DNA of 62,802 nt, counting the filler, from Bonamia ostreae (lineage: Eukaryota): assembly GCA_040357525.1 (NCBI GenBank). It is 40 parts of 40 records of this genome, joined end to end, with 100 filler letters (N's around TTAATTAATTAA, not from the genome) between each part and the next. Parts side by side here need not be neighbours in the genome. Positions count along the whole stretch, not along the records: positions 3,167 to 4,647 come from JBDODL010001728.1; 39 more parts are not named here. One strand, 5' to 3'. The notes beneath the pieces are model-generated. The model searched no databases. It was not told where the DNA came from and saw nothing but the letters and a program-made list of their open reading frames with translations. Each line of letters starts with the position of its first letter. The first letter of the stretch is position 1. The position numbers and the translations under genes were made by a program. This document shows, piece after piece, positions 1 through 62,802 of this stretch.

Positions 1-356
1 GCAATTTTTTTCGAAAAATTTTAAAAACAGTACAATGTAAAATTGACAATTTATCGAGATAACAGAAATCTCCTTATAGACACCTCTTCCCGAGAACGAG
101 AACGGAAGAATTTTAGTTAATAAAGATTTGATCTCTCCACTTCACATTTCTCCTTTGTGAGAAGGGCGACGCTCTTTTCGAAGATAAAGGAGAAATTTGA
201 TAAATTTATTTCGATTTAAAAACAGGATTGCTGCCATCGAATCGCAACAAATTATAAATAAAAATTAATAAAGTTTCCGATAAAATTTAAAAAGTCCAAT
301 TTCGTTTTGTTTATAAAAACGTTATAAATCGATCGAAACAAATTTTACAACTAAAG

Positions 357-1401
357 ATGATGATAATGGTAGAACAATTGTACATAGTAGGAGCGATCAT
401 TATTTTATCCTTTTCGGTCTATTTTGGATACTTCAAATCAGTTTCTCTTCTATCCCCGCCGACACCGACAGGTTGTTCCAATAATGGCAACACAAAATAA
501 TTTTGATAATTATTAACTCGTTATTAAAGGCAAAACTTTATTTTCTGCCAATTTCTCGTTAAAGTCAAATTTAAAAAATTTTAAATCTCTCAAAAACAAA
601 ATAAATTTGAAAAAATTTGGCAGTTTACAAATTTAAAAAATTTTAAATCTCCCAAAAACAAAATAAATTTGAAAAAATTTGGCAGTTTACAAATTGGAAA
701 GATTGCAAAAAAATTGTTTTTGACAAAAAAGACAGCGGTCACGAAAGAAGAAAAATGTTCAAGAACACCAAAAATCTGCAAAAATTGGATTACAAACACA
801 AAAAGAGCATAAATTACGGCGTTCCGACCGAAAAATTGTGCATTTCCGGATCCTTTTTCGAACGCAACGAAGAAGGCTTCAAATTCCATGTCCAGATCAT
901 CAAACCGGTTCCGCCGGTTGTCCCAAAAGCGGTCATTTGCTTCGTGCACGGCTACAGCTCCGGCGCCATCTACCACATGAAACAGCTCTGCGACAACTTG
1001 AGCAGCGGTGGATTCGTTGTCATCGCGATGGACGGAAGGGGGCACGGACTAAGCGACGGATTGCATTGTTACATACCCGACTTCGAACAATATGTCGAAG
1101 ACTATTATCAGTGCTTCAAAAGACATTCTGCGCCGTTCGAATCTCTGAACAAATTCCTTTTCGGAATTTCGATGGGCGGCGCGGTTTGTTTGCATCTTTT
1201 GGAGAAAGACAGAAAGGCGAATCTGTTTAAAGGAGCGATATTGTCTTCGCCGATGGTGAAAATACCTGCGAAGAAGATTCCGAATCGATTCGTTTACACC
1301 ATTTTTGTCGTTTGCAGTTATATTTTCCCTTCTGCGAAGATAACGCCAGCTCATTACGACGACAAGTTTTATAACGACGACGAATTGGCTTCTTTTATAA
1401 A
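357..1401 (+). CDS. Monoacylglycerol lipase/lysophospholipase (alpha/beta hydrolase), protist, 3' partial
   Basis: Motifs FVHGY, DGRGHGLSDG and nucleophile GISMGG. Exon 1 (357-471, hydrophobic anchor) joins in phase across GT-AG intron 472-731. Next donor GTTTTT at 1402. Confidence 0.85.
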
Positions 1402-1484
1402 GTTTTTTTTTATTTTAGTGCTTTTTGTTGTTTTCTTCGTTGTTGAATTTTGTTTTGTCGTTGTCACTAAAATTTTTTATTTTT

Positions 1485-1584
1485 NNNNNNNNNNNNNNNN
1501 NNNNNNNNNNNNNNNNNNNNNNNNNNNNTTAATTAATTAANNNNNNNNNNNNNNNNNNNNNNNNNNNNNNNNNNNNNNNNNNNN
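1485..1584. other. Artificial contig spacer N44-TTAATTAATTAA-N44 (first of 39 identical spacers, last at 61241-61340)
   Basis: Identical 100-bp block about every 1.58 kb. The 12-mer gives stops in all six frames. Flanking contigs shrink monotonically from 1484 to 1462 bp. Confidence 0.99.
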
Positions 1585-2820
1585 AACACAAGGTACCTAG
1601 TTTCAAACGGGGAACATTTCTGAAACATTTATAACTGTTCTTGTTACAATTAGCACTAGTTACAATTCCTTATGATTCAATATTGAATTCGACACCTGAA
1701 GATTACCCTGCGTAATGTATGTAATTTCTCTTGTATTATCCAAGTAATCCGTCAAGTTTTTTTCCCTTTCGTTTTGAATATGGAGAACATCCCATCTTTT
1801 CTTAAGAGTCATAGTGTCCCAGGCTTTATGGTTGTCTTTGGATATTTTTTGTTTGTTCTATTTAATTAATCTTCCAAGTTTTTTATACATGTAATATGGG
1901 GACCTCCCTATCTTTTCTTAAGAGTCATAAAGTGCACTTAATTATTATCTTGGAGTTGACATGTGGTAAGAACTCAAAAGATAAATCACAAACATCTAGA
2001 ATAGACATGTCTTCGTTTTATTGAAGTTCACAATCGATATCAAAACAACTGAACTTTAAAAGCAGATCTTACTCAACAGATGAATTGCACTAGGCACAAG
2101 AATATTGAATTACCACTTCCTGGAAAATGTGCTATTGCTATAAATAAAAGCCGGGGGACGAAATAGTTTAAAAGAAATTAGAAATCGTGAAAAATAGGTC
2201 TCTATATGTGTGTTAAGTACAATCGAAAATAACCAAATGTATATTTTCTTTAGTAACATAAATACAATTTATCAAACAGAATGTAGTTTATTGCCAAGGA
2301 TTTCTCAATAAACCAAACATGGGGGGGGGGGGGTATGTATAGAGAGTTATATAAGGAGGGGTGTATTAATATAAATTTAAACTTTTGAACAACATAGAAA
2401 TTTTATGAGTCCCTTAATTTTTCAGGAATGTAATATTTGTATTTATTACAAAAAATAATAATTAAAAAAATGAAAACCCTACGTCAAAACATTACATCAA
2501 CTCATATATCCATTTACATTATCTAAATTATTTTTCTTGTCATTTTATTTTGTATCTGGTGTCCTTACGATATGATTAATTGATTGAAATATCATTTAGA
2601 TATTTCTTCTTTGCATTAGTTGTTCCTTAATTGATTTAATGCCATAATAAAATATAACATCATCTTTAATGCCCTCTTTTATATAACAGACGGAACGGTT
2701 TTTTTCTTAATACATTCTTACTAAACGTGTGTGGTTTCTTTCTTTATCATTGTCAAGAAAATGCAAAATAGGATGGGATTTTCTCATCAAGAAATCTTGA
2801 AAATAGCATAACATCTTTCT

Positions 2821-3066
2821 AACTTAGATTAGATTCACGTTTTTCAAACCATGCCTCTCGAGGATAGGTTGGGGCCACAATAGGAGACTAGAGTTTTTCA
2901 TACATGCAGGTTGTCTCGGAAAAATCTTTAAAAATCTCCACAAAAGCTACTGGGTCAGAAAATTTGAAGATCACACGAAAGGTTCCTGGCATAGAGAAAA
3001 TTCAAGTTTTTTAAATCATGCACCCTGGGGGTAGAGTGGACCCACAAAAGGGAATCAAAGTTTTAA
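2821..3066 (+). repeat. Oyster-type ~166-bp satellite/Helentron-associated monomer, degenerate; related fragments at ~8955-9015 and ~16550-16630
   Basis: GGGGCCACAATAGG..AAAATCTTTAAAAATCT..CTGGGTCAGAAAATTTGAAG..ATTCAAGTTT..AAATCATG..GGGGGTAG resembles the recalled Ostreidae HindIII/Cg170 satellite. The core recurs in three host contigs. Confidence 0.65.
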
Positions 3067-3665
3067 NNNNNNNNNNNNNNNNNNNNNNNNNNNNNNNNNN
3101 NNNNNNNNNNTTAATTAATTAANNNNNNNNNNNNNNNNNNNNNNNNNNNNNNNNNNNNNNNNNNNNGCTCTGTTTCGAATTTTGATTTCTTTAGCCGTTC
3201 CAGACAATGTTTTGTGACTTTTATCTAGAATCATTTTTTGGTTTGTTCTATTTAATTTTTTTGTTTGTAAAAAAACTAAAATATTTGTTTTACTTGACAA
3301 TTTTTATACTTGTTTCGATTAAATAAAGGTTTGCAAATTTTATTAAATTTTATTAAATTTTCAGTCTACCATTTTTTATTTAATTGCAAGTTAAGTCGAT
3401 TAAGATTTAATCTCTTTTCCATTTCGTTTTTCGTCGAATTATCATTTTTTTCAATTAACATTTTTATCGGAAATGTCGTCTTGGCATTCTGCTTAAATGA
3501 TTTTTTTAATAAAAATGTAAATAAAAAACGAAAATGTTTTTTTCGGGCAAAATTAAATTTGCCGTTTTGATTTTTAAAATCAATTTTGACCAAAATGAAT
3601 ATTTTATAATAATTTTTTATTTTTTAAATTTTCAATTATTTTTAAATTGAAAAATTTCAAAATTT

Positions 3666-4547
3666 TCATTTTAGTTTATTTAGTCGATCTTCAAGGTTTC
3701 CGAACTCCTTTTTGCTGTCACTCGATTCATTTGCCGAACCATTTTTATTGTCACTTGTGCTTGATAAATTTTGTAAATCGCGTTTAAATTCTTTTTGGTT
3801 TTTATCATAACTATTTTCGGATAAATCTGCGCCATTTTGATCTATTAACTTTTCCATTTCTTTTTCAAATTCTTCTTCTTTTTCTAAAAATTGCCAAAAA
3901 TAACCAAATTTTGTCAAATCGATATCCAAATCATATTCCTCTGAGATCGATTTCAATCGAGAAATAACTCTTTTCCGCCGAGGAGGATTGACGCTTAGCC
4001 AATCTTTCACTCTTTTTTCAACATAAGCTTCGTTTGTAATCACGTTCGCCTCGAACTCTTCTCCGAATCGATTCGTCAATAATTTCATCGTCTGTTAAAT
4101 TGGAATTTAAAACTTTTTCCAGTTCGTCAGTTTCGATGCGATCGGAACAAAATTTGCACGTCGAGATTTTCTCTTTTATGTCGATAGGCAATTCGTCCAA
4201 AGAATCGATGAGACCAACTCTTTCTTTCAAAGTCTAGATGACAAGAAAAAACTTCGATGACGACAATTAAATGTTCGAGACACAAAACCAAATCTTCGCT
4301 TCTTATCAAACTTTCGCATTTTATCATCGCCAAATCGGTTTTTTTGTTTTGAAACAAATTTGCGATCTTTTTAAAGTTTTGTTGGAAACTTCTTTTTTTG
4401 TATCGGCGACAAAATTTGTTTTCTTTTCAATGTTGACTTGTACTCTTGAAATGGCCAGTTTCAGATAAGTTTCTCTAAAATGTCAAATTGTTACAGTGTT
4501 CTTCTGAACTTTTTGCTTTTTTGTGATGTCGTTTGAGCTGCGCCCAT
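3666..4547 (-). CDS. IST1: IST1-like ESCRT-III/Vps4 regulator, complete gene with 4-5 tiny introns
   Basis: Removing GT-AG introns 4475-4494, 4367-4389, 4234-4252 and 4092-4113 gives one ORF: LETYLKLAISRV..KKEIANLF..AMIKCESLIRSED..LKERVGLI..LSVNPP..RLKSISEEY. C-terminal MIM1-like FGNLEDRLNKLK. Confidence 0.85.
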
Positions 4548-4779
4548 TTTGAAATTAAGATGTTTCAATATAATAATTTTGATAAAGCTTATTTCTTTTT
4601 GTTGTTGGATTGAATATAAATAATGCGAAAGTTTTTTGTTTCTTTTTNNNNNNNNNNNNNNNNNNNNNNNNNNNNNNNNNNNNNNNNNNNNTTAATTAAT
4701 TAANNNNNNNNNNNNNNNNNNNNNNNNNNNNNNNNNNNNNNNNNNNNCTATAAAGAATACAAAATTAATAGTGAGCCAA

Positions 4780-5380
4780 ACAGGGACCTCTTGACATACT
4801 AAAAGTGGGATGAGGTATATAGCAGGAGTAAGAATTTCTTGTTTACCGTTCATAGAAAAAACTTTTTATAAAATACTTTTAAAATAAGTAAAACCTAGTT
4901 GATGTGTTCAAATACTGGGTCTAACGAAATGGTGAGATTTAAGGCTCCTCATAACGGCCGAACGCCGTACAACTCGATCAGTCAAACCGAGTAATGTGTA
5001 GTGGAAATGGGTCAATAACGAACGAATTGACAACAGGAATGAGAAACATCAGATAGTGTTCGACCAAATCACAGGCTTTGTTGGAACATTATATAATAGA
5101 TACCATAGAATTCTGAAATACGTATTTTAACAAGACTGTTTAAACCATGTGACATCAACGTATTTGTCAATGGCCTGCCTCGCTTTGAAAATTGAACGAT
5201 ACGTGAAGGCAACATAGATAGAATGTGCAAGGGATTACGAAAAATTGCTACACATGCATGTAATGTTTATAATGGGTAGCTGGTCTTCAAGTTTGTCGTA
5301 GAGTTCAGTAGATGGTTTGCAATCAAAACTGTGCTGAAGGAAATGTCTAAATATCAAGCAGGTATAAGATACACTGTGGT
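4780..5380 (-). mobile_element. Decayed Penelope-like retroelement (RT C-terminus plus terminal repeat), host
   Basis: Minus strand gives YLDI..LYDK..INI..CSN..RGRPLTNTLM..FYG with stops and frameshifts. The terminal-repeat motif at 4780-4830 recurs at ~6020-6110, ~22850-22930, ~54965-54989 and ~59540-59630. Confidence 0.55.
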
Positions 5381-5830
5381 GTGTTTTATATAGAGTTTAC
5401 TGGGTTATATCAAATCGACATATGTTTTTAAATAAGTAAAACGTAGTTGATATGTTCAAATACTGGGTCTAACGAAATGGTAAGATTTTTTTCTCCTCAT
5501 TTAAAACATTTATTTTATATGACAATAACAGGTCAGCTTTGCAATTAACTTCAAATTCAACAATACTGTTTTCCCCCGAAAATCAAATTTATGACAACTT
5601 TTTTTTAAAACCCTAACGTTAACCATGTATGCAAAATTTGATTTACTAATCTGTTTCAATATCATGCTTTGTACGCACCGGTGATTTTGAACTACGCTAT
5701 GATGTTGTAGTTTGGAGCAGTTCTATGTTATCATCTTAGTTTCAAATAAGTTGAAAATTTAAACTGAATTTTAGTAATTTATACACTTTAATTGATATTA
5801 TCACTAATAACCCAATTTAATTTTCAACAG

Positions 5831-5965
5831 AGAAAATATCCCCCTTTCCATTACGATATGAATGTGGTGCCCGTTTGGCAAGATTGTATAAACGGAACAG
5901 GGATCACCGTCGGGGTTGTTGACGGAGGAATCATGTGGAAAGATCCGGATATATCACACAAAAAA
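5831..5965 (+). CDS. Proprotein convertase (furin/kexin-like S8) internal exon, host
   Basis: DMNVVPVWQDCINGTGITVGVVDGGI..DPDI matches the S8 catalytic-Asp region. Flanked by ttttcaacag and gtaagt. Confidence 0.7.
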
Positions 5966-6471
5966 GTAAGTATGAACTTTCGGTTTGAAAACTATGTAAA
6001 AATACAGGATTTAAACTATTGGAAACAGGGACCCCCAGGACATACCAGAGTCGGGGCTAGTAGGAGTAACCATATCCTGTTGACCGATCCAATCCACCGT
6101 GGTCCTCTATCTTGATAAGACTATCAGAGTAAAAGTTTGGTAAATCAATAGCTATATACGATAGTTTATGAATAAAAACGTTATCATTCAACCTACTAAC
6201 GGTTTGTATTTACAAACATGATTTTGAGNNNNNNNNNNNNNNNNNNNNNNNNNNNNNNNNNNNNNNNNNNNNTTAATTAATTAANNNNNNNNNNNNNNNN
6301 NNNNNNNNNNNNNNNNNNNNNNNNNNNNCTGATGAATTGTCCATACATGTGATAGTTATTCGAAAGTTAAAAGCTTAAAAATTAAAGATCACATATACAC
6401 TATCAATGATAAGTCCTGAAATACAATTTAACATTATAGTTTTGATTTTCAGCGGCGTGTCCTGAAATACA

Positions 6472-6667
6472 ATGAATACCATAGTTTTGAATTTCAGTGC
6501 CGTGTTAATTGCTTTTGGTGTAATTTTGCCGCTAATAAGTGGGGAAGCACAATATAACGTTATAATTGTGTTTTTCAGTGCTATTGGAATCGCTTTTGCA
6601 GTAATCTTGTTGCTTATCCTGCTGGCGGTTATTAGAATTCTGTTCAAGAAAAGAGGTCACACACAAG
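6472..6667 (+). CDS. Exon of small single-pass membrane protein (signal peptide plus TM), host
   Basis: Two hydrophobic stretches followed by basic RILFKKRG and a GTATG donor. Confidence 0.35.
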
Positions 6668-9562
6668 GTATGACATTGTTTGTTATATTCAGTGTCTTTT
6701 GATTTTCGTTTGAATTGTTCGCAGAATATTAAACAATTTTGTTCCATTATTTCTTGCATTTTAAAAACAAATTGATCATAGTGGTGATTTAAAACAAAGC
6801 ATAATATACGCTGTTGAGGTATTGCTGGGTGTTGATCACCCTGACTTGCCATGATGCAGAAGATACCCAAATTTTGTTAGCATATTGGATTTCAGCCATT
6901 TCCTCTGAAATAATTTATATTTGTGAGGGTCAATTTTCATGGATCGTTTTATGTTACAATTTCATTTGAGTGTAACTTCGTTTCTGTGAATTTAAACATT
7001 ACATAATTTGTGTATTTCATTGTGTTTGAAAATCGCAGGATAGAGTTATCTACAAAATCTAATGATTCAATAGCAAGATAATGAGATTTCTACATAATGT
7101 ATTTTATCTTATGCAGTGTTAAATGTAGCACTGTAGTCGGATGACGATAATGTGTTATAGATGTAATTTTGACGTTCCTTAGTGTTTGCCTCGACCTAGA
7201 AAGACACTCTGTCATTGGATAAAACGTGTCATTTAATTGCTGTCTAAATTTCATTAAACGCCGAGTAGCAAAGTTTAGATTGCAACCCCTAACGGCGTCC
7301 GGAACGTCTTTTGTAATTGTGTATCTTTCTTATACATATTCATATGTTAAAGATATTGGTCTTCAACAAACCAAAACACTGATCTTATTATTAGGTTTGC
7401 TACTGACTATCTACAGAAATTTAGCAGGTTTTTAAAGTCCACAGAAGGATCAGTGTCGCCTCGCCGTCTTTGGTTTTAACGACCTGACAAATTTCTGTAG
7501 ATAATCAATAAGAAACCTAATGAGGTATATTTTGTATAATGGCAGTATACTGTATATATTTTGACTTCAGTGTGACACCAAATGTTTCTAAGCTATTGTC
7601 ATCACAAACCTGAGTTTATCAACTCCACTGACAACCATGCAACTTGATAGCTATTAGATAACTTTGGTAGACATCAGCAATGTTCGGAAACGGTTATACT
7701 CAGCATTTCTATGTTATCTTCCTGGCTTGTGTTCAATTACCATGTGACATTGACTTAGCTCTAGTAGACTATGAAATGTGAAGATAACGCTAGCGATTCA
7801 CAGAGAATNNNNNNNNNNNNNNNNNNNNNNNNNNNNNNNNNNNNNNNNNNNNTTAATTAATTAANNNNNNNNNNNNNNNNNNNNNNNNNNNNNNNNNNNN
7901 NNNNNNNNAGAGGCTACTTTAAACAGGAAGAAATATGGTGAGTGGTTTTTTTTAAGATCACCTAAGTAGCTTCTGAAAATTTTCTACCAACATCCTTTTC
8001 TACCGCCCAGAACAATAAGAATCTAAAACCATGCTTCCCAACAGTAGTTAGTAATTTGTCATAACTCATACTAGCTTAATCACATCATAGACACTCTTGA
8101 ATTTGTTTGGGAATTGCAATTTAGGATTTAATGTATAGGGATTGTCATAATTTCTGACAAGCATGTTTATGCTCATTGAAATGATTTTAGCTTGTGGGGA
8201 TGAATATCCTGACAACCATGGTTATGACCATTGATACAAATATGTACATGTATTAATACTTTTGACTTAATAACTTTGAATTTTGACATACTTTTCAAAA
8301 TCCTTATCGTTGACAATATCGAATGAAACCAGCAAGGGGTACTGACTGCCCTATTCTAACTGTTATACACATATAAATGAAGGAAGTAATCCAATTCATA
8401 TTGTTTGTAATTTAAGATATTCATGTGTTTAATGATTTAATTGGACTAACTCGAACTAATATTACTGCGTCGATGATGGAGGGGTGCATTTGGAGCACAT
8501 GTGTAATGTTAAATATGCTCACCTCTACCATTAGCACTAGTTAAATATGTTTTGATTATAATTCACAGAGGTAATCCTGTAGCTCCTTAACCTTTTCTCT
8601 TTGAACTAAGATTCATTCATGTACTTATACCTTATAGGAAACAAGCATCATAAACTGTTGTACATTCTGGTTATGAGCCTGCAGTACAATCATTCTTGGG
8701 GAGGAGTGTACAAAACTCTAAAACACCACGAGAAATATCCAAATATGAAAGAAACCAGCATGGTCATAAAGAAATCTTCAAAAACAACACTGAATCAATG
8801 CTCAATATTCCAGAGGAGATGGATGGTTCAGCCTATAGTAAAGGTCATTCATTGACATTCCTGTCCCAGGATCTGATCAACAGTGGGGAATGGGTGAAAT
8901 ACAAGAACAATGATGTAAGTAATCAAATAGACAGGATACATTATTTAAGATTAACATGGGTTAGGGTGGGGCCACAATAGGGGACCATAGTCTTATATGC
9001 GAATGTATAAGGAACCAAACTAGACACAAAACATCCTTTATGTTAATATGGAAAGCCTTATTCATGTATAATGGCATATGCTATTTAATGAATTTTTGGT
9101 CAACTATAATAATTAAGTTTGATTATTAACATAATTAATCAATCTTTGTAGGTTGTTAACTGATTATGAAGTTTTTTTTTCTTTTTCTTAACTATTAATT
9201 TGATTGTTTTATTTTTGAAATTTACTAATTTTGATATTTTTGTTTTCTTATTTTATATTTTCATAATTGTTAGTTTGTGAAAGTATTTATTCTGGTATAT
9301 TTTTAGTATGATTTGCGTGATTTAAAATAATCTTTGTTTACTTTTTCATGATATGTTTTAGTGTTTTATTATTTTTTTTTATGTGTGTNNNNNNNNNNNN
9401 NNNNNNNNNNNNNNNNNNNNNNNNNNNNNNNNTTAATTAATTAANNNNNNNNNNNNNNNNNNNNNNNNNNNNNNNNNNNNNNNNNNNNTAAAGATCACTA
9501 ACGGTTATTGATTCCAATATCGGGACATTAATTAAAATACTTTCATAAAAGATTATTTAATT

Positions 9563-10794
9563 ATGATTTTTTGCGCCATTTTTTTATCTTTCGTGTGTTC
9601 ACCACCTCCATTATGCAAGAGATTCAAAATCAAAGATAAATATTTTATACCTAAACCAAGCGAAAATCGATACTATTGCAGTACAGCTGTTTTGGATATT
9701 GAAATTCCTGCAAATTTGCAACCGCTATCTGAAGTAAACAAAATATGCAGAGTACCTTATCATTTTGATAGTTCACACGAATGCGAGATCAAATTAACAG
9801 ACCATTTTGAAATCTATTTTTACAAGAAATGCAACTTGGCCAATAATTATTTTAACGTAAAAAACAACGTCCTAGAAGACCATATTCTTTGCGAAGAAAC
9901 AGGCGATAACATTTACGATATCAACTATTTTTGCCAGATCACAAAATTACAATCGAGTTTAATAGAAGATGGCGGCAGAAACTGTAAAAAAGGAACATTT
10001 AACAATAATCACTATTTCAGAGGAGAATGCGTCTTGAATAGACCTTATTTCAGCATAAACGGCGATTCTACTTCAGAACATTTATCTTGTGCGTCCAATC
10101 GGGATAATATCTTCGATATAAAAAAATTTTGCAGGTTAACAAAATCGACTTCAACTTTGCCCGCGATCTTATTTTCAGAAAAGGGTGAATGCAACACCTT
10201 TATCAAAGACGAAATTAATTATTACGGAAAATGCTCCTTCGAAAAACCATTTTTCTACAAAAATGGCGTGGTTCTAGATGATTTTATTCAATGCGAAGAA
10301 ACTGACACCGCACACAATTTAATAAAAGCTTGCGAAATTCCGAAATCCTCCGAAAGATTTACAGTGGACAAATCTAAATGTTCTTCTAAGGATAAAGATG
10401 GCAAATACTTTTCCGAGAAATGCACAAATACAGATTCGAATGCTTCTGGAAATTTAATTCGATGCGACAAAGGCGATTTATTGTGTTTAATTGTTTTAAA
10501 ATAGATCGATTCGATACCTGCGAAAACAATTTGACTTATAAATGCCAAAATGTTAAATTCGATGATATAGATTTCATAAAAGAAAATTGCAATCTGCAAA
10601 CTAAAAATGGGCTCAAGTTTAAAAAAGGCAATGAATTGGTAGACTCTTTTGTTATCACTGATTTTAGTTCATGTGATAATATAAAAATTTACAATGATAA
10701 CATAAATGACGATGAAGCAACTGGAGAAGAGAGTGGAGATGTTACTTCCGTTGGTCTTGCAGCAATTGCTATTCTTTATGTCGGATTACTTTAA
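9563..10794 (+). CDS. Secreted Cys-rich repeat surface protein with C-terminal GPI-like signal, protist
   Basis: Signal peptide MIFCAIFLSFVCS and repeated ~67-aa Cys modules. The 20-nt intron 10485-10504 joins the two ORFs in frame. Ends in an acidic spacer plus VGLAAIAILYVGLL*. Confidence 0.75.
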
Positions 10795-12391
10795 TATCTG
10801 CATAAATATCTTACTATTTTTTTGTTTATTATAAATTTCTTGCCAAATTTAAAAAAATGTTGTAAAAGCATATCTCTGTCGACCTAAATGATTTCGAAAA
10901 TCAATTTCCAAAGTCTAAATTCGTTTTTGTCAAAATTTAAATGATTTTTAGCCCATTCGATGACAGANNNNNNNNNNNNNNNNNNNNNNNNNNNNNNNNN
11001 NNNNNNNNNNNTTAATTAATTAANNNNNNNNNNNNNNNNNNNNNNNNNNNNNNNNNNNNNNNNNNNNTGATAACTATGATTAAACACATTTTAAAAAAAT
11101 TAAGTTTTTTAGAGTGTTGCATCAATCGCTTTCAGATTCAATAGATAAGCTAGTCTAGCGACACATAAACGAGCTAATGTTATAATGACTGTATCCCCAT
11201 GTACTATAGTTCTTGAAGTCTGAATTAGAAAATAGCTACCATAGTTTTTCATTCATTGTCTTTATCATGTACTACCGAATGAATGATGCATGTAAACTTC
11301 CCTTTTTCTTATAAATTGCTAGAAAATTGTTACGTTTTATGAAGTCATTCCAGCCAGATTAGTAATATAGGGCGAAACCTTCTTGTTTTAGACTCATTTT
11401 CACTTCAAAATTGTACTTTTAGTTTGCTGTCTATTGTTTAACACAAATCTCCATCATGTAGTGTCAAATTTATTTTCTCTATCTGATTTCTATTTTTAGA
11501 ATATCGGATACATATTTCCATATTGAGTGTTTGCATGTATGCTCCAGGTTTGCCAAATGATACATTTGTTAACTTTATACAGTACTTCCTGGTAAATCCA
11601 CTCTTTAATACATTGAAATCAAAATGGATATACCACGAAAATACTCCTCAAAGTCAAGGGTGTCCGTTTTCCGAGTATTTTGTAAATCTACATTATCGAT
11701 CATTTTCAACAGAGAAAATATATTACGTTAAGATATCGTTATTTCAATACATATTTTGGTAATTGAAAAATCTACTACAAACTTATTTTATGTGAGATAA
11801 ACTTTTATTATGAAATAATCAGAGAGCCAGTGCGTCACAGGGAGAGGGCCTCAGTAGTATGCTTACTCAAAAAACTTACTCACACTCTCATCTGTCATTA
11901 GAATTATATGCAAGTATTGACGCACATACAATGATGAACGATCATGAATGATTGTTACTCATTGCTACTGTTTTGTTACCAGTTTACACCAATTGTTACC
12001 GAACGTCGCTTTGGTTTCAGACGATAGAATCTGGAACACGTCTGTTATCAAATATAGCAGCATTATATATCGGATGAATAAAAACCACTCATTTTAAACT
12101 CAGTGAAAAACCATGTTAATTCAATCTATATATCCCACTATCAAAGTTGTTTAATATTTTTGTACATGAATAATTGTGCCATTTCATTTTCGTATTTATG
12201 ACACATTTTTGACAATATCCTTCTATTGTCACATTTACAAAGATTGCTGTTTAACATGGGCATTCTTTACAACTTTCTCCCTCTGCACATAATTCCCTCG
12301 CTACGTCCAGTGGTATGTGGATGTTCTTCTTTATTTTAAGCATTTTTATAGGGTAAATCTAAAAATGTCGATATATGTTTGTACATTGTAG

Positions 12392-12491
12392 GTATGCTGA
12401 CAGACACAGTCAACTCCACTATGATTGGCGCCGGAGTGGGGAGCGTCGTAGTTATCATCCTCATAATCATCATTGTTTTTATTGTATTAAG
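12392..12491 (+). CDS. Transmembrane exon of a type I receptor, host
   Basis: After ttgtag: GMLTDTVNSTMIGAGVGSVVVIILIIIIVFIVLR, then a GTACTC donor. Confidence 0.45.
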
Positions 12492-12773
12492 GTACTCGTA
12501 AATTTTAGCAAATGGTGTGGATATAGATCATGTTTCCGCAAACAAANNNNNNNNNNNNNNNNNNNNNNNNNNNNNNNNNNNNNNNNNNNNTTAATTAATT
12601 AANNNNNNNNNNNNNNNNNNNNNNNNNNNNNNNNNNNNNNNNNNNNCGTAAAATTGTTTTCTGTTTTCAAGTTTTATAAAAGCGATAAAAACAGAAAATT
12701 AAATAATATCAAAATTCAAAAATTTGAAAGGAAAAGCAGACGAAAGTTCAACAAGCGAAGACGAATAAAAAAA

Positions 12774-13169
12774 TCATTTACTCTTTTTCCTCTTAAAAAT
12801 CAAGAACACAATTGAAAAGTGAATCGGCAATAATATCACATACAAAAGCTTATAAATCAACAGCGACTCCGTTAATGCCAAAATAGCTTTTCTTGAATAT
12901 CTTGCAAAAATCGGCAATTTTTTAATTTTATCTGCCCATTTTACCATTTTAAGCTTCGATTTCGATACAAATTTTTCCACTTTTGGCTTTTTGCGAAGAT
13001 ATTTTGCAAATTTTGTGTTCGCCAATTGCGCTGTCGGGCTCTTTATATAGAACAGTCCAGCCATTCCGATCCATGTTAGCCATCCTTGAGCTTTCAATAA
13101 AAATAAAGCTTTCGGCAAATCTTTTTTGTATATTCCGTTTTTTTCCATGTAGTTTTTGACTTTTTCCAT
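12774..13169 (-). CDS. Small basic two-TM hypothetical protein (possibly DUF1279/FAM210-like), protist
   Basis: Intact 131-aa ORF with two hydrophobic segments. Family resemblance is weak. Confidence 0.45.
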   Translation of the reverse strand: MEKVKNYMEKNGIYKKDLPKALFLLKAQGWLTWIGMAGLFYIKSPTAQLANTKFAKYLRKKPKVEKFVSKSKLKMVKWADKIKKLPIFARYSRKAILALTESLLIYKLLYVILLPIHFSIVFLIFKRKKSK

Positions 13170-13774
13170 TTCGAGAAATAAAGCTAAATCGAATCGGAAT
13201 TGTTATTATATCGGTTTTGATATTTTGATCAGTTTTGGCTATTTTTTTATTATATCTTTTTTTTGCTATTAGCAATGGCTTGATTTTCTGTTTCATTAAA
13301 ATTAAAATTTGATTTACTCTTTTTTTGGTAAAATCTGATTTACAAATTATTTTTAAAAATTTGTAAAAATGGAATTAAAGGATGGAATCAGAAAAAATAA
13401 CGTAACTCAGATTTACCATTTTTGTTTGTTGTCATCATTCTTTTATTCCATTTTTGTTTTGTTGTCATAATGAAGAAATTACAGTTAGAATAAAGAAACA
13501 CAGGAACATATTTTCGCTATTAAAAATTTTTGTTTATTTTTACCTTATTTTCCCGTCCCGTTCGTTTAAAAAGTTGTTTTTACTATCTGAAGAGATTTTA
13601 ACAGAAAAAGTGCTGAGCCAATGATAATGCTCGGAAAAAAAGTGATTTCAAGCAATAAAAAAGGAAAGGAGGTAAGAACACCATGACTTTGTATACTGTA
13701 AGCGATTCAATACAATGTTAAGATAATAATATCGATAACAATATCAATACAATGTCAAGATAATAATATTTTAA

Positions 13775-14125
13775 TCAATATATTACTTTACGATTTTGAC
13801 AACAATCGTATATGCCTTTCACAATCACACCAATCAAAAGTAAACCTAAAACGGAAACAACGACTATAGCCAAAGCCATACATCCCAAATGGTCAGCAAA
13901 TACGTTAGGTGTTTCGGGAGGATAAATGGGTGGGAATTCCGTAAATTTTTTCTCAACGGGAATAGCGGAAACTTCTTTCTCTGAGCATTCCAATGCTTCA
14001 ATAGATAATGCATCGCTAAAAGCAGAAACGTATTTGTCATGATCGCATTTGAAGACGGAATCGACCAATGCTTTTCCGTTCAAAGTCACTTCCTTGTTTC
14101 TATCGACGCAACCTATTTTGATGAA
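13775..14125 (-). CDS. C-terminus of Cys-module type I membrane protein, probable paralog of 9563-10794
   Basis: CVDRNKEVTLNGKALVDSVFKC matches the C-x9-NG-x2-L-x-D-x3/4-C module, followed by a Pro-rich stalk, TM and CC..RK tail. Confidence 0.6.
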   Translation of the reverse strand, partial: FIKIGCVDRNKEVTLNGKALVDSVFKCDHDKYVSAFSDALSIEALECSEKEVSAIPVEKKFTEFPPIYPPETPNVFADHLGCMALAIVVVSVLGLLLIGVIVKGIYDCCQNRKVIY

Positions 14126-15219
14126 NNNNNNNNNNNNNNNNNNNNNNNNNNNNNNNNNNNNNNNNNNNNTTAATTAATTAANNNNNNNNNNNNNNNNNNN
14201 NNNNNNNNNNNNNNNNNNNNNNNNNGAGAGAGTTATAATTAAAAATTTAAAATGTTGATCATGAGATGAAAAAGTATATTGATTATCATGTGATTGAATT
14301 CGGATTGGCGAAGATAAAATAGAATGTTATACTTATTCACCATACTAACTGAATACGACTTTGGATATTTTTTTTCAATATTTGACCAAAACTTCTAAAT
14401 TGATGCGATTGGTTATCATATTTTATCGTCCAATGAAAATTCGCGTCTCTAATCACTTTGGATAGGTCTTGCACTGTAATTGTAAAAAAAAAAAAATGGC
14501 TGACCAAGTATCGTTTCATAAGCTATAGTAACCGGCTTCCAAGTTTGAATTATTCCATCATATAATAAAATAATTTTTGAAATTTTCTTGATGAAAGCAA
14601 TAGCTATTATATCTTTGGCATTTTTTATGATTAGGACTAGAAACTTCAGTGAATTTTTATTTCATTTACTAGGACGGCCTATAAACATTTCCGATTTGGT
14701 TCAGGATGACGAAAGTAGAAAGTGAACCTAACCAAGGACAATACGGTGACTTTTTTTTTTTTTTTTTTTTATATCAGTGTGAAAATAAATAAACAGCGTG
14801 TATGTAGAGAGTATCATCAAGCACCATAAGAGTTCTATTGCATTCTGTTCCAATTCAGCATAATTTTCTTCCTTCTTGGTAATGCTGTTCGAATGGTTGG
14901 AGAGAGGGTGTGAATTATATTAATTAATAAAAAAGAAGTTGCATGGTCATTTCAGTTTTGACTTTTTATGTATTGAAGAGAAAAAATAGGCATTTTCTAG
15001 GTGAAAAACGATGCTTTAGGACAATATTTGTAATTACAACGCTTTAAACTCGGCGGATATTGTGCTTCTCGTATTGCTAAATCATCGTATTGACCGACAA
15101 AAGGACAATTATTTTCTAACATGCCTAACGCCGAGGTCAAACTCTGAATTTCGATTGGCTTATTTATAATGTTTGTATATATTGCTTTACATCATATTTG
15201 AGAATATTTCGAACACTTA

Positions 15220-15470
15220 GAAAGGTTACCAGCTTTAGATGAAGTGCCACAAAAGTGACGTACGCATAGAGCCTTAAAGATTGGGGTTCTTTATCGTGCA
15301 ACGCCCACTGTAACACGGAATATCCCGTTTTAAAAAAAATTGTGTTTGATTTCTAAAACCGGGCGCATGGCAAAGGGACAATCACTACCCATGTTAAACG
15401 TTTTAGGTTTGCTGCGATCTCGAGACCGACCCCGGTCCTCACGGTTGAGAAGTGACGCCCTAACCAAGTG
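15220..15470 (-). mobile_element. Degenerate tRNA-derived SINE, bivalve type
   Basis: Minus strand starts with an A-box-like TGGTTAGGGCG. The body (TAGTGATTGTCCCTTTGCC..GCACGATAAAGAACCC) resembles recalled oyster SINEs. Confidence 0.45.
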
Positions 15471-18184
15471 GTACGCTCTAGCCCCTTTACAATTTGATAT
15501 GACATACCTGTTATATATGATATATGCATAATAGATTGTAGTGAAGTTATTCGGAATTATATAATCGGCGCTTTCGGAATGCAGAGAACTTGTTCGGAAT
15601 TATAAAATCCATTCATTCTGATGTCGTATTATTGTGGTGAATTTGCTTCATGTACCATAAAATCGTGCAGGATAATTTTGTGAGTCGCTGTGAACTGTGA
15701 ATGNNNNNNNNNNNNNNNNNNNNNNNNNNNNNNNNNNNNNNNNNNNNTTAATTAATTAANNNNNNNNNNNNNNNNNNNNNNNNNNNNNNNNNNNNNNNNN
15801 NNNTTATGCTGATGAGCCATAAGAATTAAAGCCAAAAACAATACAATACTATCCACGAAGTATTACATATGTAGTATGTATCAGAATACCATTGACTATT
15901 CAAAAAGCGAGGTTCAAAATAGCAATCTGTTAACCGAATGACTTACCCATTGTCAATTCATCTCTTGCTTGTTCTGGCCATTCTACAGACTCTGTGTATC
16001 TAGGCACAACTCCAGCACATTCATCTTAAAATCATAGTTAGAAACTTATATAAGATCATAATGTATTTCAAAGAAGTGAATTAAAATTTAAAATTCATGA
16101 CAGGATGAATTCCCTAGCTGTTTGATAAAGATTGTAGTTGTCAATCTACATGTATATAATGCAATCGTTGGTTTTGCCTTTTATCATTATCATTTGCAAA
16201 ATGTCCACTCATTTAAAGAATTCATAAGCTGCAGATGTAGCCAAATTAATTTGAAAAACAAAATGAGGATAGAACTATGTACACATACATGTATTTCCAA
16301 TACTCGTTCCAGGCCTACCAAATTTAAAACAAATACTCAGATTTTAGTGATGTGAAGCTACTGCTGGAGTGTAAACCAATTAGGAAAGGTTGTATGCACA
16401 TGTTTTACTGTTGCTTATTAAATTGTGAACATACGTAGAATGCTGGTATTTCTACACAACGTTTGCATGATTTTAAAAGTATCCACCAAGATATATGTAC
16501 CTGTAGGAGAACTAATCTGCAATTACCCTATTTGCCAATATTTCAAAATACACAGATTCAGGTTTGTTCAAATTGTGACCCCCAGAGGTAGAGTAGGGTA
16601 ACATTAGGGGACTAAAATTTAAGAAGGAAATTGTCTCTCCTCAATGGCTATTATGGATTACGGAACGGTCGAGCATTCATTTAGAAAATATTTGTAGACA
16701 AGTAGGGTAGTCACATGATCAGATATTATGAAATACAGAGGGGTTCACGGCAAATTAAAGCAGGTACTGTCACACTCATTTAGCAAAATGGATATTTAAT
16801 ATAATCGGCCAGTGCATACTATCTATTCAGGGTACATTTCTGTATTCGGGTCTGAAGATTGTGCTGGAGAAGTCCCATTTAGGATGTAATACGTAAAATG
16901 ATCAAGTTGAATGTAAAAAGAATCGAAATGCTGATCTTTGTCTTGAAAAGAACTAAATAAAAATTCATAATCATACGTCTGCTACCTCCCCAATGTAAAT
17001 ATTTTATTATGTCATTCTATGATTATCAAGGTGTATATTGAATTAAATCTTTATCTAAAATTACTTTTAATCATTATTATTATTCAATATTCATAGATAT
17101 CATTGTTATTATCTTTGATAATGGAAACACGTTTTTCCATATAAGAATACTGAACTTTGTACTTATGTTTTTCGGTTATCTATACAACTATTTCTAAACC
17201 GTTCTCTCGTCCTTTCTACGCGACGATTCAAAGTCGTTACTTTACTGGATTTGATTATAAAACACTTTCCTGTTTGTCGTTNNNNNNNNNNNNNNNNNNN
17301 NNNNNNNNNNNNNNNNNNNNNNNNNTTAATTAATTAANNNNNNNNNNNNNNNNNNNNNNNNNNNNNNNNNNNNNNNNNNNNAATCTTTTGATTTATTAAA
17401 TTTTCCTTATTTCAACAAATTTAATAAATTTCGTATTTTGCTTTATTAATTTTCTTCTTTTCGTCAAATTTAATAAATTTAGTTTTTTACTTTATTAATT
17501 TTCATCTTTTGCTTTATTAATTTTCATCTTTTGCTTTATTAAATTTTACTTTTTTCAACAAATTTAACAAATTTCAGAAATTTTGCTAAACTTTAATTTT
17601 TCGAGAAGGATTTTAATAACTAAAACATCTCCAAATCGATTTCTCATTGTTTCGTACAAATTAACTTTTCTTCGAATAAATTCGACGAATTGTTGACGAT
17701 GAACTTTAAGTTTTATTCTTTCGAACGTCTTTTTGCGAATATTTTTTAATTTCGTCTTTTTAAATCGTTTGTGAATTTTCGTTTGTGTTTAAAACACTTT
17801 TCTTGTGCTGTTTTAACAAGATTTATCAATAATTTGTTTATTTTCCTTCTGAGGAGTTGTCACTTGCACATTCGATAAAGGATTATTGTACATAAGGGGA
17901 GTTCGCAATATTAAAGTAACAAAAATATAATCGATGGAATTTATTCAAAGAAAGTGGAAGTCGATCATCGAAAGTTATGATAAAAACATCGAAAGCGTAA
18001 CTTTTATGGCGAAAAGATCGATGATAATATCAGTCGCTTATTAAATTTAGTTGTTTATTGTGAAGAAATATTTGTAGCAATCACAAAATTTACAAGAACA
18101 ATGTCATTAATTAAACTTTTATAGTTTTTATCATCATTTTTGAATATTTTTTCACAAAAAAATTTCTCGAAAAATGACAAATTT

Positions 18185-18859
18185 TCATTTATTTTTCTTC
18201 AAAGTTTCTTTAATCTCGTTCAAACGACCTAGACAATCCGGCCGATTCGGAAGATAAAAAACTTTTTCGACGATCAAATTGTAGAGAGAAGGCAAAAAAT
18301 AGCCGATTAACGAAGCGATCCAAACGTTCGAAGGAAAATAAATTTCTTCTTTCTGTTCCGAAACTGCGCGAACGAAGCATTTAGCCAAATTTTCAGGCGA
18401 AACCGATTTCGTTTTTAGTCCGTGATGGTCTCTTGTAAACGCGGTGTCGGTTGCTCCCGGGTACATTATTGTTACATTTATTGGATGCCCTACAAGACAC
18501 ATCTCGCGTCTGAAATTGGAAAAATAAGCCCTCAAAGCGCTTTTTGCTGCAACGTAGGATCCGTCGAATGGGAGCGCGCCCTTGTTGCAAAAAATTGCTA
18601 AGAAAAAATGGCGAAATAATAAAATTTGGACAAACGGCAACGCCGCCTGAACATGTGACAGCAACAGAAGGTTTAATTTTGGAAGCGACAAGACCACACA
18701 AAGAAATGAAAAGCAGTCTGACATGGCTCTCATAATTGCACTGGTTGATTTTCTGGAAATGGAGCCAATTTATTCCTCTTTCGTATTCCAGACAGAATCT
18801 GTTTTCTAAAATTCCGTGGTTTAAATGGAGCACGTCGATACGCTCAAAAAGACTTTCTG
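18185..18859 (-). CDS. Short-chain dehydrogenase/reductase (11-beta-HSD/DHRS7-like), 5' partial, protist
   Basis: RIDVLHLNHG..VTCSGGVA|GALPFDGSYVAAK (YxxxK)..VTIMYPGATDT. The 55-nt intron 18581-18635 joins the two ORFs. Confidence 0.85.
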
Positions 18860-18960
18860 NNNNNNNNNNNNNNNNNNNNNNNNNNNNNNNNNNNNNNNNN
18901 NNNTTAATTAATTAANNNNNNNNNNNNNNNNNNNNNNNNNNNNNNNNNNNNNNNNNNNNC

Positions 18961-19727
18961 CGCCGTTATATTTTCAAAAAAATCCGAGATAAGCTTGTAA
19001 AAGATAAAAGAAAAAACGATAGAAAACTAAAAGATAAAAATAAAAATGAATAAAATGACTTTTTGGAATTGTTGAGAGAGCTAAGTCTGGAAAAAACTTT
19101 GTTTCATTCTAAAACGACTTGGGCCGAGTTAAAGAAAATCGATAAGTTTTGTGAAGATAAAAGGTTTTTTTGCAAATTTTTTTGAAATTTAATGTTTTTG
19201 TAAAACTCAATTTTAAGATACAAAATTTTTCTGGAAAACGAAAAACGGCAAAAATTGGCAGAAAAATTTTTTGAAAAGTATTGTTGCGACTTGGAAGATC
19301 GACTGCTAAAACAAAAAACTGATATAAAGCGAATTTTAAGGAAAAAACGCAAACGAGTCGGTGTCGACGATAAAGTTTATCAATTTTTTAATTTTAATTT
19401 ATTTTCGATTTTATTTCGTCATTTTATTCAATTTTTTGTTAATTTATTTAATTTTTCAATTTTAATTCGTTTATCATTTTTTCAGTTTTTATTCATTTTT
19501 AATCAAATTTAATTAAATTTTTTCATTCTAAATTTTTTGTTGATATTATTCAATTTTAATTTGTTATTCAATTTTTAAAGGTTGAAAAGTTATTTAAGAC
19601 TTTTAAGAAAAGCACAGAAAAAGCTCGCATCAAACCAAATTGCACAAAAGTAATATTTCTTGAAATGATTGCTAAAGCTCGCCATAAACAACAAAAGAAG
19701 AACGCGTCCAAAAAGAAAGAACAATAA
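18961..19727 (+). CDS. PRP40: PRP40-like FF-domain splicing factor, C-terminal part, protist
   Basis: NDFLELLREL..KTTWAEL..EDKRY..FFEKYCCDLEDR..IKRILRKK..KVIFLEMIAKA aligns by recall with the last Prp40 FF repeats. Introns 19164-19217 and 19375-19580. One in-frame TAA at 19051. Confidence 0.65.
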
Positions 19728-19882
19728 AAAATTGAAATTTATATTTTAAACAAATCTTTTTATTTTGTTCAAAAATTGCCATTATTCAAATTTCAAAAAA
19801 TTAATTAAAAATAAGCTTTTAAATATATAGGAAATCGGTAATAATGTTTATTCAATTGAATAAAAATTTGTAAAAAGTTTTA

Positions 19883-20074
19883 TTAATTTGAGCCAACGAT
19901 GTCGAAATTTTTGATAAAATTATCGTCGTTTTTCGATGGCAAATCATCTTTAAAATTTAGTAAATATTTTATAGACGATTGGTAGTTTTGTCCATTTTGC
20001 TTTAAAACTGTTTTTGCAAAATCCAGAGGCAAATTAAAATGATTTGAAAGTTTGATAGCATCATTTTTGTCCAT
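19883..20074 (-). CDS. Small UBA-like protein or exon
   Basis: IKLSNHFNLPLDFAKTVLKQNGQNYQSSIKYL fits a UBA-like three-helix pattern. Confidence 0.3.
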   Translation of the reverse strand: MDKNDAIKLSNHFNLPLDFAKTVLKQNGQNYQSSIKYLLNFKDDLPSKNDDNFIKNFDIVGSN

Positions 20075-20845
20075 TTTTAAATTTTAGCAATTATATCTAA
20101 AATACTATTTTAGCCTTTAAATTTTTTCTTTTTTGTACATTTTTTCTTTAAAATTTTTCTTTATCCGAAAAATAAATTTCTCGAGTAAAATGCCACATTT
20201 TAAAAATTTCTCGAATGTACTGTTGTTTAATCTAGGAAATTTTGAAAATTAGATTTGAACTATAAAAATTTGATTAAAAGTTTTTAATAATTATTTAAAC
20301 TATAAAAATTGTCCTTTATAAATTTAATAATTATTTAATTGTCCATTAAATTAATGGACAAAATATGTTATCAAAAGACGTTTTATTCAAAATCTGTTAT
20401 AAAAATCTATTATAAAATGTTATCAAATTAGCCACANNNNNNNNNNNNNNNNNNNNNNNNNNNNNNNNNNNNNNNNNNNNTTAATTAATTAANNNNNNNN
20501 NNNNNNNNNNNNNNNNNNNNNNNNNNNNNNNNNNNNTAAGGAGAGCTCCGCCATCTATAAACAGAGATGTGTTTTTGGATTTGTTAATACCTTGTATTCT
20601 CATCGCTGTTGGAAAAGTATGTTTCCTGTGAACTTTGTGATTTTCTCTATGACATTATTGAACTTGTGGAACTAGAATTATAACAGTTTAAGGTAGGGGA
20701 AATCTACATTCTGCCAGCATATTACACATTCGATTATGAGTTTCGCGCAGCATTTGGATTATACGGATACGGGGGAAATCTTGATCTTCATCACTTTGAG
20801 AGAGAGACTGAATGAAAAAAGATGAATGTAGATCTCCCCACCTAG

Positions 20846-21975
20846 ATGAATGAAATACATAAACACATACATCAGTATTTGTCCTCATCATCATACCAAT
20901 CACACTTTACAAAAGACGACCAAAGGAAAATCTGAGCACGGTCAAGGAGGTATGAACCAAAGAGCGAGAAGTTATACTGGAAAAATAATAACGGTGAATT
21001 ATGAGAAGTTGTTTTACAGAAGTGATCAAAACTGCTTTTAAAAGCATTTCACGATGATATAGGTCATCTCGGGAGAGAAAGGACATATCAGATGCTTTCT
21101 GATATATACTATTGGAAAAACCTATTTGATGATGTCTGTGCGTACGTTACTTCTTGTGAAAAGTGTCAAATGACTTCGAATTTCGACAAGAGTCCTGAGG
21201 AGCTACATTCAATACCTGTGGTATTCCCATGGTTTCATGTTGGAATGGACTTAATCAAAATGCCTTTGTCCAAATCTGTCAATAATTATATTCTTACCAT
21301 GGTGGACTATTTTTCGACGTGGCAGCTCCACTACCAAACAAATCATCAGAAACCGTAGCAAGTGCACTACTGAATTTGTTTTTGCGAATGGGTTTCCCGA
21401 CCGTTTTTAGCAGTAATCAGGGAGGGGAATTCGTCAATGCCACAATGGATGTATTGAAGAACAGAACTGGAGCAGTACATAAAATATCTTCATCTTACCA
21501 TCCCCAAACAAACGATCTCACCGAGAGATTTAATAGAACATTACAGGAAATGTTAATCAAAATTTGTTCTGACGACCAAACGGATTGGAATGAATTTCTC
21601 GATGAACTTTTCTTCTCATATCGAGTAGGGAAACAGAAGTCTACAAAAAATATCTCCCTTTGAGATATTTGCACGAAACCCAGTAAGAGAACTAGGAGGA
21701 AACAATAGATGAAGGTGAAATAGTAAAAACAGTTGAGGAAATGCAAAAACTTCGACGCACTATTGAAAACAAAGTAAAGGGTAACATAAAAGTTTCACAA
21801 GAAGACCAAGTGTTAAGACATAAACGCATTATGACTGATACAAGAATCAAAGTTGGAGACAAGGTTGTGAGATATAATACTAGAAAGGCTTCAAAAAAGG
21901 ATTTTAAAAAATGGAAACAAAATGGCTTGGTCCCTACATTGTGCAAAACATCAATCAGAAGGGTTGTAATGAAGT
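20846..21975 (+). mobile_element. Decayed Gypsy-type integrase, probably Ginger1/GIN-like DNA transposon, host
   Basis: HHCC zinc finger (FHDDIGHLG..CEKCQ), DDE core (GMDLI..VDYFS..QGGEF..YHPQTNDLTERFN) and GPY (WLGPYIV). GIN1-like N-terminus, no RT/RNaseH upstream, stops and frameshifts. Confidence 0.85.
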
Positions 21976-22112
21976 CGATTCAGTTTTGCTGACTGAGCGT
22001 TTTGTATTTTTCNNNNNNNNNNNNNNNNNNNNNNNNNNNNNNNNNNNNNNNNNNNNTTAATTAATTAANNNNNNNNNNNNNNNNNNNNNNNNNNNNNNNN
22101 NNNNNNNNNNNN

Positions 22113-22552
22113 ATTTATGAGTATATGTATCCAGGCCTTCTAAAATGTCATAATTGTCTTCATCGTGTGAAAGTAAGTCTTCAGGGCTTTCGCTTGGTAA
22201 CCTGCAATGGTGAAACATACGAAGATAGACTATGTTTGTCAATGTAGCTAAAATGTTAACAAATCCTCCCATATCTTAAATAACATACCCCCAAGATTTA
22301 GCAAAGTCGTTTGGGTGCGTTTTGAAATAATCATACAGCGAAATATCACTCTCAGTTCCGTCCTTCCACCTTAAGTCATTCGTTTGATTGTTATCCTGGA
22401 ATCCGCATAAGCCTGAGGTAGAATTGGTATCTGCAATCGTGGGATATATTTCTACATTAATATACCACAGAGTAGTAGAGGTAGTAGAGGTAAGCCATTC
22501 CCTTGATTCGTATATGGAAATTTTCACAGACGTGCCAGTGGGAAGAAAGACC
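22113..22552 (-). CDS. VWD/EGF-domain (VWDE-like) exons, host
   Basis: VFLPTGTSVKI..INVEIYPTIAD..TSGLCG..NDL..PNDFAKSW then a GTATG donor and a further exon. Confidence 0.7.
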
Positions 22553-22714
22553 TTCAAAAGACAGAAAGTGTACATCATACCAGTCAAATCAAACCATATC
22601 AATTGTATTTTCATGTTTAACATCAAACATCAGATGACTAGATCTATAACAAGCATGATTCATATTGTTAAGTTTCATTTAAAGACAGCTGTAAGTTAAT
22701 TATATGGTACTTAT

Positions 22715-22960
22715 TACGATGTAATTTACCTGTAAAACCGGCCATTGAGTCAAATACTGTATGTTGTTTTTCATACCAATTCTTTAGATGCTGATTTCAA
22801 TTACAACTTGCTGTTTACCTGATCAATATACGATATTGAAGGTGGGTGTGAATGGTCGAAGGGGGTACTCACTCCTCCTACCTACTTTATCCTGGCTCTG
22901 ATAAATCCAGGGGTCTGTGTTTGCCATACTCCAAATTTTATATTTTCGTAAACTATGTCA
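22715..22960 (+). mobile_element. Penelope-like 3' end/terminal repeat remnant
   Basis: GTTTACCTGATCAA..GGTGGGTGTGAATGGTCGAAGGGGGTACTCACTCCTCCTA..CCAGGGGTCTGTGTTTGCC, same family as 4780-4830 in the opposite orientation. Confidence 0.5.
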
Positions 22961-23714
22961 TTGTAATACTATGCAAAGAGAAGATAACGAACAGTGATAT
23001 TTATAACAATTGATTATCTACACCTTTACAGCTAACATTTCTTTCGGAATATCGCCCCTCTTCCTCTATTCCCATATGTGATTTGCTATTATTTTGCCCA
23101 ATGTCTCCACAAGTCTCTAACGGAATACAAAGTTTAGGATGAGGGGTCCCATAGAGAGAGTGAACGGTGTTAAGTGCTCTCGAAATCTGAGCTTTTGCTG
23201 TTTGTTGCTCCCCAATAAGCTCATGTCTATTGCAAAATGACCGTTTGGGAATCATACATTACATTTAATAGGAATATCTACAGACTACAGGCTTGCCATG
23301 TTATAAAATTTGTATAACTTTCAATGAAACAAAATTCTTCTATAATAACACTTTACAATCGCAGCTTTCCATTACACAGGGAAAGATAGATGGGACTCTG
23401 TTAAACATAGTGACATTACAAAAAAAATGTAAACTAGGTCTTTGGTTTGATACGGCCACTTGGATCCTGCATTGAACCGAACAGGTGACGTAACCACTTC
23501 TGAACCGCAGAGAAAATTTAGCATATATACTAGCTTGTTCACAATGATTGTTATAGTCCGTTAAAAAGCTCTTTATAGAACTTGTGTTNNNNNNNNNNNN
23601 NNNNNNNNNNNNNNNNNNNNNNNNNNNNNNNNTTAATTAATTAANNNNNNNNNNNNNNNNNNNNNNNNNNNNNNNNNNNNNNNNNNNNTATTAAAATTTA
23701 GCTAGCTCAAAAAC

Positions 23715-24137
23715 CGCAATAAGAATACCCTTTTGTATCGAGAGCACTAAAGACGTTTTGGTCAAAACGCAAAGTTCCTTTTTCGACATAACCGGGGCCG
23801 TTGTAAATTTTGACGAGGAAATATGAACAAGGGAATAATAAGACGAATAAAGTTAGAAAATAATAAAGCTTAGCAAAGACACTAAATTTTATAAAAATTA
23901 CATAAATATTGCAAAAATAGCAAATACAGCGATATTTGATATAATTATTAGAATAGGAAAAGCTCTTTCGGATTTTTTTATGTTATTGGGAGCGTCGTAA
24001 AATATTTTGGCATCCTGTGTTTCAACGTTATCCGAGAATAAAATTTTTTTGCTGGCCATTTTTTCGAAAAGAACCAAATCGGACTTTGACTTTAATGGCA
24101 TTCTAACAAATTTTTCTATCTCGTGGTCAACAGACAT
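23715..24137 (-). CDS. Probable DHHC palmitoyltransferase N-terminus, protist
   Basis: Two TM helices joined across the 20-nt intron 23882-23901, then GPGYV..GYSYC before the next GTTTTT donor. The DHHC motif itself would lie beyond the contig. Confidence 0.45.
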
Positions 24138-24223
24138 TCGATTTGCAAACAAATCAGTTATTAACAATAATCGATAAAATAGTTTAAGCTCTTAGCTAAA
24201 TAACAATAATTTAGCATTACAAA

Positions 24224-24739
24224 ATGGAAATCAAAAATAACTTAATAGAGTGTAGACAGGATTTCTTTAAAAATCGCCAAAAACGTTTCAACGAAATTTC
24301 CGAATTAATACAGTCTCAGCGAGATAAATTGGCCCCGCGAACCGAATTCAATCCATCTATTGAAGATCTTAGAAAAACTAAAAATCTTATCACAGAATTG
24401 GAAAACAGGACATGGGATGAAACATTTAAAACGCAAAACATTAAAAACGCAATTACGACTGAAAAGAGATTTCCTCTTAAAGAAATGACAAATGTTCTAA
24501 AACGAAAAATTGTTGTTGATAACCAAAAAACAGAAAACTACAAATCGCCCGAAAAGAGTAATTTATCACCGAAAATCGATTTATCGCCGATAAAAAACGT
24601 TTCAAACGACAAAATCGATTTCAGTTTTCAATTGGAAACGATTCAAAAAGAGTACGATTTGGTCAAAGATTTTATCGACAATGTTCCAAAGAACATTCCA
24701 GAATACTTTAATCTTGAAAAAAAGCTGTTACATTTATAA
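24224..24739 (+). CDS. Hypothetical coiled-coil protein, protist
   Basis: Intact 171-aa ORF, head-to-head with the DHHC-like gene. Confidence 0.55.
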   Translation: MEIKNNLIECRQDFFKNRQKRFNEISELIQSQRDKLAPRTEFNPSIEDLRKTKNLITELENRTWDETFKTQNIKNAITTEKRFPLKEMTNVLKRKIVVDNQKTENYKSPEKSNLSPKIDLSPIKNVSNDKIDFSFQLETIQKEYDLVKDFIDNVPKNIPEYFNLEKKLLHL

Positions 24740-25469
24740 GCTTTATTAGATATGTGTATATTAACCAATCCTAATATATTAGGATCATCAAGCTTTAAAA
24801 TATATACACAAAAATATCCGTTTAAAAATGAATGTAATTAGTAAAAAATTAATGTAGCACATTATAATCACAATTACAAATTCGCTTTAAATCATTGTAA
24901 AAAATTAAAATTACTAAAACTTGTTTAATGTCTTGTTAAATGACATAAATTATTTATAAAGTCGATTGCTTAAATCAAAACAAAAAACGATCGAATTCAG
25001 ATCGAAATACTCCCAAAAAATCGTCAATAATCAAATTGATTTGACAAAAAACGATTATTCGCAGAAAAACATCAAAAATGGCTTAAAGTCATCGAACGAA
25101 ATAACAATATTTAGCAATAAAAATGACAAAAATAATATTTATACAAATTACGACTACAAAAATANNNNNNNNNNNNNNNNNNNNNNNNNNNNNNNNNNNN
25201 NNNNNNNNTTAATTAATTAANNNNNNNNNNNNNNNNNNNNNNNNNNNNNNNNNNNNNNNNNNNNGCTAAAACCCTTCACCTCTTGGTGAACGTTTTAACA
25301 AAGCAACAGTGGAATATAAATTAGATATTGAAGAAACATTCTCAAACTTGAGTATATAACATGTGGTAACTATTACATAATCACATCATTATGAGTTTTC
25401 CGCATTGTTGTCATATCTCTGAGGAAATGGTTGATGTATCTTATGTGAACTCATTTTCTTTATGATTCT

Positions 25470-26600
25470 CACCGTTAATACATATTCCATGATCACTGCA
25501 TTCATTTGGACATAGAATACTTTTTATACTATTCACCATTGCTCGTCCAACGTCGTCTTCTTGTAAGGTATTATTCTGAGTTATTTCTTTTATGCACAAT
25601 GTTTTGAAGCCCTCACGTGATGCAGGCGCCCAGAGAGTTGTTTTAGTTAACTAAAACAGCAAATATACCGCGAGAGACTAAATACATGTACCTTATCAAA
25701 AATCTTTTAAAAATCAAAAAATCCATCTCTTACCACTATATCTAAAACGCATGCTTGTATTGCTTTTTCTGCATCAATATCAGGAACCCCTCGACAGATC
25801 TGAAAACTTTTTGACGAATTCATGTATTTCTCACAAAACAATCTCGCTTCATTTCTAGACATTTGTTTTATTCCAGCAGGAACCGACCTTCTGTTCTACA
25901 AAAAGTTAAAGAAAGAAGGAAAATGACACACATACAGATCATACATGCTAATAATTGAAAATCAATTAATTGTAGTCTTACTCTGAATCTCTGAAGGTGT
26001 CTTTGGGATCTAATTGGTATATAAGTGAAAATAGATCGTGCAGACCTCTTTCCTTTTTGTATACAAGCATGAGTATTGACAGGCTTTTCTGGCCTTGGAC
26101 ACTCAATCTGTTTGTCACAATCCACGGTGTCGCTCAACTGATTATCGATTGTACGACAAGTGCAAACGCTAATTGACCCCTTCATAGTTTCTAAATTACC
26201 AAGTCCTGACGTTGTCATATCGAAAAGATTATCTTGTTGTAAAACCCTGAAACATACGTAGTTATATCTATTATTTGTAATAGAATACCAATGAAACAAG
26301 GCAGGCTATTGATGTACTGAAAATAATGTTTGACTGCATATGCTTAAGTGGGTCATGTGATTAAAACATCAAGACACAGATCAAGCCAAAAAATACAAAC
26401 TTCCATGAGCGAGAAAAATTGTCTGGTCTCTGTATTTGAGATTGGCATTCATGGTTCGAATCAAAGAGTTTCCCCGATCGTAATTGGCTACACAAGCCCC
26501 TCGAATTTTCTTCGTCGAATCTGGATGGAAATATAGTTACTTCAATCACATCCTCTGTTTGATACGTCCAAAGGTGTAAATGTACGTGTGTACTTGTCGG
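25470..26600 (-). CDS. VWDE-like multi-exon fragment, host
   Basis: RGLCS..PDNFSRSW | ..CTC.. | EARLFCEKYM..CRGVPDIDAEKAIQACVLDI | ..LCPNECSDHGIC (EGF). GTAAG/GTGAG-type donors. Confidence 0.7.
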
Positions 26601-27769
26601 AAAGTAAATCTGGATAGAAATGGAATAGTGAAATTAAAAGTATTTTTATACAAATTACAAAATATTTATTTCCTCTACACAACTTCACAAATACATATAT
26701 ATTGCTGTACTGAAAAGTTTTATTCAACATGCAAAGTGTNNNNNNNNNNNNNNNNNNNNNNNNNNNNNNNNNNNNNNNNNNNNTTAATTAATTAANNNNN
26801 NNNNNNNNNNNNNNNNNNNNNNNNNNNNNNNNNNNNNNNTTAAAGCTTTAATGGAAGAATCCATTGTAAAATTTTTGTAATTTTAATAATTTTGTTATTT
26901 TTAATATTCGTTGATATTTTCTGATCATTTTGAACAAAATTGATTTAAATTTCTCTGTTGAAATTTATAAAATTTCCGATGTTTCTTCGTTGTCTTCATT
27001 AATGCATTTTTTGCAAATATTATTTTGATAAAAAGTTTATCTGCAGACATGAATTCCCACCTTTTATAATAGCGGGTGGAGGTAGCATTGAGCATGTAAA
27101 TAAATAACTGAACCAAAACTTAAAAATAGCCAAAAAGTAAAAAATATTATCTAATCATTTTAAGTGATCTAAAATTTTCATTTTTCGCCTTTTGTTTTTG
27201 TTTAAAATTTCTGGATTTTCTGTAAAGCTTGAAATCTTCTATTATTCTTTTTACTTCAGATTCGAATTCTTTTTGGAAGTTTGAATAGTTTGAATAATAA
27301 ACTATTCTTTGTTTGTTTCTTTTTCTTTGAAATATTTTTTGATTAATGGAATATTTACAAATTATTTAAAAACTGTTTTTCCCCATTTCTCGAATAATCG
27401 ATTATAGCCAATTCCATTTTAGGCGCGGAGTTTTAATTTTTTGTTTTCTAAATTTTTTTGTTTTTTGTCGAAAAATTTTCATCCTTTCCGCTAAAAACAG
27501 AATATTGAGAAAAAATTTACAAAAAATTTTCAATTTCCACACAAAAAAGAAAATTGACAAAACAAATTTTCGCTTAAAATTTACAAAAATTTTCAATTTC
27601 CACACAAAATACAGAAAATTTACAAAAAAATGTACAAAAAAATTTACAAACAATTTTCAATTTCAACACAAAAAAATCAGAAAACCGACAAAAAAATTTC
27701 CGCAAAATTTACAATTTCCAAAAAAATCAGAAAACCGACAAAAAAACAGAAAATTGACAAAAAGACATT

Positions 27770-28222
27770 TCATTTACTCGACTTTTCCTTTCTAATTTCA
27801 ACTGGCGATTTTCGATCATTGTCCATAATCCGCTTGAACCAAACGCGCTTTTTGTCGATAATTGGACTTTTTGAATGTTTGGCTTCTTCCAACAAATAAT
27901 CAATTATTTCTCTGTCGTTCCCCATTTTCTCATCCGTCAACCATTTTCTCGAGCAATACAAACCTCGAGTCGAATACATCGCGTTCAGCATTCCAAAAAC
28001 TGCCGTCGATTTTAATATTCTCGACGGCGGAGATTCTTTTTAAGATTCGACATTAAAATGATTTGTTCGAAAAATAATTGAACTGTAGACAAAGCTGACA
28101 ATGGCCGCAACTGCGCCGCCATAAAAAATATTTCTGAGAAGATTTCTTCTCGTTCGGTCGTCGTTTAAATGACCAAACCGAGGGAAAACGTATTCGTTTT
28201 TTCCGTACCAATGATTGTACAT
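27770..28222 (-). CDS. Small membrane protein, two exons, protist
   Basis: Two ORFs join in frame across a 48-nt GTTCAA..AAAAG intron. One or two hydrophobic segments. Confidence 0.45.
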
Positions 28223-29988
28223 TCGAAATCGCTTGGCTAAAAATGCAAAATTAGCTTTTAACAGTTAATATTTTGAATAAATAACAATTAGTTTTTGTTG
28301 TCTAAATAACAATTNNNNNNNNNNNNNNNNNNNNNNNNNNNNNNNNNNNNNNNNNNNNTTAATTAATTAANNNNNNNNNNNNNNNNNNNNNNNNNNNNNN
28401 NNNNNNNNNNNNNNATGGCAAAACCCTTTGTCCTAAAACAAATCTTTGTGTGAAATAAATGGTTCTTTTATCATTGTATCAAGGTTTGTGTGCCGAAAAG
28501 TTATCTAATGCTTTAAAGGTTTATCTCATCATTATGCAATTGGTTTGACTGATCAGTGTTAAATACATGTATTTAGGACTAAGGAGTAAAGATTCAATTC
28601 AGGTATCACTACGTGAGTCATTACGAATATCATCCTAACAATTCCCAGATACACAGACCTGGGATTTCACAGTTTTATTAAACACATGTTAAAGACTACT
28701 AGATTTTATAGAAATATTTTTATAGTATGAACGACATACTTTATCTACATCTCGGCCATAGCACCAAACCCCTGGCCCAGGAAAAATACATTTCTATTCC
28801 TAGCATCTACTGACTATATACAGACTTTGAAGCGTGTTACTATTTGTACAAAAAACCAGTACTAACCGATTCTTGTACGAAACGCTGGACGATTTGCATG
28901 GAACTCTGAACGGTTGGTAAGAAACTCTGACCGGTTTGCATGCAACACTTGGTACGATATGCTGCCTGCTTTGTGAACAGTTTGCGTGTAACTGTAGGAG
29001 TGACCAACATGCTCTGATCTCTTTGACCTTATTTAGCTGTTTATGAGGGTGATTCAAATATGACACAATTTCTATACGCTAATATTAAAAAAAAAGAGCA
29101 TTAAAAGAATAAATAGAAAATGCATTTGTACTAATTAATTTAATTACTTACGAAGATAAGTAAGAAATTGTGTCAAAATAATAAATGTTTTGCAAGATTT
29201 CACAATATAAAGAAATTGTGTCGTTATGCAATGACTATTATTATATTTTTTAAAATTACTTTTTTTCTGTCTCAGTTCCTAAATATGCGTAAACACGTGA
29301 TGAACTGTTGGAAGATAAACATTTTTTACCTTTACTTTTTAAAAGTGTTACAAATTTGATAAATTCAATAAACCATAAATTGGGAAAATGAACTCGTCAT
29401 GCATAAAATATAAGCTGTGTGGTTGTAAAATACGCACAGATCCTCCTAATCGAAGGACCTTAAGGGGAAGAAAACTAAGTACGAATGTCTGAATCGGAGA
29501 ACTCACCACATTTGCAAGAAGTGCAACTTTAATTTCACCAGAGAGAAGCTTCTAACTTCTTTTTCTGACGACAATGCATTTGTTCAACCTTTTTTATCGG
29601 CACATACTCGCAAAGATATTGTGGTATTTGCGGAGTCCGTAAACAGTCTATGAAAAGTGTTTCTAAGGAAGGCTGCACACATGTATTTCAAACCATAAAA
29701 TAAAAATGCATGAAGATGCATTTTCTTAAGAAAATCTGATATTTTCGAAGGATATGAATATGAAAGAAAACTTCCATCGAATAAATAAGGGTGTTCTGGA
29801 AATGTCTTCAAGTAAATTTAGTAATTATTTATCTTAAAGATGTTCGCACCTCACATTTAGAGTAATGTAAATTTTTTAAGAAGTGTATNNNNNNNNNNNN
29901 NNNNNNNNNNNNNNNNNNNNNNNNNNNNNNNNTTAATTAATTAANNNNNNNNNNNNNNNNNNNNNNNNNNNNNNNNNNNNNNNNNNNN

Positions 29989-30180
29989 CGCCATTTTTAT
30001 CATAATTTTTTTCGTTTTTAGACAAATTTTTGTCGCCATTTTTATCATAATTTTTTTCGTTTTTAGACAAATTTTTGTCGCCATTTTTATCATAATTTTT
30101 TTCGTTTTTAGACAAATTTTTGTCGCCATTTTTATCATAATTTTTTTCGTTTTTAGACAAATTTTTGTCGCCATTTTTGT
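29989..30180 (-). repeat. 45-bp coding tandem repeat ([15 protein letters not shown]) x4 or more
   Basis: Exact repeats running into the contig end. Confidence 0.95.
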
Positions 30181-31462
30181 TATTATCCAAAAAATTTGGC
30201 AATTTGTGATTGTTGAGATCTTCATCGTCGTCACAAAAATCAAACAAATTGGCCAAATTATGTTTCGAAAATAATTGCTTTCCGTTTTGTCTGGCGTCCT
30301 CCAAGATTCGATTGCTCAAAAGTTGTTTGTAAATTTGTCGATGATAAACTTTTTCTTCGATCGTCCCTTTTGTGATAAGTCTGTAAACTACGACCTCTTT
30401 TTTCTGCCCGATTCGGAAGGAGCGCTCTACTGCTTGATTGTCTATCGACGGATTCTTTAAAATAACAAATCAAAATTTTACGAAATTAAAAAATCAACGA
30501 AATAAATTTATCAAAAAAAATCAGCGAAAAAAACATTAACGAAAAAAAATTAACAAAAAAAAATTAGCAAAAAAATCAGCGAAAAAAATTAGCAAAAAAA
30601 ACAGCGAAAAAATCAGCGAAAAAAAATTAGCAAAATAAATTTAACGAAAAAAAATCAGCAAAAAAATTAACGAAAAAAAAGAAAATTTAACGAAAAAAAT
30701 ATCAAAACCCAATCCGGATCAAAAAGCAAAACTCGGTCAGCGCCAATCAAATTGAGCCCAAGACCGCCAGTTCTTGTCGTCAAGAGAAAACAGAAAATGG
30801 ATTCGTCTTCATTAAATCGATTAATCATTTTTTGGCGAGCGCAAATCGGAGTGCTTCCGTCGAGTCGGAAATAAGAAAACGTTCTAATTTTGAAAAAATT
30901 TACTTTAATTCTTCTTCGATAATATTTAACATTTGAATAGTTTGACTAAATATTAATACGCGATGATTTTCTTCTTTCCAGATCGAAATGATTTTGTTCA
31001 TAATATTTAATTTACAAGATTTCGAATCTTTATTTTCAAAAGTTTTTGAGAATTTTTAAATTTGCAAAAATGAAAAAATGTAAATTGTTTAAAACTTTTC
31101 GAAACAGAATTGTCGTGCAAATACAAATCGACGTGATTGCAAATTTTTCTCAATTTGTCGATTGCTTTGTACATTAATCCTCTTCTTCTTTTCATCCTAA
31201 AAATCGGAAATTCTTTTAAAACAAAAATGTAATTTTGTTTTTGGTATTTTGTCAATTCGCATAAAAGAACCTTTTCAAAATAATGATAATTTTGATAATT
31301 TTAAAAATGTCAATTGTCAATTGGAAGTTTTTAAACTTTTTCTTTTTTGTTTTTGAGTTTGAATTGTCTTTTGACTTCGTTTTTGTGTCGTCTCAAAATG
31401 TAAGGATTTATCAGTTCTTTTAAATGTACTGCCAATTCAAACGCGTTCTTTAAGTTTAATTT
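29989..31462 (-). CDS. ERCC6: ERCC6/CSB (Rad26) SNF2 helicase, C-terminal half, protist
   Basis: [70 protein letters not shown] and the CSB-type [19 protein letters not shown]. Intron 30455-30708. Confidence 0.9.
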
Positions 31463-31562
31463 NNNNNNNNNNNNNNNNNNNNNNNNNNNNNNNNNNNNNN
31501 NNNNNNTTAATTAATTAANNNNNNNNNNNNNNNNNNNNNNNNNNNNNNNNNNNNNNNNNNNN

Positions 31563-31890
31563 AATTTAAATTTTAATAATTTTTTTGTTTTCGAATTTAA
31601 ATTTTGATAATTTTTTTTTGTTTTTGAATTTTAATTTTTTGATATTTTTTGTTTTCGAATTTAAATTTTAATAATTTTTTTGTTTTCGAATTTAAATTTT
31701 GATAATTTTTTTGTTTTTGAATTTTAATTTTTTGATATTTTTTGATATTTTTTGTTTTCGAATTTAAATTTTAATAATTTTTTTTGTTTTCGAATTTAAA
31801 TTTTGATATTTTTTGTTTTCGAATTTAAATTTTAATAATTTTTTTTTGTTTTCGAATTTAAATTTTGATAATTTTTTTGATTCCGAATTT
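31563..31890 (+). repeat. Intronic ~33-bp AT-rich tandem repeat
   Basis: About 10 copies of TTTGTTTTCGAATTTAAATTTT(A/G)ATAATTTT upstream of the acceptor at 31902. Confidence 0.85.
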
Positions 31891-31902
31891 CAATAAAAAT
31901 AG

Positions 31903-33035
31903 CAAGATGAAATAAGAAAGAAATTGCATAACCAAGTTCAAGAACTAAAAGGAAACATTCGGGTTTATTGTCGGGTTCGACCTTTAGTCAAAACGGATAA
32001 ACATTTTGGCAAACAAAACATCGTTTCTAATTTAAAAAAAATTTTTATTTTCAACACAAAAAATAGTCATTCGAATTTCCGGAAGACAGTTTAAACCAGA
32101 AAATTGTTGCATTAACGAAAAAACAAAATAATCTAAAATCAAAAAAACTGAAAATTGTCAAAAGGGAAATCTCTTTTGACCGAGTTTTCAGTCCAAACGA
32201 CAAACAAAATGTCGTTTTCGAGTTTTTTTAAATTGTTTTCCGACAAAATTTCATTTTTCCAAATTTATCATAATCGAAAACAAAAATAAATTTTATCAAA
32301 ATTTTGTAAATTTTTTGAAAAGAGAAATATCGCAGTTGGTGCAAAGTGCGTTGGACGGATATAAAGTTTGCATTTTTGCGTATGGACAAACGGGTTCTGG
32401 AAAGACGTTCACGATGGAAGGACCGGAAAACATGAACAACAAAAATGACGAGGGAATGATCCCTCGTTCGGTTAAAAAGATTTTTGAGCATATTAGAGAA
32501 CACAAAGTTTTGATAATTTTATTTTTTGTTGATTTTGCGATTACTGCAAAAACCAATTTTTCGAAAATTAGAAAAATTGGGAATACAAATGCGAAGTCTC
32601 TTTTTTGGAAATTTACAACGAAGAAATCAGAGATTTGTTGACTTCAGAAAATAAGAATATTCAGATCTCATTGGAAGATGAATATAAACCAGCCAAAAAT
32701 GCTAAATATGGTTAAATTTAGCTTTTTGAATTTCGACAAAATTTACTTTTTGCAAAAAATTTTTTAGTCAAAGTTACGTCCGAATCGGAAATAGAACCGC
32801 TTCTCCGAACCGCGAAAAAAAATCGGTCGGTCGGGAAAACAGACGTCAACGAATATTCTTCGAGAAGCCATTCGATCTTCCAAATTATTTTGAACGGGAA
32901 AAACCCGGAAACGGGTTTTTCAGTGAATGGCGCACTAGTTCTCGTGGATTTGGCTGGAAGCGAAAGGTTGAAAAAATCGAATTCGACGGGGCAAAGGAAA
33001 GAAGAAGCGAAGTTTATAAATAGCAGTTTGAGCAT
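31903..33035 (+). CDS. Kinesin-14 (Kar3/KIFC1-type) C-terminal motor, partial, protist
   Basis: Neck [26 protein letters not shown]-loop [30 protein letters not shown]. Introns 32023-32066, 32222-32322, 32507-32571 and 32711-32767. Confidence 0.95.
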
Positions 33036-33146
33036 NNNNNNNNNNNNNNNNNNNNNNNNNNNNNNNNNNNNNNNNNNNNTTAATTAATTAANNNNNNNNN
33101 NNNNNNNNNNNNNNNNNNNNNNNNNNNNNNNNNNNCAAATTGCTGT

Positions 33147-34607
33147 TTGAATCCTGATGGTTCTTTCAATTTTCACTTGGTATTACAACATTTTGGCAAT
33201 GTTCCATCAAACCAAATCAAAATTGCTATCAAATTAGAATCCATTTTCATGAGATTTTTATCAAAACGCCTCCGTGCTTCTAAGGTGCTAGATTTTCAAA
33301 ATTCAATGCTTCGGGATACGATTGCTTCAAACTTATTAGGTCACATGACAAATTACATACCTTTTCAAACTTTAAGGAATGGCAACTGTCTCTTCAATGC
33401 AATTTCTTTGCTATCAAAGGGAACCAATCACTTGCTACTGAACTTAGGGTAAGGACTAGCATAGAACTAGTACAACATAGGGATTACTACGAAAAATATC
33501 ACAATGGGAGTATTTTGCATTTAGTTACAGATAAATATGATGAGGCAGTGATGGATTGCGTTTCAAACTTTTCTTTCTCTTCAGCCTGGACAATGCACGC
33601 ATGTGCATCTGTCATTTCTAGATCGATAAAATCTGTCTATCCTCCTGTCAATGGCATCCTTGATCTCTCGGTATCCATTCTGAACACTGTCTTTCCTCCA
33701 AGGGGTCTAAAATCTCGGCACACTGTCACCCTTTTGTGGTTCAACTGTTCTCTATCACACATTCCAGGCAAATGGTCTCCAAATCACTTTGTTCCCCTTT
33801 TGTCCAATGACCAAAATGTCCCCGTTGTCGACCTCACTTCTGAGCTTGATTTCCCACCATTGGCAAAATCTAATTCAAAATCATGCCCAGTTAAGTCTGC
33901 ATCTGTTCCCAATCAAACCTCTTCCTCTCAAAATAGTGGTGTTTCAAAACCCGATCTAAATTCAGGTCCAAGTTCATCATTCAGTCCAATATCAAGTCCA
34001 GTAAAGTCTGCCTCTGTTCCCAATAAAAATTCTTCACCTCAAGCAATCACTGTTGATTCTTCACCTCAAGCTAGTCCACCTCTATCCCTAAATCCCCCTT
34101 CTTCATCCAGTGAATTGCATGAGATAACCTCTGTTTCTTGCATCTCTTCCTCCGACATCCCATTAGATGTCCCTTATAGCAACCCTCCATCTCATTCACT
34201 CCATGGGAAATTTTTAGAAAATAAGACTGTATCAGAATTAGTTAAGGAAAGGAAAGAAGTTTTTCAGAGATGGTTCCAGAGGGTATAAAGGAGAATGTCT
34301 TTTTTGTTGTATATTGTACAGGGTTGAATGGGAAATCAAAGTTTGTAGATGATTGTGGGTATGGCAGTCCAAAAAAAAATAGCACCAAAACTGTAGATTT
34401 TTTGTTAACAAATTCTGGCGATTTAGAAATGCCTTACAAAAAAAAAATCAAATGCTTTGCAGGTTTAAACAAAAAGAATATATACCTTTGGTTCCACAAC
34501 CAGACTCCTCTGAAATTGTTAGGATGAAAAGATATTATTCAGTTTCGGCAGTCAACCCAAATTTCAAAAGGCGTGTAACTTGGTTTAAAAACATTCCTGG
34601 CCTATCT
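33147..34607 (+). pseudogene. Vertnin-like OTU protease domain, Ser/Pro linker and CG-1-like domain; probable transposon relic, host
   Basis: NGNCLFNA..ELRVRT..SVYP..PNHFVPL (OTU Cys/His). Downstream PEGIKENV..FVDDCG..RYYSVSAVNPNFKRRVTW. Intronless, several frameshifts. Confidence 0.6.
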
Positions 34608-35039
34608 NNNNNNNNNNNNNNNNNNNNNNNNNNNNNNNNNNNNNNNNNNNNTTAATTAATTAANNNNNNNNNNNNNNNNNNNNNNNNNNNNNNNNNNNNN
34701 NNNNNNNGCCCAGGGTTGAACTTCGCAATGTCCAAAAAAATACTATTCAATCCTTTTTAGATTTTAGATCCTTTCTTTCAGTGTCGACTGGGTTTTGGAA
34801 GTCTGTATGTTGTCAAGAATATACATACTATTATAAGAATAAAACGGGACCGATGTTTACCAAGTAATTGTAATCTGTCCTTTGCTTTCAATCATGCAAG
34901 AGCAGGTGACATATTTCGACATATTTCTGTCTGACTCCCGTCTTTGTACAGAACAAGTACAGATGACATAAAGTTCAATCTGGAATTGTCCATTTGTATT
35001 TAACTCCCCTGATATGTTACTAGGAGTAGAGATGGAGGA

Positions 35040-36177
35040 CAATGATGAAGGATTTCACGTTTGTCAAACTAGTGGTTGTTGATGAAGCCCACACTATCAT
35101 ACATTGGTAACCGTTCATGAAAGAGTTCTACAATTTGGTTTTATATATATTTCGTAAAAGCTTTACTGCCATCAGTGGAATCAAGGTTTATCCAAACTCT
35201 TATACACTATACAATCTCAATCTACACACTTACATGCAACAGACTAAAAATTATGTGAACAGTAATATCCCATCACAAATAAAAGAAAATTTTTACCACA
35301 AGTTTAATCGCACATTTTTAACGCTCAATCGTAAATTTTTTGTAGCCTTTAAGATAGAAAGAATACTACTGTCATTTCAACAGTACATATGTATTGCTTA
35401 ACATTCTTTGTGACATTGTCACAGATGAATATTATCAAACAAATATTACATAATTGTAATTTGCAAACATCAGATAAAAATATATAAGTGTAATAATGAT
35501 TATGAGGGCTATTTTCAGGGGAGAAAGCCAGTGTGGAAAGGACCCATTTCGGGAATTGTTCCCCCTGATTGGAGACAAAATCTCTGGTATTCTGCCCAGC
35601 ACTCGATCATCAAGAACAAAAATTTAAAAAAAACTACCTCTAACATCTTGTGTTGAAATTATTCAAAATCCAGATCGGTCCAATATCAAACTCTTTGTTA
35701 GTAAAGTAAAAGTGAACCAGCAACTTGAGGACCTTTTTGAATGGATAATTGATCTTGTAGATGAAAAGAAGGAATAACGTCCAAGGATAATCCTCGAGTA
35801 TGTAAGCCTTAAGATGTGTGCAGCACTTTCCACAGCTGTTCGGCAGACTTTGAGTTCAATTGAGGTCCCTCGTCTCAATGTGTCATTCATGCACATGTGA
35901 GGAACTTAAAGAGTAAAATAAGACAAAATATGGAAGATTTTAATAGTACGATACGTATATCAATTGCCACTAGTGCAGCAAGCATAAGTGTCAATTACCA
36001 AGGGGTGCATGGTATTGTTCACTGGGGACCACTAAGAGACTTCCACAGTTTTGTGCAGCAACTCGGCCGAGAAGGAAGAGATGGGGTGCAATCATTTGAA
36101 CTATTACTTTGTCATGGGAGACACCTCCGTAAATGAGATTCAGATATGAAAGCCTATGTTCCAAACCAGGAGTGCAG
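35040..36177 (+). pseudogene. Decayed RecQ-like helicase, possibly from an Academ transposon, host
   Basis: LVVVDEAH..HW, NPDRSNI and IATSA..VNYQGV..IVHWGP..FVQQLGREGRDG, with stops and frameshifts. Confidence 0.7.
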
Positions 36178-36349
36178 NNNNNNNNNNNNNNNNNNNNNNN
36201 NNNNNNNNNNNNNNNNNNNNNTTAATTAATTAANNNNNNNNNNNNNNNNNNNNNNNNNNNNNNNNNNNNNNNNNNNNAAGCAGTTAAAAATTTACAAAAA
36301 TTAAGCAAACTGGTCTAAACAAGAAACGATAAGATTAATTTTTACAAAA

Positions 36350-36843
36350 ATGACATTAATCCTAAAATTGCTATTTTTGTTCCAAATTTTATCTGCAAAA
36401 TGTCTTTTCCCTTTAAAAAGAAAAGATATCGAAATCAATCAAGAAAATTTGAATTTAAACGATAAAATTATCACAATTCGACAAAACTGTCCTGAAAACG
36501 CAATTTTTGCAAATTTGGCAACAATGGAACAATTTAATTCTATCACAATGGTTTGTTTGCCATTTTTTGACGAGTTCGTTTGGTTACAAGATAATTTGAC
36601 CAAAATAGACCAATTTGAATGTTTCAAAAATTATCCTGAATTTGAATCTATATCGTTTGCTTCAATTTTGTTTCTTTTCTTTTGCTCTGTTTTGGCTTTT
36701 TATGCGATATTGGCAGTTGTTTCTATAAATTGCAAGAGAAAAGTCAAAATTACCGTTTTTTTTAATTTTTTGTTATCTTTTTATTAAAAAAGTCGAAAGA
36801 TTCTTTATATTTCGATAACCCAAATTATGAATACGAAGAGTAA
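36350..36843 (+). CDS. Small type I membrane protein with FDNPNY cytoplasmic tail, protist
   Basis: Signal peptide, Cys-containing ectodomain and TM. The 38-nt intron 36755-36792 adds SKDSLYFDNPNYEYEE*. Confidence 0.6.
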
Positions 36844-37260
36844 ATTAAAAATTTTCTTTTTTAATAAAAAATTGCGATATTTGGCATTAATTTTCTGTTT
36901 TGCAAATTATAAATATTATAAAAAAATTACAATATTTTTCAATAATGTCGTTTTTAATTTTAATAAATTTAAATTTATTTTTTTGTAAATATTGCAAAAA
37001 GTTTTGGTTTTATATTTTAATAATTTTTTAACTATTATTTTCAAATATATGAAAAAGTTGTCGAACTTGAATTTTGGATGCGAAAAAGTTATTAAAAACT
37101 TGAATTTTAGACGCAAAAACTTAAAATTTGACAACATTTTTTTGCCAAAAAATTAAAAATTATTAAATTTTAAAATTTGAATATTTTTATCAAATTTTAA
37201 AAATTAGGATATTTTAGTTTACAAATTTTAAAAATAATTTCAAATTAATCAAAATTAAGT

Positions 37261-37747
37261 TTACTCTCTTTTGACAAAAAAATTTGATCGACACATTGGA
37301 CATTCTTGCTCTCCTTTTCTTGCAAACCATTTGAATAAACAAGCAGAATGAAATCTGGCACTGCAAGTGCGACAGTTCAATCTTGGTACTTCTCTTGTCG
37401 ATCCATGAACTATCGAATAACATCTGCAAAAATTCGTTGTTATAAAAATTGAACGAATAATCATTTTATCAAAAAACATTGGACACTCCGAAACGCCCTC
37501 AAAATATTTGTCGATGCTATTTTTCCAGACCGAGACAGATCTCGAAACAGACCCGTTAACCGCGTTGAGGGAAAAAGTCAATTTGGAGAGAAAACGCGTC
37601 GATCGATGGTCCATTTTTAGATTTTTGGACAAAACGAATTTTATTTTTGAAAGAGGGAAATTGGTTCCGAAGCAAAGTTTCAATTCTGGACGAGCATCGC
37701 CTATTTTACAGAAAGCGGTTAATTCTTTGGAATGGCTTTCCCAACGC
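37261..37747 (-). CDS. LTN1: Listerin E3 ligase C-terminus (RWD plus RING), protist
   Basis: WKNSIDKYFEGVSECPI|CYSIVH..CRTCSARFHSACLFKWF..CPMCR after removing the 54-nt intron 37424-37477. Confidence 0.9.
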
Positions 37748-37847
37748 NNNNNNNNNNNNNNNNNNNNNNNNNNNNNNNNNNNNNNNNNNNNTTAATTAAT
37801 TAANNNNNNNNNNNNNNNNNNNNNNNNNNNNNNNNNNNNNNNNNNNN

Positions 37848-37921
37848 ATCTTCTCAATTTGACCATAGTTAATTTCCGGATTTCCAACAGAAAAGGAAAC
37901 CGGAGGTAGTCTTGTATTCAT
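37848..37921 (-). CDS. Start of third phage-like gene (partial)
   Basis: ATG preceded by AAGGATGAT, 23 nt downstream of the previous stop. Reads MNTRLPPVSFSVGNPEINYGQIEK to the contig end. Confidence 0.45.
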
Positions 37922-37944
37922 ATCATCCTTTTTTTAAGTGCAAA

Positions 37945-38820
37945 TTATAATATTCCCAACGTTTGACTGTCAATACCTAAATTAATTCCATCTATACCAA
38001 TATTTTCATCATTAAGAACAATTTTTTGATTATTAGAAGATATAGGCGTTTTTTTGATCTGCCAGTCTGTTTTGAATGAAATATCAAGGAGAGAAAAACC
38101 TCCATCACCCTGCCATTTAGGATTTTCTATTGACATCTCAATCGCCCTAAGTTTGCCATAAATCTTAGATGTAAAGATAATATTATCATTTACACGCATC
38201 GCATTAAGTGCATCGCACAAAAATTCTGGCACATAAGTAGTAAATTTATACTCCTTTCTAACCAACTGTTTTACCGGCAAAAAGATCCCATCTTTTTTGA
38301 TTCCATCTTCAATATATTCATATGACGGTGTGCCCAAATCGGTCTTAAAATAGCACCAAAAAGAAAAACCATCTTGAAAAATAGCATCGCCTAGGTCATT
38401 ATCACAATTTGTCTCTATTTTAAGCATCTTAGACAAATCTTGATAAGCATCTACATAGAATAATTCAGAATACCAAACATTATATCCATTAGACCTCTTA
38501 AGATAGTATGGACCACCATAAGGCAAATCGTCCGAAAATGCAGACTTGCCATCACATGAAATGACATCAAATCCATTAAACGATGTTATTTTGATCTTAA
38601 GGTTTGATTCTGAAATCAATTCTTTAAACTGTGTTCCATCAGCCTTCATCAAATAACAACTTTCTATGTCTCTAATACCACTTTCAACTCTAAATTGAAA
38701 TGGTATCATCCTGTCTGATGGTACAGATAGTTTGAAGCTTGATACATTCCCATTGACTTGATGCAAATATCTATTTTGCTTTGAAATAGAGTCGTACCAT
38801 GGTAAAAAATTAATATTCAT
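37945..38820 (-). CDS. Bacteroidota phage-like structural (tail-region) hypothetical protein
   Basis: Intronless 291 aa. PFQ..GPYYL..WYSELF..LG.P.YEY.E.G..DG.F.P.KQ...K.YKF...PE.LCD..PKWQ..G resembles recalled Bacteroides phage/prophage proteins. Confidence 0.55.
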   Translation of the reverse strand: MNINFLPWYDSISKQNRYLHQVNGNVSSFKLSVPSDRMIPFQFRVESGIRDIESCYLMKADGTQFKELISESNLKIKITSFNGFDVISCDGKSAFSDDLPYGGPYYLKRSNGYNVWYSELFYVDAYQDLSKMLKIETNCDNDLGDAIFQDGFSFWCYFKTDLGTPSYEYIEDGIKKDGIFLPVKQLVRKEYKFTTYVPEFLCDALNAMRVNDNIIFTSKIYGKLRAIEMSIENPKWQGDGGFSLLDISFKTDWQIKKTPISSNNQKIVLNDENIGIDGINLGIDSQTLGIL

Positions 38821-38822
38821 AT

Positions 38823-39317
38823 TTAATTGTTTTCATGTAACAATTTAACTTTTGCCACCAAGGTATCATAATTATATTCTAATCCCTCAATTTGGCCATT
38901 CCCTATATCTGTTTTAACAAGCCCCACTAAGTCTATGTTTGATACGATAGGAAATTCAACGTTTTGCACCTTTATTTTCTTCATTTTGCCATTCAAATGA
39001 CTCCCATTAATAGTGCAGTCATTTGCCGGAAGATCGTCTAAATAGTACAGCTTTTCAATATAAGTAAAGCTCATTCTGTAGTTTTGAGTTAAAACAGATT
39101 TAAACCATCCTGTATTTAGCTCTGTTACCGGAACTTTGTAAACTGGCAATACTTTATAAATAAATCCTGTTACTGCTACCATTGATGGTTGTATAGGGTG
39201 TTGAGCTGTCCATCCAAACTGCAACACAAGTCGAATGAAATAAGTATTGTCTGAAATCTTGAGAGTAAAAGCCCCTTTTCTTTGTGTTGCTTTCAAAAAA
39301 GCACCAAAAGCATCATA
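38823..39317 (-). CDS. Bacteroidota phage-like structural protein C-terminus (5' partial)
   Basis: QN..SF.Y...YY..DLPA....ING..Q.VEFP..LVKTDIGNGQI. Only 2 nt from the next ORF, an operon-like arrangement. Confidence 0.5.
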   Translation of the reverse strand, partial: YDAFGAFLKATQRKGAFTLKISDNTYFIRLVLQFGWTAQHPIQPSMVAVTGFIYKVLPVYKVPVTELNTGWFKSVLTQNYRMSFTYIEKLYYLDDLPANDCTINGSHLNGKMKKIKVQNVEFPIVSNIDLVGLVKTDIGNGQIEGLEYNYDTLVAKVKLLHENN

Positions 39318-39419
39318 NNNNNNNNNNNNNNNNNNNNNNNNNNNNNNNNNNNNNNNNNNNNTTAATTAATTAANNNNNNNNNNNNNNNNNNNNNNNNNNN
39401 NNNNNNNNNNNNNNNNNAT

Positions 39420-40111
39420 AAATTGCTCTTTAATTCTCTTACTAAGATTTTAGAAGAAATGTTAACTTCTATGTATAAATTTGAATATCCAGTTTCGCAA
39501 AGATCTCAAAAATTAACCATCAAAATATTACAAAATATAGAAAATTATATACCCGGGGAAGTTTTTTACTTAACATATTAGCTCAAATTAGCTATAATGA
39601 TAGCTTTTAAATTACAAAGCTTAATAACATCTGGAGAAAAAAGATTATATATCAGTAACATAACAAATGATTCAAGATTAAATTGGCTTTTGTTAGATGA
39701 AGACAAAAAAGAATTGTTGAAAAGATCAAGAGATGTAAACTCTATTCTAGAGAGATCTGTATTGCATCTATCCAAAAACTCTGAAAATTTGAACGGAAAC
39801 TTAATTCACTTTAAAAGTATTATAAAAAATAACAAAATACAAACGGAATTTTGTAATGAGGTTAACTATATTTGCTTAATTATATTCCACCAGAGGGAAG
39901 AAGCTATCAAATTTTTAAATTTAGATATTTGTAAAGAATATATATTTACTTTTGCAAAGAAGTTTTTTTTTATAAAAAAAATAGTGAAATTTGTGTATTG
40001 TTTAATAGTTCTGTTTGTATAAAAAACCGAACATGTCATTTAAGACATATTTGCGCTTGGTGTGGAAAAAAGGAACACAATCTCTACCATTGTTTAAAGT
40101 ACAATAAATAA
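39420..40111 (+). CDS. Protein with C-terminal CCCH zinc finger plus CCHC knuckle, 5' partial, protist
   Basis: Removing introns 39561-39581 (21 nt) and 39962-39984 (23 nt), and possibly 39861-39893, gives CVLFNSSVCIKNRTCHLRH-ICAWCGKKEHNLYHC. Confidence 0.65.
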
Positions 40112-40439
40112 TGTTAAAAATTTTAATTATTTCACCTATAACAAAGATTATAAATTTAATATATGATCTACATGCATTGATGGCCATTTTCGACATATTT
40201 ATTATATATGATCAAATTTTATATTTTATTATATACGAATTTTATAAAACAGGTGACAGAATAAGATAAATTTAATATTAAAAAATTTAATAATATCAGT
40301 TTCCCATGTTTAAAATTTAATAAAATAGATTTTAATATTGTTTTATACTACAACATTTATGTATATGTTAATTATGCAATGCGTTATATGTGTTAATACA
40401 TTTATATATATAAATATATATATAATTATTTGCTATATA

Positions 40440-40886
40440 ATGGTAATTTCCAAATAATACATAAGGGTAATACACTACAAATATCAAAAAAGGAAGAGAT
40501 TAGAAGTGTCTACGAATTTAAGGAAACTCTTGGAACGTTTAGATAATTATTTTTAGAGGTAGTTTTGCTGTTGTAAAGAAAGCTATTAGAAAAAGGGACG
40601 GAATGATATTTGCAATTAAGATAATTAAGAAGAAAAAATTAACTTCAGAAGAACTTGAAACAATAGACGAGGAAGTCGCAATTATGCATAAAGTTATAAT
40701 TATTGAACGATTAGATCAAACATAAAAATATTGTCGGACTTTATGAATTTTATGAATCACCTAAAAGTTTGTTTATGGTTCTAGAGTTTCTTTCGGGTGG
40801 AGAATTATTTGATAGAATTGTATTAAAAGGTCAATACTCGGAAAAAAAGGCTTCCGAATTAGTCAAAGAAGTCTCTTTGGCAATAT
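40440..40886 (+). CDS. CaMK-family Ser/Thr kinase N-lobe, 3' partial (absent from the ORF track)
   Basis: M|GNTLQ..YEFKETLGT|GSFAVVKKA..FAIKII..EVAIMHK|IKHKNIV..LEFLSGGELFDRIVLKGQYSEK. Introns 40443-40465, 40537-40556 and 40693-40714. Confidence 0.92.
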
Positions 40887-41440
40887 NNNNNNNNNNNNNN
40901 NNNNNNNNNNNNNNNNNNNNNNNNNNNNNNTTAATTAATTAANNNNNNNNNNNNNNNNNNNNNNNNNNNNNNNNNNNNNNNNNNNNATGCTAATATTGCT
41001 TTTACATGGATATATGTAATAAGAAATAAAGATGATCTCGTTAAGAAAAAGGGTGTATTTCGTTTGATTAGATAAGGACGCAATGCAAGAACTGAAATAC
41101 AAATGGAAATTGTGACCTTATATTAACGAGTTACCTTTGTTCAATAATAATTTACAAAACTAATTTTTGATAAGATCTATAAGAGCGTAAAAATAATTTA
41201 TTTAATGCTTCATTTGTACATGTAATATAATTATTGGTGATTAGGAATGCCCTATTTACAACATTGGAAATAATAATTATTTGAAAAGGGATCACATCAT
41301 TTCTTTCTCAACCTGTTTTTAAATATCAAGAATACTATCATTATATTTGATTTATTTTATGTTTATACTACTCCGAAATACTACAACTGAAAAATGCAGA
41401 AAAACAATACAGACGTAAAGGCTATATTTATCGTTTCATT

Positions 41441-41590
41441 CGGACCGTTCCCAAAACGAGAAAGTCACGCCCACCAATTCGTGCAGACCGTTCCCAAAAC
41501 GAGAAAGCAACGCTCACGATTTCGTGCAGATCGTTCACAAAACCAGAAAGTCACGCCCACAATTTCATACCGACCGTTCCCAAAGTGAGC
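41441..41590 (+). repeat. ~42-bp tandem repeat x3.5, host
   Basis: GACCGTTCCCAAAACGAGAAAGTCACGCCCAC-type units in tandem. Confidence 0.8.
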
Positions 41591-42764
41591 ATATTTTCGT
41601 GCAAAAGCGTTCCGTGCAATACGTTCGTAGTTCGATGGCGACTGTTCCGTGTTTCCTGCAAACCGTACAGCTTCCTGTGCAAGAAACAGTTCGTGTCATT
41701 TCTTGCAAATGGAACAGTAGTACGTTACAGGGAAATGGTTATGGCGACACCTTTAATTAGAAAACGTCCGAAACAAATAGGTTAGTTCAATAAAGCTTAA
41801 CAAATTCGCTATATATTTCATTGTATTTATGTCATTTGACCATCAAGATATCAACAAACGAAATGACTTCAACAAAAAAATTCAGAACGCCGAAAATATA
41901 GTTTCATTTTTTCTCAGCCTAGTTCTGACAATCATTTAGTGACACATGTTACACGTATCAGGATCTTTAACTATGGTACTAAATTGCCAAATTATATTTA
42001 CGCTTTAGCAAAGTTCATCGTTACTTTATAGTAGGATGTTTCGAAGAAGTACAGGAAATTCAAGAAGTAAAGCTGACTTTTGATCTTTGCAAGATTTAGA
42101 ATATGCAATATTCATTATAGTAATGGAAAGTATTAGTTCTCCATTTTATGTAGCATTTAATGCAGGTTGGTGTCCTCGAATAAACATTTTTTTTGTTTCC
42201 TATCTCCATGATATTTCTCCGAAATTTATAAAAGGGAGAACTGGTTAAGATTCAGCAGATCTTTTTGCACAGTTTTGAATGTGTTCAATGGCCTGAGTGC
42301 ATTAGTACATGGATTCCATAATATGCTGACGATGTTAAAACATCCTGCGTCGTTGGGTGTCGGCTGTCTGGCCGATATGATTTTATCAACAGCCGGCGCA
42401 AGTTATCAGAAATATGTGATTATGATATGTACATGCTATGGATAATTTTACTGTNNNNNNNNNNNNNNNNNNNNNNNNNNNNNNNNNNNNNNNNNNNNTT
42501 AATTAATTAANNNNNNNNNNNNNNNNNNNNNNNNNNNNNNNNNNNNNNNNNNNNTACTTTATATCAATTTTCGGTTCTTACTTGCCACTTTTAACTCATT
42601 TTTCATTTTATTCGTTTTTAAACATTTTTTAGAAATGGGGCTATTAATGTAACCCAAAATACAGTAACTCACAGTAAATGATTTGTGGGAGGGGATGTCT
42701 CAATGGTTCGAACTAAGAGTTCGAATTTCTGTGTTATTATTACCAAAATTAAAAAGTTTGTGGT

Positions 42765-43974
42765 TCATATTAATTTATGTTTAACAACAAATTTTTTTTG
42801 TATCCAAATCCGGCAATCTTCTTTTTTCGATTGCGGATTCAAAAGTCGCCAATTAAACTGTTCGTCTAAAATTTTTTTATAAATCGGTCCCGGTTCAATT
42901 TTAAACTCGTTTTTCAATTCTCTTCCCTTCATTTTTTTTATTTTCGCAAATTTTTTACTAAAATTTAGCTTTGAAATATTTATGTTTTTAACAATTTGGG
43001 AACAAAAAACTCCGAAATACGGACTTTGTTTCCATAAATGACAATTATCGATTTTAAGTTTTACAATCAGATCAAAAATGTCTTTTTCGTCATTTTTGTT
43101 ATTTTCGAACAAAATTTGACCAAACTTAATCATTTCTTTCCAATCGTCGCCACATTTGGCTAAAAAATTCCCGAAATTTAAAATGTCTTTGTTTTTTAAC
43201 GGATTCAACAAAAAAAGTGACAACGCCAATTCACAAAAATTTGTTGTTTTTTCTGCCATTTTTGACGATAACTATTTAGAAAAATTAGTTTTAAACTTTT
43301 AAAGAATTTTCGACGATAAATCGAATCAGAGAAATCTCCTTTTTCTTGTATAAAACTTTAAACGGCGCTAACGGCAATAAAATAGCGCTCAAAATCCAAA
43401 TCGGCCGATTTTTCTTAAAACTCCCAAAATTTAACAAATTGCTAAATTTTAAAATTAAAACTTTTCGACAAAATTTAAAGCCGTTTTTGATTTCTCTTTT
43501 ATTTTTTGACTTTCGATCGAAAAAAAATTTTTTTCTTTATTAAAAATTTAGCCAAAATTAGCAAATTTTAAAATTTTCTAAATTTGGTTAAAACCAAATT
43601 TGAAATCGGGAAAAATGACATTTCGCGGAATTTTAAAAATGACATCGAAAATTTCCATTTCGAAAATAAAATTTAAAGCGATCGAAGGTTTCGGACTTTT
43701 TTCGATAATTTTTAATATTTCGATTCCGAATCTTTCTCTGCTCACTTTGGTCGATAGCGCTTTCTGCCGTTTTTGAATTCAACAATTGCCAAAATTGGAC
43801 AAAAAAAACTTTGAAATCTGGTTTGGCGGCATTAAATATCAAATTGTCATCGATGCCAAATCCAAAACGAGAAGAAAATCTACAAGCTCTTAACACTCGC
43901 AAAGGATCGTCCAAAAAAGTCTTTTTTGGATCCAACGGCGTTTTCAATTTCCATTCCAATAAATCTTTTACGCC
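42765..43974 (-). CDS. CCA1: CCA-adding tRNA nucleotidyltransferase, C-terminal part, protist
   Basis: KTPLDPKKTFLDDPLRVLRACRFSSRFGF..|KALSTKVSRERFGIE..KGREL..PGP..Q..W...NP. Intron 43764-43809. Confidence 0.9.
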
Positions 43975-44122
43975 CTTTATACAATTTGATTTTTGTAAAT
44001 TTTATTTTTGCCAAATCAAATTNNNNNNNNNNNNNNNNNNNNNNNNNNNNNNNNNNNNNNNNNNNNTTAATTAATTAANNNNNNNNNNNNNNNNNNNNNN
44101 NNNNNNNNNNNNNNNNNNNNNN

Positions 44123-44896
44123 TAACTTTTCTTCTTTAGATATATATTCTTCTGTAATCTCTTCTTCTGTAATCTCTTCTTCTGTAATCTCTTCTTCTGA
44201 CATATCTTCTTCTGTAATCTCTTCTTCTGACATATCTTCTTCTGTAATCTCTTCTTTTGTAGTATCTTCTTCCGATATTTCCTTTTCGATTATTTTATCA
44301 TGTCCAATTCTGGAATTTGTTGTTCTGTTATTCTTTGCACAACACAAAGAATAAACATTCGAAACGGTTTTCCTCCAATTGTTTTTTGAACGCACTTTTG
44401 TATCCTCAATTTGAAGATGCTGTGAATAAGAAAGAATGTACCAAAACATGTCCCATTTCATTATCGGCAGCATTTGTTCTTGTAAAGATATAATATCGAC
44501 ATATCCCTTTTCGTCCGCTTTTAAAAAATTATCGTTCAAAGCTTCTGTGCTTTGCAACAAACGTGTCAATATTCTTGTGTTTTTGTATATTTCGATTTGT
44601 GCGTTGAATAAGTGTTCCAAGGGAAACCCTCCACTTCTGAATTGTTGATGTGCTTTGGAAACCAAGATGAACTTGTGCATCTTTGAATTGTCTTTGAGCA
44701 TTGAATGCATCGTTAAAGTATCTTTTATATGATCAACCACTGAGAGTAACTTTTCTTTCATTTCTTGTATAGTCGGAATTTCCTGGTCTTCCTCTATTTC
44801 TAAAAAATATTGCCACGGAATATTGTCGTAAAATTTGGTGACGAAAAGTTTTCTCTTATAATCGTTTTCTTCTTCCAAAAACTTGAAAATGTTCAT
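44123..44896 (-). CDS. Hypothetical protein with divergent La-motif-like segment and acidic EEIT repeats, 3' partial
   Basis: DNFLKADEKGYVDI..S..LQIEDTKVRSKNNW resembles the La motif. 15/30-bp repeats run to the contig end. Confidence 0.5.
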
Positions 44897-45198
44897 TAAA
44901 TCTTTTTATAGAAACTGAAAATTATTGATCAGCCAATACAAATTTCTCAGATTGACACAACTTTTCTATTTTTCTCAATTTGTATAATATTAAAATTGCT
45001 TGAAATCCCTTTGATATATGTGATTCTTTATGCTAAAATTTAGTTATTTCGTCCATTTTTATTCAATCGACTAATTTTTAAAAGAGACCATATAAATTTT
45101 CCAATTCTATCCATTTTTATACCATTTCGGACAGATCAAATTAGCGAAGTTAATTCGTAAAAAAATTTATTCGCAAAAATCAAAAAATGCAATAATAT

Positions 45199-45590
45199 TT
45201 ATTCTTCAAAAATTTCGCTATCAGTCTTCTTCATCATTATCTCCAACGCCATTCTTTTCCTCAGCAATCCCATATCGCTTTGTTTGTAAACCAACGGCAT
45301 TCCATCCGACAAAAACTCGGCCGCTTTGCACACAAAAACACCACAATCGAAACCATTTTCTTGTCTCGGCAAATTTCTGACCATTTTCGTCTCAAACTCC
45401 AATCGCAAATTTTGAGATTTTTTGTCTTTGTGTTCGTCTTCCAAATATCTCCTCAAACTTTTCATCGCTTTTTCGTTCGGTTCCAAAAATGAATCAAAAT
45501 ATTGTATTCTCTTGGTTTTGATGTCGATCACGGCTAATGTCCAATGAGCATTGTTCAGGTTAATCGGAATAAATATTTTGTTCAGAGTGA
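45199..45590 (-). CDS. Ulp1/SENP SUMO protease (peptidase C48) C-terminus, protist
   Basis: IFIPIN..AHWTL..YFDS..PRQENGFDCGVFVC, catalytic H-D-Q-C. Confidence 0.93.
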
Positions 45591-46090
45591 NNNNNNNNNN
45601 NNNNNNNNNNNNNNNNNNNNNNNNNNNNNNNNNNTTAATTAATTAANNNNNNNNNNNNNNNNNNNNNNNNNNNNNNNNNNNNNNNNNNNNTAATAGCAAA
45701 TTCGAAGAAATCATGGTTTTAAACAACTGCTTTATGATAATACAATCGGGGAGCATCAGTTTATGATTTTTATGCTTTATATGATTACCGAATGTCTTAG
45801 AAATTAATTAAAGATCCTATATACAGAAATATTGAAAATATTAAAAAATGATAAAGAAAGAACTAATGATTGATCGAAGAACTCTTTTAGCAAAGACAGA
45901 AAAGGAGCTCTAGAGATATGGCATGGACGCTTCGAAAGAAATGACAGAAACTAAGTCTTACAGGCGATCACAATGAGTAATGTCATTTTTGCCATTTTAA
46001 CAAATTTTATTGGTTTATTTCGCTTTATAGATTAACTAGATATCATAATAGCAGTTCAAATATAATTATTTTAGCGATTTTTTTAATCCA

Positions 46091-47074
46091 ATGGGAATTG
46101 AAGAGAATATTTTCTGCCACCCAAATGATGTTTTTATTAAATTTGTTTAAGATTCCAGTCACTCTTTATTGCCCAGGTTTTATGCACTTCAGTGCTAATT
46201 TTTTTTTATGTTTAGCCAGATTGCTGATATTGATAATTTAAGTTTGTTTAAATATTGTTTTGGGCCCCGTTGTGTCGAAATGCGGGCACTTGTCTTGCAC
46301 AGATTGGTTTTATAATTTTAAGTACTGTTACAATGACTAAAATATTACAACAAAGCATGGAACAGTATTTAAAGCATAGCAATAAGTGCCCAAAATGCAG
46401 ATGTGATATTGACGAGAAATCATTGTTGTTTTCTAAAGAGACTCAGTTTTTTTAATAAAATCGGTTTTGAGACTCAGTGTTTTACCAAAGAGACTCTAAA
46501 TTTGTTGAAAATTTAATTCAATTAAAGAAAACAAGTTTCGACTTTTGAAGTTTATTGTGACCCGGAACCATTTAAACGATGTGGTTGGACAGGTCCCTAT
46601 TCAGAGTTACGAAACCATTTAAAAAAATGTCCTACAATTAGTCTAGAAGTTCCGGACAAAAAGTTTTCGATTAACATTAGTTCAAATGAACCAGATATCG
46701 GTTTATTACTAAATTTTTAAAATAAAAAATATAAATTAACATTGATTGCGGCATTGAAAATATTGACATTAGATGAGATAGCAAAATTGAACGTTGAAGA
46801 CATTGAAAAAATGTCGACAAAAAAATTGCTGAAATTCAGCAAAGATTTTGGGGTGTCAAGTGAAAATGTTTTAGAGAACAAAGAAAGGGTCGATAAAGTT
46901 TTTATATTTAAGAAAAAGTTTATCGATTCCGTTTATATTCCTGAAATGGCGAAGAACTTTGATATGGAGCATATTCCAACAAAGTATTTAATGCGTTTTC
47001 TTAAGCTTAGAAGTTTGAATTTTGTTGTTAAAAATTTTGAACCGTTTCAAAAATTGGGAAAACTAAAAAATTAA
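46091..47074 (+). CDS. RING-HC plus TRAF-type zinc-finger E3 ligase, protist
   Basis: Removing introns 46130-46151, 46177-46242 and 46307-46355 gives YCPVC..PVVSKCGHLSCTDC..CPKCR. Later VYC..CGWTGPYSELRNHLKKCP. Confidence 0.8.
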
Positions 47075-47389
47075 AGAAATATCGTTAAACGGATGTTTAG
47101 AGAAAAAAGACGTTATGGAATTAGTGAGATTGCATAGAAATGAAAAAAAAAATTTACANNNNNNNNNNNNNNNNNNNNNNNNNNNNNNNNNNNNNNNNNN
47201 NNTTAATTAATTAANNNNNNNNNNNNNNNNNNNNNNNNNNNNNNNNNNNNNNNNNNNNATTTTTGCGAGATCTTTCGAATGATATCAAGGAAAAAGCCCA
47301 TGGACTTCATGGCTCACCTGAACAGTCGGATTATTATCGAAATCAATAAGTTTTAAAATCAAAAATAGATACAACCTATAGTTGTATAG

Positions 47390-48235
47390 TTAACATTTTG
47401 TAAGTCATATTTCGCATTTTGGCTTGGTGAAAAACAGAGAACAAATACCTTTTCGTTGGAATTTATAAGCGCATTTCTTATTTCTGCAATACATCGAACA
47501 GGCGTTTTGACATTGCATTTTTTAACTGGACAGCAGTATTCGTCATCCACCGTTCCTGTTTTAAGATGAGAGTTCTGGCTGGAAATGCATTCCGATAAAC
47601 ACTTAAGGCAGAAGGCGTGTTCATAAAAACAACGCTTGTTTCGCAGCCTTGCCTTTAAAAAAAATAAAGAATAATCATCGTAATGTGAATACATTAAGTT
47701 AAGTATAGTATTGAAAGCTCACGGGTTTTTATATCAATACTTATATTGTAGGCAGGCAGAAGTTAAGTTTGCAAAAGTGCATTCATTCCTTTATAAAAAA
47801 AAAAAAAAAAAAACAACCTCTAACCTTACTGGCATCTTTTTTATCACATTGTTTGCAGTTAAAGCACTGGACGGGACTTATCTCCAGGCATGTTGTTGTC
47901 TGAACCAGAAAATACAAAATTAACTTAATAATCAAAATATGCACACTATTGTATTATTCGATTGATGGATATGCTTCAAAACAGAAAAATGAGGATGCTG
48001 ATTCACACACTTCATATCAATAAATTTCAACAGACAAATCATACCTACCATGAAGCGAGTATCTGCTAATTTAGTTAAAAATCTGTGTATCGATAGATTA
48101 AGTATCATTGTATTGCATAAGATTTTGTCACAGTGAATTTTGACAGCAAAAGGCGTTCTAAGCGACATCTTCCTTAAACAGACATCACAATATCCATGGT
48201 TGCATTGCTTGATTGTCACCACTGCCTGGTATAAA
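47390..48235 (-). CDS. RING/IBR-like Cys-rich exons, host
   Basis: QCNHGYCDVC..C..C and HAFCLKC..CPVKKC in separate exons with GT(A) donors. Confidence 0.45.
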
Positions 48236-49954
48236 GATAAAGCCATAGTATGTGAATATTTGGACAGCATTCCTGTAAATGGTATTGTGTACGCACATAA
48301 CATCAGTAAAACTTAAGAAATATACACATAAAACTTATTTCATTTTCTGTTATTCACATGGCGATGTTTGCATACATCTTGCAATTATCTAACTATATCC
48401 ACAATCAGCAATGGTGTGCAATCTGATGAGTACATATATGGGCCCCGTAGTAAAGTAAAAATCAAACCCAAATCCATTGATTAATTGGAATTTTATTGAA
48501 GGCCCATTATTGGTGTAATTTTAAATCCTATAGCTAAAAAAACCAACACTGATACATGTAACCCGCCCAGTATCAATGGGTCACGTCAGGGTACCGGTAT
48601 ATCGTACAATCATTGCTCAATTTATCTTTAAAATTCTAAAGGTTAACTTTGTGTGCTTTTCGCGTCATTTTTCGTTTGTTTTAAAAATAGGCTATTGGTA
48701 TTTTGGAACGGAACGGAACCGGTTGNNNNNNNNNNNNNNNNNNNNNNNNNNNNNNNNNNNNNNNNNNNNTTAATTAATTAANNNNNNNNNNNNNNNNNNN
48801 NNNNNNNNNNNNNNNNNNNNNNNNNATCAGTAGTGAATTTTATCAATTGCATATGAAAATTGCAATTACATTGTCCTTTTCCTATCATATCTTGTAAAGG
48901 GTGACAGGGATTGCCATTGCTTTCCATGCTTATTATTTTTAGCAGACTATGGTATTTGCATGATTGAGAAAACCTTGGTATTGAATTTCAAAGTGCATAC
49001 GAGCATTTATTTCCTTTGTCAAGAATGCCGATTAGAAATCCTACCTGAAAACTTTGAATTCAGGCAACAAGACTGTTATAAAACTTTGATAGAATGACTT
49101 GTTGAGGTTTCATCCACTGGATACCAGCCTGCTTGTGGGTTTCCAAACAAAATACAAACGTCTCGGCCACATTTACATCATTTTGCCCGCTTTCGATCGG
49201 GCACAGTCGCATATAGGTTTAAGATAAATCACATATGAAATTATCGAATGCCAATACATTTTGTCAAATCTGAAGCTGCTGTGGAACAGGCTACTTTTAG
49301 TTGCTTAATTGACTCTGATAGGCTAATATTTTGCCTTAAGTTTGTCTTGAACTAGGCTCTGGATATTTTCGAGAGCTCTACGGATCCAAACCTCCTATGG
49401 AGAGTATAACCATTCTATTGTAATCTCTATGTTGTGTTTCACATAACTCACTTAGCATACCCCCTTTCACGTACCTATTAAACTGTTTGCTAAAATAAGG
49501 ATTTGATCCTGTAGTCCCAGTGATGTAAGTCTACAAAATCTCAAATTCTACCAAGTACTCCCCGAAATATTTCCCATCAAATGTAGGGGATTCAATACCT
49601 GTGTAGTATTGAGAAAGATACCCTGTTTTCATTCCCATTCAATTCTCTGACTTGTGAGGCATATGCATTAGCTTGTTTGATGCCAAAATTTCATCAGGTT
49701 CTATAATTAGAGACTGACTGTTGAAAATGAAAAGTTCCAATATCCCGGTATACGGGGTTATGTAACTTTTCACAGCAAGCTTTATCGTTTCTTCAATCCA
49801 GTCTACTTCCTCTTGAAATCTGAGAGTCAGATTTCATATCTACAAATCGTTCATTGTTAAATGTTTCATTTTATGAATTCACTTCTCATGGTTCCCACAG
49901 CTTATACTTAAAGATAATTTATTTCGCTGCGGCAGTACCAGGTGTATTTTCCTA

Positions 49955-50190
49955 TGTAGTGGTAACGGATGTCTGTTCCGGTGTAGAGGTACCGGATGTT
50001 TGTTCCCGTGTAGAGGTACCGGATGTTTGTTCCGGTGTAGAGGTACCGGATGTTTGTTCCGGTGTAGAGGTACCGGATGTTTGTTCCGGTGTAGTGGTAC
50101 CGGCTGTTTGTTCCGCTGTAGTGGTACCGGATGTTTGTTCCGCTGTAGTGGTACCAAATGTTTGTTCCGGTGTAGTGGTACCGGATGCCT
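49955..50190. repeat. 27-bp minisatellite x~8 (Thr-rich TPEQTSGT on the minus strand) next to a decayed ORF, host
   Basis: GTAG(A/T)GGTACCGGATGTTTGTTCCG(G/C)T units. Confidence 0.9.
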
Positions 50191-50392
50191 GCTTAACTGT
50201 AACGTACCTGATTTTTATTAATCCTGAAGAGTACTAAATAGCTCACAACATTGATGAAAAGGCTTGAATATAGACGCTGTAAATCATCAAATNNNNNNNN
50301 NNNNNNNNNNNNNNNNNNNNNNNNNNNNNNNNNNNNTTAATTAATTAANNNNNNNNNNNNNNNNNNNNNNNNNNNNNNNNNNNNNNNNNNNN

Positions 50393-50745
50393 CTTTTGTC
50401 TTTTTTACTACTTTTATCTTTTTTACTGCTTTTATCATGTCGACTATTTTTATCTTTTTTGCTACTTTTGTCATGTCGACTATTTTTGTCCTTTTTACTA
50501 CTTTTGTCATGTCTAGTTTTTTTCGATTTTTTGGTTTTTTCACGTTTTGAACTTTTGTAATAATCATCAATCCATTCGTCTAAACGTTTTCTGTCTTTTC
50601 TAGACGGAACCAAAGACCTAAAATCGTTTCTTGACATTTTGCTTAATTTGTCCATTGTCAGACCTTTCTTTCTGATTTTGTCTCGAACAGATCTTTCGAT
50701 TCCCAGTTCTTTGAGAACATGTCTAGTTTCAGATGTGCTGCTCAT
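50393..50745 (-). CDS. SAM-like N-terminus plus basic RHDKSSKKDKNS repeats, 3' partial, protist
   Basis: LKELGI..KIRKKGLTMDKLSKMSRNDFRSL..DRKRL is a SAM-like pattern. Coding tandem repeats run to the contig end. Confidence 0.45.
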
Positions 50746-51460
50746 ATAAGAATGTGAATATAATTTATTTTATCAATAGAACATTAACGTTTTGTTCGCG
50801 AAACGGTTTATAGCCGTTTATATATTGACATTCCATTACTATTCGATGTCCTTTTTCAATTGAACACAATTTTTTTATCCATTTCTGGATAAAAAGAAAA
50901 GGCCTTTTAAAACATTTTTGAAGTAAAAATTTTGAAGTAAACGGCAAAAAGTCAATTTTTGGAGTTCGAAATAAAATGAAAACGAAAATATAAAAATTTA
51001 TTTAAGCTTAATTAACATTTAATTTTATTTCTTATCGGAAAAGATATCGTCTTCTGCATCAAAAAGGGAGTCATTTATAGAATCGAGAAGTTGCTTCAAT
51101 TCACCCAAATTTGCGAAACATTTTTCTAGCTCTTTTTGGCCAAAAACACGTTGTCGAAGATATTGTAACGACCCATTTGGAACCATTTTTAACTGAAACT
51201 GATTTATCACTTAACTGTAAAAATAAAAAAATTATTTTTATTATTTTCGAATTTTAATTTGTTAGAATTAACCAATTTTTAATATTTTACAATTAAAATT
51301 CAAATTTGGATTTTGATTTGCCATTTTTAATATTTTACAATTAAAATTTTGTCTTTTTGCAAATAAATGATAAAAATTGATTTTATATTTTTGTAATCAA
51401 AATTAAAATTTTGGCAGATTTTTATTAAAAATTTGATAATTAAAAAAATCTGAATGACAT

Positions 51461-51859
51461 TTAAAATTTCATCAGATGTGGATACTGTCCTTTCTTTAAG
51501 GCGAAACGAGAACTCAAATATTCGGTCATAAATTCTAATTTTTTGACCTTCGATTCGATTTCTGCGTCGATGATATTCTGAAGTTCTTCTAATTTCGCTT
51601 TGTTTTTTTCGTTTTCGGCTTTGATGGTTTTGTCGTCCTCGTCTTCCATTAAAACGTCTGATTTGAGTTTTTTGGGTTTTTTCATCAGATATTCTTCAAT
51701 TCCGTCAACATTAACATTTTTAATGTTTATTTTTGAGGACGTGGCGATAACGTAGCGTTGGTGTATTTTGTGAAGTGGAACCTTGTTAAGGGATTTTGGT
51801 CCAGTCTCCAATAAATTTCCGGATGGAAATTGTTTTAAGAAAATTAATCTTTTGAGCTC
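51461..51859 (-). CDS. RPL6: 60S ribosomal protein eL6, C-terminal part, protist
   Basis: KRLIFLKQFPSGNLLETGP..LNKVPL..QRYVIATS..YLSSRFALKKGQYPHLMKF*. Confidence 0.93.
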   Translation of the reverse strand, partial: ELKRLIFLKQFPSGNLLETGPKSLNKVPLHKIHQRYVIATSSKINIKNVNVDGIEEYLMKKPKKLKSDVLMEDEDDKTIKAENEKNKAKLEELQNIIDAEIESKVKKLEFMTEYLSSRFALKKGQYPHLMKF

Positions 51860-52031
51860 NNNNNNNNNNNNNNNNNNNNNNNNNNNNNNNNNNNNNNNNN
51901 NNNTTAATTAATTAANNNNNNNNNNNNNNNNNNNNNNNNNNNNNNNNNNNNNNNNNNNNCTTATATTAATTAATATAAATCAAAAAATCAAAAACTTTTA
52001 TAAAAAACTTTAAACTCGTTTATTGTTAAAA

Positions 52032-52590
52032 ATGTTCAAAATCCTGCCTCATGTTTAACCCATATATCAAAAAGACGGATATATTTCCTGCATCATATTC
52101 AAAACCATATCACTTTAAAAATGTTTTATCTATGACTCCTAGGAAGACATGTAAAAAATATCAGACATTAAAAAAATATCAGAAGAGGTATTGTAAAAAG
52201 CTAATGAATTTTAAATAAATTTAAATTTTCAATTTGGATCATATATCTTCTGTTTCGTGAGACAAATATGACGATCATAGCATAATTTGGGAGGATTTTA
52301 ATGCTTAACATAAAGAATGGTCGGAAAGTAGTGAAAATCTTAACCCTATTAATCACAAAAATCTTTTAAAATTCAGTTATCAAATTGACGACTTTATTCT
52401 CGATAAAAAAGTAACAGTTGACTTGATTTCACATAAAAAAGGAGACTCAATGGGTAGCGACCATTTTCATCTAGATTTTAACTTAAACATGAGTAATAAA
52501 ATCGACTATATAAGGATAAATAATTATTAGGAATAAATTAAATAAGGTAAATTATAATATACTTTAAAAAATAACTAACTCTTTGAACAA
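52032..52590 (+). pseudogene. APE/EEP endonuclease remnant of a non-LTR retroelement, readable with TAR=Gln
   Basis: IIWEDFNA(TAA)HKEWS..QIDDF..GSDH matches GDFNA..ID..SDH. One frameshift. Confidence 0.5.
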
Positions 52591-52617
52591 CAAAATTTTT
52601 ATTATCTATGACTTGGG

Positions 52618-53066
52618 TCATTTATTACAACTAAATTCAAAATCATCAATTCGAACAGCATCGTTTTTTGCGATGAGAACATTGCTATTTTATAATCATA
52701 ATGCACATATTGTATTGAGTGCAAATATTCCAACCCTTCTATTTCATACAAAAATATTTTTCTAATTAATTTGTTTAAAAACTTATACGGTCTACACTCA
52801 AATCTTCTTTAATGGACAATTTACAAAAACTCAAAATCATTGTCACAAATTTTGATCACATGATATTCTTTATCATCATTGACAATAAAATGATAAAGTC
52901 TTACGATGTTTTCTTTATAATATTATTAGTTTTCTTGATCGCATATTAGTTTCATTGACAATTTTTTTTCTTAAATTTTATTTTAAACCTTCAAAAACAC
53001 TGCCTTAAGACCCTATACCAATTTGCTATTAAAGATCATATTCGTTTATTGATTTTTCGCAGGTAA
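52618..53066 (-). pseudogene. Protein kinase remnant, readable with TAR=Gln
   Basis: EYDL(TAA)(TAG)QIGIGS(TAA)GSVF..SMKLI..ENIVRLY..GLEYLHSIQYVHYDYK..NVLI..VRIDDF. Two frameshifts. Confidence 0.65.
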
Positions 53067-55439
53067 GATAAAAAAAACTGCACCGACAATTTTTACTCTA
53101 ACTTTTTGCATATTAATTTTTATAAAATTTTTATGTTAAACCTATTTAAACTCTTATAAATAAATCCTATCATTTTACACAATCTTTCATGAATTAATCC
53201 GACATAATTTGTATCTACAATTTGTACATATTGTTGAATCGACTTTAATTAATAACTATTGTTCAGTTAAGTATTTAAAAGCCGTCATATTTGTGTTCCA
53301 AAAGTGTCTCCATCGATTAAAATCTTACACCCAATTGAATTAATCGAAACCATTTCCGATCCTACGATTATCAAAGAATATCTTTACGATTGGTTCGAAT
53401 CAGTCATCACTTCGCAAATGCAAAANNNNNNNNNNNNNNNNNNNNNNNNNNNNNNNNNNNNNNNNNNNNTTAATTAATTAANNNNNNNNNNNNNNNNNNN
53501 NNNNNNNNNNNNNNNNNNNNNNNNNTAACTTGAACAATAATCACAAATTATTAATAAACTTACATATATTCTCTACATGTATATTCATTTGAATTTTCTT
53601 TCCAGTGTATCTCCGAGGAACCATTATACCACCTATGAATTGCAATGCTCTTCGAGCTATCTGTCTGGGTGTATATATGAGACAACGTGATCACTACTGT
53701 AATATTGTGGTGTTTTAACATGTCCGGGTAATGTATGGAAATATCAGTTTTATCTTACTATGAATAAAGCATTGTGCATACCAAAGCATTTTACAGTGGG
53801 CCTTTAACCTTGACCATCTGTTCTTAGAAGAGCAATATACATTATTTTATTTACTTATCTAATATTGATTACGATCATTTGTGATATGATCAATTGTGAA
53901 TGAAATAGATGCATCCTTATCGGATAGATATACAGTGATTGTGTTTTGCATTATTAAGTTTGGTATTAAATTTCAAAAATTAGAATTTGTATGCATGAAT
54001 TCTAGACTAACAGTTTTGCATCAGCTAAAATCAATCAAGAATGTATTGAAGTCCATGCATTACTCAAATATTACTTTTGAAATACGAAATTAAAAAGCCC
54101 AGCTGTATTTATTTTAAAATTCAAATTGTCATTTCTAATGTCATTGAATCTAGACTGAAACAAATGTGTCTTGATATATGTAAATGACAAACAAGGGATT
54201 TCAATAGAAAGTACACTCGTTTCTAAGAATTTCAAATCATAACTATGCATAGCAAAATTCCAGATATCGTTTCAACTTATAAGCTTAAATGAAATTTGGT
54301 ATGATATATAGATAGCCGTCATATGAAGAAATCCCATGGATCCCATTTTCTTGTATCTATATTTCATTTATGTTAAATTTGATTTCCCATCTTTTTGATA
54401 AACATTTGTGATCAATATGGAACAATATCTTTTGTTATAGATTGGCAGTTCCGTTTTCCAGAATGACTATGGTTAATGCTTCATTACAAGTGTAACGTGA
54501 CCTGTGGTTGAATTTCGTACTTGTTGACCCGATCAATGGAATGCAATATATCCATTCAATATAAAGTATAAACATGCCATTTTTGCACATTTTTAAATAC
54601 GAAAAAACTAGCAATTGTGAATGCTAGTATGATAGATAATTGCATACATATCATGATATCATTTTATTACCAATACTGATATTTTGTACAACGCTAGTAT
54701 ATCTTTTGTTCAATAAACTCCAGCAATAAAAGTTAGGATCAATAAATTCTTTGCTACTCATAAATATACTTTTGTATGTGTTTTATGAAAAAAGCATACA
54801 CTTAAAGCAATATTTTTTCCGAAGTTTTCAATGTTCTAGTTGACTTTTTACATTTTGGAATGATATCACACATGTATATATCTCTATCAAAATGTATTCG
54901 TGTATGAAAGTAAAGCAAACAGTTTGAAATTTACAAGTTACTATCAGAAACACTTACATAAACATACCGGATGGGGATGCTTACTCGTCNNNNNNNNNNN
55001 NNNNNNNNNNNNNNNNNNNNNNNNNNNNNNNNNTTAATTAATTAANNNNNNNNNNNNNNNNNNNNNNNNNNNNNNNNNNNNNNNNNNNNGCTGACATGGC
55101 CAGCAGTCCATTACAATGTGTTATGTCACGAAGAACACAACATCCCTAACCAATGAATGGGGCCGAAACTGTAAAGACATTCGTGCAACCAATGCTGATC
55201 CGTTCCCAAACTCTGATGTCTTATGCTCAGTGACTCCTAATGAGAAACCAAAAGTGAAGACAGCATTTAGGCATATATATCTTACAGCAACATTTATATT
55301 TATTTTGGAAGACAGAATATCATGACATACTTGTAACACAATTTAACATCAATCAGGGACATATATTTGGTGTATGAAACTGACTTGTAAACAATAGATA
55401 TTTAGAATCATAATTATTGTTGCAGTTGGTTACCTCCAG

Positions 55440-56150
55440 TTGGGTGAAATGGGGAGACCCCGGAAAGATGGGGAGAAGACACCGGGTAAAAGGAGAAAAA
55501 CAAACTATAACGAACACAGCGCTGGCCCAGTTGCAGACGGCAGGGATTCTACTCAAGAGGGTAAAAACAATATGCCTGTTACAGCTGAAGCATTTCAAGA
55601 GGAAGGTATACCCCTGACAGTGAAAACAGCCAAGCAAGCAGTGAAACCAACTCAAGGAGAGACGGTGCATTTGACAGCGTCAGCGTTTGCCACTACATGT
55701 ACACATGTGATATTACTATTACTTCTTAAGATAATGATGTATAGGTTACTTACAAGCCTTTAAGAAGACCCTTACATTTCAGAATAGCTCTTAAGGTAAA
55801 ACAAAAGATTTGTGCAAATGCGTTTATAGATGTGCTTGATCCACCTTCGGATTAGAATGTTTGGCAGAGTAAGTTTGAGTGCTGGTAAGAAGAACCTTTT
55901 TCCAATAGAGGCCTGGACAGATGCCGTTTGTTTATTGATTTGCATCAATCTTCGTCACTTTACCAGAAGTGCTGTTACATCGCATAAAGACTTGGCCATT
56001 TATATGGATTTGATAAGGTCATTGCTAGAAAGATGGGGAAAACTGGTATCACTATAATATAACGTTGCATAAGGCTGAGTAGGCGGACAGTAATTTATCA
56101 TGGAGACAAAATGAGCAAGTTCTCTGAAGTAGAGCCCTTATGAAAAAAAA
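55440..56150 (+). mobile_element. DIRS/Ngaro-type ORF1 (gag-like) remnant, host
   Basis: IEAWTDA..DLAIYMDLIRSL..G.W..Y resembles the conserved block of tyrosine-recombinase retrotransposon ORF1. Frameshifted. Confidence 0.45.
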
Positions 56151-56804
56151 TTGGGGTTCTCAAAATATGCAAAGTAACACGGGGNNNNNNNNNNTTTTCG
56201 AAGCAACCCTATCGCCCATATTGTTTCAGGTTTAATGGCAGTAAACCATGCACTACAGACTGTTCCAACATATCTGTGCAAGTCATCCAAAATTGCTGTG
56301 TGAGAAATATCATGACACAGCCAATTATGCAAAAACAAGCATATAGTAAGTATAGTGCACCACAATAATCTTTTAAAAAAGGATTCACAAAAGTTAAGTA
56401 TGTACTAGGCGGATTAAACAAGGACTTTAGTTTAGAATTTAGAGGGGAAAGAGATATCAATTTAGTCCTATTCTAAACTCTACTATAGACAATCCTGATA
56501 TTGTGTCTCAAAAATTTCTAAGGAATTATTTGTAAGTAGAATTAAGGACCCTTNNNNNNNNNNNNNNNNNNNNNNNNNNNNNNNNNNNNNNNNNNNNTTA
56601 ATTAATTAANNNNNNNNNNNNNNNNNNNNNNNNNNNNNNNNNNNNNNNNNNNNGTAATTTGAAAAGAAATTATTTTATAATCGATTTTTCAGATTTAATT
56701 ATTTACAAAAACTGATTTTTTCCAATTCCTTTTTGGTCATTTTTCGATACGATTTATCTTTCATTCGATAAGATTTTATATTAAAAATTTCTTCTTTGAC
56801 TATT

Positions 56805-57155
56805 TTAATAAATCCGCCCATCTTTAAAAATTGATAATAAAACGAATCTAGTTTTTTCATCAACAGTCTCTTTGGAAATATTTTCATTTTCAGTCTTTTT
56901 TTCAGGTTTTTCTTTATTCGGACTTATATTGCTTTTCGTGCTTTTGTTGTCTACACTAAATCTTCTTTGATTGACTAAAAATAAATTATATTTTTCCGAA
57001 GCGGCTTTCATTAAATTTTGGTTTTTTAAAGTATGGACATTTTTATAGCTGGCAAAGCTTAAACTCCATATATTTTTGTTCTTCGGAATTTTTAATGTCC
57101 GGTTTCTTTTTGTTATCACTCTGAGACCATTTCTAGTCAAAAATCCACAAATCAT
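56805..57155 (-). CDS. Hypothetical basic protein N-terminus (possible mitochondrial presequence), protist
   Basis: ORF with an R/K-rich, acid-poor N-terminus, head-to-head with the SMP gene. Confidence 0.35.
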   Translation of the reverse strand: MICGFLTRNGLRVITKRNRTLKIPKNKNIWSLSFASYKNVHTLKNQNLMKAASEKYNLFLVNQRRFSVDNKSTKSNISPNKEKPEKKTENENISKETVDEKTRFVLLSIFKDGRIY

Positions 57156-57236
57156 CGGAATTGCTTTAACGAAATCTGGCTGTATTTATTATATCCAAAA
57201 ATCTTAAATAATTTAAGCTCAATTGATTTAAAATTT

Positions 57237-57997
57237 ATGAGATTCCCGAAATCTGCGTTGTTAGCTCTAATTGTGTACATGATCATAAGAAGTTCGCAGA
57301 AATTTGGATTTGTAATTCCATTTATTCTTTTTGTTTTAATAATAATTGTTTTCGTCTACTTTTCTAATCCAAAAAAATCTGACAGTTTTTATGAACCCAA
57401 ATTTTTATGTTCGACAACAATCGAAATTTTAATTGTTGACATCTTTAAGTAAAAATTGCCGCAACAACATAAAAAATAGATCTGGATTTGATCCACTTAA
57501 TAGACGACATCTCTTCTTCTCCAAACACAATAAATTCCAATTTTCCAAAATGGCTCACTTACAAAGGTCACGAAAAAACTCATTTTTTGAATTACAGTTT
57601 CCGCGTTATGTGGAACCCGAAACTTAAAAATTGCTTCGAGAAAAGTGTGTTTCCGTTTATCGAAAGGAAATTAGAACAGAAAAAGATCAGCGTTGTCAGA
57701 CTAGATCTTGGCACGACATCTCCAATTGTAAAATGTAATTTATCGCTTTTACGATAATTTTAAAAATTCTGAATTTGAGACGTAAAAATAAATTTTTAAA
57801 AAGAAAAATTTAAAAAAACAGACATCAACATTGGCAATACAAATTGCGCGCAATGTGGTAAACATAAATGCACAAGAAAAAAATGCGAAGATTTGAGTTG
57901 TTCAATTGTCGTTGAAATTTATTTTGAATCCGATGACGCTGAAATCGACGTTTCAACCGAATACAAAACAGCTAAAACTAACCTCTGCTTAACAAAT
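57237..57997 (+). CDS. Extended-synaptotagmin/tricalbin-like protein (TM hairpin plus SMP domain), 3' partial, protist
   Basis: N-terminal hydrophobic hairpin, then FPKWL..EKTHFLNYSFRVMW..RLDLGTTSPIVK. Introns ending at 57479 and at 57735-57821. Confidence 0.65.
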
Positions 57998-58719
57998 GTT
58001 TTTTAAATCGGCATTTTTTCGAAATGTAAAAACGAATTGTTGTTTATAAATCTAAAATTTATAAAAATTTCAATAATTTTGAATTGATTTATAAAAAATT
58101 CAATAAAAATCTTTTTNNNNNNNNNNNNNNNNNNNNNNNNNNNNNNNNNNNNNNNNNNNNTTAATTAATTAANNNNNNNNNNNNNNNNNNNNNNNNNNNN
58201 NNNNNNNNNNNNNNNNGTCAGAAATCCTACAAGCTACGTTGCCCAAAGAATGTATCGAAGACGGTCATCGCATAATTTATGGATTGTAAGTCACGAGGAG
58301 GGTAGATGAACTTCGTATATTATCAATAGACAGTATGATACGGAATCATAAGGTATATCTCCCATCTAATGAAAATATAAGGTTCTGAACAGATGCGGAT
58401 CGACAAACGTATATACAAACTGAAAACGTATGTGCTATTTAACAAAATACTTTAAAATACATATTAATTAATATCGATTTCACACAATGTTTAAGTTGTT
58501 CAATATTTTTTAAAATCGTATTTTTTATAATTTTGGAATTTATTTATGTTTCTTAGTTTAGTTTTATATCTAATTATTTGAACGATTATTTTCAAAAAAT
58601 AGTTTCGCTTTTCATTCAATGGTTTTAATTTGAATTTAATAATTTCATTTTTAATTTCGTTATTTCGTATGTTATTTAGTCTATTGGGATCATTTATGGG
58701 AAAGTAAAAATAAATCACG

Positions 58720-58875
58720 TGTTATAACGAGTTAGTATCTAATTGAAACGAGGTAGTATCTCGTTACAACGAGCCAGTTATCTCGTTACATGTATAGCGA
58801 AAAAATTATCTTGTGATAACGAGATGACCATTATAACGAGATAAAAAATGGAAGTAACTCGTTATTCAAGAAATG
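58720..58875. repeat. Array of short palindromic CTCGTTATAACGAG-like units (MITE-internal type), host
   Basis: About six degenerate ATAACGAG/CTCGTTA units at ~21-bp spacing. Confidence 0.55.
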
Positions 58876-59189
58876 TCTTTCAGTTTTTGAAAAAAAAAAT
58901 GAGATAAATAACATTGAGCTCGGTTTGGTTTGATTTCCCTTTCTTATTTTTGGTTTGAACTTTAGTGCTTTCGGAGAATTTTGCTTCATACAGATGGTGT
59001 GAACAAACTTTAATTCAATTCGATATATTGTATTCTTATGATTACTGAAAACATTTTCAAAGAATTAGAGATTCCCTCTGGACCAAAGGGATCTCAATGT
59101 TCAAAATATTGGGTATAGCTACGTGGCAGTACAATATTGGAAACATATTTCATTTAAGTTAAACCTATTATACTTTTGTGTTACAGTAC

Positions 59190-59457
59190 CTAATGAGATG
59201 ATCCGAGTACATGCATTTGGTGTCAACAATCCTCCAACTTCACCTTTGACCGACACAGTGTAGTTATGTCCTGATTGTAGAACTTGCTTAAGATAATAAG
59301 TTCCTGAAGGATCCTTTTGAAATGTTTCCATCGACTTATTCGAGCTTGATGTAATTGTGACATGGAAAGTTGTCATCAGCCTTTGCATATCTCCATCGAT
59401 GTTTATGACGGTATTTTTTATATGTACCTCAGAGCAATCCAGAACGGGATCTGCCAA
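59190..59457 (-). CDS. Fibronectin-III-like exon, host
   Basis: Beta-rich ORF with LQSGHNYTVSV, then a GTACTG donor. Confidence 0.35.
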
Positions 59458-59778
59458 TTAGTAAAAGATGATTCAGTTGTACAAGGATACACCCGATACT
59501 TATCAACTGATATAATGAATCACCGGTATATCAACAACATATCTGGTATTTTCAGGGGTTCATAATTGTTCTACTCCCAATTTCTTTTTTTGAATTTTTA
59601 TATGATCTATGAGATTGATCACTGTTTAATTTCACATTTTTTTTATACTAACTTATGCAACGTAAACTATTTGATTTANNNNNNNNNNNNNNNNNNNNNN
59701 NNNNNNNNNNNNNNNNNNNNNNTTAATTAATTAANNNNNNNNNNNNNNNNNNNNNNNNNNNNNNNNNNNNNNNNNNNN

Positions 59779-61240
59779 GACAGAAAGCGAGAGAAACCGC
59801 TGGGGCTTTAAATGCTTTATAAAAGGCGTTTCAATCCATTCAACGCCTTTTCTAATCGATCTCAGCATCTCTTTGTCTTCCATTTCTAAAAACATCTCCA
59901 AATCGCTCATTAAAACACCAAATCTCTTAAACGAAGAGATCTTTCTCAAACCTTGGTTCCAAACCTTATTAAGTTGTGGTCTCACCACCAAAATCAGCAA
60001 TTTTGACAATTTTTCCGCCGATTTTATCGCCGGAAAGCACACCGCGCTTCCTTTACTGACCATTTTCGACCAAGTCGAACACAAGTGGCTGCTCGGAACC
60101 GGTAGAGATCGAGTCAAAAGAAGTCGGTTGTGGGTTTGCTCCATTCGAGCGATGGTGTTGGCCATGTTGAAACATGTCGGATCGCTCAAAGCGGCACTCA
60201 AAATTTGCAATCCGGCCGTTGCGGCGAAGAATGTGCGTAAATCGCTTTTGTTGAAAATCAAAATGTGCGTTTTGAGCGCAAAAAAACTTCAAATGTGGAT
60301 GTATGGACGGGCGCAGGCTTTGAAAACATGGGATAATCTGTGGCATAATGGTAATTGGTCCCAATGATTTTTGTAATTTGTGTTGTAACAATTATTTTTT
60401 GTTGACGAATTTTTGTGTTGCAACAATTATTTTTTGTTGACGAATTTTTGTGTCGCAACAATTATTTTTTGTTGACGAATTTTTATGTTGTAACAATTAT
60501 TTTTTGTTGACGAATTTTTGTGTCAACAATTATTTTTTGTTGACGAAAACAATTATTTTATCGTAAATTATTTGGCTGTAACACAACAAAAAAAGAAATT
60601 GCCAGAGAAAAAACAAATAGAGATAAGCTTTGCGAAGAATTTTATAAAGAATATAGTCAAAATTCCGGAAACGAAACAATTGAACTTTTATGTCAGCTTA
60701 AAAATGTTCAATATATTGCCAAAAATCCGCTTTTATCAATTGAAGGCTTGTTTAAAGTACTTTTGAATGAATTGGGAAAGCCAAGAAAGGACTCTTTAGA
60801 TCAAGTTTTTAAGAGAATTTAAAAATTTGGCATTTTTAAAAACTTAAAAAAGGTCGCGGAAAAAGTAATTAATTTCGCTGAAACGATTATTTCTTTTCGA
60901 TCGTACGAAAAAGAATGTTCTCGGAGAAGAAAGAAAAATTTGACGAAACAAGCCGAAGTGAACTTGAATTACGACGATCGCTTATTGGGACAAATTCAAC
61001 TTGATGAGATAAATAGGTCGTTCAGTGACACCAAAGTTAGATTGCCAGACATTCGAAAAATAGATTTGGGCGAAGACAAAATGATTGTTCCGTTTATTAA
61101 AAGATCGCTTTCAACGCCTTTTACGTCTATTAATAAACAAATGTTGGCCAAACGATCTGAGAATTCAAGAATTTTGGCTAATTTGTACAATGTTTTTTGC
61201 TTTTCCAAATTTAAAAATTTTTAAAATTGCAATTTTTCGC
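59779..61240 (+). CDS. Internal exons of a large protein (possibly HERC/HECTD4-like E3), protist
   Basis: Open frame from the contig start to the GTAATT donor at ~60350 (..RAMVLAMLKHVG..), with further exons downstream. Family call is weak. Confidence 0.35.
60380..60560 (+). repeat. Intronic ~35-bp tandem repeat x5
   Basis: TGTTGTAACAATTATTTTTTGTTGACGAATTTTTG units. Confidence 0.9.
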
Positions 61241-61348
61241 NNNNNNNNNNNNNNNNNNNNNNNNNNNNNNNNNNNNNNNNNNNNTTAATTAATTAANNNN
61301 NNNNNNNNNNNNNNNNNNNNNNNNNNNNNNNNNNNNNNNNCAAAATAA

Positions 61349-62802
61349 TTAATACATTAAATTTTTTAAAAGACAAAAAAAGTTAAAAAAATAATGTTTC
61401 AGATTCGTAAAAAAGCCAAAAAAAGTTATTTGCAATACCTGAACAATGGCCAAACCATCTTCAATCCTCACCAAGATAACAATACCAATATCAATCATCA
61501 GATTACGCCTCAAATTCTTCCCGCGTTTAAGCAATTTTTGCCAAACGCGCTCTTCGCCCTCTTCCTTTTCCCACTCGAGACTATTTATCCTTCGTGACAC
61601 TTCTTTCAAATGCGCTTCATCGAAAACACCGAAGTCTAAAGACATGTTGAACAAAGCTCCGATTTTTGTGCATTCGGGATGCTCCGGGCCATATTTGTTT
61701 GCGTACTTTAAAAAAGTGTTGTTGATTAGTCCCAAAGAATTGTTGCTGCTGTGGAATGCGAACCATTTCTGTCTTTCGTAAAGTTCGTTTATCGAAGAAG
61801 TTGTTCTCCTGTTTTTCGTTGATGTGCCATCGTCTTTTTATTAATTGTAACAATGAAAATTGTTATTGAAATTTTTCTTTTTTGAAAATTAGTTATTTGT
61901 ACAAAATTTAACATTTTAAAATAATTAATTAAAATCGACCATTTTTTTGACAATTTTTATTATTACTTGTAAAATCGATTTTTTATTATTATTTTGGACA
62001 TTTTTTTATTATTATTTTGACCATTATTTTATTATTATTTTGGCCATTTTTTTATTATTATTTTGACCATTTTTTTTTATTATTATTTTGACCATTTTTT
62101 ATTATTATTTTGGCCATTTTCTTATTATTATTATTTTGGCCATTTTTTGTTATTTGTAAATAAACAAAAATATTTTATTTTGAAAACGGAAACCTTGAAT
62201 AGAAATGTAAAAAGGTTCGACAATGTTGGCAGAGTTCACAAAGCGCTCGTCCCACAAAACGCTGTACATGTCTCCGTCCAAATCTCCGCTGCTCATTTCG
62301 TCACAGTGCGGTCGAGGACCGGTTGTCGGGAAAATAATGACGTCTCTATAAATTTTATATCTGTCGTCGGCTTCAACACAGCGAAGTTTCCTGATGTCGC
62401 CGAGATGGTAACAAGGATTGCGGAAAACTAGTACTTCGGCATTGAAGATCTTAGAATATCCTTCTTCCAATGTTGGGTTAAAAAAGCATTCTCCGTATTT
62501 TAATAAACCGAACGGATCACAAACGCCATATCTTTTTTAATTTTGTTATTTTGAAACATTTAATTTTTATTTTGGTCGAAAACAGATTGAAATTCTTTTA
62601 ATTTTGTTATTTTGAAACATTTAATTTTTATTTTGGTCGAAAACAAAGATTGAAATTCTTTTAATTTTGTTATTTTGAAATATTTAATTTTTATTTTTGA
62701 TCGAAAAATATTAAAATTTGATTCAATAAAAGTAATAAATTTCAATTAAATAAAGTACACTAATCTTCCTTTAGGAACAAAAATTCTCAGCCGTTCGGCC
62801 TC
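61349..62802 (-). CDS. Cellular (RNAi-type) RNA-dependent RNA polymerase, partial, protist
   Basis: RIFVPKGRLV|YGVCDPFGLLKYGECF..RNPCYHLGDIRKL..VIIFP..GPRPHCDEMSSGDLDGDMYSVLWD..LGLINN..SLDF. Introns 62532-62758 and 61834-62193. Confidence 0.93.

What the first reader, a model, noticed from the sequence alone, without database searches (positions are those of the whole stretch)
472..62758. Non-standard splice signals: GTT donors without +5G and A-rich AAG acceptors
Seen: of 29 protist introns I placed using protein motifs, 24 have T at +3 (GTTTTT most often), 5 have A, and only one (GTTTGT, 18635) has G at +5. Many acceptors are A-run-AG (731, 4367, 32322, 36792, 61834, 62532) with no adjacent pyrimidine tract. 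Host exons in the same window use GTAAG/GTATG. Known: U1 and the U6 ACAGA box normally read GTRAGT. Inference: altered U1/U6 snRNAs or mostly protein- or length-based intron definition. This is the best candidate here for an unusual system.
Basis: partly seen in the sequence, partly recalled or inferred. Interest (0 to 1): 0.75.

Follow-up and report, generated by a model that had tools for sequence, protein, structure and literature searches.

The report
Oyster parasite's odd GTT splice donors
The oyster parasite Bonamia ostreae really does begin most of its introns with GTT rather than the usual GTA/GTG...G signal, and some of these introns are only 16-23 bases long, so it is a new natural test case for how cells find introns.

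Summary
The window is 40 small contigs (about 1.47 kb each) joined by N spacers. About half are Bonamia ostreae (Haplosporida, Rhizaria) and half look like the oyster host.

- **RNA check:** one RNA contig of a public run joins the kinesin exons at exactly the four predicted introns. Their donors are GTTTCT, GTTTTT, GTTTTG and GTTAAA.
- **My intron set:** I placed 27 introns from RNA, protein-profile colinearity, two GenBank gene models, or a unique frame-keeping GT-AG solution.
- **Donors:** +3 is T in 22 of 27 and A in 5 of 27, never C or G. +5 is G in 1 of 27.
- **Acceptors:** A-rich (A at -3 in 14 of 27), with no pyrimidine tract and an A after the AG in 20 of 27.
- **Canonical donors:** GTRAGT occurs twice in about 28 kb of Bonamia-like DNA, against 24 times in the host-like contigs.
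- **Not in the finding:** 9 of the 27 introns are only 16-23 nt long.

The signal beyond GT is weak, about 1 bit. It is therefore not an Entamoeba-style strict motif.

No snRNA gene lies in the window and no whole genome was available, so the mechanism stays inferred. It could be a changed U1, U6-led recognition, or AU-rich and length-based recognition. The genome paper calls these introns "canonical". I rate this a new variant of a known kind.

The parts
32023..32066 (+). Kinesin-14 intron 1, 44 nt, donor GTTTCT, acceptor ..AAATAG
   Evidence: RNA contig joint 32022>32067. Also in GenBank model P0004.
32222..32322 (+). Kinesin-14 intron 2, 101 nt, donor GTTTTT, acceptor ..GAAAAG
Evidence: RNA contig joint 32221>32323. 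In P0004.
32507..32571 (+). Kinesin-14 intron 3, 65 nt, donor GTTTTG, acceptor ..AATTAG
   Evidence: RNA contig joint 32506>32572. In P0004.
32711..32767 (+). Kinesin-14 intron 4, 57 nt, donor GTTAAA, acceptor ..TTTTAG
   Evidence: RNA contig joint 32709>32767 with cut +1. In P0004.
4475..4494 (-). IST1 intron 1, 20 nt, donor GTAACA
   Evidence: Frame plus N-terminal motif. 2 frame-keeping solutions.
4367..4389 (-). IST1 intron 2, 23 nt, donor GTTTCC, acceptor ..AAAAAG
   Evidence: 4 solutions share this acceptor; the shortest keeps the conserved residues. The next exon starts at Ist1 profile position 29.
4234..4252 (-). IST1 intron 3, 19 nt, donor GTTTTT
   Evidence: Pfam Ist1 profile is colinear across the joint: 29-64 then 68-106. 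Solutions listed.
4092..4113 (-). IST1 intron 4, 22 nt, donor GTTTTA
   Evidence: Only 1 frame-keeping GT-AG solution. Ist1 profile 68-106 then 110-163.
31271..31336 (-). ERCC6/SNF2 intron 1, 66 nt, donor GTTTAA, acceptor ..GAAAAG
   Evidence: 2 solutions; this one keeps the SNF2 motif. SNF2-rel_dom hit in the upstream exon. Not in P0121, which starts further downstream.
31028..31095 (-). ERCC6/SNF2 intron 2, 68 nt, donor GTTTTA, acceptor ..ATAAAG
   Evidence: Unique solution. In GenBank model P0121.
30884..30903 (-). ERCC6/SNF2 intron 3, 20 nt, donor GTAAAT
   Evidence: In P0121. Alignment to human ERCC6 (7oo3_b) runs through the joint with a 2-residue gap. Helicase_C profile 2-31 then 40-94.
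30455..30708 (-). ERCC6/SNF2 intron 4, 254 nt, donor GTTTTG, acceptor ..TTAAAG; holds a 14-nt tandem array
   Evidence: In P0121. DPDW|NPS aligns without a gap to ERCC6. TRF array 30488-30680.
43764..43809 (-). CCA-adding enzyme intron 1, 46 nt, donor GTTTTT
   Evidence: 2 solutions. The downstream exon hits PolyA_pol_RNAbd.
43253..43594 (-). CCA-adding enzyme intron 2 (uncertain), 342 nt, donor GTTTTA
   Evidence: 3 solutions and no homology across the joint. Lowest tier.
62532..62758 (-). RdRP intron 1, 227 nt, donor GTACTT, acceptor ..AAAAAG; holds a 61-nt tandem array
   Evidence: Unique solution. TRF array 62535-62718.
61834..62193 (-). RdRP intron 2, 360 nt, donor GTTTCC (alternative GTTTTC at 62187), acceptor ..AAAAAG
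   Evidence: Pfam RdRP profile 349-450 in exon residues 1-99 of 112, then 481-530 from residue 17 of the next exon. Solutions.
18581..18635 (-). Short-chain dehydrogenase intron, 55 nt, donor GTTTGT (the only +5 G)
   Evidence: 5 solutions. This one gives the usual 13-residue Ser-to-Tyr spacing; adh_short profile 147-189 from residue 7.
10485..10504 (+). Cys-rich membrane protein intron, 20 nt, donor GTTTAA
   Evidence: Unique solution. The contig's composition is ambiguous.
472..731 (+). Lipase 5' intron (uncertain; acceptor 701 or 731), donor GTTGTT
   Evidence: 6 solutions and no homology. Lowest tier.
57735..57821 (+). Intron of an unnamed gene, 87 nt, donor GTAATT
   Evidence: Unique solution. 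No homology.
60351..60595 (+). Intron of an unnamed gene, 245 nt, donor GTAATT, acceptor ..AAAAAG; holds a 35-nt tandem array
   Evidence: 4 solutions. TRF array 60377-60547.
60805..60852 (+). Intron of an unnamed gene, 48 nt, donor GTTTTT, acceptor ..AAAAAG
   Evidence: Unique solution.
28036..28083 (-). Intron of a small membrane protein, 48 nt, donor GTTCAA, acceptor ..AAAAAG
   Evidence: Unique solution.
40537..40556 (+). Protein kinase intron 1, 20 nt, donor GTTTAG
   Evidence: 2 solutions. The next exon starts at Pkinase profile position 10. The contig's origin is ambiguous.
40693..40714 (+). Protein kinase intron 2, 22 nt, donor GTTATA
   Evidence: Pkinase profile 10-54 then 56-111 from residue 2, exact colinearity.
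46307..46322 (+). RING-finger intron, 16 nt, donor GTTTTA
   Evidence: Its removal restores the C-x-H-x2-C-x2-C spacing (the spacing rule is recalled). No profile support.
36755..36792 (+). Intron in the tail of a membrane protein (uncertain donor: 36755 GTTTTT or 36743 GTCAAA), acceptor ..AAAAAG
   Evidence: 4 solutions share one acceptor. Lowest tier.

Best explanation
These are genuine GT-AG spliceosomal introns of Bonamia ostreae. Their signals have drifted away from the eukaryotic norm.
- The 5' end reads G-U followed by a short U run (GUUUU, less often GUAA).
- The 3' end reads an A-rich stretch, then (A/U)AG, then an A in the exon.
- The introns fall into two size classes: 16-23 nt, and 38-360 nt. 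The longest are swollen by tandem repeats.

Shown here: the introns are removed from RNA, and the profile lacks purine at +3 and G at +5.

Inferred: a standard U1 5' end (ACUUAC) could pair with little more than G+1 and U+2, so it cannot be the main reader. I think the most likely mechanism (about 0.4) has three parts. Bonamia's U1 carries an A-rich 5' end that pairs loosely with the U run. U6 ACAGA adds U+2-A, U+3-G and U+4-A pairs. AU-richness and short length (intron definition) supply the rest of the specificity.
For: - RNA: 4 of 4 tested introns are spliced at GTT donors.
- GenBank models P0004 and P0121 use the same 7 junctions, including one 20-nt intron.
- Pfam or PDB colinearity holds across the junctions of IST1, ERCC6, RdRP, the kinase and the dehydrogenase.
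- Profile of the 27 introns: +3 T 22 and A 5; +5 G 1; T at +3..+5 in 56 of 81 cells against 0.42 in the intron interior, p = 6e-7; 0 of 27 C/G at +3, p = 8e-6.
- GTRAGT occurs only 2 times in about 28 kb of Bonamia-like contigs.
- The U6 ACAGA register over +2..+6, and the precedent of a U1 that changed with its donor (Entamoeba ACAAAC, Mastigamoeba ACGUAC), come from bioRxiv 10.1101/2022.06.08.495308 (sections 12, 14 and 15 read).
Against: - No U1, U6 or any other snRNA gene could be examined. The snRNA part is pure inference.
- The donor carries only about 1 bit beyond GT. That is much weaker than the 88-98% strict motif that accompanies the changed U1 of Entamoeba. A loose motif fits protein-, AU- or length-based recognition at least as well.
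- According to the same preprint (section 16), several lineages with odd donors keep a standard U1: Thecamonas, Mamiellales and the budding yeasts.
- The RNA evidence is one contig of one run, for one gene. X2 crossed no junction.
- 23 of 27 introns rest on homology or frame alone, and I knew the claim when choosing among alternatives.
- The genome paper calls the introns 'canonical' (PMC11069148).
Confidence: 0.45

Rival explanations
1. The snRNAs are standard. The donor is simply degenerate (GU plus AU-rich sequence). Introns are picked out mainly by their AU-richness relative to the exons, by their short length, and by proteins such as U1C or TIA-1/Nam8-like U-binders, much as AU-rich introns are recognised in plants (the plant case is recalled, not checked here).
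For: - Information beyond GT is about 1 bit.
- Intron interiors are 81% A+T and 19% G+C, against about 36% G+C in the coding training set.
- 9 of 27 introns are 16-23 nt, where length alone could define the intron.
- Thecamonas, Mamiellales and 69 yeasts keep a standard U1 despite odd donors (preprint section 16).
Against: - With standard U1, only about 3 base pairs are available on average. Matches to GTAAGT at +3..+6 are 24 of 108, and -1 is G in 7 of 27.
- T is enriched over A at +3..+5 beyond composition (p = 6e-7). Pure AU-richness does not predict this.
Confidence: 0.3
2. Recognition is U1-independent. Bonamia, like its mikrocytid relatives, has lost or no longer uses U1, and the 5' end is read directly by U6 and U5.
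For: - In mikrocytids only U2, U4 and U6 snRNAs and 17-19 spliceosomal proteins were found, and the introns are 16-17 nt (PMC10245619, section 7).
- Bonamia has a tiny-intron class of 16-23 nt.
- U at +2..+4 can pair with U6 ACAGA (preprint section 12).
Against: - The enrichment of RNA-splicing gene losses was placed on the paramyxid+mikrocytid branch, which does not include Bonamia (PMC11069148).
- Bonamia also keeps introns of up to 360 nt and about 2 introns per mRNA.
- Nothing in this window tests for U1.
Confidence: 0.12
3. It is an artefact. The GTT excess comes from misplaced introns and from the T-richness of Bonamia DNA: GT is followed by T at 47% of all sites.
For: - Background T at +3 is already 47-55%.
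- 23 of 27 introns lack RNA evidence, and several have alternative GT-AG solutions.
Against: - 4 of 4 RNA-verified donors are GTT.
- 9 of the 11 RNA-fixed or single-solution introns are GTT, and none has +5 G.
- No C or G at +3 in 27 introns (p = 8e-6).
- GTRAGT is nearly absent from the Bonamia-like contigs, so canonical donors were not overlooked.
Confidence: 0.05

Closest known systems
Entamoeba atypical donor GUUUGU(U) with co-evolved U1 (5'-AACAAAC-3'); Roy & Bowser, bioRxiv 10.1101/2022.06.08.495308 (abstract and sections 12, 14-16 read)
   Same: U at +3 and +4 instead of A or G. AT-rich introns in a parasitic protist. The donor cannot pair with the standard U1. U+2..U+4 could pair with U6 ACAGA.
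   Different: - Entamoeba keeps G at +5 and U at +6 and is very strict (88-90% exact GUUUGU). Bonamia has G at +5 in 1 of 27 and only about 1 bit beyond GT.
- Entamoeba is intron-poor. Bonamia is reported at about 2 introns per mRNA.
- A matching U1 is shown for Entamoeba and untested here.
- Haplosporidians are not among the six lineages that the preprint lists (its section 16 names five: Entamoeba, Giardia, Trichomonas, the budding yeasts and the Mamiellales green algae, and also searches Thecamonas).
Mikrocytid tiny introns (Mikrocytos mackini, Paramikrocytos canceri); PMC10245619 (abstract passages and section 7 read)
   Same: Same class of parasites (Ascetosporea). Introns at the lower size limit (16-17 nt there; 16-23 nt for 9 of 27 here).
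   Different: - Mikrocytid introns are all 16-17 nt and highly conserved in sequence. Their spliceosome is very reduced.
- Bonamia's tiny introns vary in length and sequence and coexist with introns of 38-360 nt.
- The mikrocytid intron logo is only in a figure, which I could not read. Whether it also begins GTT is unknown to me.
Other very short spliceosomal introns: chlorarachniophyte nucleomorph 18-21 nt, heterotrich ciliates 15-16 nt (as cited in PMC10245619, section 7)
   Same: A size class near 20 nt with no room for a pyrimidine tract.
   Different: Those genomes have one narrow size class. Here two classes share the same genes: ERCC6 has introns of 20, 66, 68 and 254 nt.
AU-rich intron recognition in plants
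   Same: Intron AU-richness relative to the exons as part of the splice signal. Weak pyrimidine tract.
   Different: Plant donors still follow GTAAG and pair with a standard U1.

Membership tests
Major (U2-type) GT-AG spliceosomal introns | GT at the 5' end and AG at the 3' end | tested here: met
   27 of 27 curated introns. The enumerator required GT-AG, so this is partly by construction. The 4 RNA joints independently show GT..AG.
Major (U2-type) GT-AG spliceosomal introns | Precise removal from RNA | tested here: met
   4 of 4 tested introns.
Major (U2-type) GT-AG spliceosomal introns | Donor consensus GTRAGT pairing with U1 and U6 | tested here: not met
   +3 purine in 5 of 27 (all A). +5 G in 1 of 27.
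Major (U2-type) GT-AG spliceosomal introns | Pyrimidine tract before YAG | tested here: not met
   Pyrimidines in 140 of 300 cells at -14..-3, no more than the intron interior. -3 is A in 14 of 27.
Major (U2-type) GT-AG spliceosomal introns | Branch-point motif upstream of the AG | tested here: inconclusive
   An A is available at about -5 to -9 in every tiny intron (sequences), but I found no positioned motif.
Major (U2-type) GT-AG spliceosomal introns | U1, U2, U4, U5 and U6 snRNAs present | not testable with these tools
   None in the window. No genome is held.
Entamoeba-type transformed donor with co-evolved U1 | Near-universal strict extended donor motif | tested here: not met
   Relative entropy is 0.59, 0.19 and 0.16 bits at +3, +4 and +5, against 88-98% identity in Entamoeba.
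Entamoeba-type transformed donor with co-evolved U1 | U1 5' end complementary to the donor | not testable with these tools
   No U1 sequence was available.
Mikrocytid-type tiny introns | Uniform 16-17 nt length and conserved sequence | tested here: not met
   The tiny class spans 16, 19, 20 (x4), 22 (x2) and 23 nt with varied sequences. 18 of 27 introns are 38 nt or longer.
U12-type (minor) introns | Donor (A/G)TATCCTT | tested here: not met
   0 of 27 donors.

The most novel reading that the evidence does not exclude
Bonamia ostreae splices thousands of introns with essentially no base-pairing code at the 5' splice site beyond GU. Either U1 has an A-tract 5' end, or U1 is bypassed and U6/U5 plus intron length and AU-richness define the introns. 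Its mix of 16-23 nt and ordinary-length introns would then be a living intermediate on the road to the 16-17 nt introns and stripped-down spliceosome of the mikrocytids.
Probability: 0.25. Interest if true: 0.8.

Novelty: new variant of a known kind. Interest (0 to 1): 0.6.

Why it matters
Roy and Bowser's preprint counts six lineages whose preferred donor no longer fits U1, and it ties that change to massive intron loss. Bonamia would add a rhizarian lineage with a different pattern: a U run with no +5 G, a loose motif, and a reported average of about two introns per gene.

That makes two open questions directly testable:
- Do snRNAs follow their splice sites, or the reverse?
- How did the tiny introns of Ascetosporea arise?

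It also matters in practice. Gene finders tuned to GTRAG donors, or to minimum intron lengths above 20 nt, will mis-annotate this pathogen of farmed oysters. The IST1 gene, with four introns of 19-23 nt, may be one such case: I found no public protein for its fourth exon (weak evidence).

Tried and rejected
- **Whole genome:** none is held, so genome-wide logos, snRNA searches and a spliceosome protein inventory were impossible.
- **Run X2 (RNA):** covered only exon interiors (32329-32497 and 32928-33035) and crossed no junction. It gives no evidence either way.
- **Rfam, gathering and E-value modes:** no snRNA. The only two hits were chance-level (PhrS, tmRNA). ARAGORN found no tRNA.
- **My signal-blind gene finder:** it used a 3-periodic Markov model, GT-AG only, and a minimum intron of 25 nt. 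It missed a short kinesin exon and all tiny introns, so I dropped it in favour of enumerating every frame-keeping GT-AG pair between anchored exons.
- **Intron between 57237 and 57479:** 3 solutions and no way to choose. Left out of the set.
- **Donor-like GTTTTT at 1403:** it sits at a contig end with no acceptor. Left out.
- **IST1 exon 4 against the protein collection, longer proteins:** no hit.
- **Pfam on 10 host-like or unknown ORFs:** only integrase and VWD fragments. The host exon at 5822-5965 got no hit, so the host splice claim rests on hexamer counts and one exon seen by eye.
- **Earlier notes of this scan:** nothing on this genome or on Bonamia.
- **Literature:**
  - 'Bonamia' + 'splice site' gave 1 unrelated paper.
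  - 'Bonamia ostreae' + genome + intron gave 22 papers, 15 listed.
  - 'Rhizaria' + 'splice site' + 'U1 snRNA' gave 6 papers, none on haplosporidians by title or abstract.
  - The haplosporidia/actin/GT-AG search returned only unrelated papers.
  - I found no printed description of Bonamia splice motifs. Supplements were closed, and subscription journals are not in the library.

Full report
**What the window is.** The 62,802 bases are not one locus. They are 40 contigs of 1462-1484 nt, sorted by length and joined by runs of N around a TTAATTAATTAA spacer. 3-mer composition and CpG observed/expected split them into two populations. One is AT-rich with CpG in excess (o/e 1.2-2.3). The other is CpG-depleted (o/e 0.3-0.9) and animal-like.

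A kinesin exon (32324-32506) is 100% identical to GenBank protein P0004, 'Kinesin-like protein kifc1, partial [Bonamia ostreae]', from a 1473-nt contig, which is the length of window contig 31563-33035. A helicase exon is 100% identical to P0121, 'DNA excision repair protein ERCC-6, variant 2, partial [Bonamia ostreae]', from a 1474-nt contig.

The assembly statistics published for B. ostreae fit: 12.24 Mb, 9705 scaffolds, N50 1417 bp, 33% G+C, a mean of 2 introns per mRNA (PMC11069148, Table 1 passage). That paper says B. ostreae carries 'canonical introns'. It annotated the genome with funannotate trained on published transcriptome reads (section 15). The 'host' contigs are probably oyster DNA left in the assembly.

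**Direct RNA test.** One search for sequencing runs gave two coded runs. I could lay reads only once, and only on a single contig. I chose the kinesin gene. A 1880-nt contig of run X1 (depth 251) lies on five blocks, with four joints: 32022>32067, 32221>32323, 32506>32572 and 32709>32767 (cut +1). All have GT..AG ends and no other letters between the sides. These are exactly the introns I had placed by homology, and exactly those in P0004.
- Donors: GTTTCT, GTTTTT, GTTTTG, GTTAAA.
- Acceptors: ..AAATAG, ..GAAAAG, ..AATTAG, ..TTTTAG.

The same contig's match begins at 31903, directly after ..AAAAATAG, with more than 1100 of its letters unplaced. That fits a fifth acceptor, but the tool did not list it as a loose end. 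Run X2 (RNA) covered only exon interiors. This is one contig of one run for one gene, and it may be the same data that trained the GenBank annotation.

**A wider intron set.** No further reads could be laid. For each pair of anchored exons I therefore listed every GT...AG pair that keeps the frame open. I chose among them by protein evidence, as follows.
- **IST1:** three successive exons match Pfam Ist1 positions 29-64, 68-106 and 110-163, leaving no room for anything but introns of 19 and 22 nt.
- **Protein kinase:** Pkinase positions 10-54 and 56-111 (the latter from residue 2) flank a 22-nt intron.
- **RdRP:** the profile runs on across a 360-nt intron.
- **Short-chain dehydrogenase:** the GTTTGT donor at 18635 with an acceptor at 18581 gives the usual serine-tyrosine spacing.
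- **ERCC-6:** GenBank model P0121 uses my junctions for three introns of 68, 20 and 254 nt. Its alignment to human ERCC6 (7oo3_b) passes through them with gaps of 5, 2 and 0 residues.

In all I hold 27 introns: 4 by RNA, 17 by homology or a single possible solution, and 6 by frame only.

**The profile.**
- +3: T 22, A 5, C 0, G 0.
- +4: T 18, A 6, C 2, G 1.
- +5: T 16, A 6, C 4, G 1.
- +6: T 12, A 10, G 3, C 2.
- Last exon base: A 12, G 7, C 4, T 4.
- Acceptor -3: A 14, T 9, C 4, G 0.
- A fills 78 of 135 cells at -7..-3 (p = 6e-6 against the intron interior).
- Pyrimidines fill 140 of 300 cells at -14..-3, no more than the interior.
- The first exon base after the AG is A in 20 of 27 (p = 8e-5).

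**Is it more than composition?** Partly. Any GT in the Bonamia-like contigs is followed by T 47% of the time (2190 sites), so GTT alone is not remarkable. True donors still exceed the decoy GTs of the same genes: 22 of 27 against 112 of 245 in exons (p = 4e-4) and against 44 of 80 inside introns (p = 0.02). C or G at +3, expected at 35%, never occurs (p = 8e-6).

The result does not depend on my choices. The 11 introns fixed by RNA or by a single possible solution give T 9, A 2, and no +5 G. Canonical donors were not overlooked: GTRAGT occurs 2 times on either strand of about 28 kb of Bonamia-like DNA, against 24 times in a similar amount of host-like DNA.

But the signal is loose. Relative to intron composition it carries 0.59 bits at +3, 0.19 at +4, 0.16 at +5, and nothing further on.

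- Nine of the 27 introns are 16-23 nt long (16, 19, 20 x4, 22 x2, 23). The next size is 38 nt.
- IST1 alone has four tiny introns. ERCC-6 combines a 20-nt intron with introns of 66, 68 and 254 nt.
- GT and AG each start about 4% of positions. Nine frame-restoring gaps that all begin GT and end AG are therefore not chance.
- Five of the six introns longer than 200 nt hold tandem arrays, as does the stretch upstream of the 31902 acceptor. The long class looks like short introns inflated by minisatellites.

**How it probably works.** It is shown that these are spliced GT-AG introns with a U-run donor, an A-rich acceptor and no pyrimidine tract.

The rest is inferred. A standard U1 5' end would match the donor at G+1 and U+2 and little else. 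Matches to GTAAGT at +3..+6 are 24 of 108 cells, against 68 of 108 for GTTTTT. So either U1 differs, or it is not the main reader.

Roy and Bowser's preprint shows that U1 can follow its donor: Entamoeba has GUUUGU with U1 ACAAAC, and Mastigamoeba has its own variant. It also shows that U1 need not follow: Thecamonas, Mamiellales and 69 yeasts keep the standard U1. The preprint notes as well that U at +2..+4 can pair with U6 ACAGA.

In the related mikrocytids, all introns are 16-17 nt and only U2, U4 and U6 snRNAs were found (PMC10245619). The enrichment of splicing-gene losses was placed on the paramyxid+mikrocytid branch, not on Bonamia's (PMC11069148).

My weights:
- About 0.4-0.45 on an A-rich U1 5' end plus U6 pairing, helped by AU-richness and length.
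- 0.3 on standard snRNAs with protein-, AU- or length-based definition.
- 0.12 on U1-independent splicing.
- 0.05 on artefact.

None of this can be settled from the window. It holds no snRNA gene and no recognisable spliceosome protein, and no genome was available.

**Comparison and novelty.** The closest known case is Entamoeba. It shares U at +3 and +4, but it keeps +5 G, is strict, is intron-poor, and has a proven matching U1. The tiny introns recall the mikrocytids, but they are neither uniform nor exclusive. The donors are not U12-type.

My searches found no printed description of Bonamia or haplosporidian splice motifs. The genome paper's main text says only 'canonical'. The gene models themselves are public.

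I therefore class this as a new variant of a known kind: a further lineage with a transformed donor, unusual in being loose and in coexisting with a tiny-intron class. I score interest at 0.6.

Noticed in passing
whole window, e.g. spacers at 1485-1584 and 3067-3166: The window is 40 separate contigs of about 1.47 kb, joined by N runs and a TTAATTAATTAA spacer. Neighbouring 'genes' are not linked. About half the contigs are CpG-depleted and animal-like, probably oyster DNA left in a Bonamia assembly.
   Followed up: partly
4092-4494 (-), 30884-30903 (-), 10485-10504 (+), 40537-40714 (+), 46307-46322 (+): This is a class of tiny introns of 16-23 nt (9 of 27), four of them in one IST1 gene. They coexist with introns of 38-360 nt, sometimes in the same gene. 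The relatives (mikrocytids) have only 16-17 nt introns.
   Followed up: yes
566-695, 30488-30680, 31563-31894, 60377-60547, 61979-62182, 62535-62718: Five of the six introns longer than 200 nt, plus the stretch upstream of the 31902 acceptor, are filled with tandem repeats of 14-62 nt units. Long Bonamia introns look like short ones inflated by minisatellites.
   Followed up: partly
Bonamia-like contigs, e.g. 29989-33035 and 42555-44022: CpG is over-represented (observed/expected 1.4-2.3) in DNA of 22-35% G+C. The motif TCGAAA recurs in non-coding stretches. I have no explanation.
   Followed up: no
3669-4547 (-): A complete-looking IST1 (ESCRT-III regulator) gene needs four introns of 19-23 nt. 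A search with its 40-residue fourth exon found no protein of 71-2000 residues, so the public annotation may lack or truncate it (weak evidence).
   Followed up: partly
61352-62802 (-): Bonamia encodes a eukaryotic RNA-dependent RNA polymerase (Pfam RdRP, E = 4e-32). That hints at RNAi-type silencing, whereas no Argonaute or Dicer could be identified in the related Mikrocytos mackini (PMC10245619, passage).
   Followed up: no
37948-39317 (-): Two adjoining long ORFs (295 and 164 aa) in a CpG-poor contig have no Pfam match. Origin unknown.
   Followed up: partly
39418-40886: This contig (24% G+C, TA-rich, CpG o/e 0.9) differs in composition from the clear Bonamia contigs, yet it carries a kinase gene with two tiny GTT introns. 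It may be Bonamia or a different small eukaryote.
   Followed up: partly
32273 and 32992 (table 7): Two further contigs of run X1 match only from these points onward and carry unrelated sequence before them. One starts inside kinesin intron 2. They could be alternative or unspliced transcripts, or assembly chimeras.
   Followed up: no
42555-42760: The last 200 nt or so of the CCA-enzyme contig change in composition and hold one of only two GTRAGT hexamers in the Bonamia-like set. It may be a chimeric contig end.
   Followed up: no

Follow-up and report, generated by a model that had tools for sequence, protein, structure and literature searches.

The IST1 gene of Bonamia ostreae, a haplosporidian parasite of oysters that is subject to regulation, is interrupted by five introns of about 20 nucleotides each, and the same genome carries two candidate U1 RNA genes whose 5' arms differ in a manner that matches two predicted classes of intron donor. 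It is close to certain that the five segments are spliceosomal introns of the major (U2) type, removed to leave an IST1 protein of 258 amino acids (as observed in RNA for introns 4 and 5, and as concluded from reading frame and domain order for introns 1-3). A fuller explanation, which combines real tiny introns with a duplicated U1 in which each arm would serve its own donor class, is the one that we favour, at somewhat better than even chances. IST1 itself, the family described by the Pfam profile PF03398, is a regulator of Vps4 in the ESCRT-III pathway.

The gene lies on a single contig (G000:C1727, window positions 3167-4647) of an assembly of 10.3 Mb in 7503 contigs. The window, meaning the whole stretch of DNA analysed (62,802 nucleotides, filler included), joins 40 contigs of 1462-1484 bases (about 1.47 kb), ordered by length, with an artificial linker (44 N, a 12-mer bearing stops in all frames, and another 44 N) every ~1570 bases from position 1485; because these are separate contigs joined by linkers, the genes within it are not neighbours. 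A preliminary description of the window had placed four GT...AG segments of 20, 23, 19 and 22 nt in the gene, and all four are found, on the minus strand, exactly where it put them; their removal, as it also claimed, restores an open frame (798 nt, from the ATG at 4547 to the TAA at 3666, encoding 265 amino acids with no internal stop). The fifth intron that it had considered probable is a segment of 21 nt at 3884-3904, which is left out of an RNA contig from run X2. The ends are GT...AG in all five segments, and the parts of the gene are as follows.

Exon 1, 4495..4547, minus strand: begins with the ATG at 4547; placed by frame, outside any Pfam match and outside RNA cover.
Exon 1, alternative end at 4510, minus strand: applies if the donor at 4509 is used.
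Intron 1, 4475..4494, minus strand: 20 nt, GTAA-type donor; removal clears a stop and restores the frame.
Exon 2, 4390..4474, minus strand: 28 full codons, equal to Ist1 profile positions 1-28 that remain before exon 3.
Intron 2, 4367..4389, minus strand: 23 nt, GTTT donor; placed by frame restoration, with exon 3 starting at Ist1 position 29.
Exon 3, 4253..4366, minus strand: Pfam Ist1 positions 29-64, E 0.0016.
Intron 3, 4234..4252, minus strand: 19 nt, GTTT donor; flanking exons abut in the Ist1 profile.
Exon 4, 4114..4233, minus strand: Pfam Ist1 positions 68-106, E 0.0087; part of it lies under the RNA contig.
Intron 4, 4092..4113, minus strand: 22 nt, GTTT donor; absent from the X2 RNA contig, and its flanking exons abut.
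Exon 5, 3905..4091, minus strand: Pfam Ist1 positions 110-163, E 4.4e-08; covered by the RNA contig.
Intron 5, 3884..3904, minus strand: 21 nt, in frame and free of stops; absent from the RNA contig and from the public protein P0121.
Exon 6, 3666..3883, minus strand: acidic low-complexity tail with the stop at 3666-3668; covered by the RNA contig and by P0121.

Intron 1 has an alternative form, in which an in-frame GTT-type donor at 4509 (15 nt upstream) would give an intron of 35 nt and a protein of 253 amino acids; a gene model blind to position +4 picks the 20-nt form, and a single-matrix model picks the 35-nt form. Two in-frame candidates for an additional intron within exon 3 were rejected, since that exon fills Ist1 positions 29-64 without excess.

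Two RNA runs were examined, and a contig of 480 nt from one of them (X2) spans window positions 3663-4185 while omitting 22 letters at 4092 and 21 at 3884; the other run, X1, gave no cover of the gene. The comparison with RNA that had been suggested as a check on the gene thus found both of the introns spanned (4 and 5) to be precisely removed. The same contig departs from the genome at three exon positions (window 3699 and 3780-3781), which are strain or allele differences. At the other end of the genomic contig, its first 63 bases (window 3167-3229) match an X1 contig with a depth of about 11,000, and are a high-copy or highly expressed sequence.

Exons 3, 4 and 5 were also scanned one by one against Pfam. 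Exon 5 alone scores 33.7 bits against the Ist1 core domain PF03398, for which the cut-off is 33.6, and exons 3 and 4 contribute 18.8 and 16.4 bits in profile order, such that positions 29-163 of the family are covered in order by the three exons. These exons lie in separate genomic frames, yet they abut exactly when unmatched end residues are counted, and introns 3 and 4 therefore replace no coding sequence; exons 1 and 2 gave no match in a Pfam search. That the frame breaks are instead errors of assembly, or that IST1 is a pseudogene, is a reading already largely refuted, and we rate it as very improbable: the assembly is indeed very fragmented and the RNA contig spans only introns 4 and 5, but each of the breaks coincides with a clean GT-AG block, two of those blocks are missing from the RNA contig, and the exons abut in the profile. 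Moreover, when the 882-nt gene was shuffled, with at most five GT-AG introns (18-24 nt each) allowed, none of 1000 shuffles gave an open frame of at least 870 nt (mean 82, maximum 606), against 879 for the real gene.

The protein is highly diverged. No IST1 homologues were found among 414 longer candidates, and a search with exon 5 returned a single match among 1.84 billion protein representatives (at 100% identity, the B. ostreae protein MES1921759.1 itself, here P0121) and none in the PDB; beyond the organism's own public model, then, exon 5 has no match in either collection. That public model comprises the last 133 residues, has intron 5 removed, and begins at an internal methionine, and so misses the first four exons, 120-125 N-terminal residues and most of the Ist1 domain. 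The expectation that gene predictors would overlook introns of this size is thus borne out in this case, and the gene models made public for this regulated oyster parasite are not always full-length.

Intron sizes across the genome were taken from a gene model of our own, trained on contigs of the assembly under an intron-length prior that was flat from 12 to 300 nt, and contig C1 together with 17 of 59 long contigs (GC of at least 36%) was dropped before sizes were counted; the resulting figures are calls of that model and are not read-based. Across 456,059 bases the model called 432 introns, including 82 of 19-23 nt (mode 20), two of 18 nt and four of 12-17 nt, and across 115,898 held-out bases it called 128, including 32 of 19-23 nt and four of 12-17 nt. 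When the flat-prior models are pooled, 114 of 560 introns measure 19-23 nt, three measure 16-17 nt, and 408 exceed 26 nt (a long class that includes false merges). A learned length prior, which is circular as regards length, placed 372 of 993 introns at 19-23 nt, three below 18 nt and 470 above 30 nt. The genome-wide plot of lengths that had been called for therefore has its mode at about 20 nt among gene-model introns. The accompanying proposal of a spliceosome 'adapted to ~20-nt introns' is not supported in that wording, given the pooled long class and the actin gene (L025, contig G000:C259), where removal of introns of 34, 214 and 60 nt yields a product of 376 amino acids that aligns without gaps over 244 residues to a 93% identical protein. 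Long introns are real, in actin at least, and a spliceosome that removes many of them is not confined to ~20 nt; 'tiny' is true of the size mode and not of the intron system as a whole. The introns would thus have been reduced to a modal length of 20 nt above a floor near 18 nt, while a long tail was kept, and such a floor fits the idea of a deletion bias acting against a size threshold, as put forward in the part of PMC10245619 consulted.

When exon pieces (140, beside 74 short introns) were compared with Pfam as a check on the model, eight junctions had both flanks in one family, and of these five abut and three leave 2-5 profile positions. Within the window the model calls eight introns in five genes, or 15 in ten genes under permissive settings, and the independent support there is for the IST1 introns only; the count given in the preliminary description, at least 12 such introns across six genes, is plausible. 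Raw counts of GT-to-AG distance, made without a gene model, were set aside after giving a faint bump (846 at 20 nt versus about 750) and no signal in the window; the presence of a stop in 23 of 26 short model introns of 3n length was also left unused, as it reflects detection bias. Two further observations concern single genes: the first actin intron begins with GTAACAAT, as does intron 1 of IST1, and a predicted gene on L063 (G000:C50) with more than 20 introns, many of 19-25 nt, has a weak NCD3G match.

The donors of the predicted introns are unusual. Among 356 model introns of 18-100 nt, T occupies position +3 in 338, position +4 in 293 and position +5 in 204; the sequence GTRAG begins none of them, and G at +5 (36 of 356) is not enriched. 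A neutral set of 256 introns was assembled with no score beyond the GT (frame-shifting, unambiguous introns of 18-26 nt), and there the donors are GTT in 220, GTA in 19 and other in 17; since nothing beyond GT was scored, the dominance of GTT is not an artefact of training. Within that set, GTTT makes up 172 of the 220 GTT donors (48% in non-coding DNA) and GTAA makes up 17 of the 19 GTA donors (43% in non-coding DNA, p 6e-5), although GTAA donors are rarer than random GT sites would yield (17 versus 26.9). A larger set drawn up blind to position +4 has A at that position in 38 of 49 donors after GTA and in 42 of 393 after GTT. These sets left out loci with GC of at least 42%, L001-L003 and duplicates. 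The model donors thus fall into two classes, a large one of GUU(U) and a small one of GUAA, and the two occur together: 33 of 35 contig-strand pieces with a short GTA intron also hold GTT introns. G at position -1 precedes 18 of 38 GTAA donors and 91 of 393 GTT donors in the larger set (p 0.003), a difference that falls short of significance in the neutral set (8 of 17 versus 56 of 220, p 0.08), and G at +5, which a standard U1 arm would favour, is found in two of 38 GTAA donors. Loss of METTL16 is a possible cause of U at +4; it was discarded here, a METTL16-family gene being present in the genome.

At the other end of the intron, the acceptors of 144 short model introns are AAG (78), TAG (46), CAG (19) and GAG (1), and any pyrimidine tract before them is no more than base composition would give. 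YTRAC with its A at -9 to -7 is found in 12 of these 144 (about 1.9 expected) and A stands at -8 in 62% of short model introns; looser branch motifs are not enriched, and intron interiors are unconserved. The 3' end would probably be set by the AG together with a branch A some 7-9 nt before it, and with scant pyrimidine tract.

Two candidate U1 genes were found in the genome.

L074:766-924 (contig G000:C1288), minus strand: U1; Rfam match at 766-921, 47.4 bits, E 3.5e-10.
L135:1559-1675 (contig G000:C414, positions 3710-3826 of that contig), plus strand, reaching the contig end: second copy of U1, with the promoter element; 23.5 bits, E 0.013.

Both scores fall below the Rfam cut-off of 69.5 for RF00003, the C414 copy being cut. 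The C1288 copy has helix H, the four-way junction, the U1-70K loop, the U1A loop, the Sm site and the terminal stem-loop, and, left to fold by itself, it adopts the U1 cloverleaf and keeps the Sm site single-stranded (five of 200 shuffles are as stable). Its arm reads CAAAAC in place of ACUUAC and is the complement of GUUUUG, such that the three changed positions exactly complement the enriched T at +3, +4 and +5. The C414 copy retains an intact standard ACUUAC arm and a standard U1A loop; it ends with its contig before the Sm site, and so holds the first two stem-loops only, and no continuation was found among the contigs. Its U1-70K loop is altered, an extra hairpin is present in stem-loop 1, and its fold is no better than that of shuffled sequence (153 of 200). 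A loop-based U1 pattern matched the C1288 copy only, because the loop of the other differs. Both contigs hold predicted genes with tiny introns of the GTT type, which argues against contamination; a search of metagenomes for U1 sequences whose arm reads AAAAC recovered 84 stretches, none of which holds a haplosporidian-like U1; one of them (L185) is a U1-like fragment truncated where its contig stops.

A 13-nt element lies upstream of both copies. An exact search for it gave eight matches in the genome and none in the control, and it precedes U4, U5, U3 and the U1 genes of C1288 and C414; a looser search adds RNase P RNA. Rfam alignments place the starts of U4 and U3 at 59-60 bases from the element, and the two U1 arms start at that offset or one base after it; this agreement suggests that the changed arm is probably a true 5' end. 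The genes for U4, U5, U3 and RNase P RNA are on L126, L128, L133 and L149 (U4 at C308:184-319), and the common element lies ~59 bases ahead of their starts, except that U5 carries it twice and begins at a greater distance. Further matches (e.g. L141 and L145) may be unannotated non-coding RNAs.

Over the 356 donors, the changed arm makes a mean of 4.49 pairs of a possible six and the standard arm 2.62. Taken by class at +1 to +6, the changed arm makes 4.40 pairs with GTT donors and 2.45 with GTA donors, and the standard arm 2.59 and 4.31, figures that are partly true by construction because the classes are defined by position +3. Within IST1, the 20-nt form of intron 1 makes four pairs with the standard arm and two with the changed one, introns 2-4 make four or five with the changed arm and two or three with the standard, and intron 5 makes four with each.

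Other components of the spliceosome were sought as well. U4 (94.4 bits) and U5 (68.2 bits) are above their Rfam cut-offs, and the proteins U1-70K (69 bits) and U1C (63.4) are present. A U2-like sequence on the minus strand of L075:368-514 (G000:C951) matches weakly (21 bits). Its branch-pairing GUAGUA is intact, its first stem-loop is enlarged, 2 nt are inserted, and the promoter element is missing; it may be a divergent or dead copy. For U6, Rfam matches in the genome were at chance level, and motif searches gave nothing or gave matches without U6 support. One U6 candidate (L111:386-506, G000:C1422, plus strand) has AGC, an ISL-like hairpin and a T-run, but was rejected for want of an ACAGAG box, of an Rfam U6 match, of a complementary U4 and of pairing with the real U4.

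From these observations a mechanism may be proposed, in which U1 was most likely duplicated and the arm of one copy changed to CAAAAC, so that this RNA would now bring the spliceosome to GUU(U) donors; the other copy, whose arm is the standard ACUUAC, would serve the remaining GUAA donors, and both RNAs would be made. IST1 would then be a 'mixed' gene, with introns 2-4 read by the changed U1, the 20-nt form of intron 1 by the standard one, and intron 5 by either. The specific proposal that two U1 snRNPs operate within one major spliceosome, dividing a GUU(U) majority from a GUAA minority (~1/10 of short introns) in the same genes, we hold to stand at even chances.

The competing readings accept the introns and dispute the division of labour. 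It is conceivable, at perhaps half that weight, that only the C1288 U1 works and that the C414 copy is a decaying remnant, with GUAA donors read weakly by the C1288 U1 or by proteins. The altered U1-70K loop, the inserted hairpin, the incompleteness of the copy and its indifferent fold are all in keeping with decay, as is the lack of G at +5 in GTAA donors; a remnant is harder to reconcile with the correct spacing of its promoter element, with its intact arm and with its standard U1A loop, and the GTA donors, which pair poorly with the changed arm, are specifically GTAA. The opposite reading, in which the standard U1 does everything, aided by proteins or by U6 as in yeasts and Giardia, and the CAAAAC copy is without function and matches T-rich donors by chance, appears distinctly unlikely. 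It gains from the unchanged U1 of other lineages with atypical donors (bioRxiv 10.1101/2022.06.08.495308, in the part consulted), from the abundance of A-runs in this genome and from the position of the CAAAAC copy below the Rfam cut-off, but it leaves to coincidence the exact complement between three changed positions and three enriched ones, the preservation of stems, loops and Sm site in that copy, and the absence of GTRAG among the model donors. A pair of U1 genes, each with its own donor class, remains the account that we prefer, and the arrangement makes duplication followed by divergence directly testable in existing RNA data. By what path thousands of donors could change jointly with the U1 RNA by which they are read is an open question, and the arrangement in Bonamia, if true, would be a route to rewriting the 5' splice-site code, caught in the act, that avoids a lethal mismatch.

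Several sequences of separate interest were noted. A piece of a cellular RNA-dependent RNA polymerase gene (PF05183) with introns, on the minus strand at window positions 61426-62559, suggests an RNA-silencing pathway, and pieces of a retrotransposon integrase (Integrase_H2C2 and rve) lie in two frames on the plus strand at 21026-21663. In the wider genome, a match to a squalene-hopene/oxidosqualene cyclase domain (L059:7827-8006), in a gene with tiny introns, suggests sterol or triterpenoid synthesis, and a very AT-rich sequence resembling small- and large-subunit rRNA (L002, G000:C7503:1-2932) is probably mitochondrial. Nuclear 18S was not found in the genome contigs, the single small-subunit match looking mitochondrial.

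In the part of PMC11069148 consulted, B. ostreae is said to have canonical introns with a mean of two per mRNA; that text gives no intron sizes or splice signals, and the word 'intron' is absent from its supplementary text files. Neither 'intron' nor 'splic' occurs in the consulted text of PMC9329632, and a literature search for Bonamia or haplosporidian introns, snRNAs, or a changed or duplicated U1 (most subscription journals lying outside it) found no such description. Tiny introns alone are already known from mikrocytids, nucleomorphs and ciliates; the new part is a pair of candidate U1 genes matched to donor classes.

One comparison is with the mikrocytids Mikrocytos mackini and Paramikrocytos canceri, in which 224 introns are all 16-17 nt long and highly conserved in sequence, and in which the snRNAs identified are U2, U4 and U6 only (PMC10245619, in the part consulted). 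Both groups are parasites within the Ascetosporea, and both have spliceosomal introns so short that they approach the lower limit of size. In contrast to the mikrocytids, Bonamia has introns with a modal length of 20 nt, a floor at about 18 nt, a long tail and loose interiors, and it has candidate U1 genes together with U1-70K and U1C. This mixture of tiny and long introns, handled by a fuller spliceosome, offers a less reduced relative in which to study intron shrinkage in the Ascetosporea. The same source cites introns of 18-21 nt in chlorarachniophyte nucleomorphs and 15-16 nt in heterotrich ciliates; the IST1 introns (19-23 nt) thus lie above the minimum of both mikrocytids and heterotrichs, and the range in Bonamia overlaps that of the nucleomorphs. 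In the ciliate Stentor the U1 arm is standard, and the branch consensus is weak and lies near the 3' end (PMC9505925, in the part consulted), a placement that the probable branch A of Bonamia would resemble. Whereas nucleomorph and heterotrich introns fall in a narrow range, single genes of Bonamia hold tiny and long introns together, and their predicted donors are changed.

For the U1 arm, comparisons may be drawn from the consulted part of a preprint by Roy and Bowser (bioRxiv 10.1101/2022.06.08.495308). Most lineages with odd donors have kept a standard U1, as is reported there for Thecamonas, the Mamiellales, 69 yeasts and Giardia, and in the tunicate Fritillaria the route of a divergent second U1 was not taken (PMC13326754, in the part consulted). 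Entamoeba, on the other hand, has near-fixed GUUUGU donors, a co-evolved U1 arm of ACAAAC and a single U1 per species, and the U1 arm of Mastigamoeba is changed too. Bonamia resembles Entamoeba in donors that start with GUUU and in a U1 arm altered to complement them, a convergence between different supergroups; it differs in the looser GUU(U)(U) of its donors, in the three altered positions of its arm, +5 among them, and in having a second candidate U1 with a standard arm alongside a minority class of GUAA donors. A further parallel is Physarum polycephalum, where standard and modified U1 variants are reported side by side. There the change is of one base (GUAUGU), that part of the preprint gives no pairing of variant to donor class, and its authors defer the case to a separate presentation; with Bonamia, given its two candidate genes, it has in common the possession of a standard and a changed U1 in one genome.
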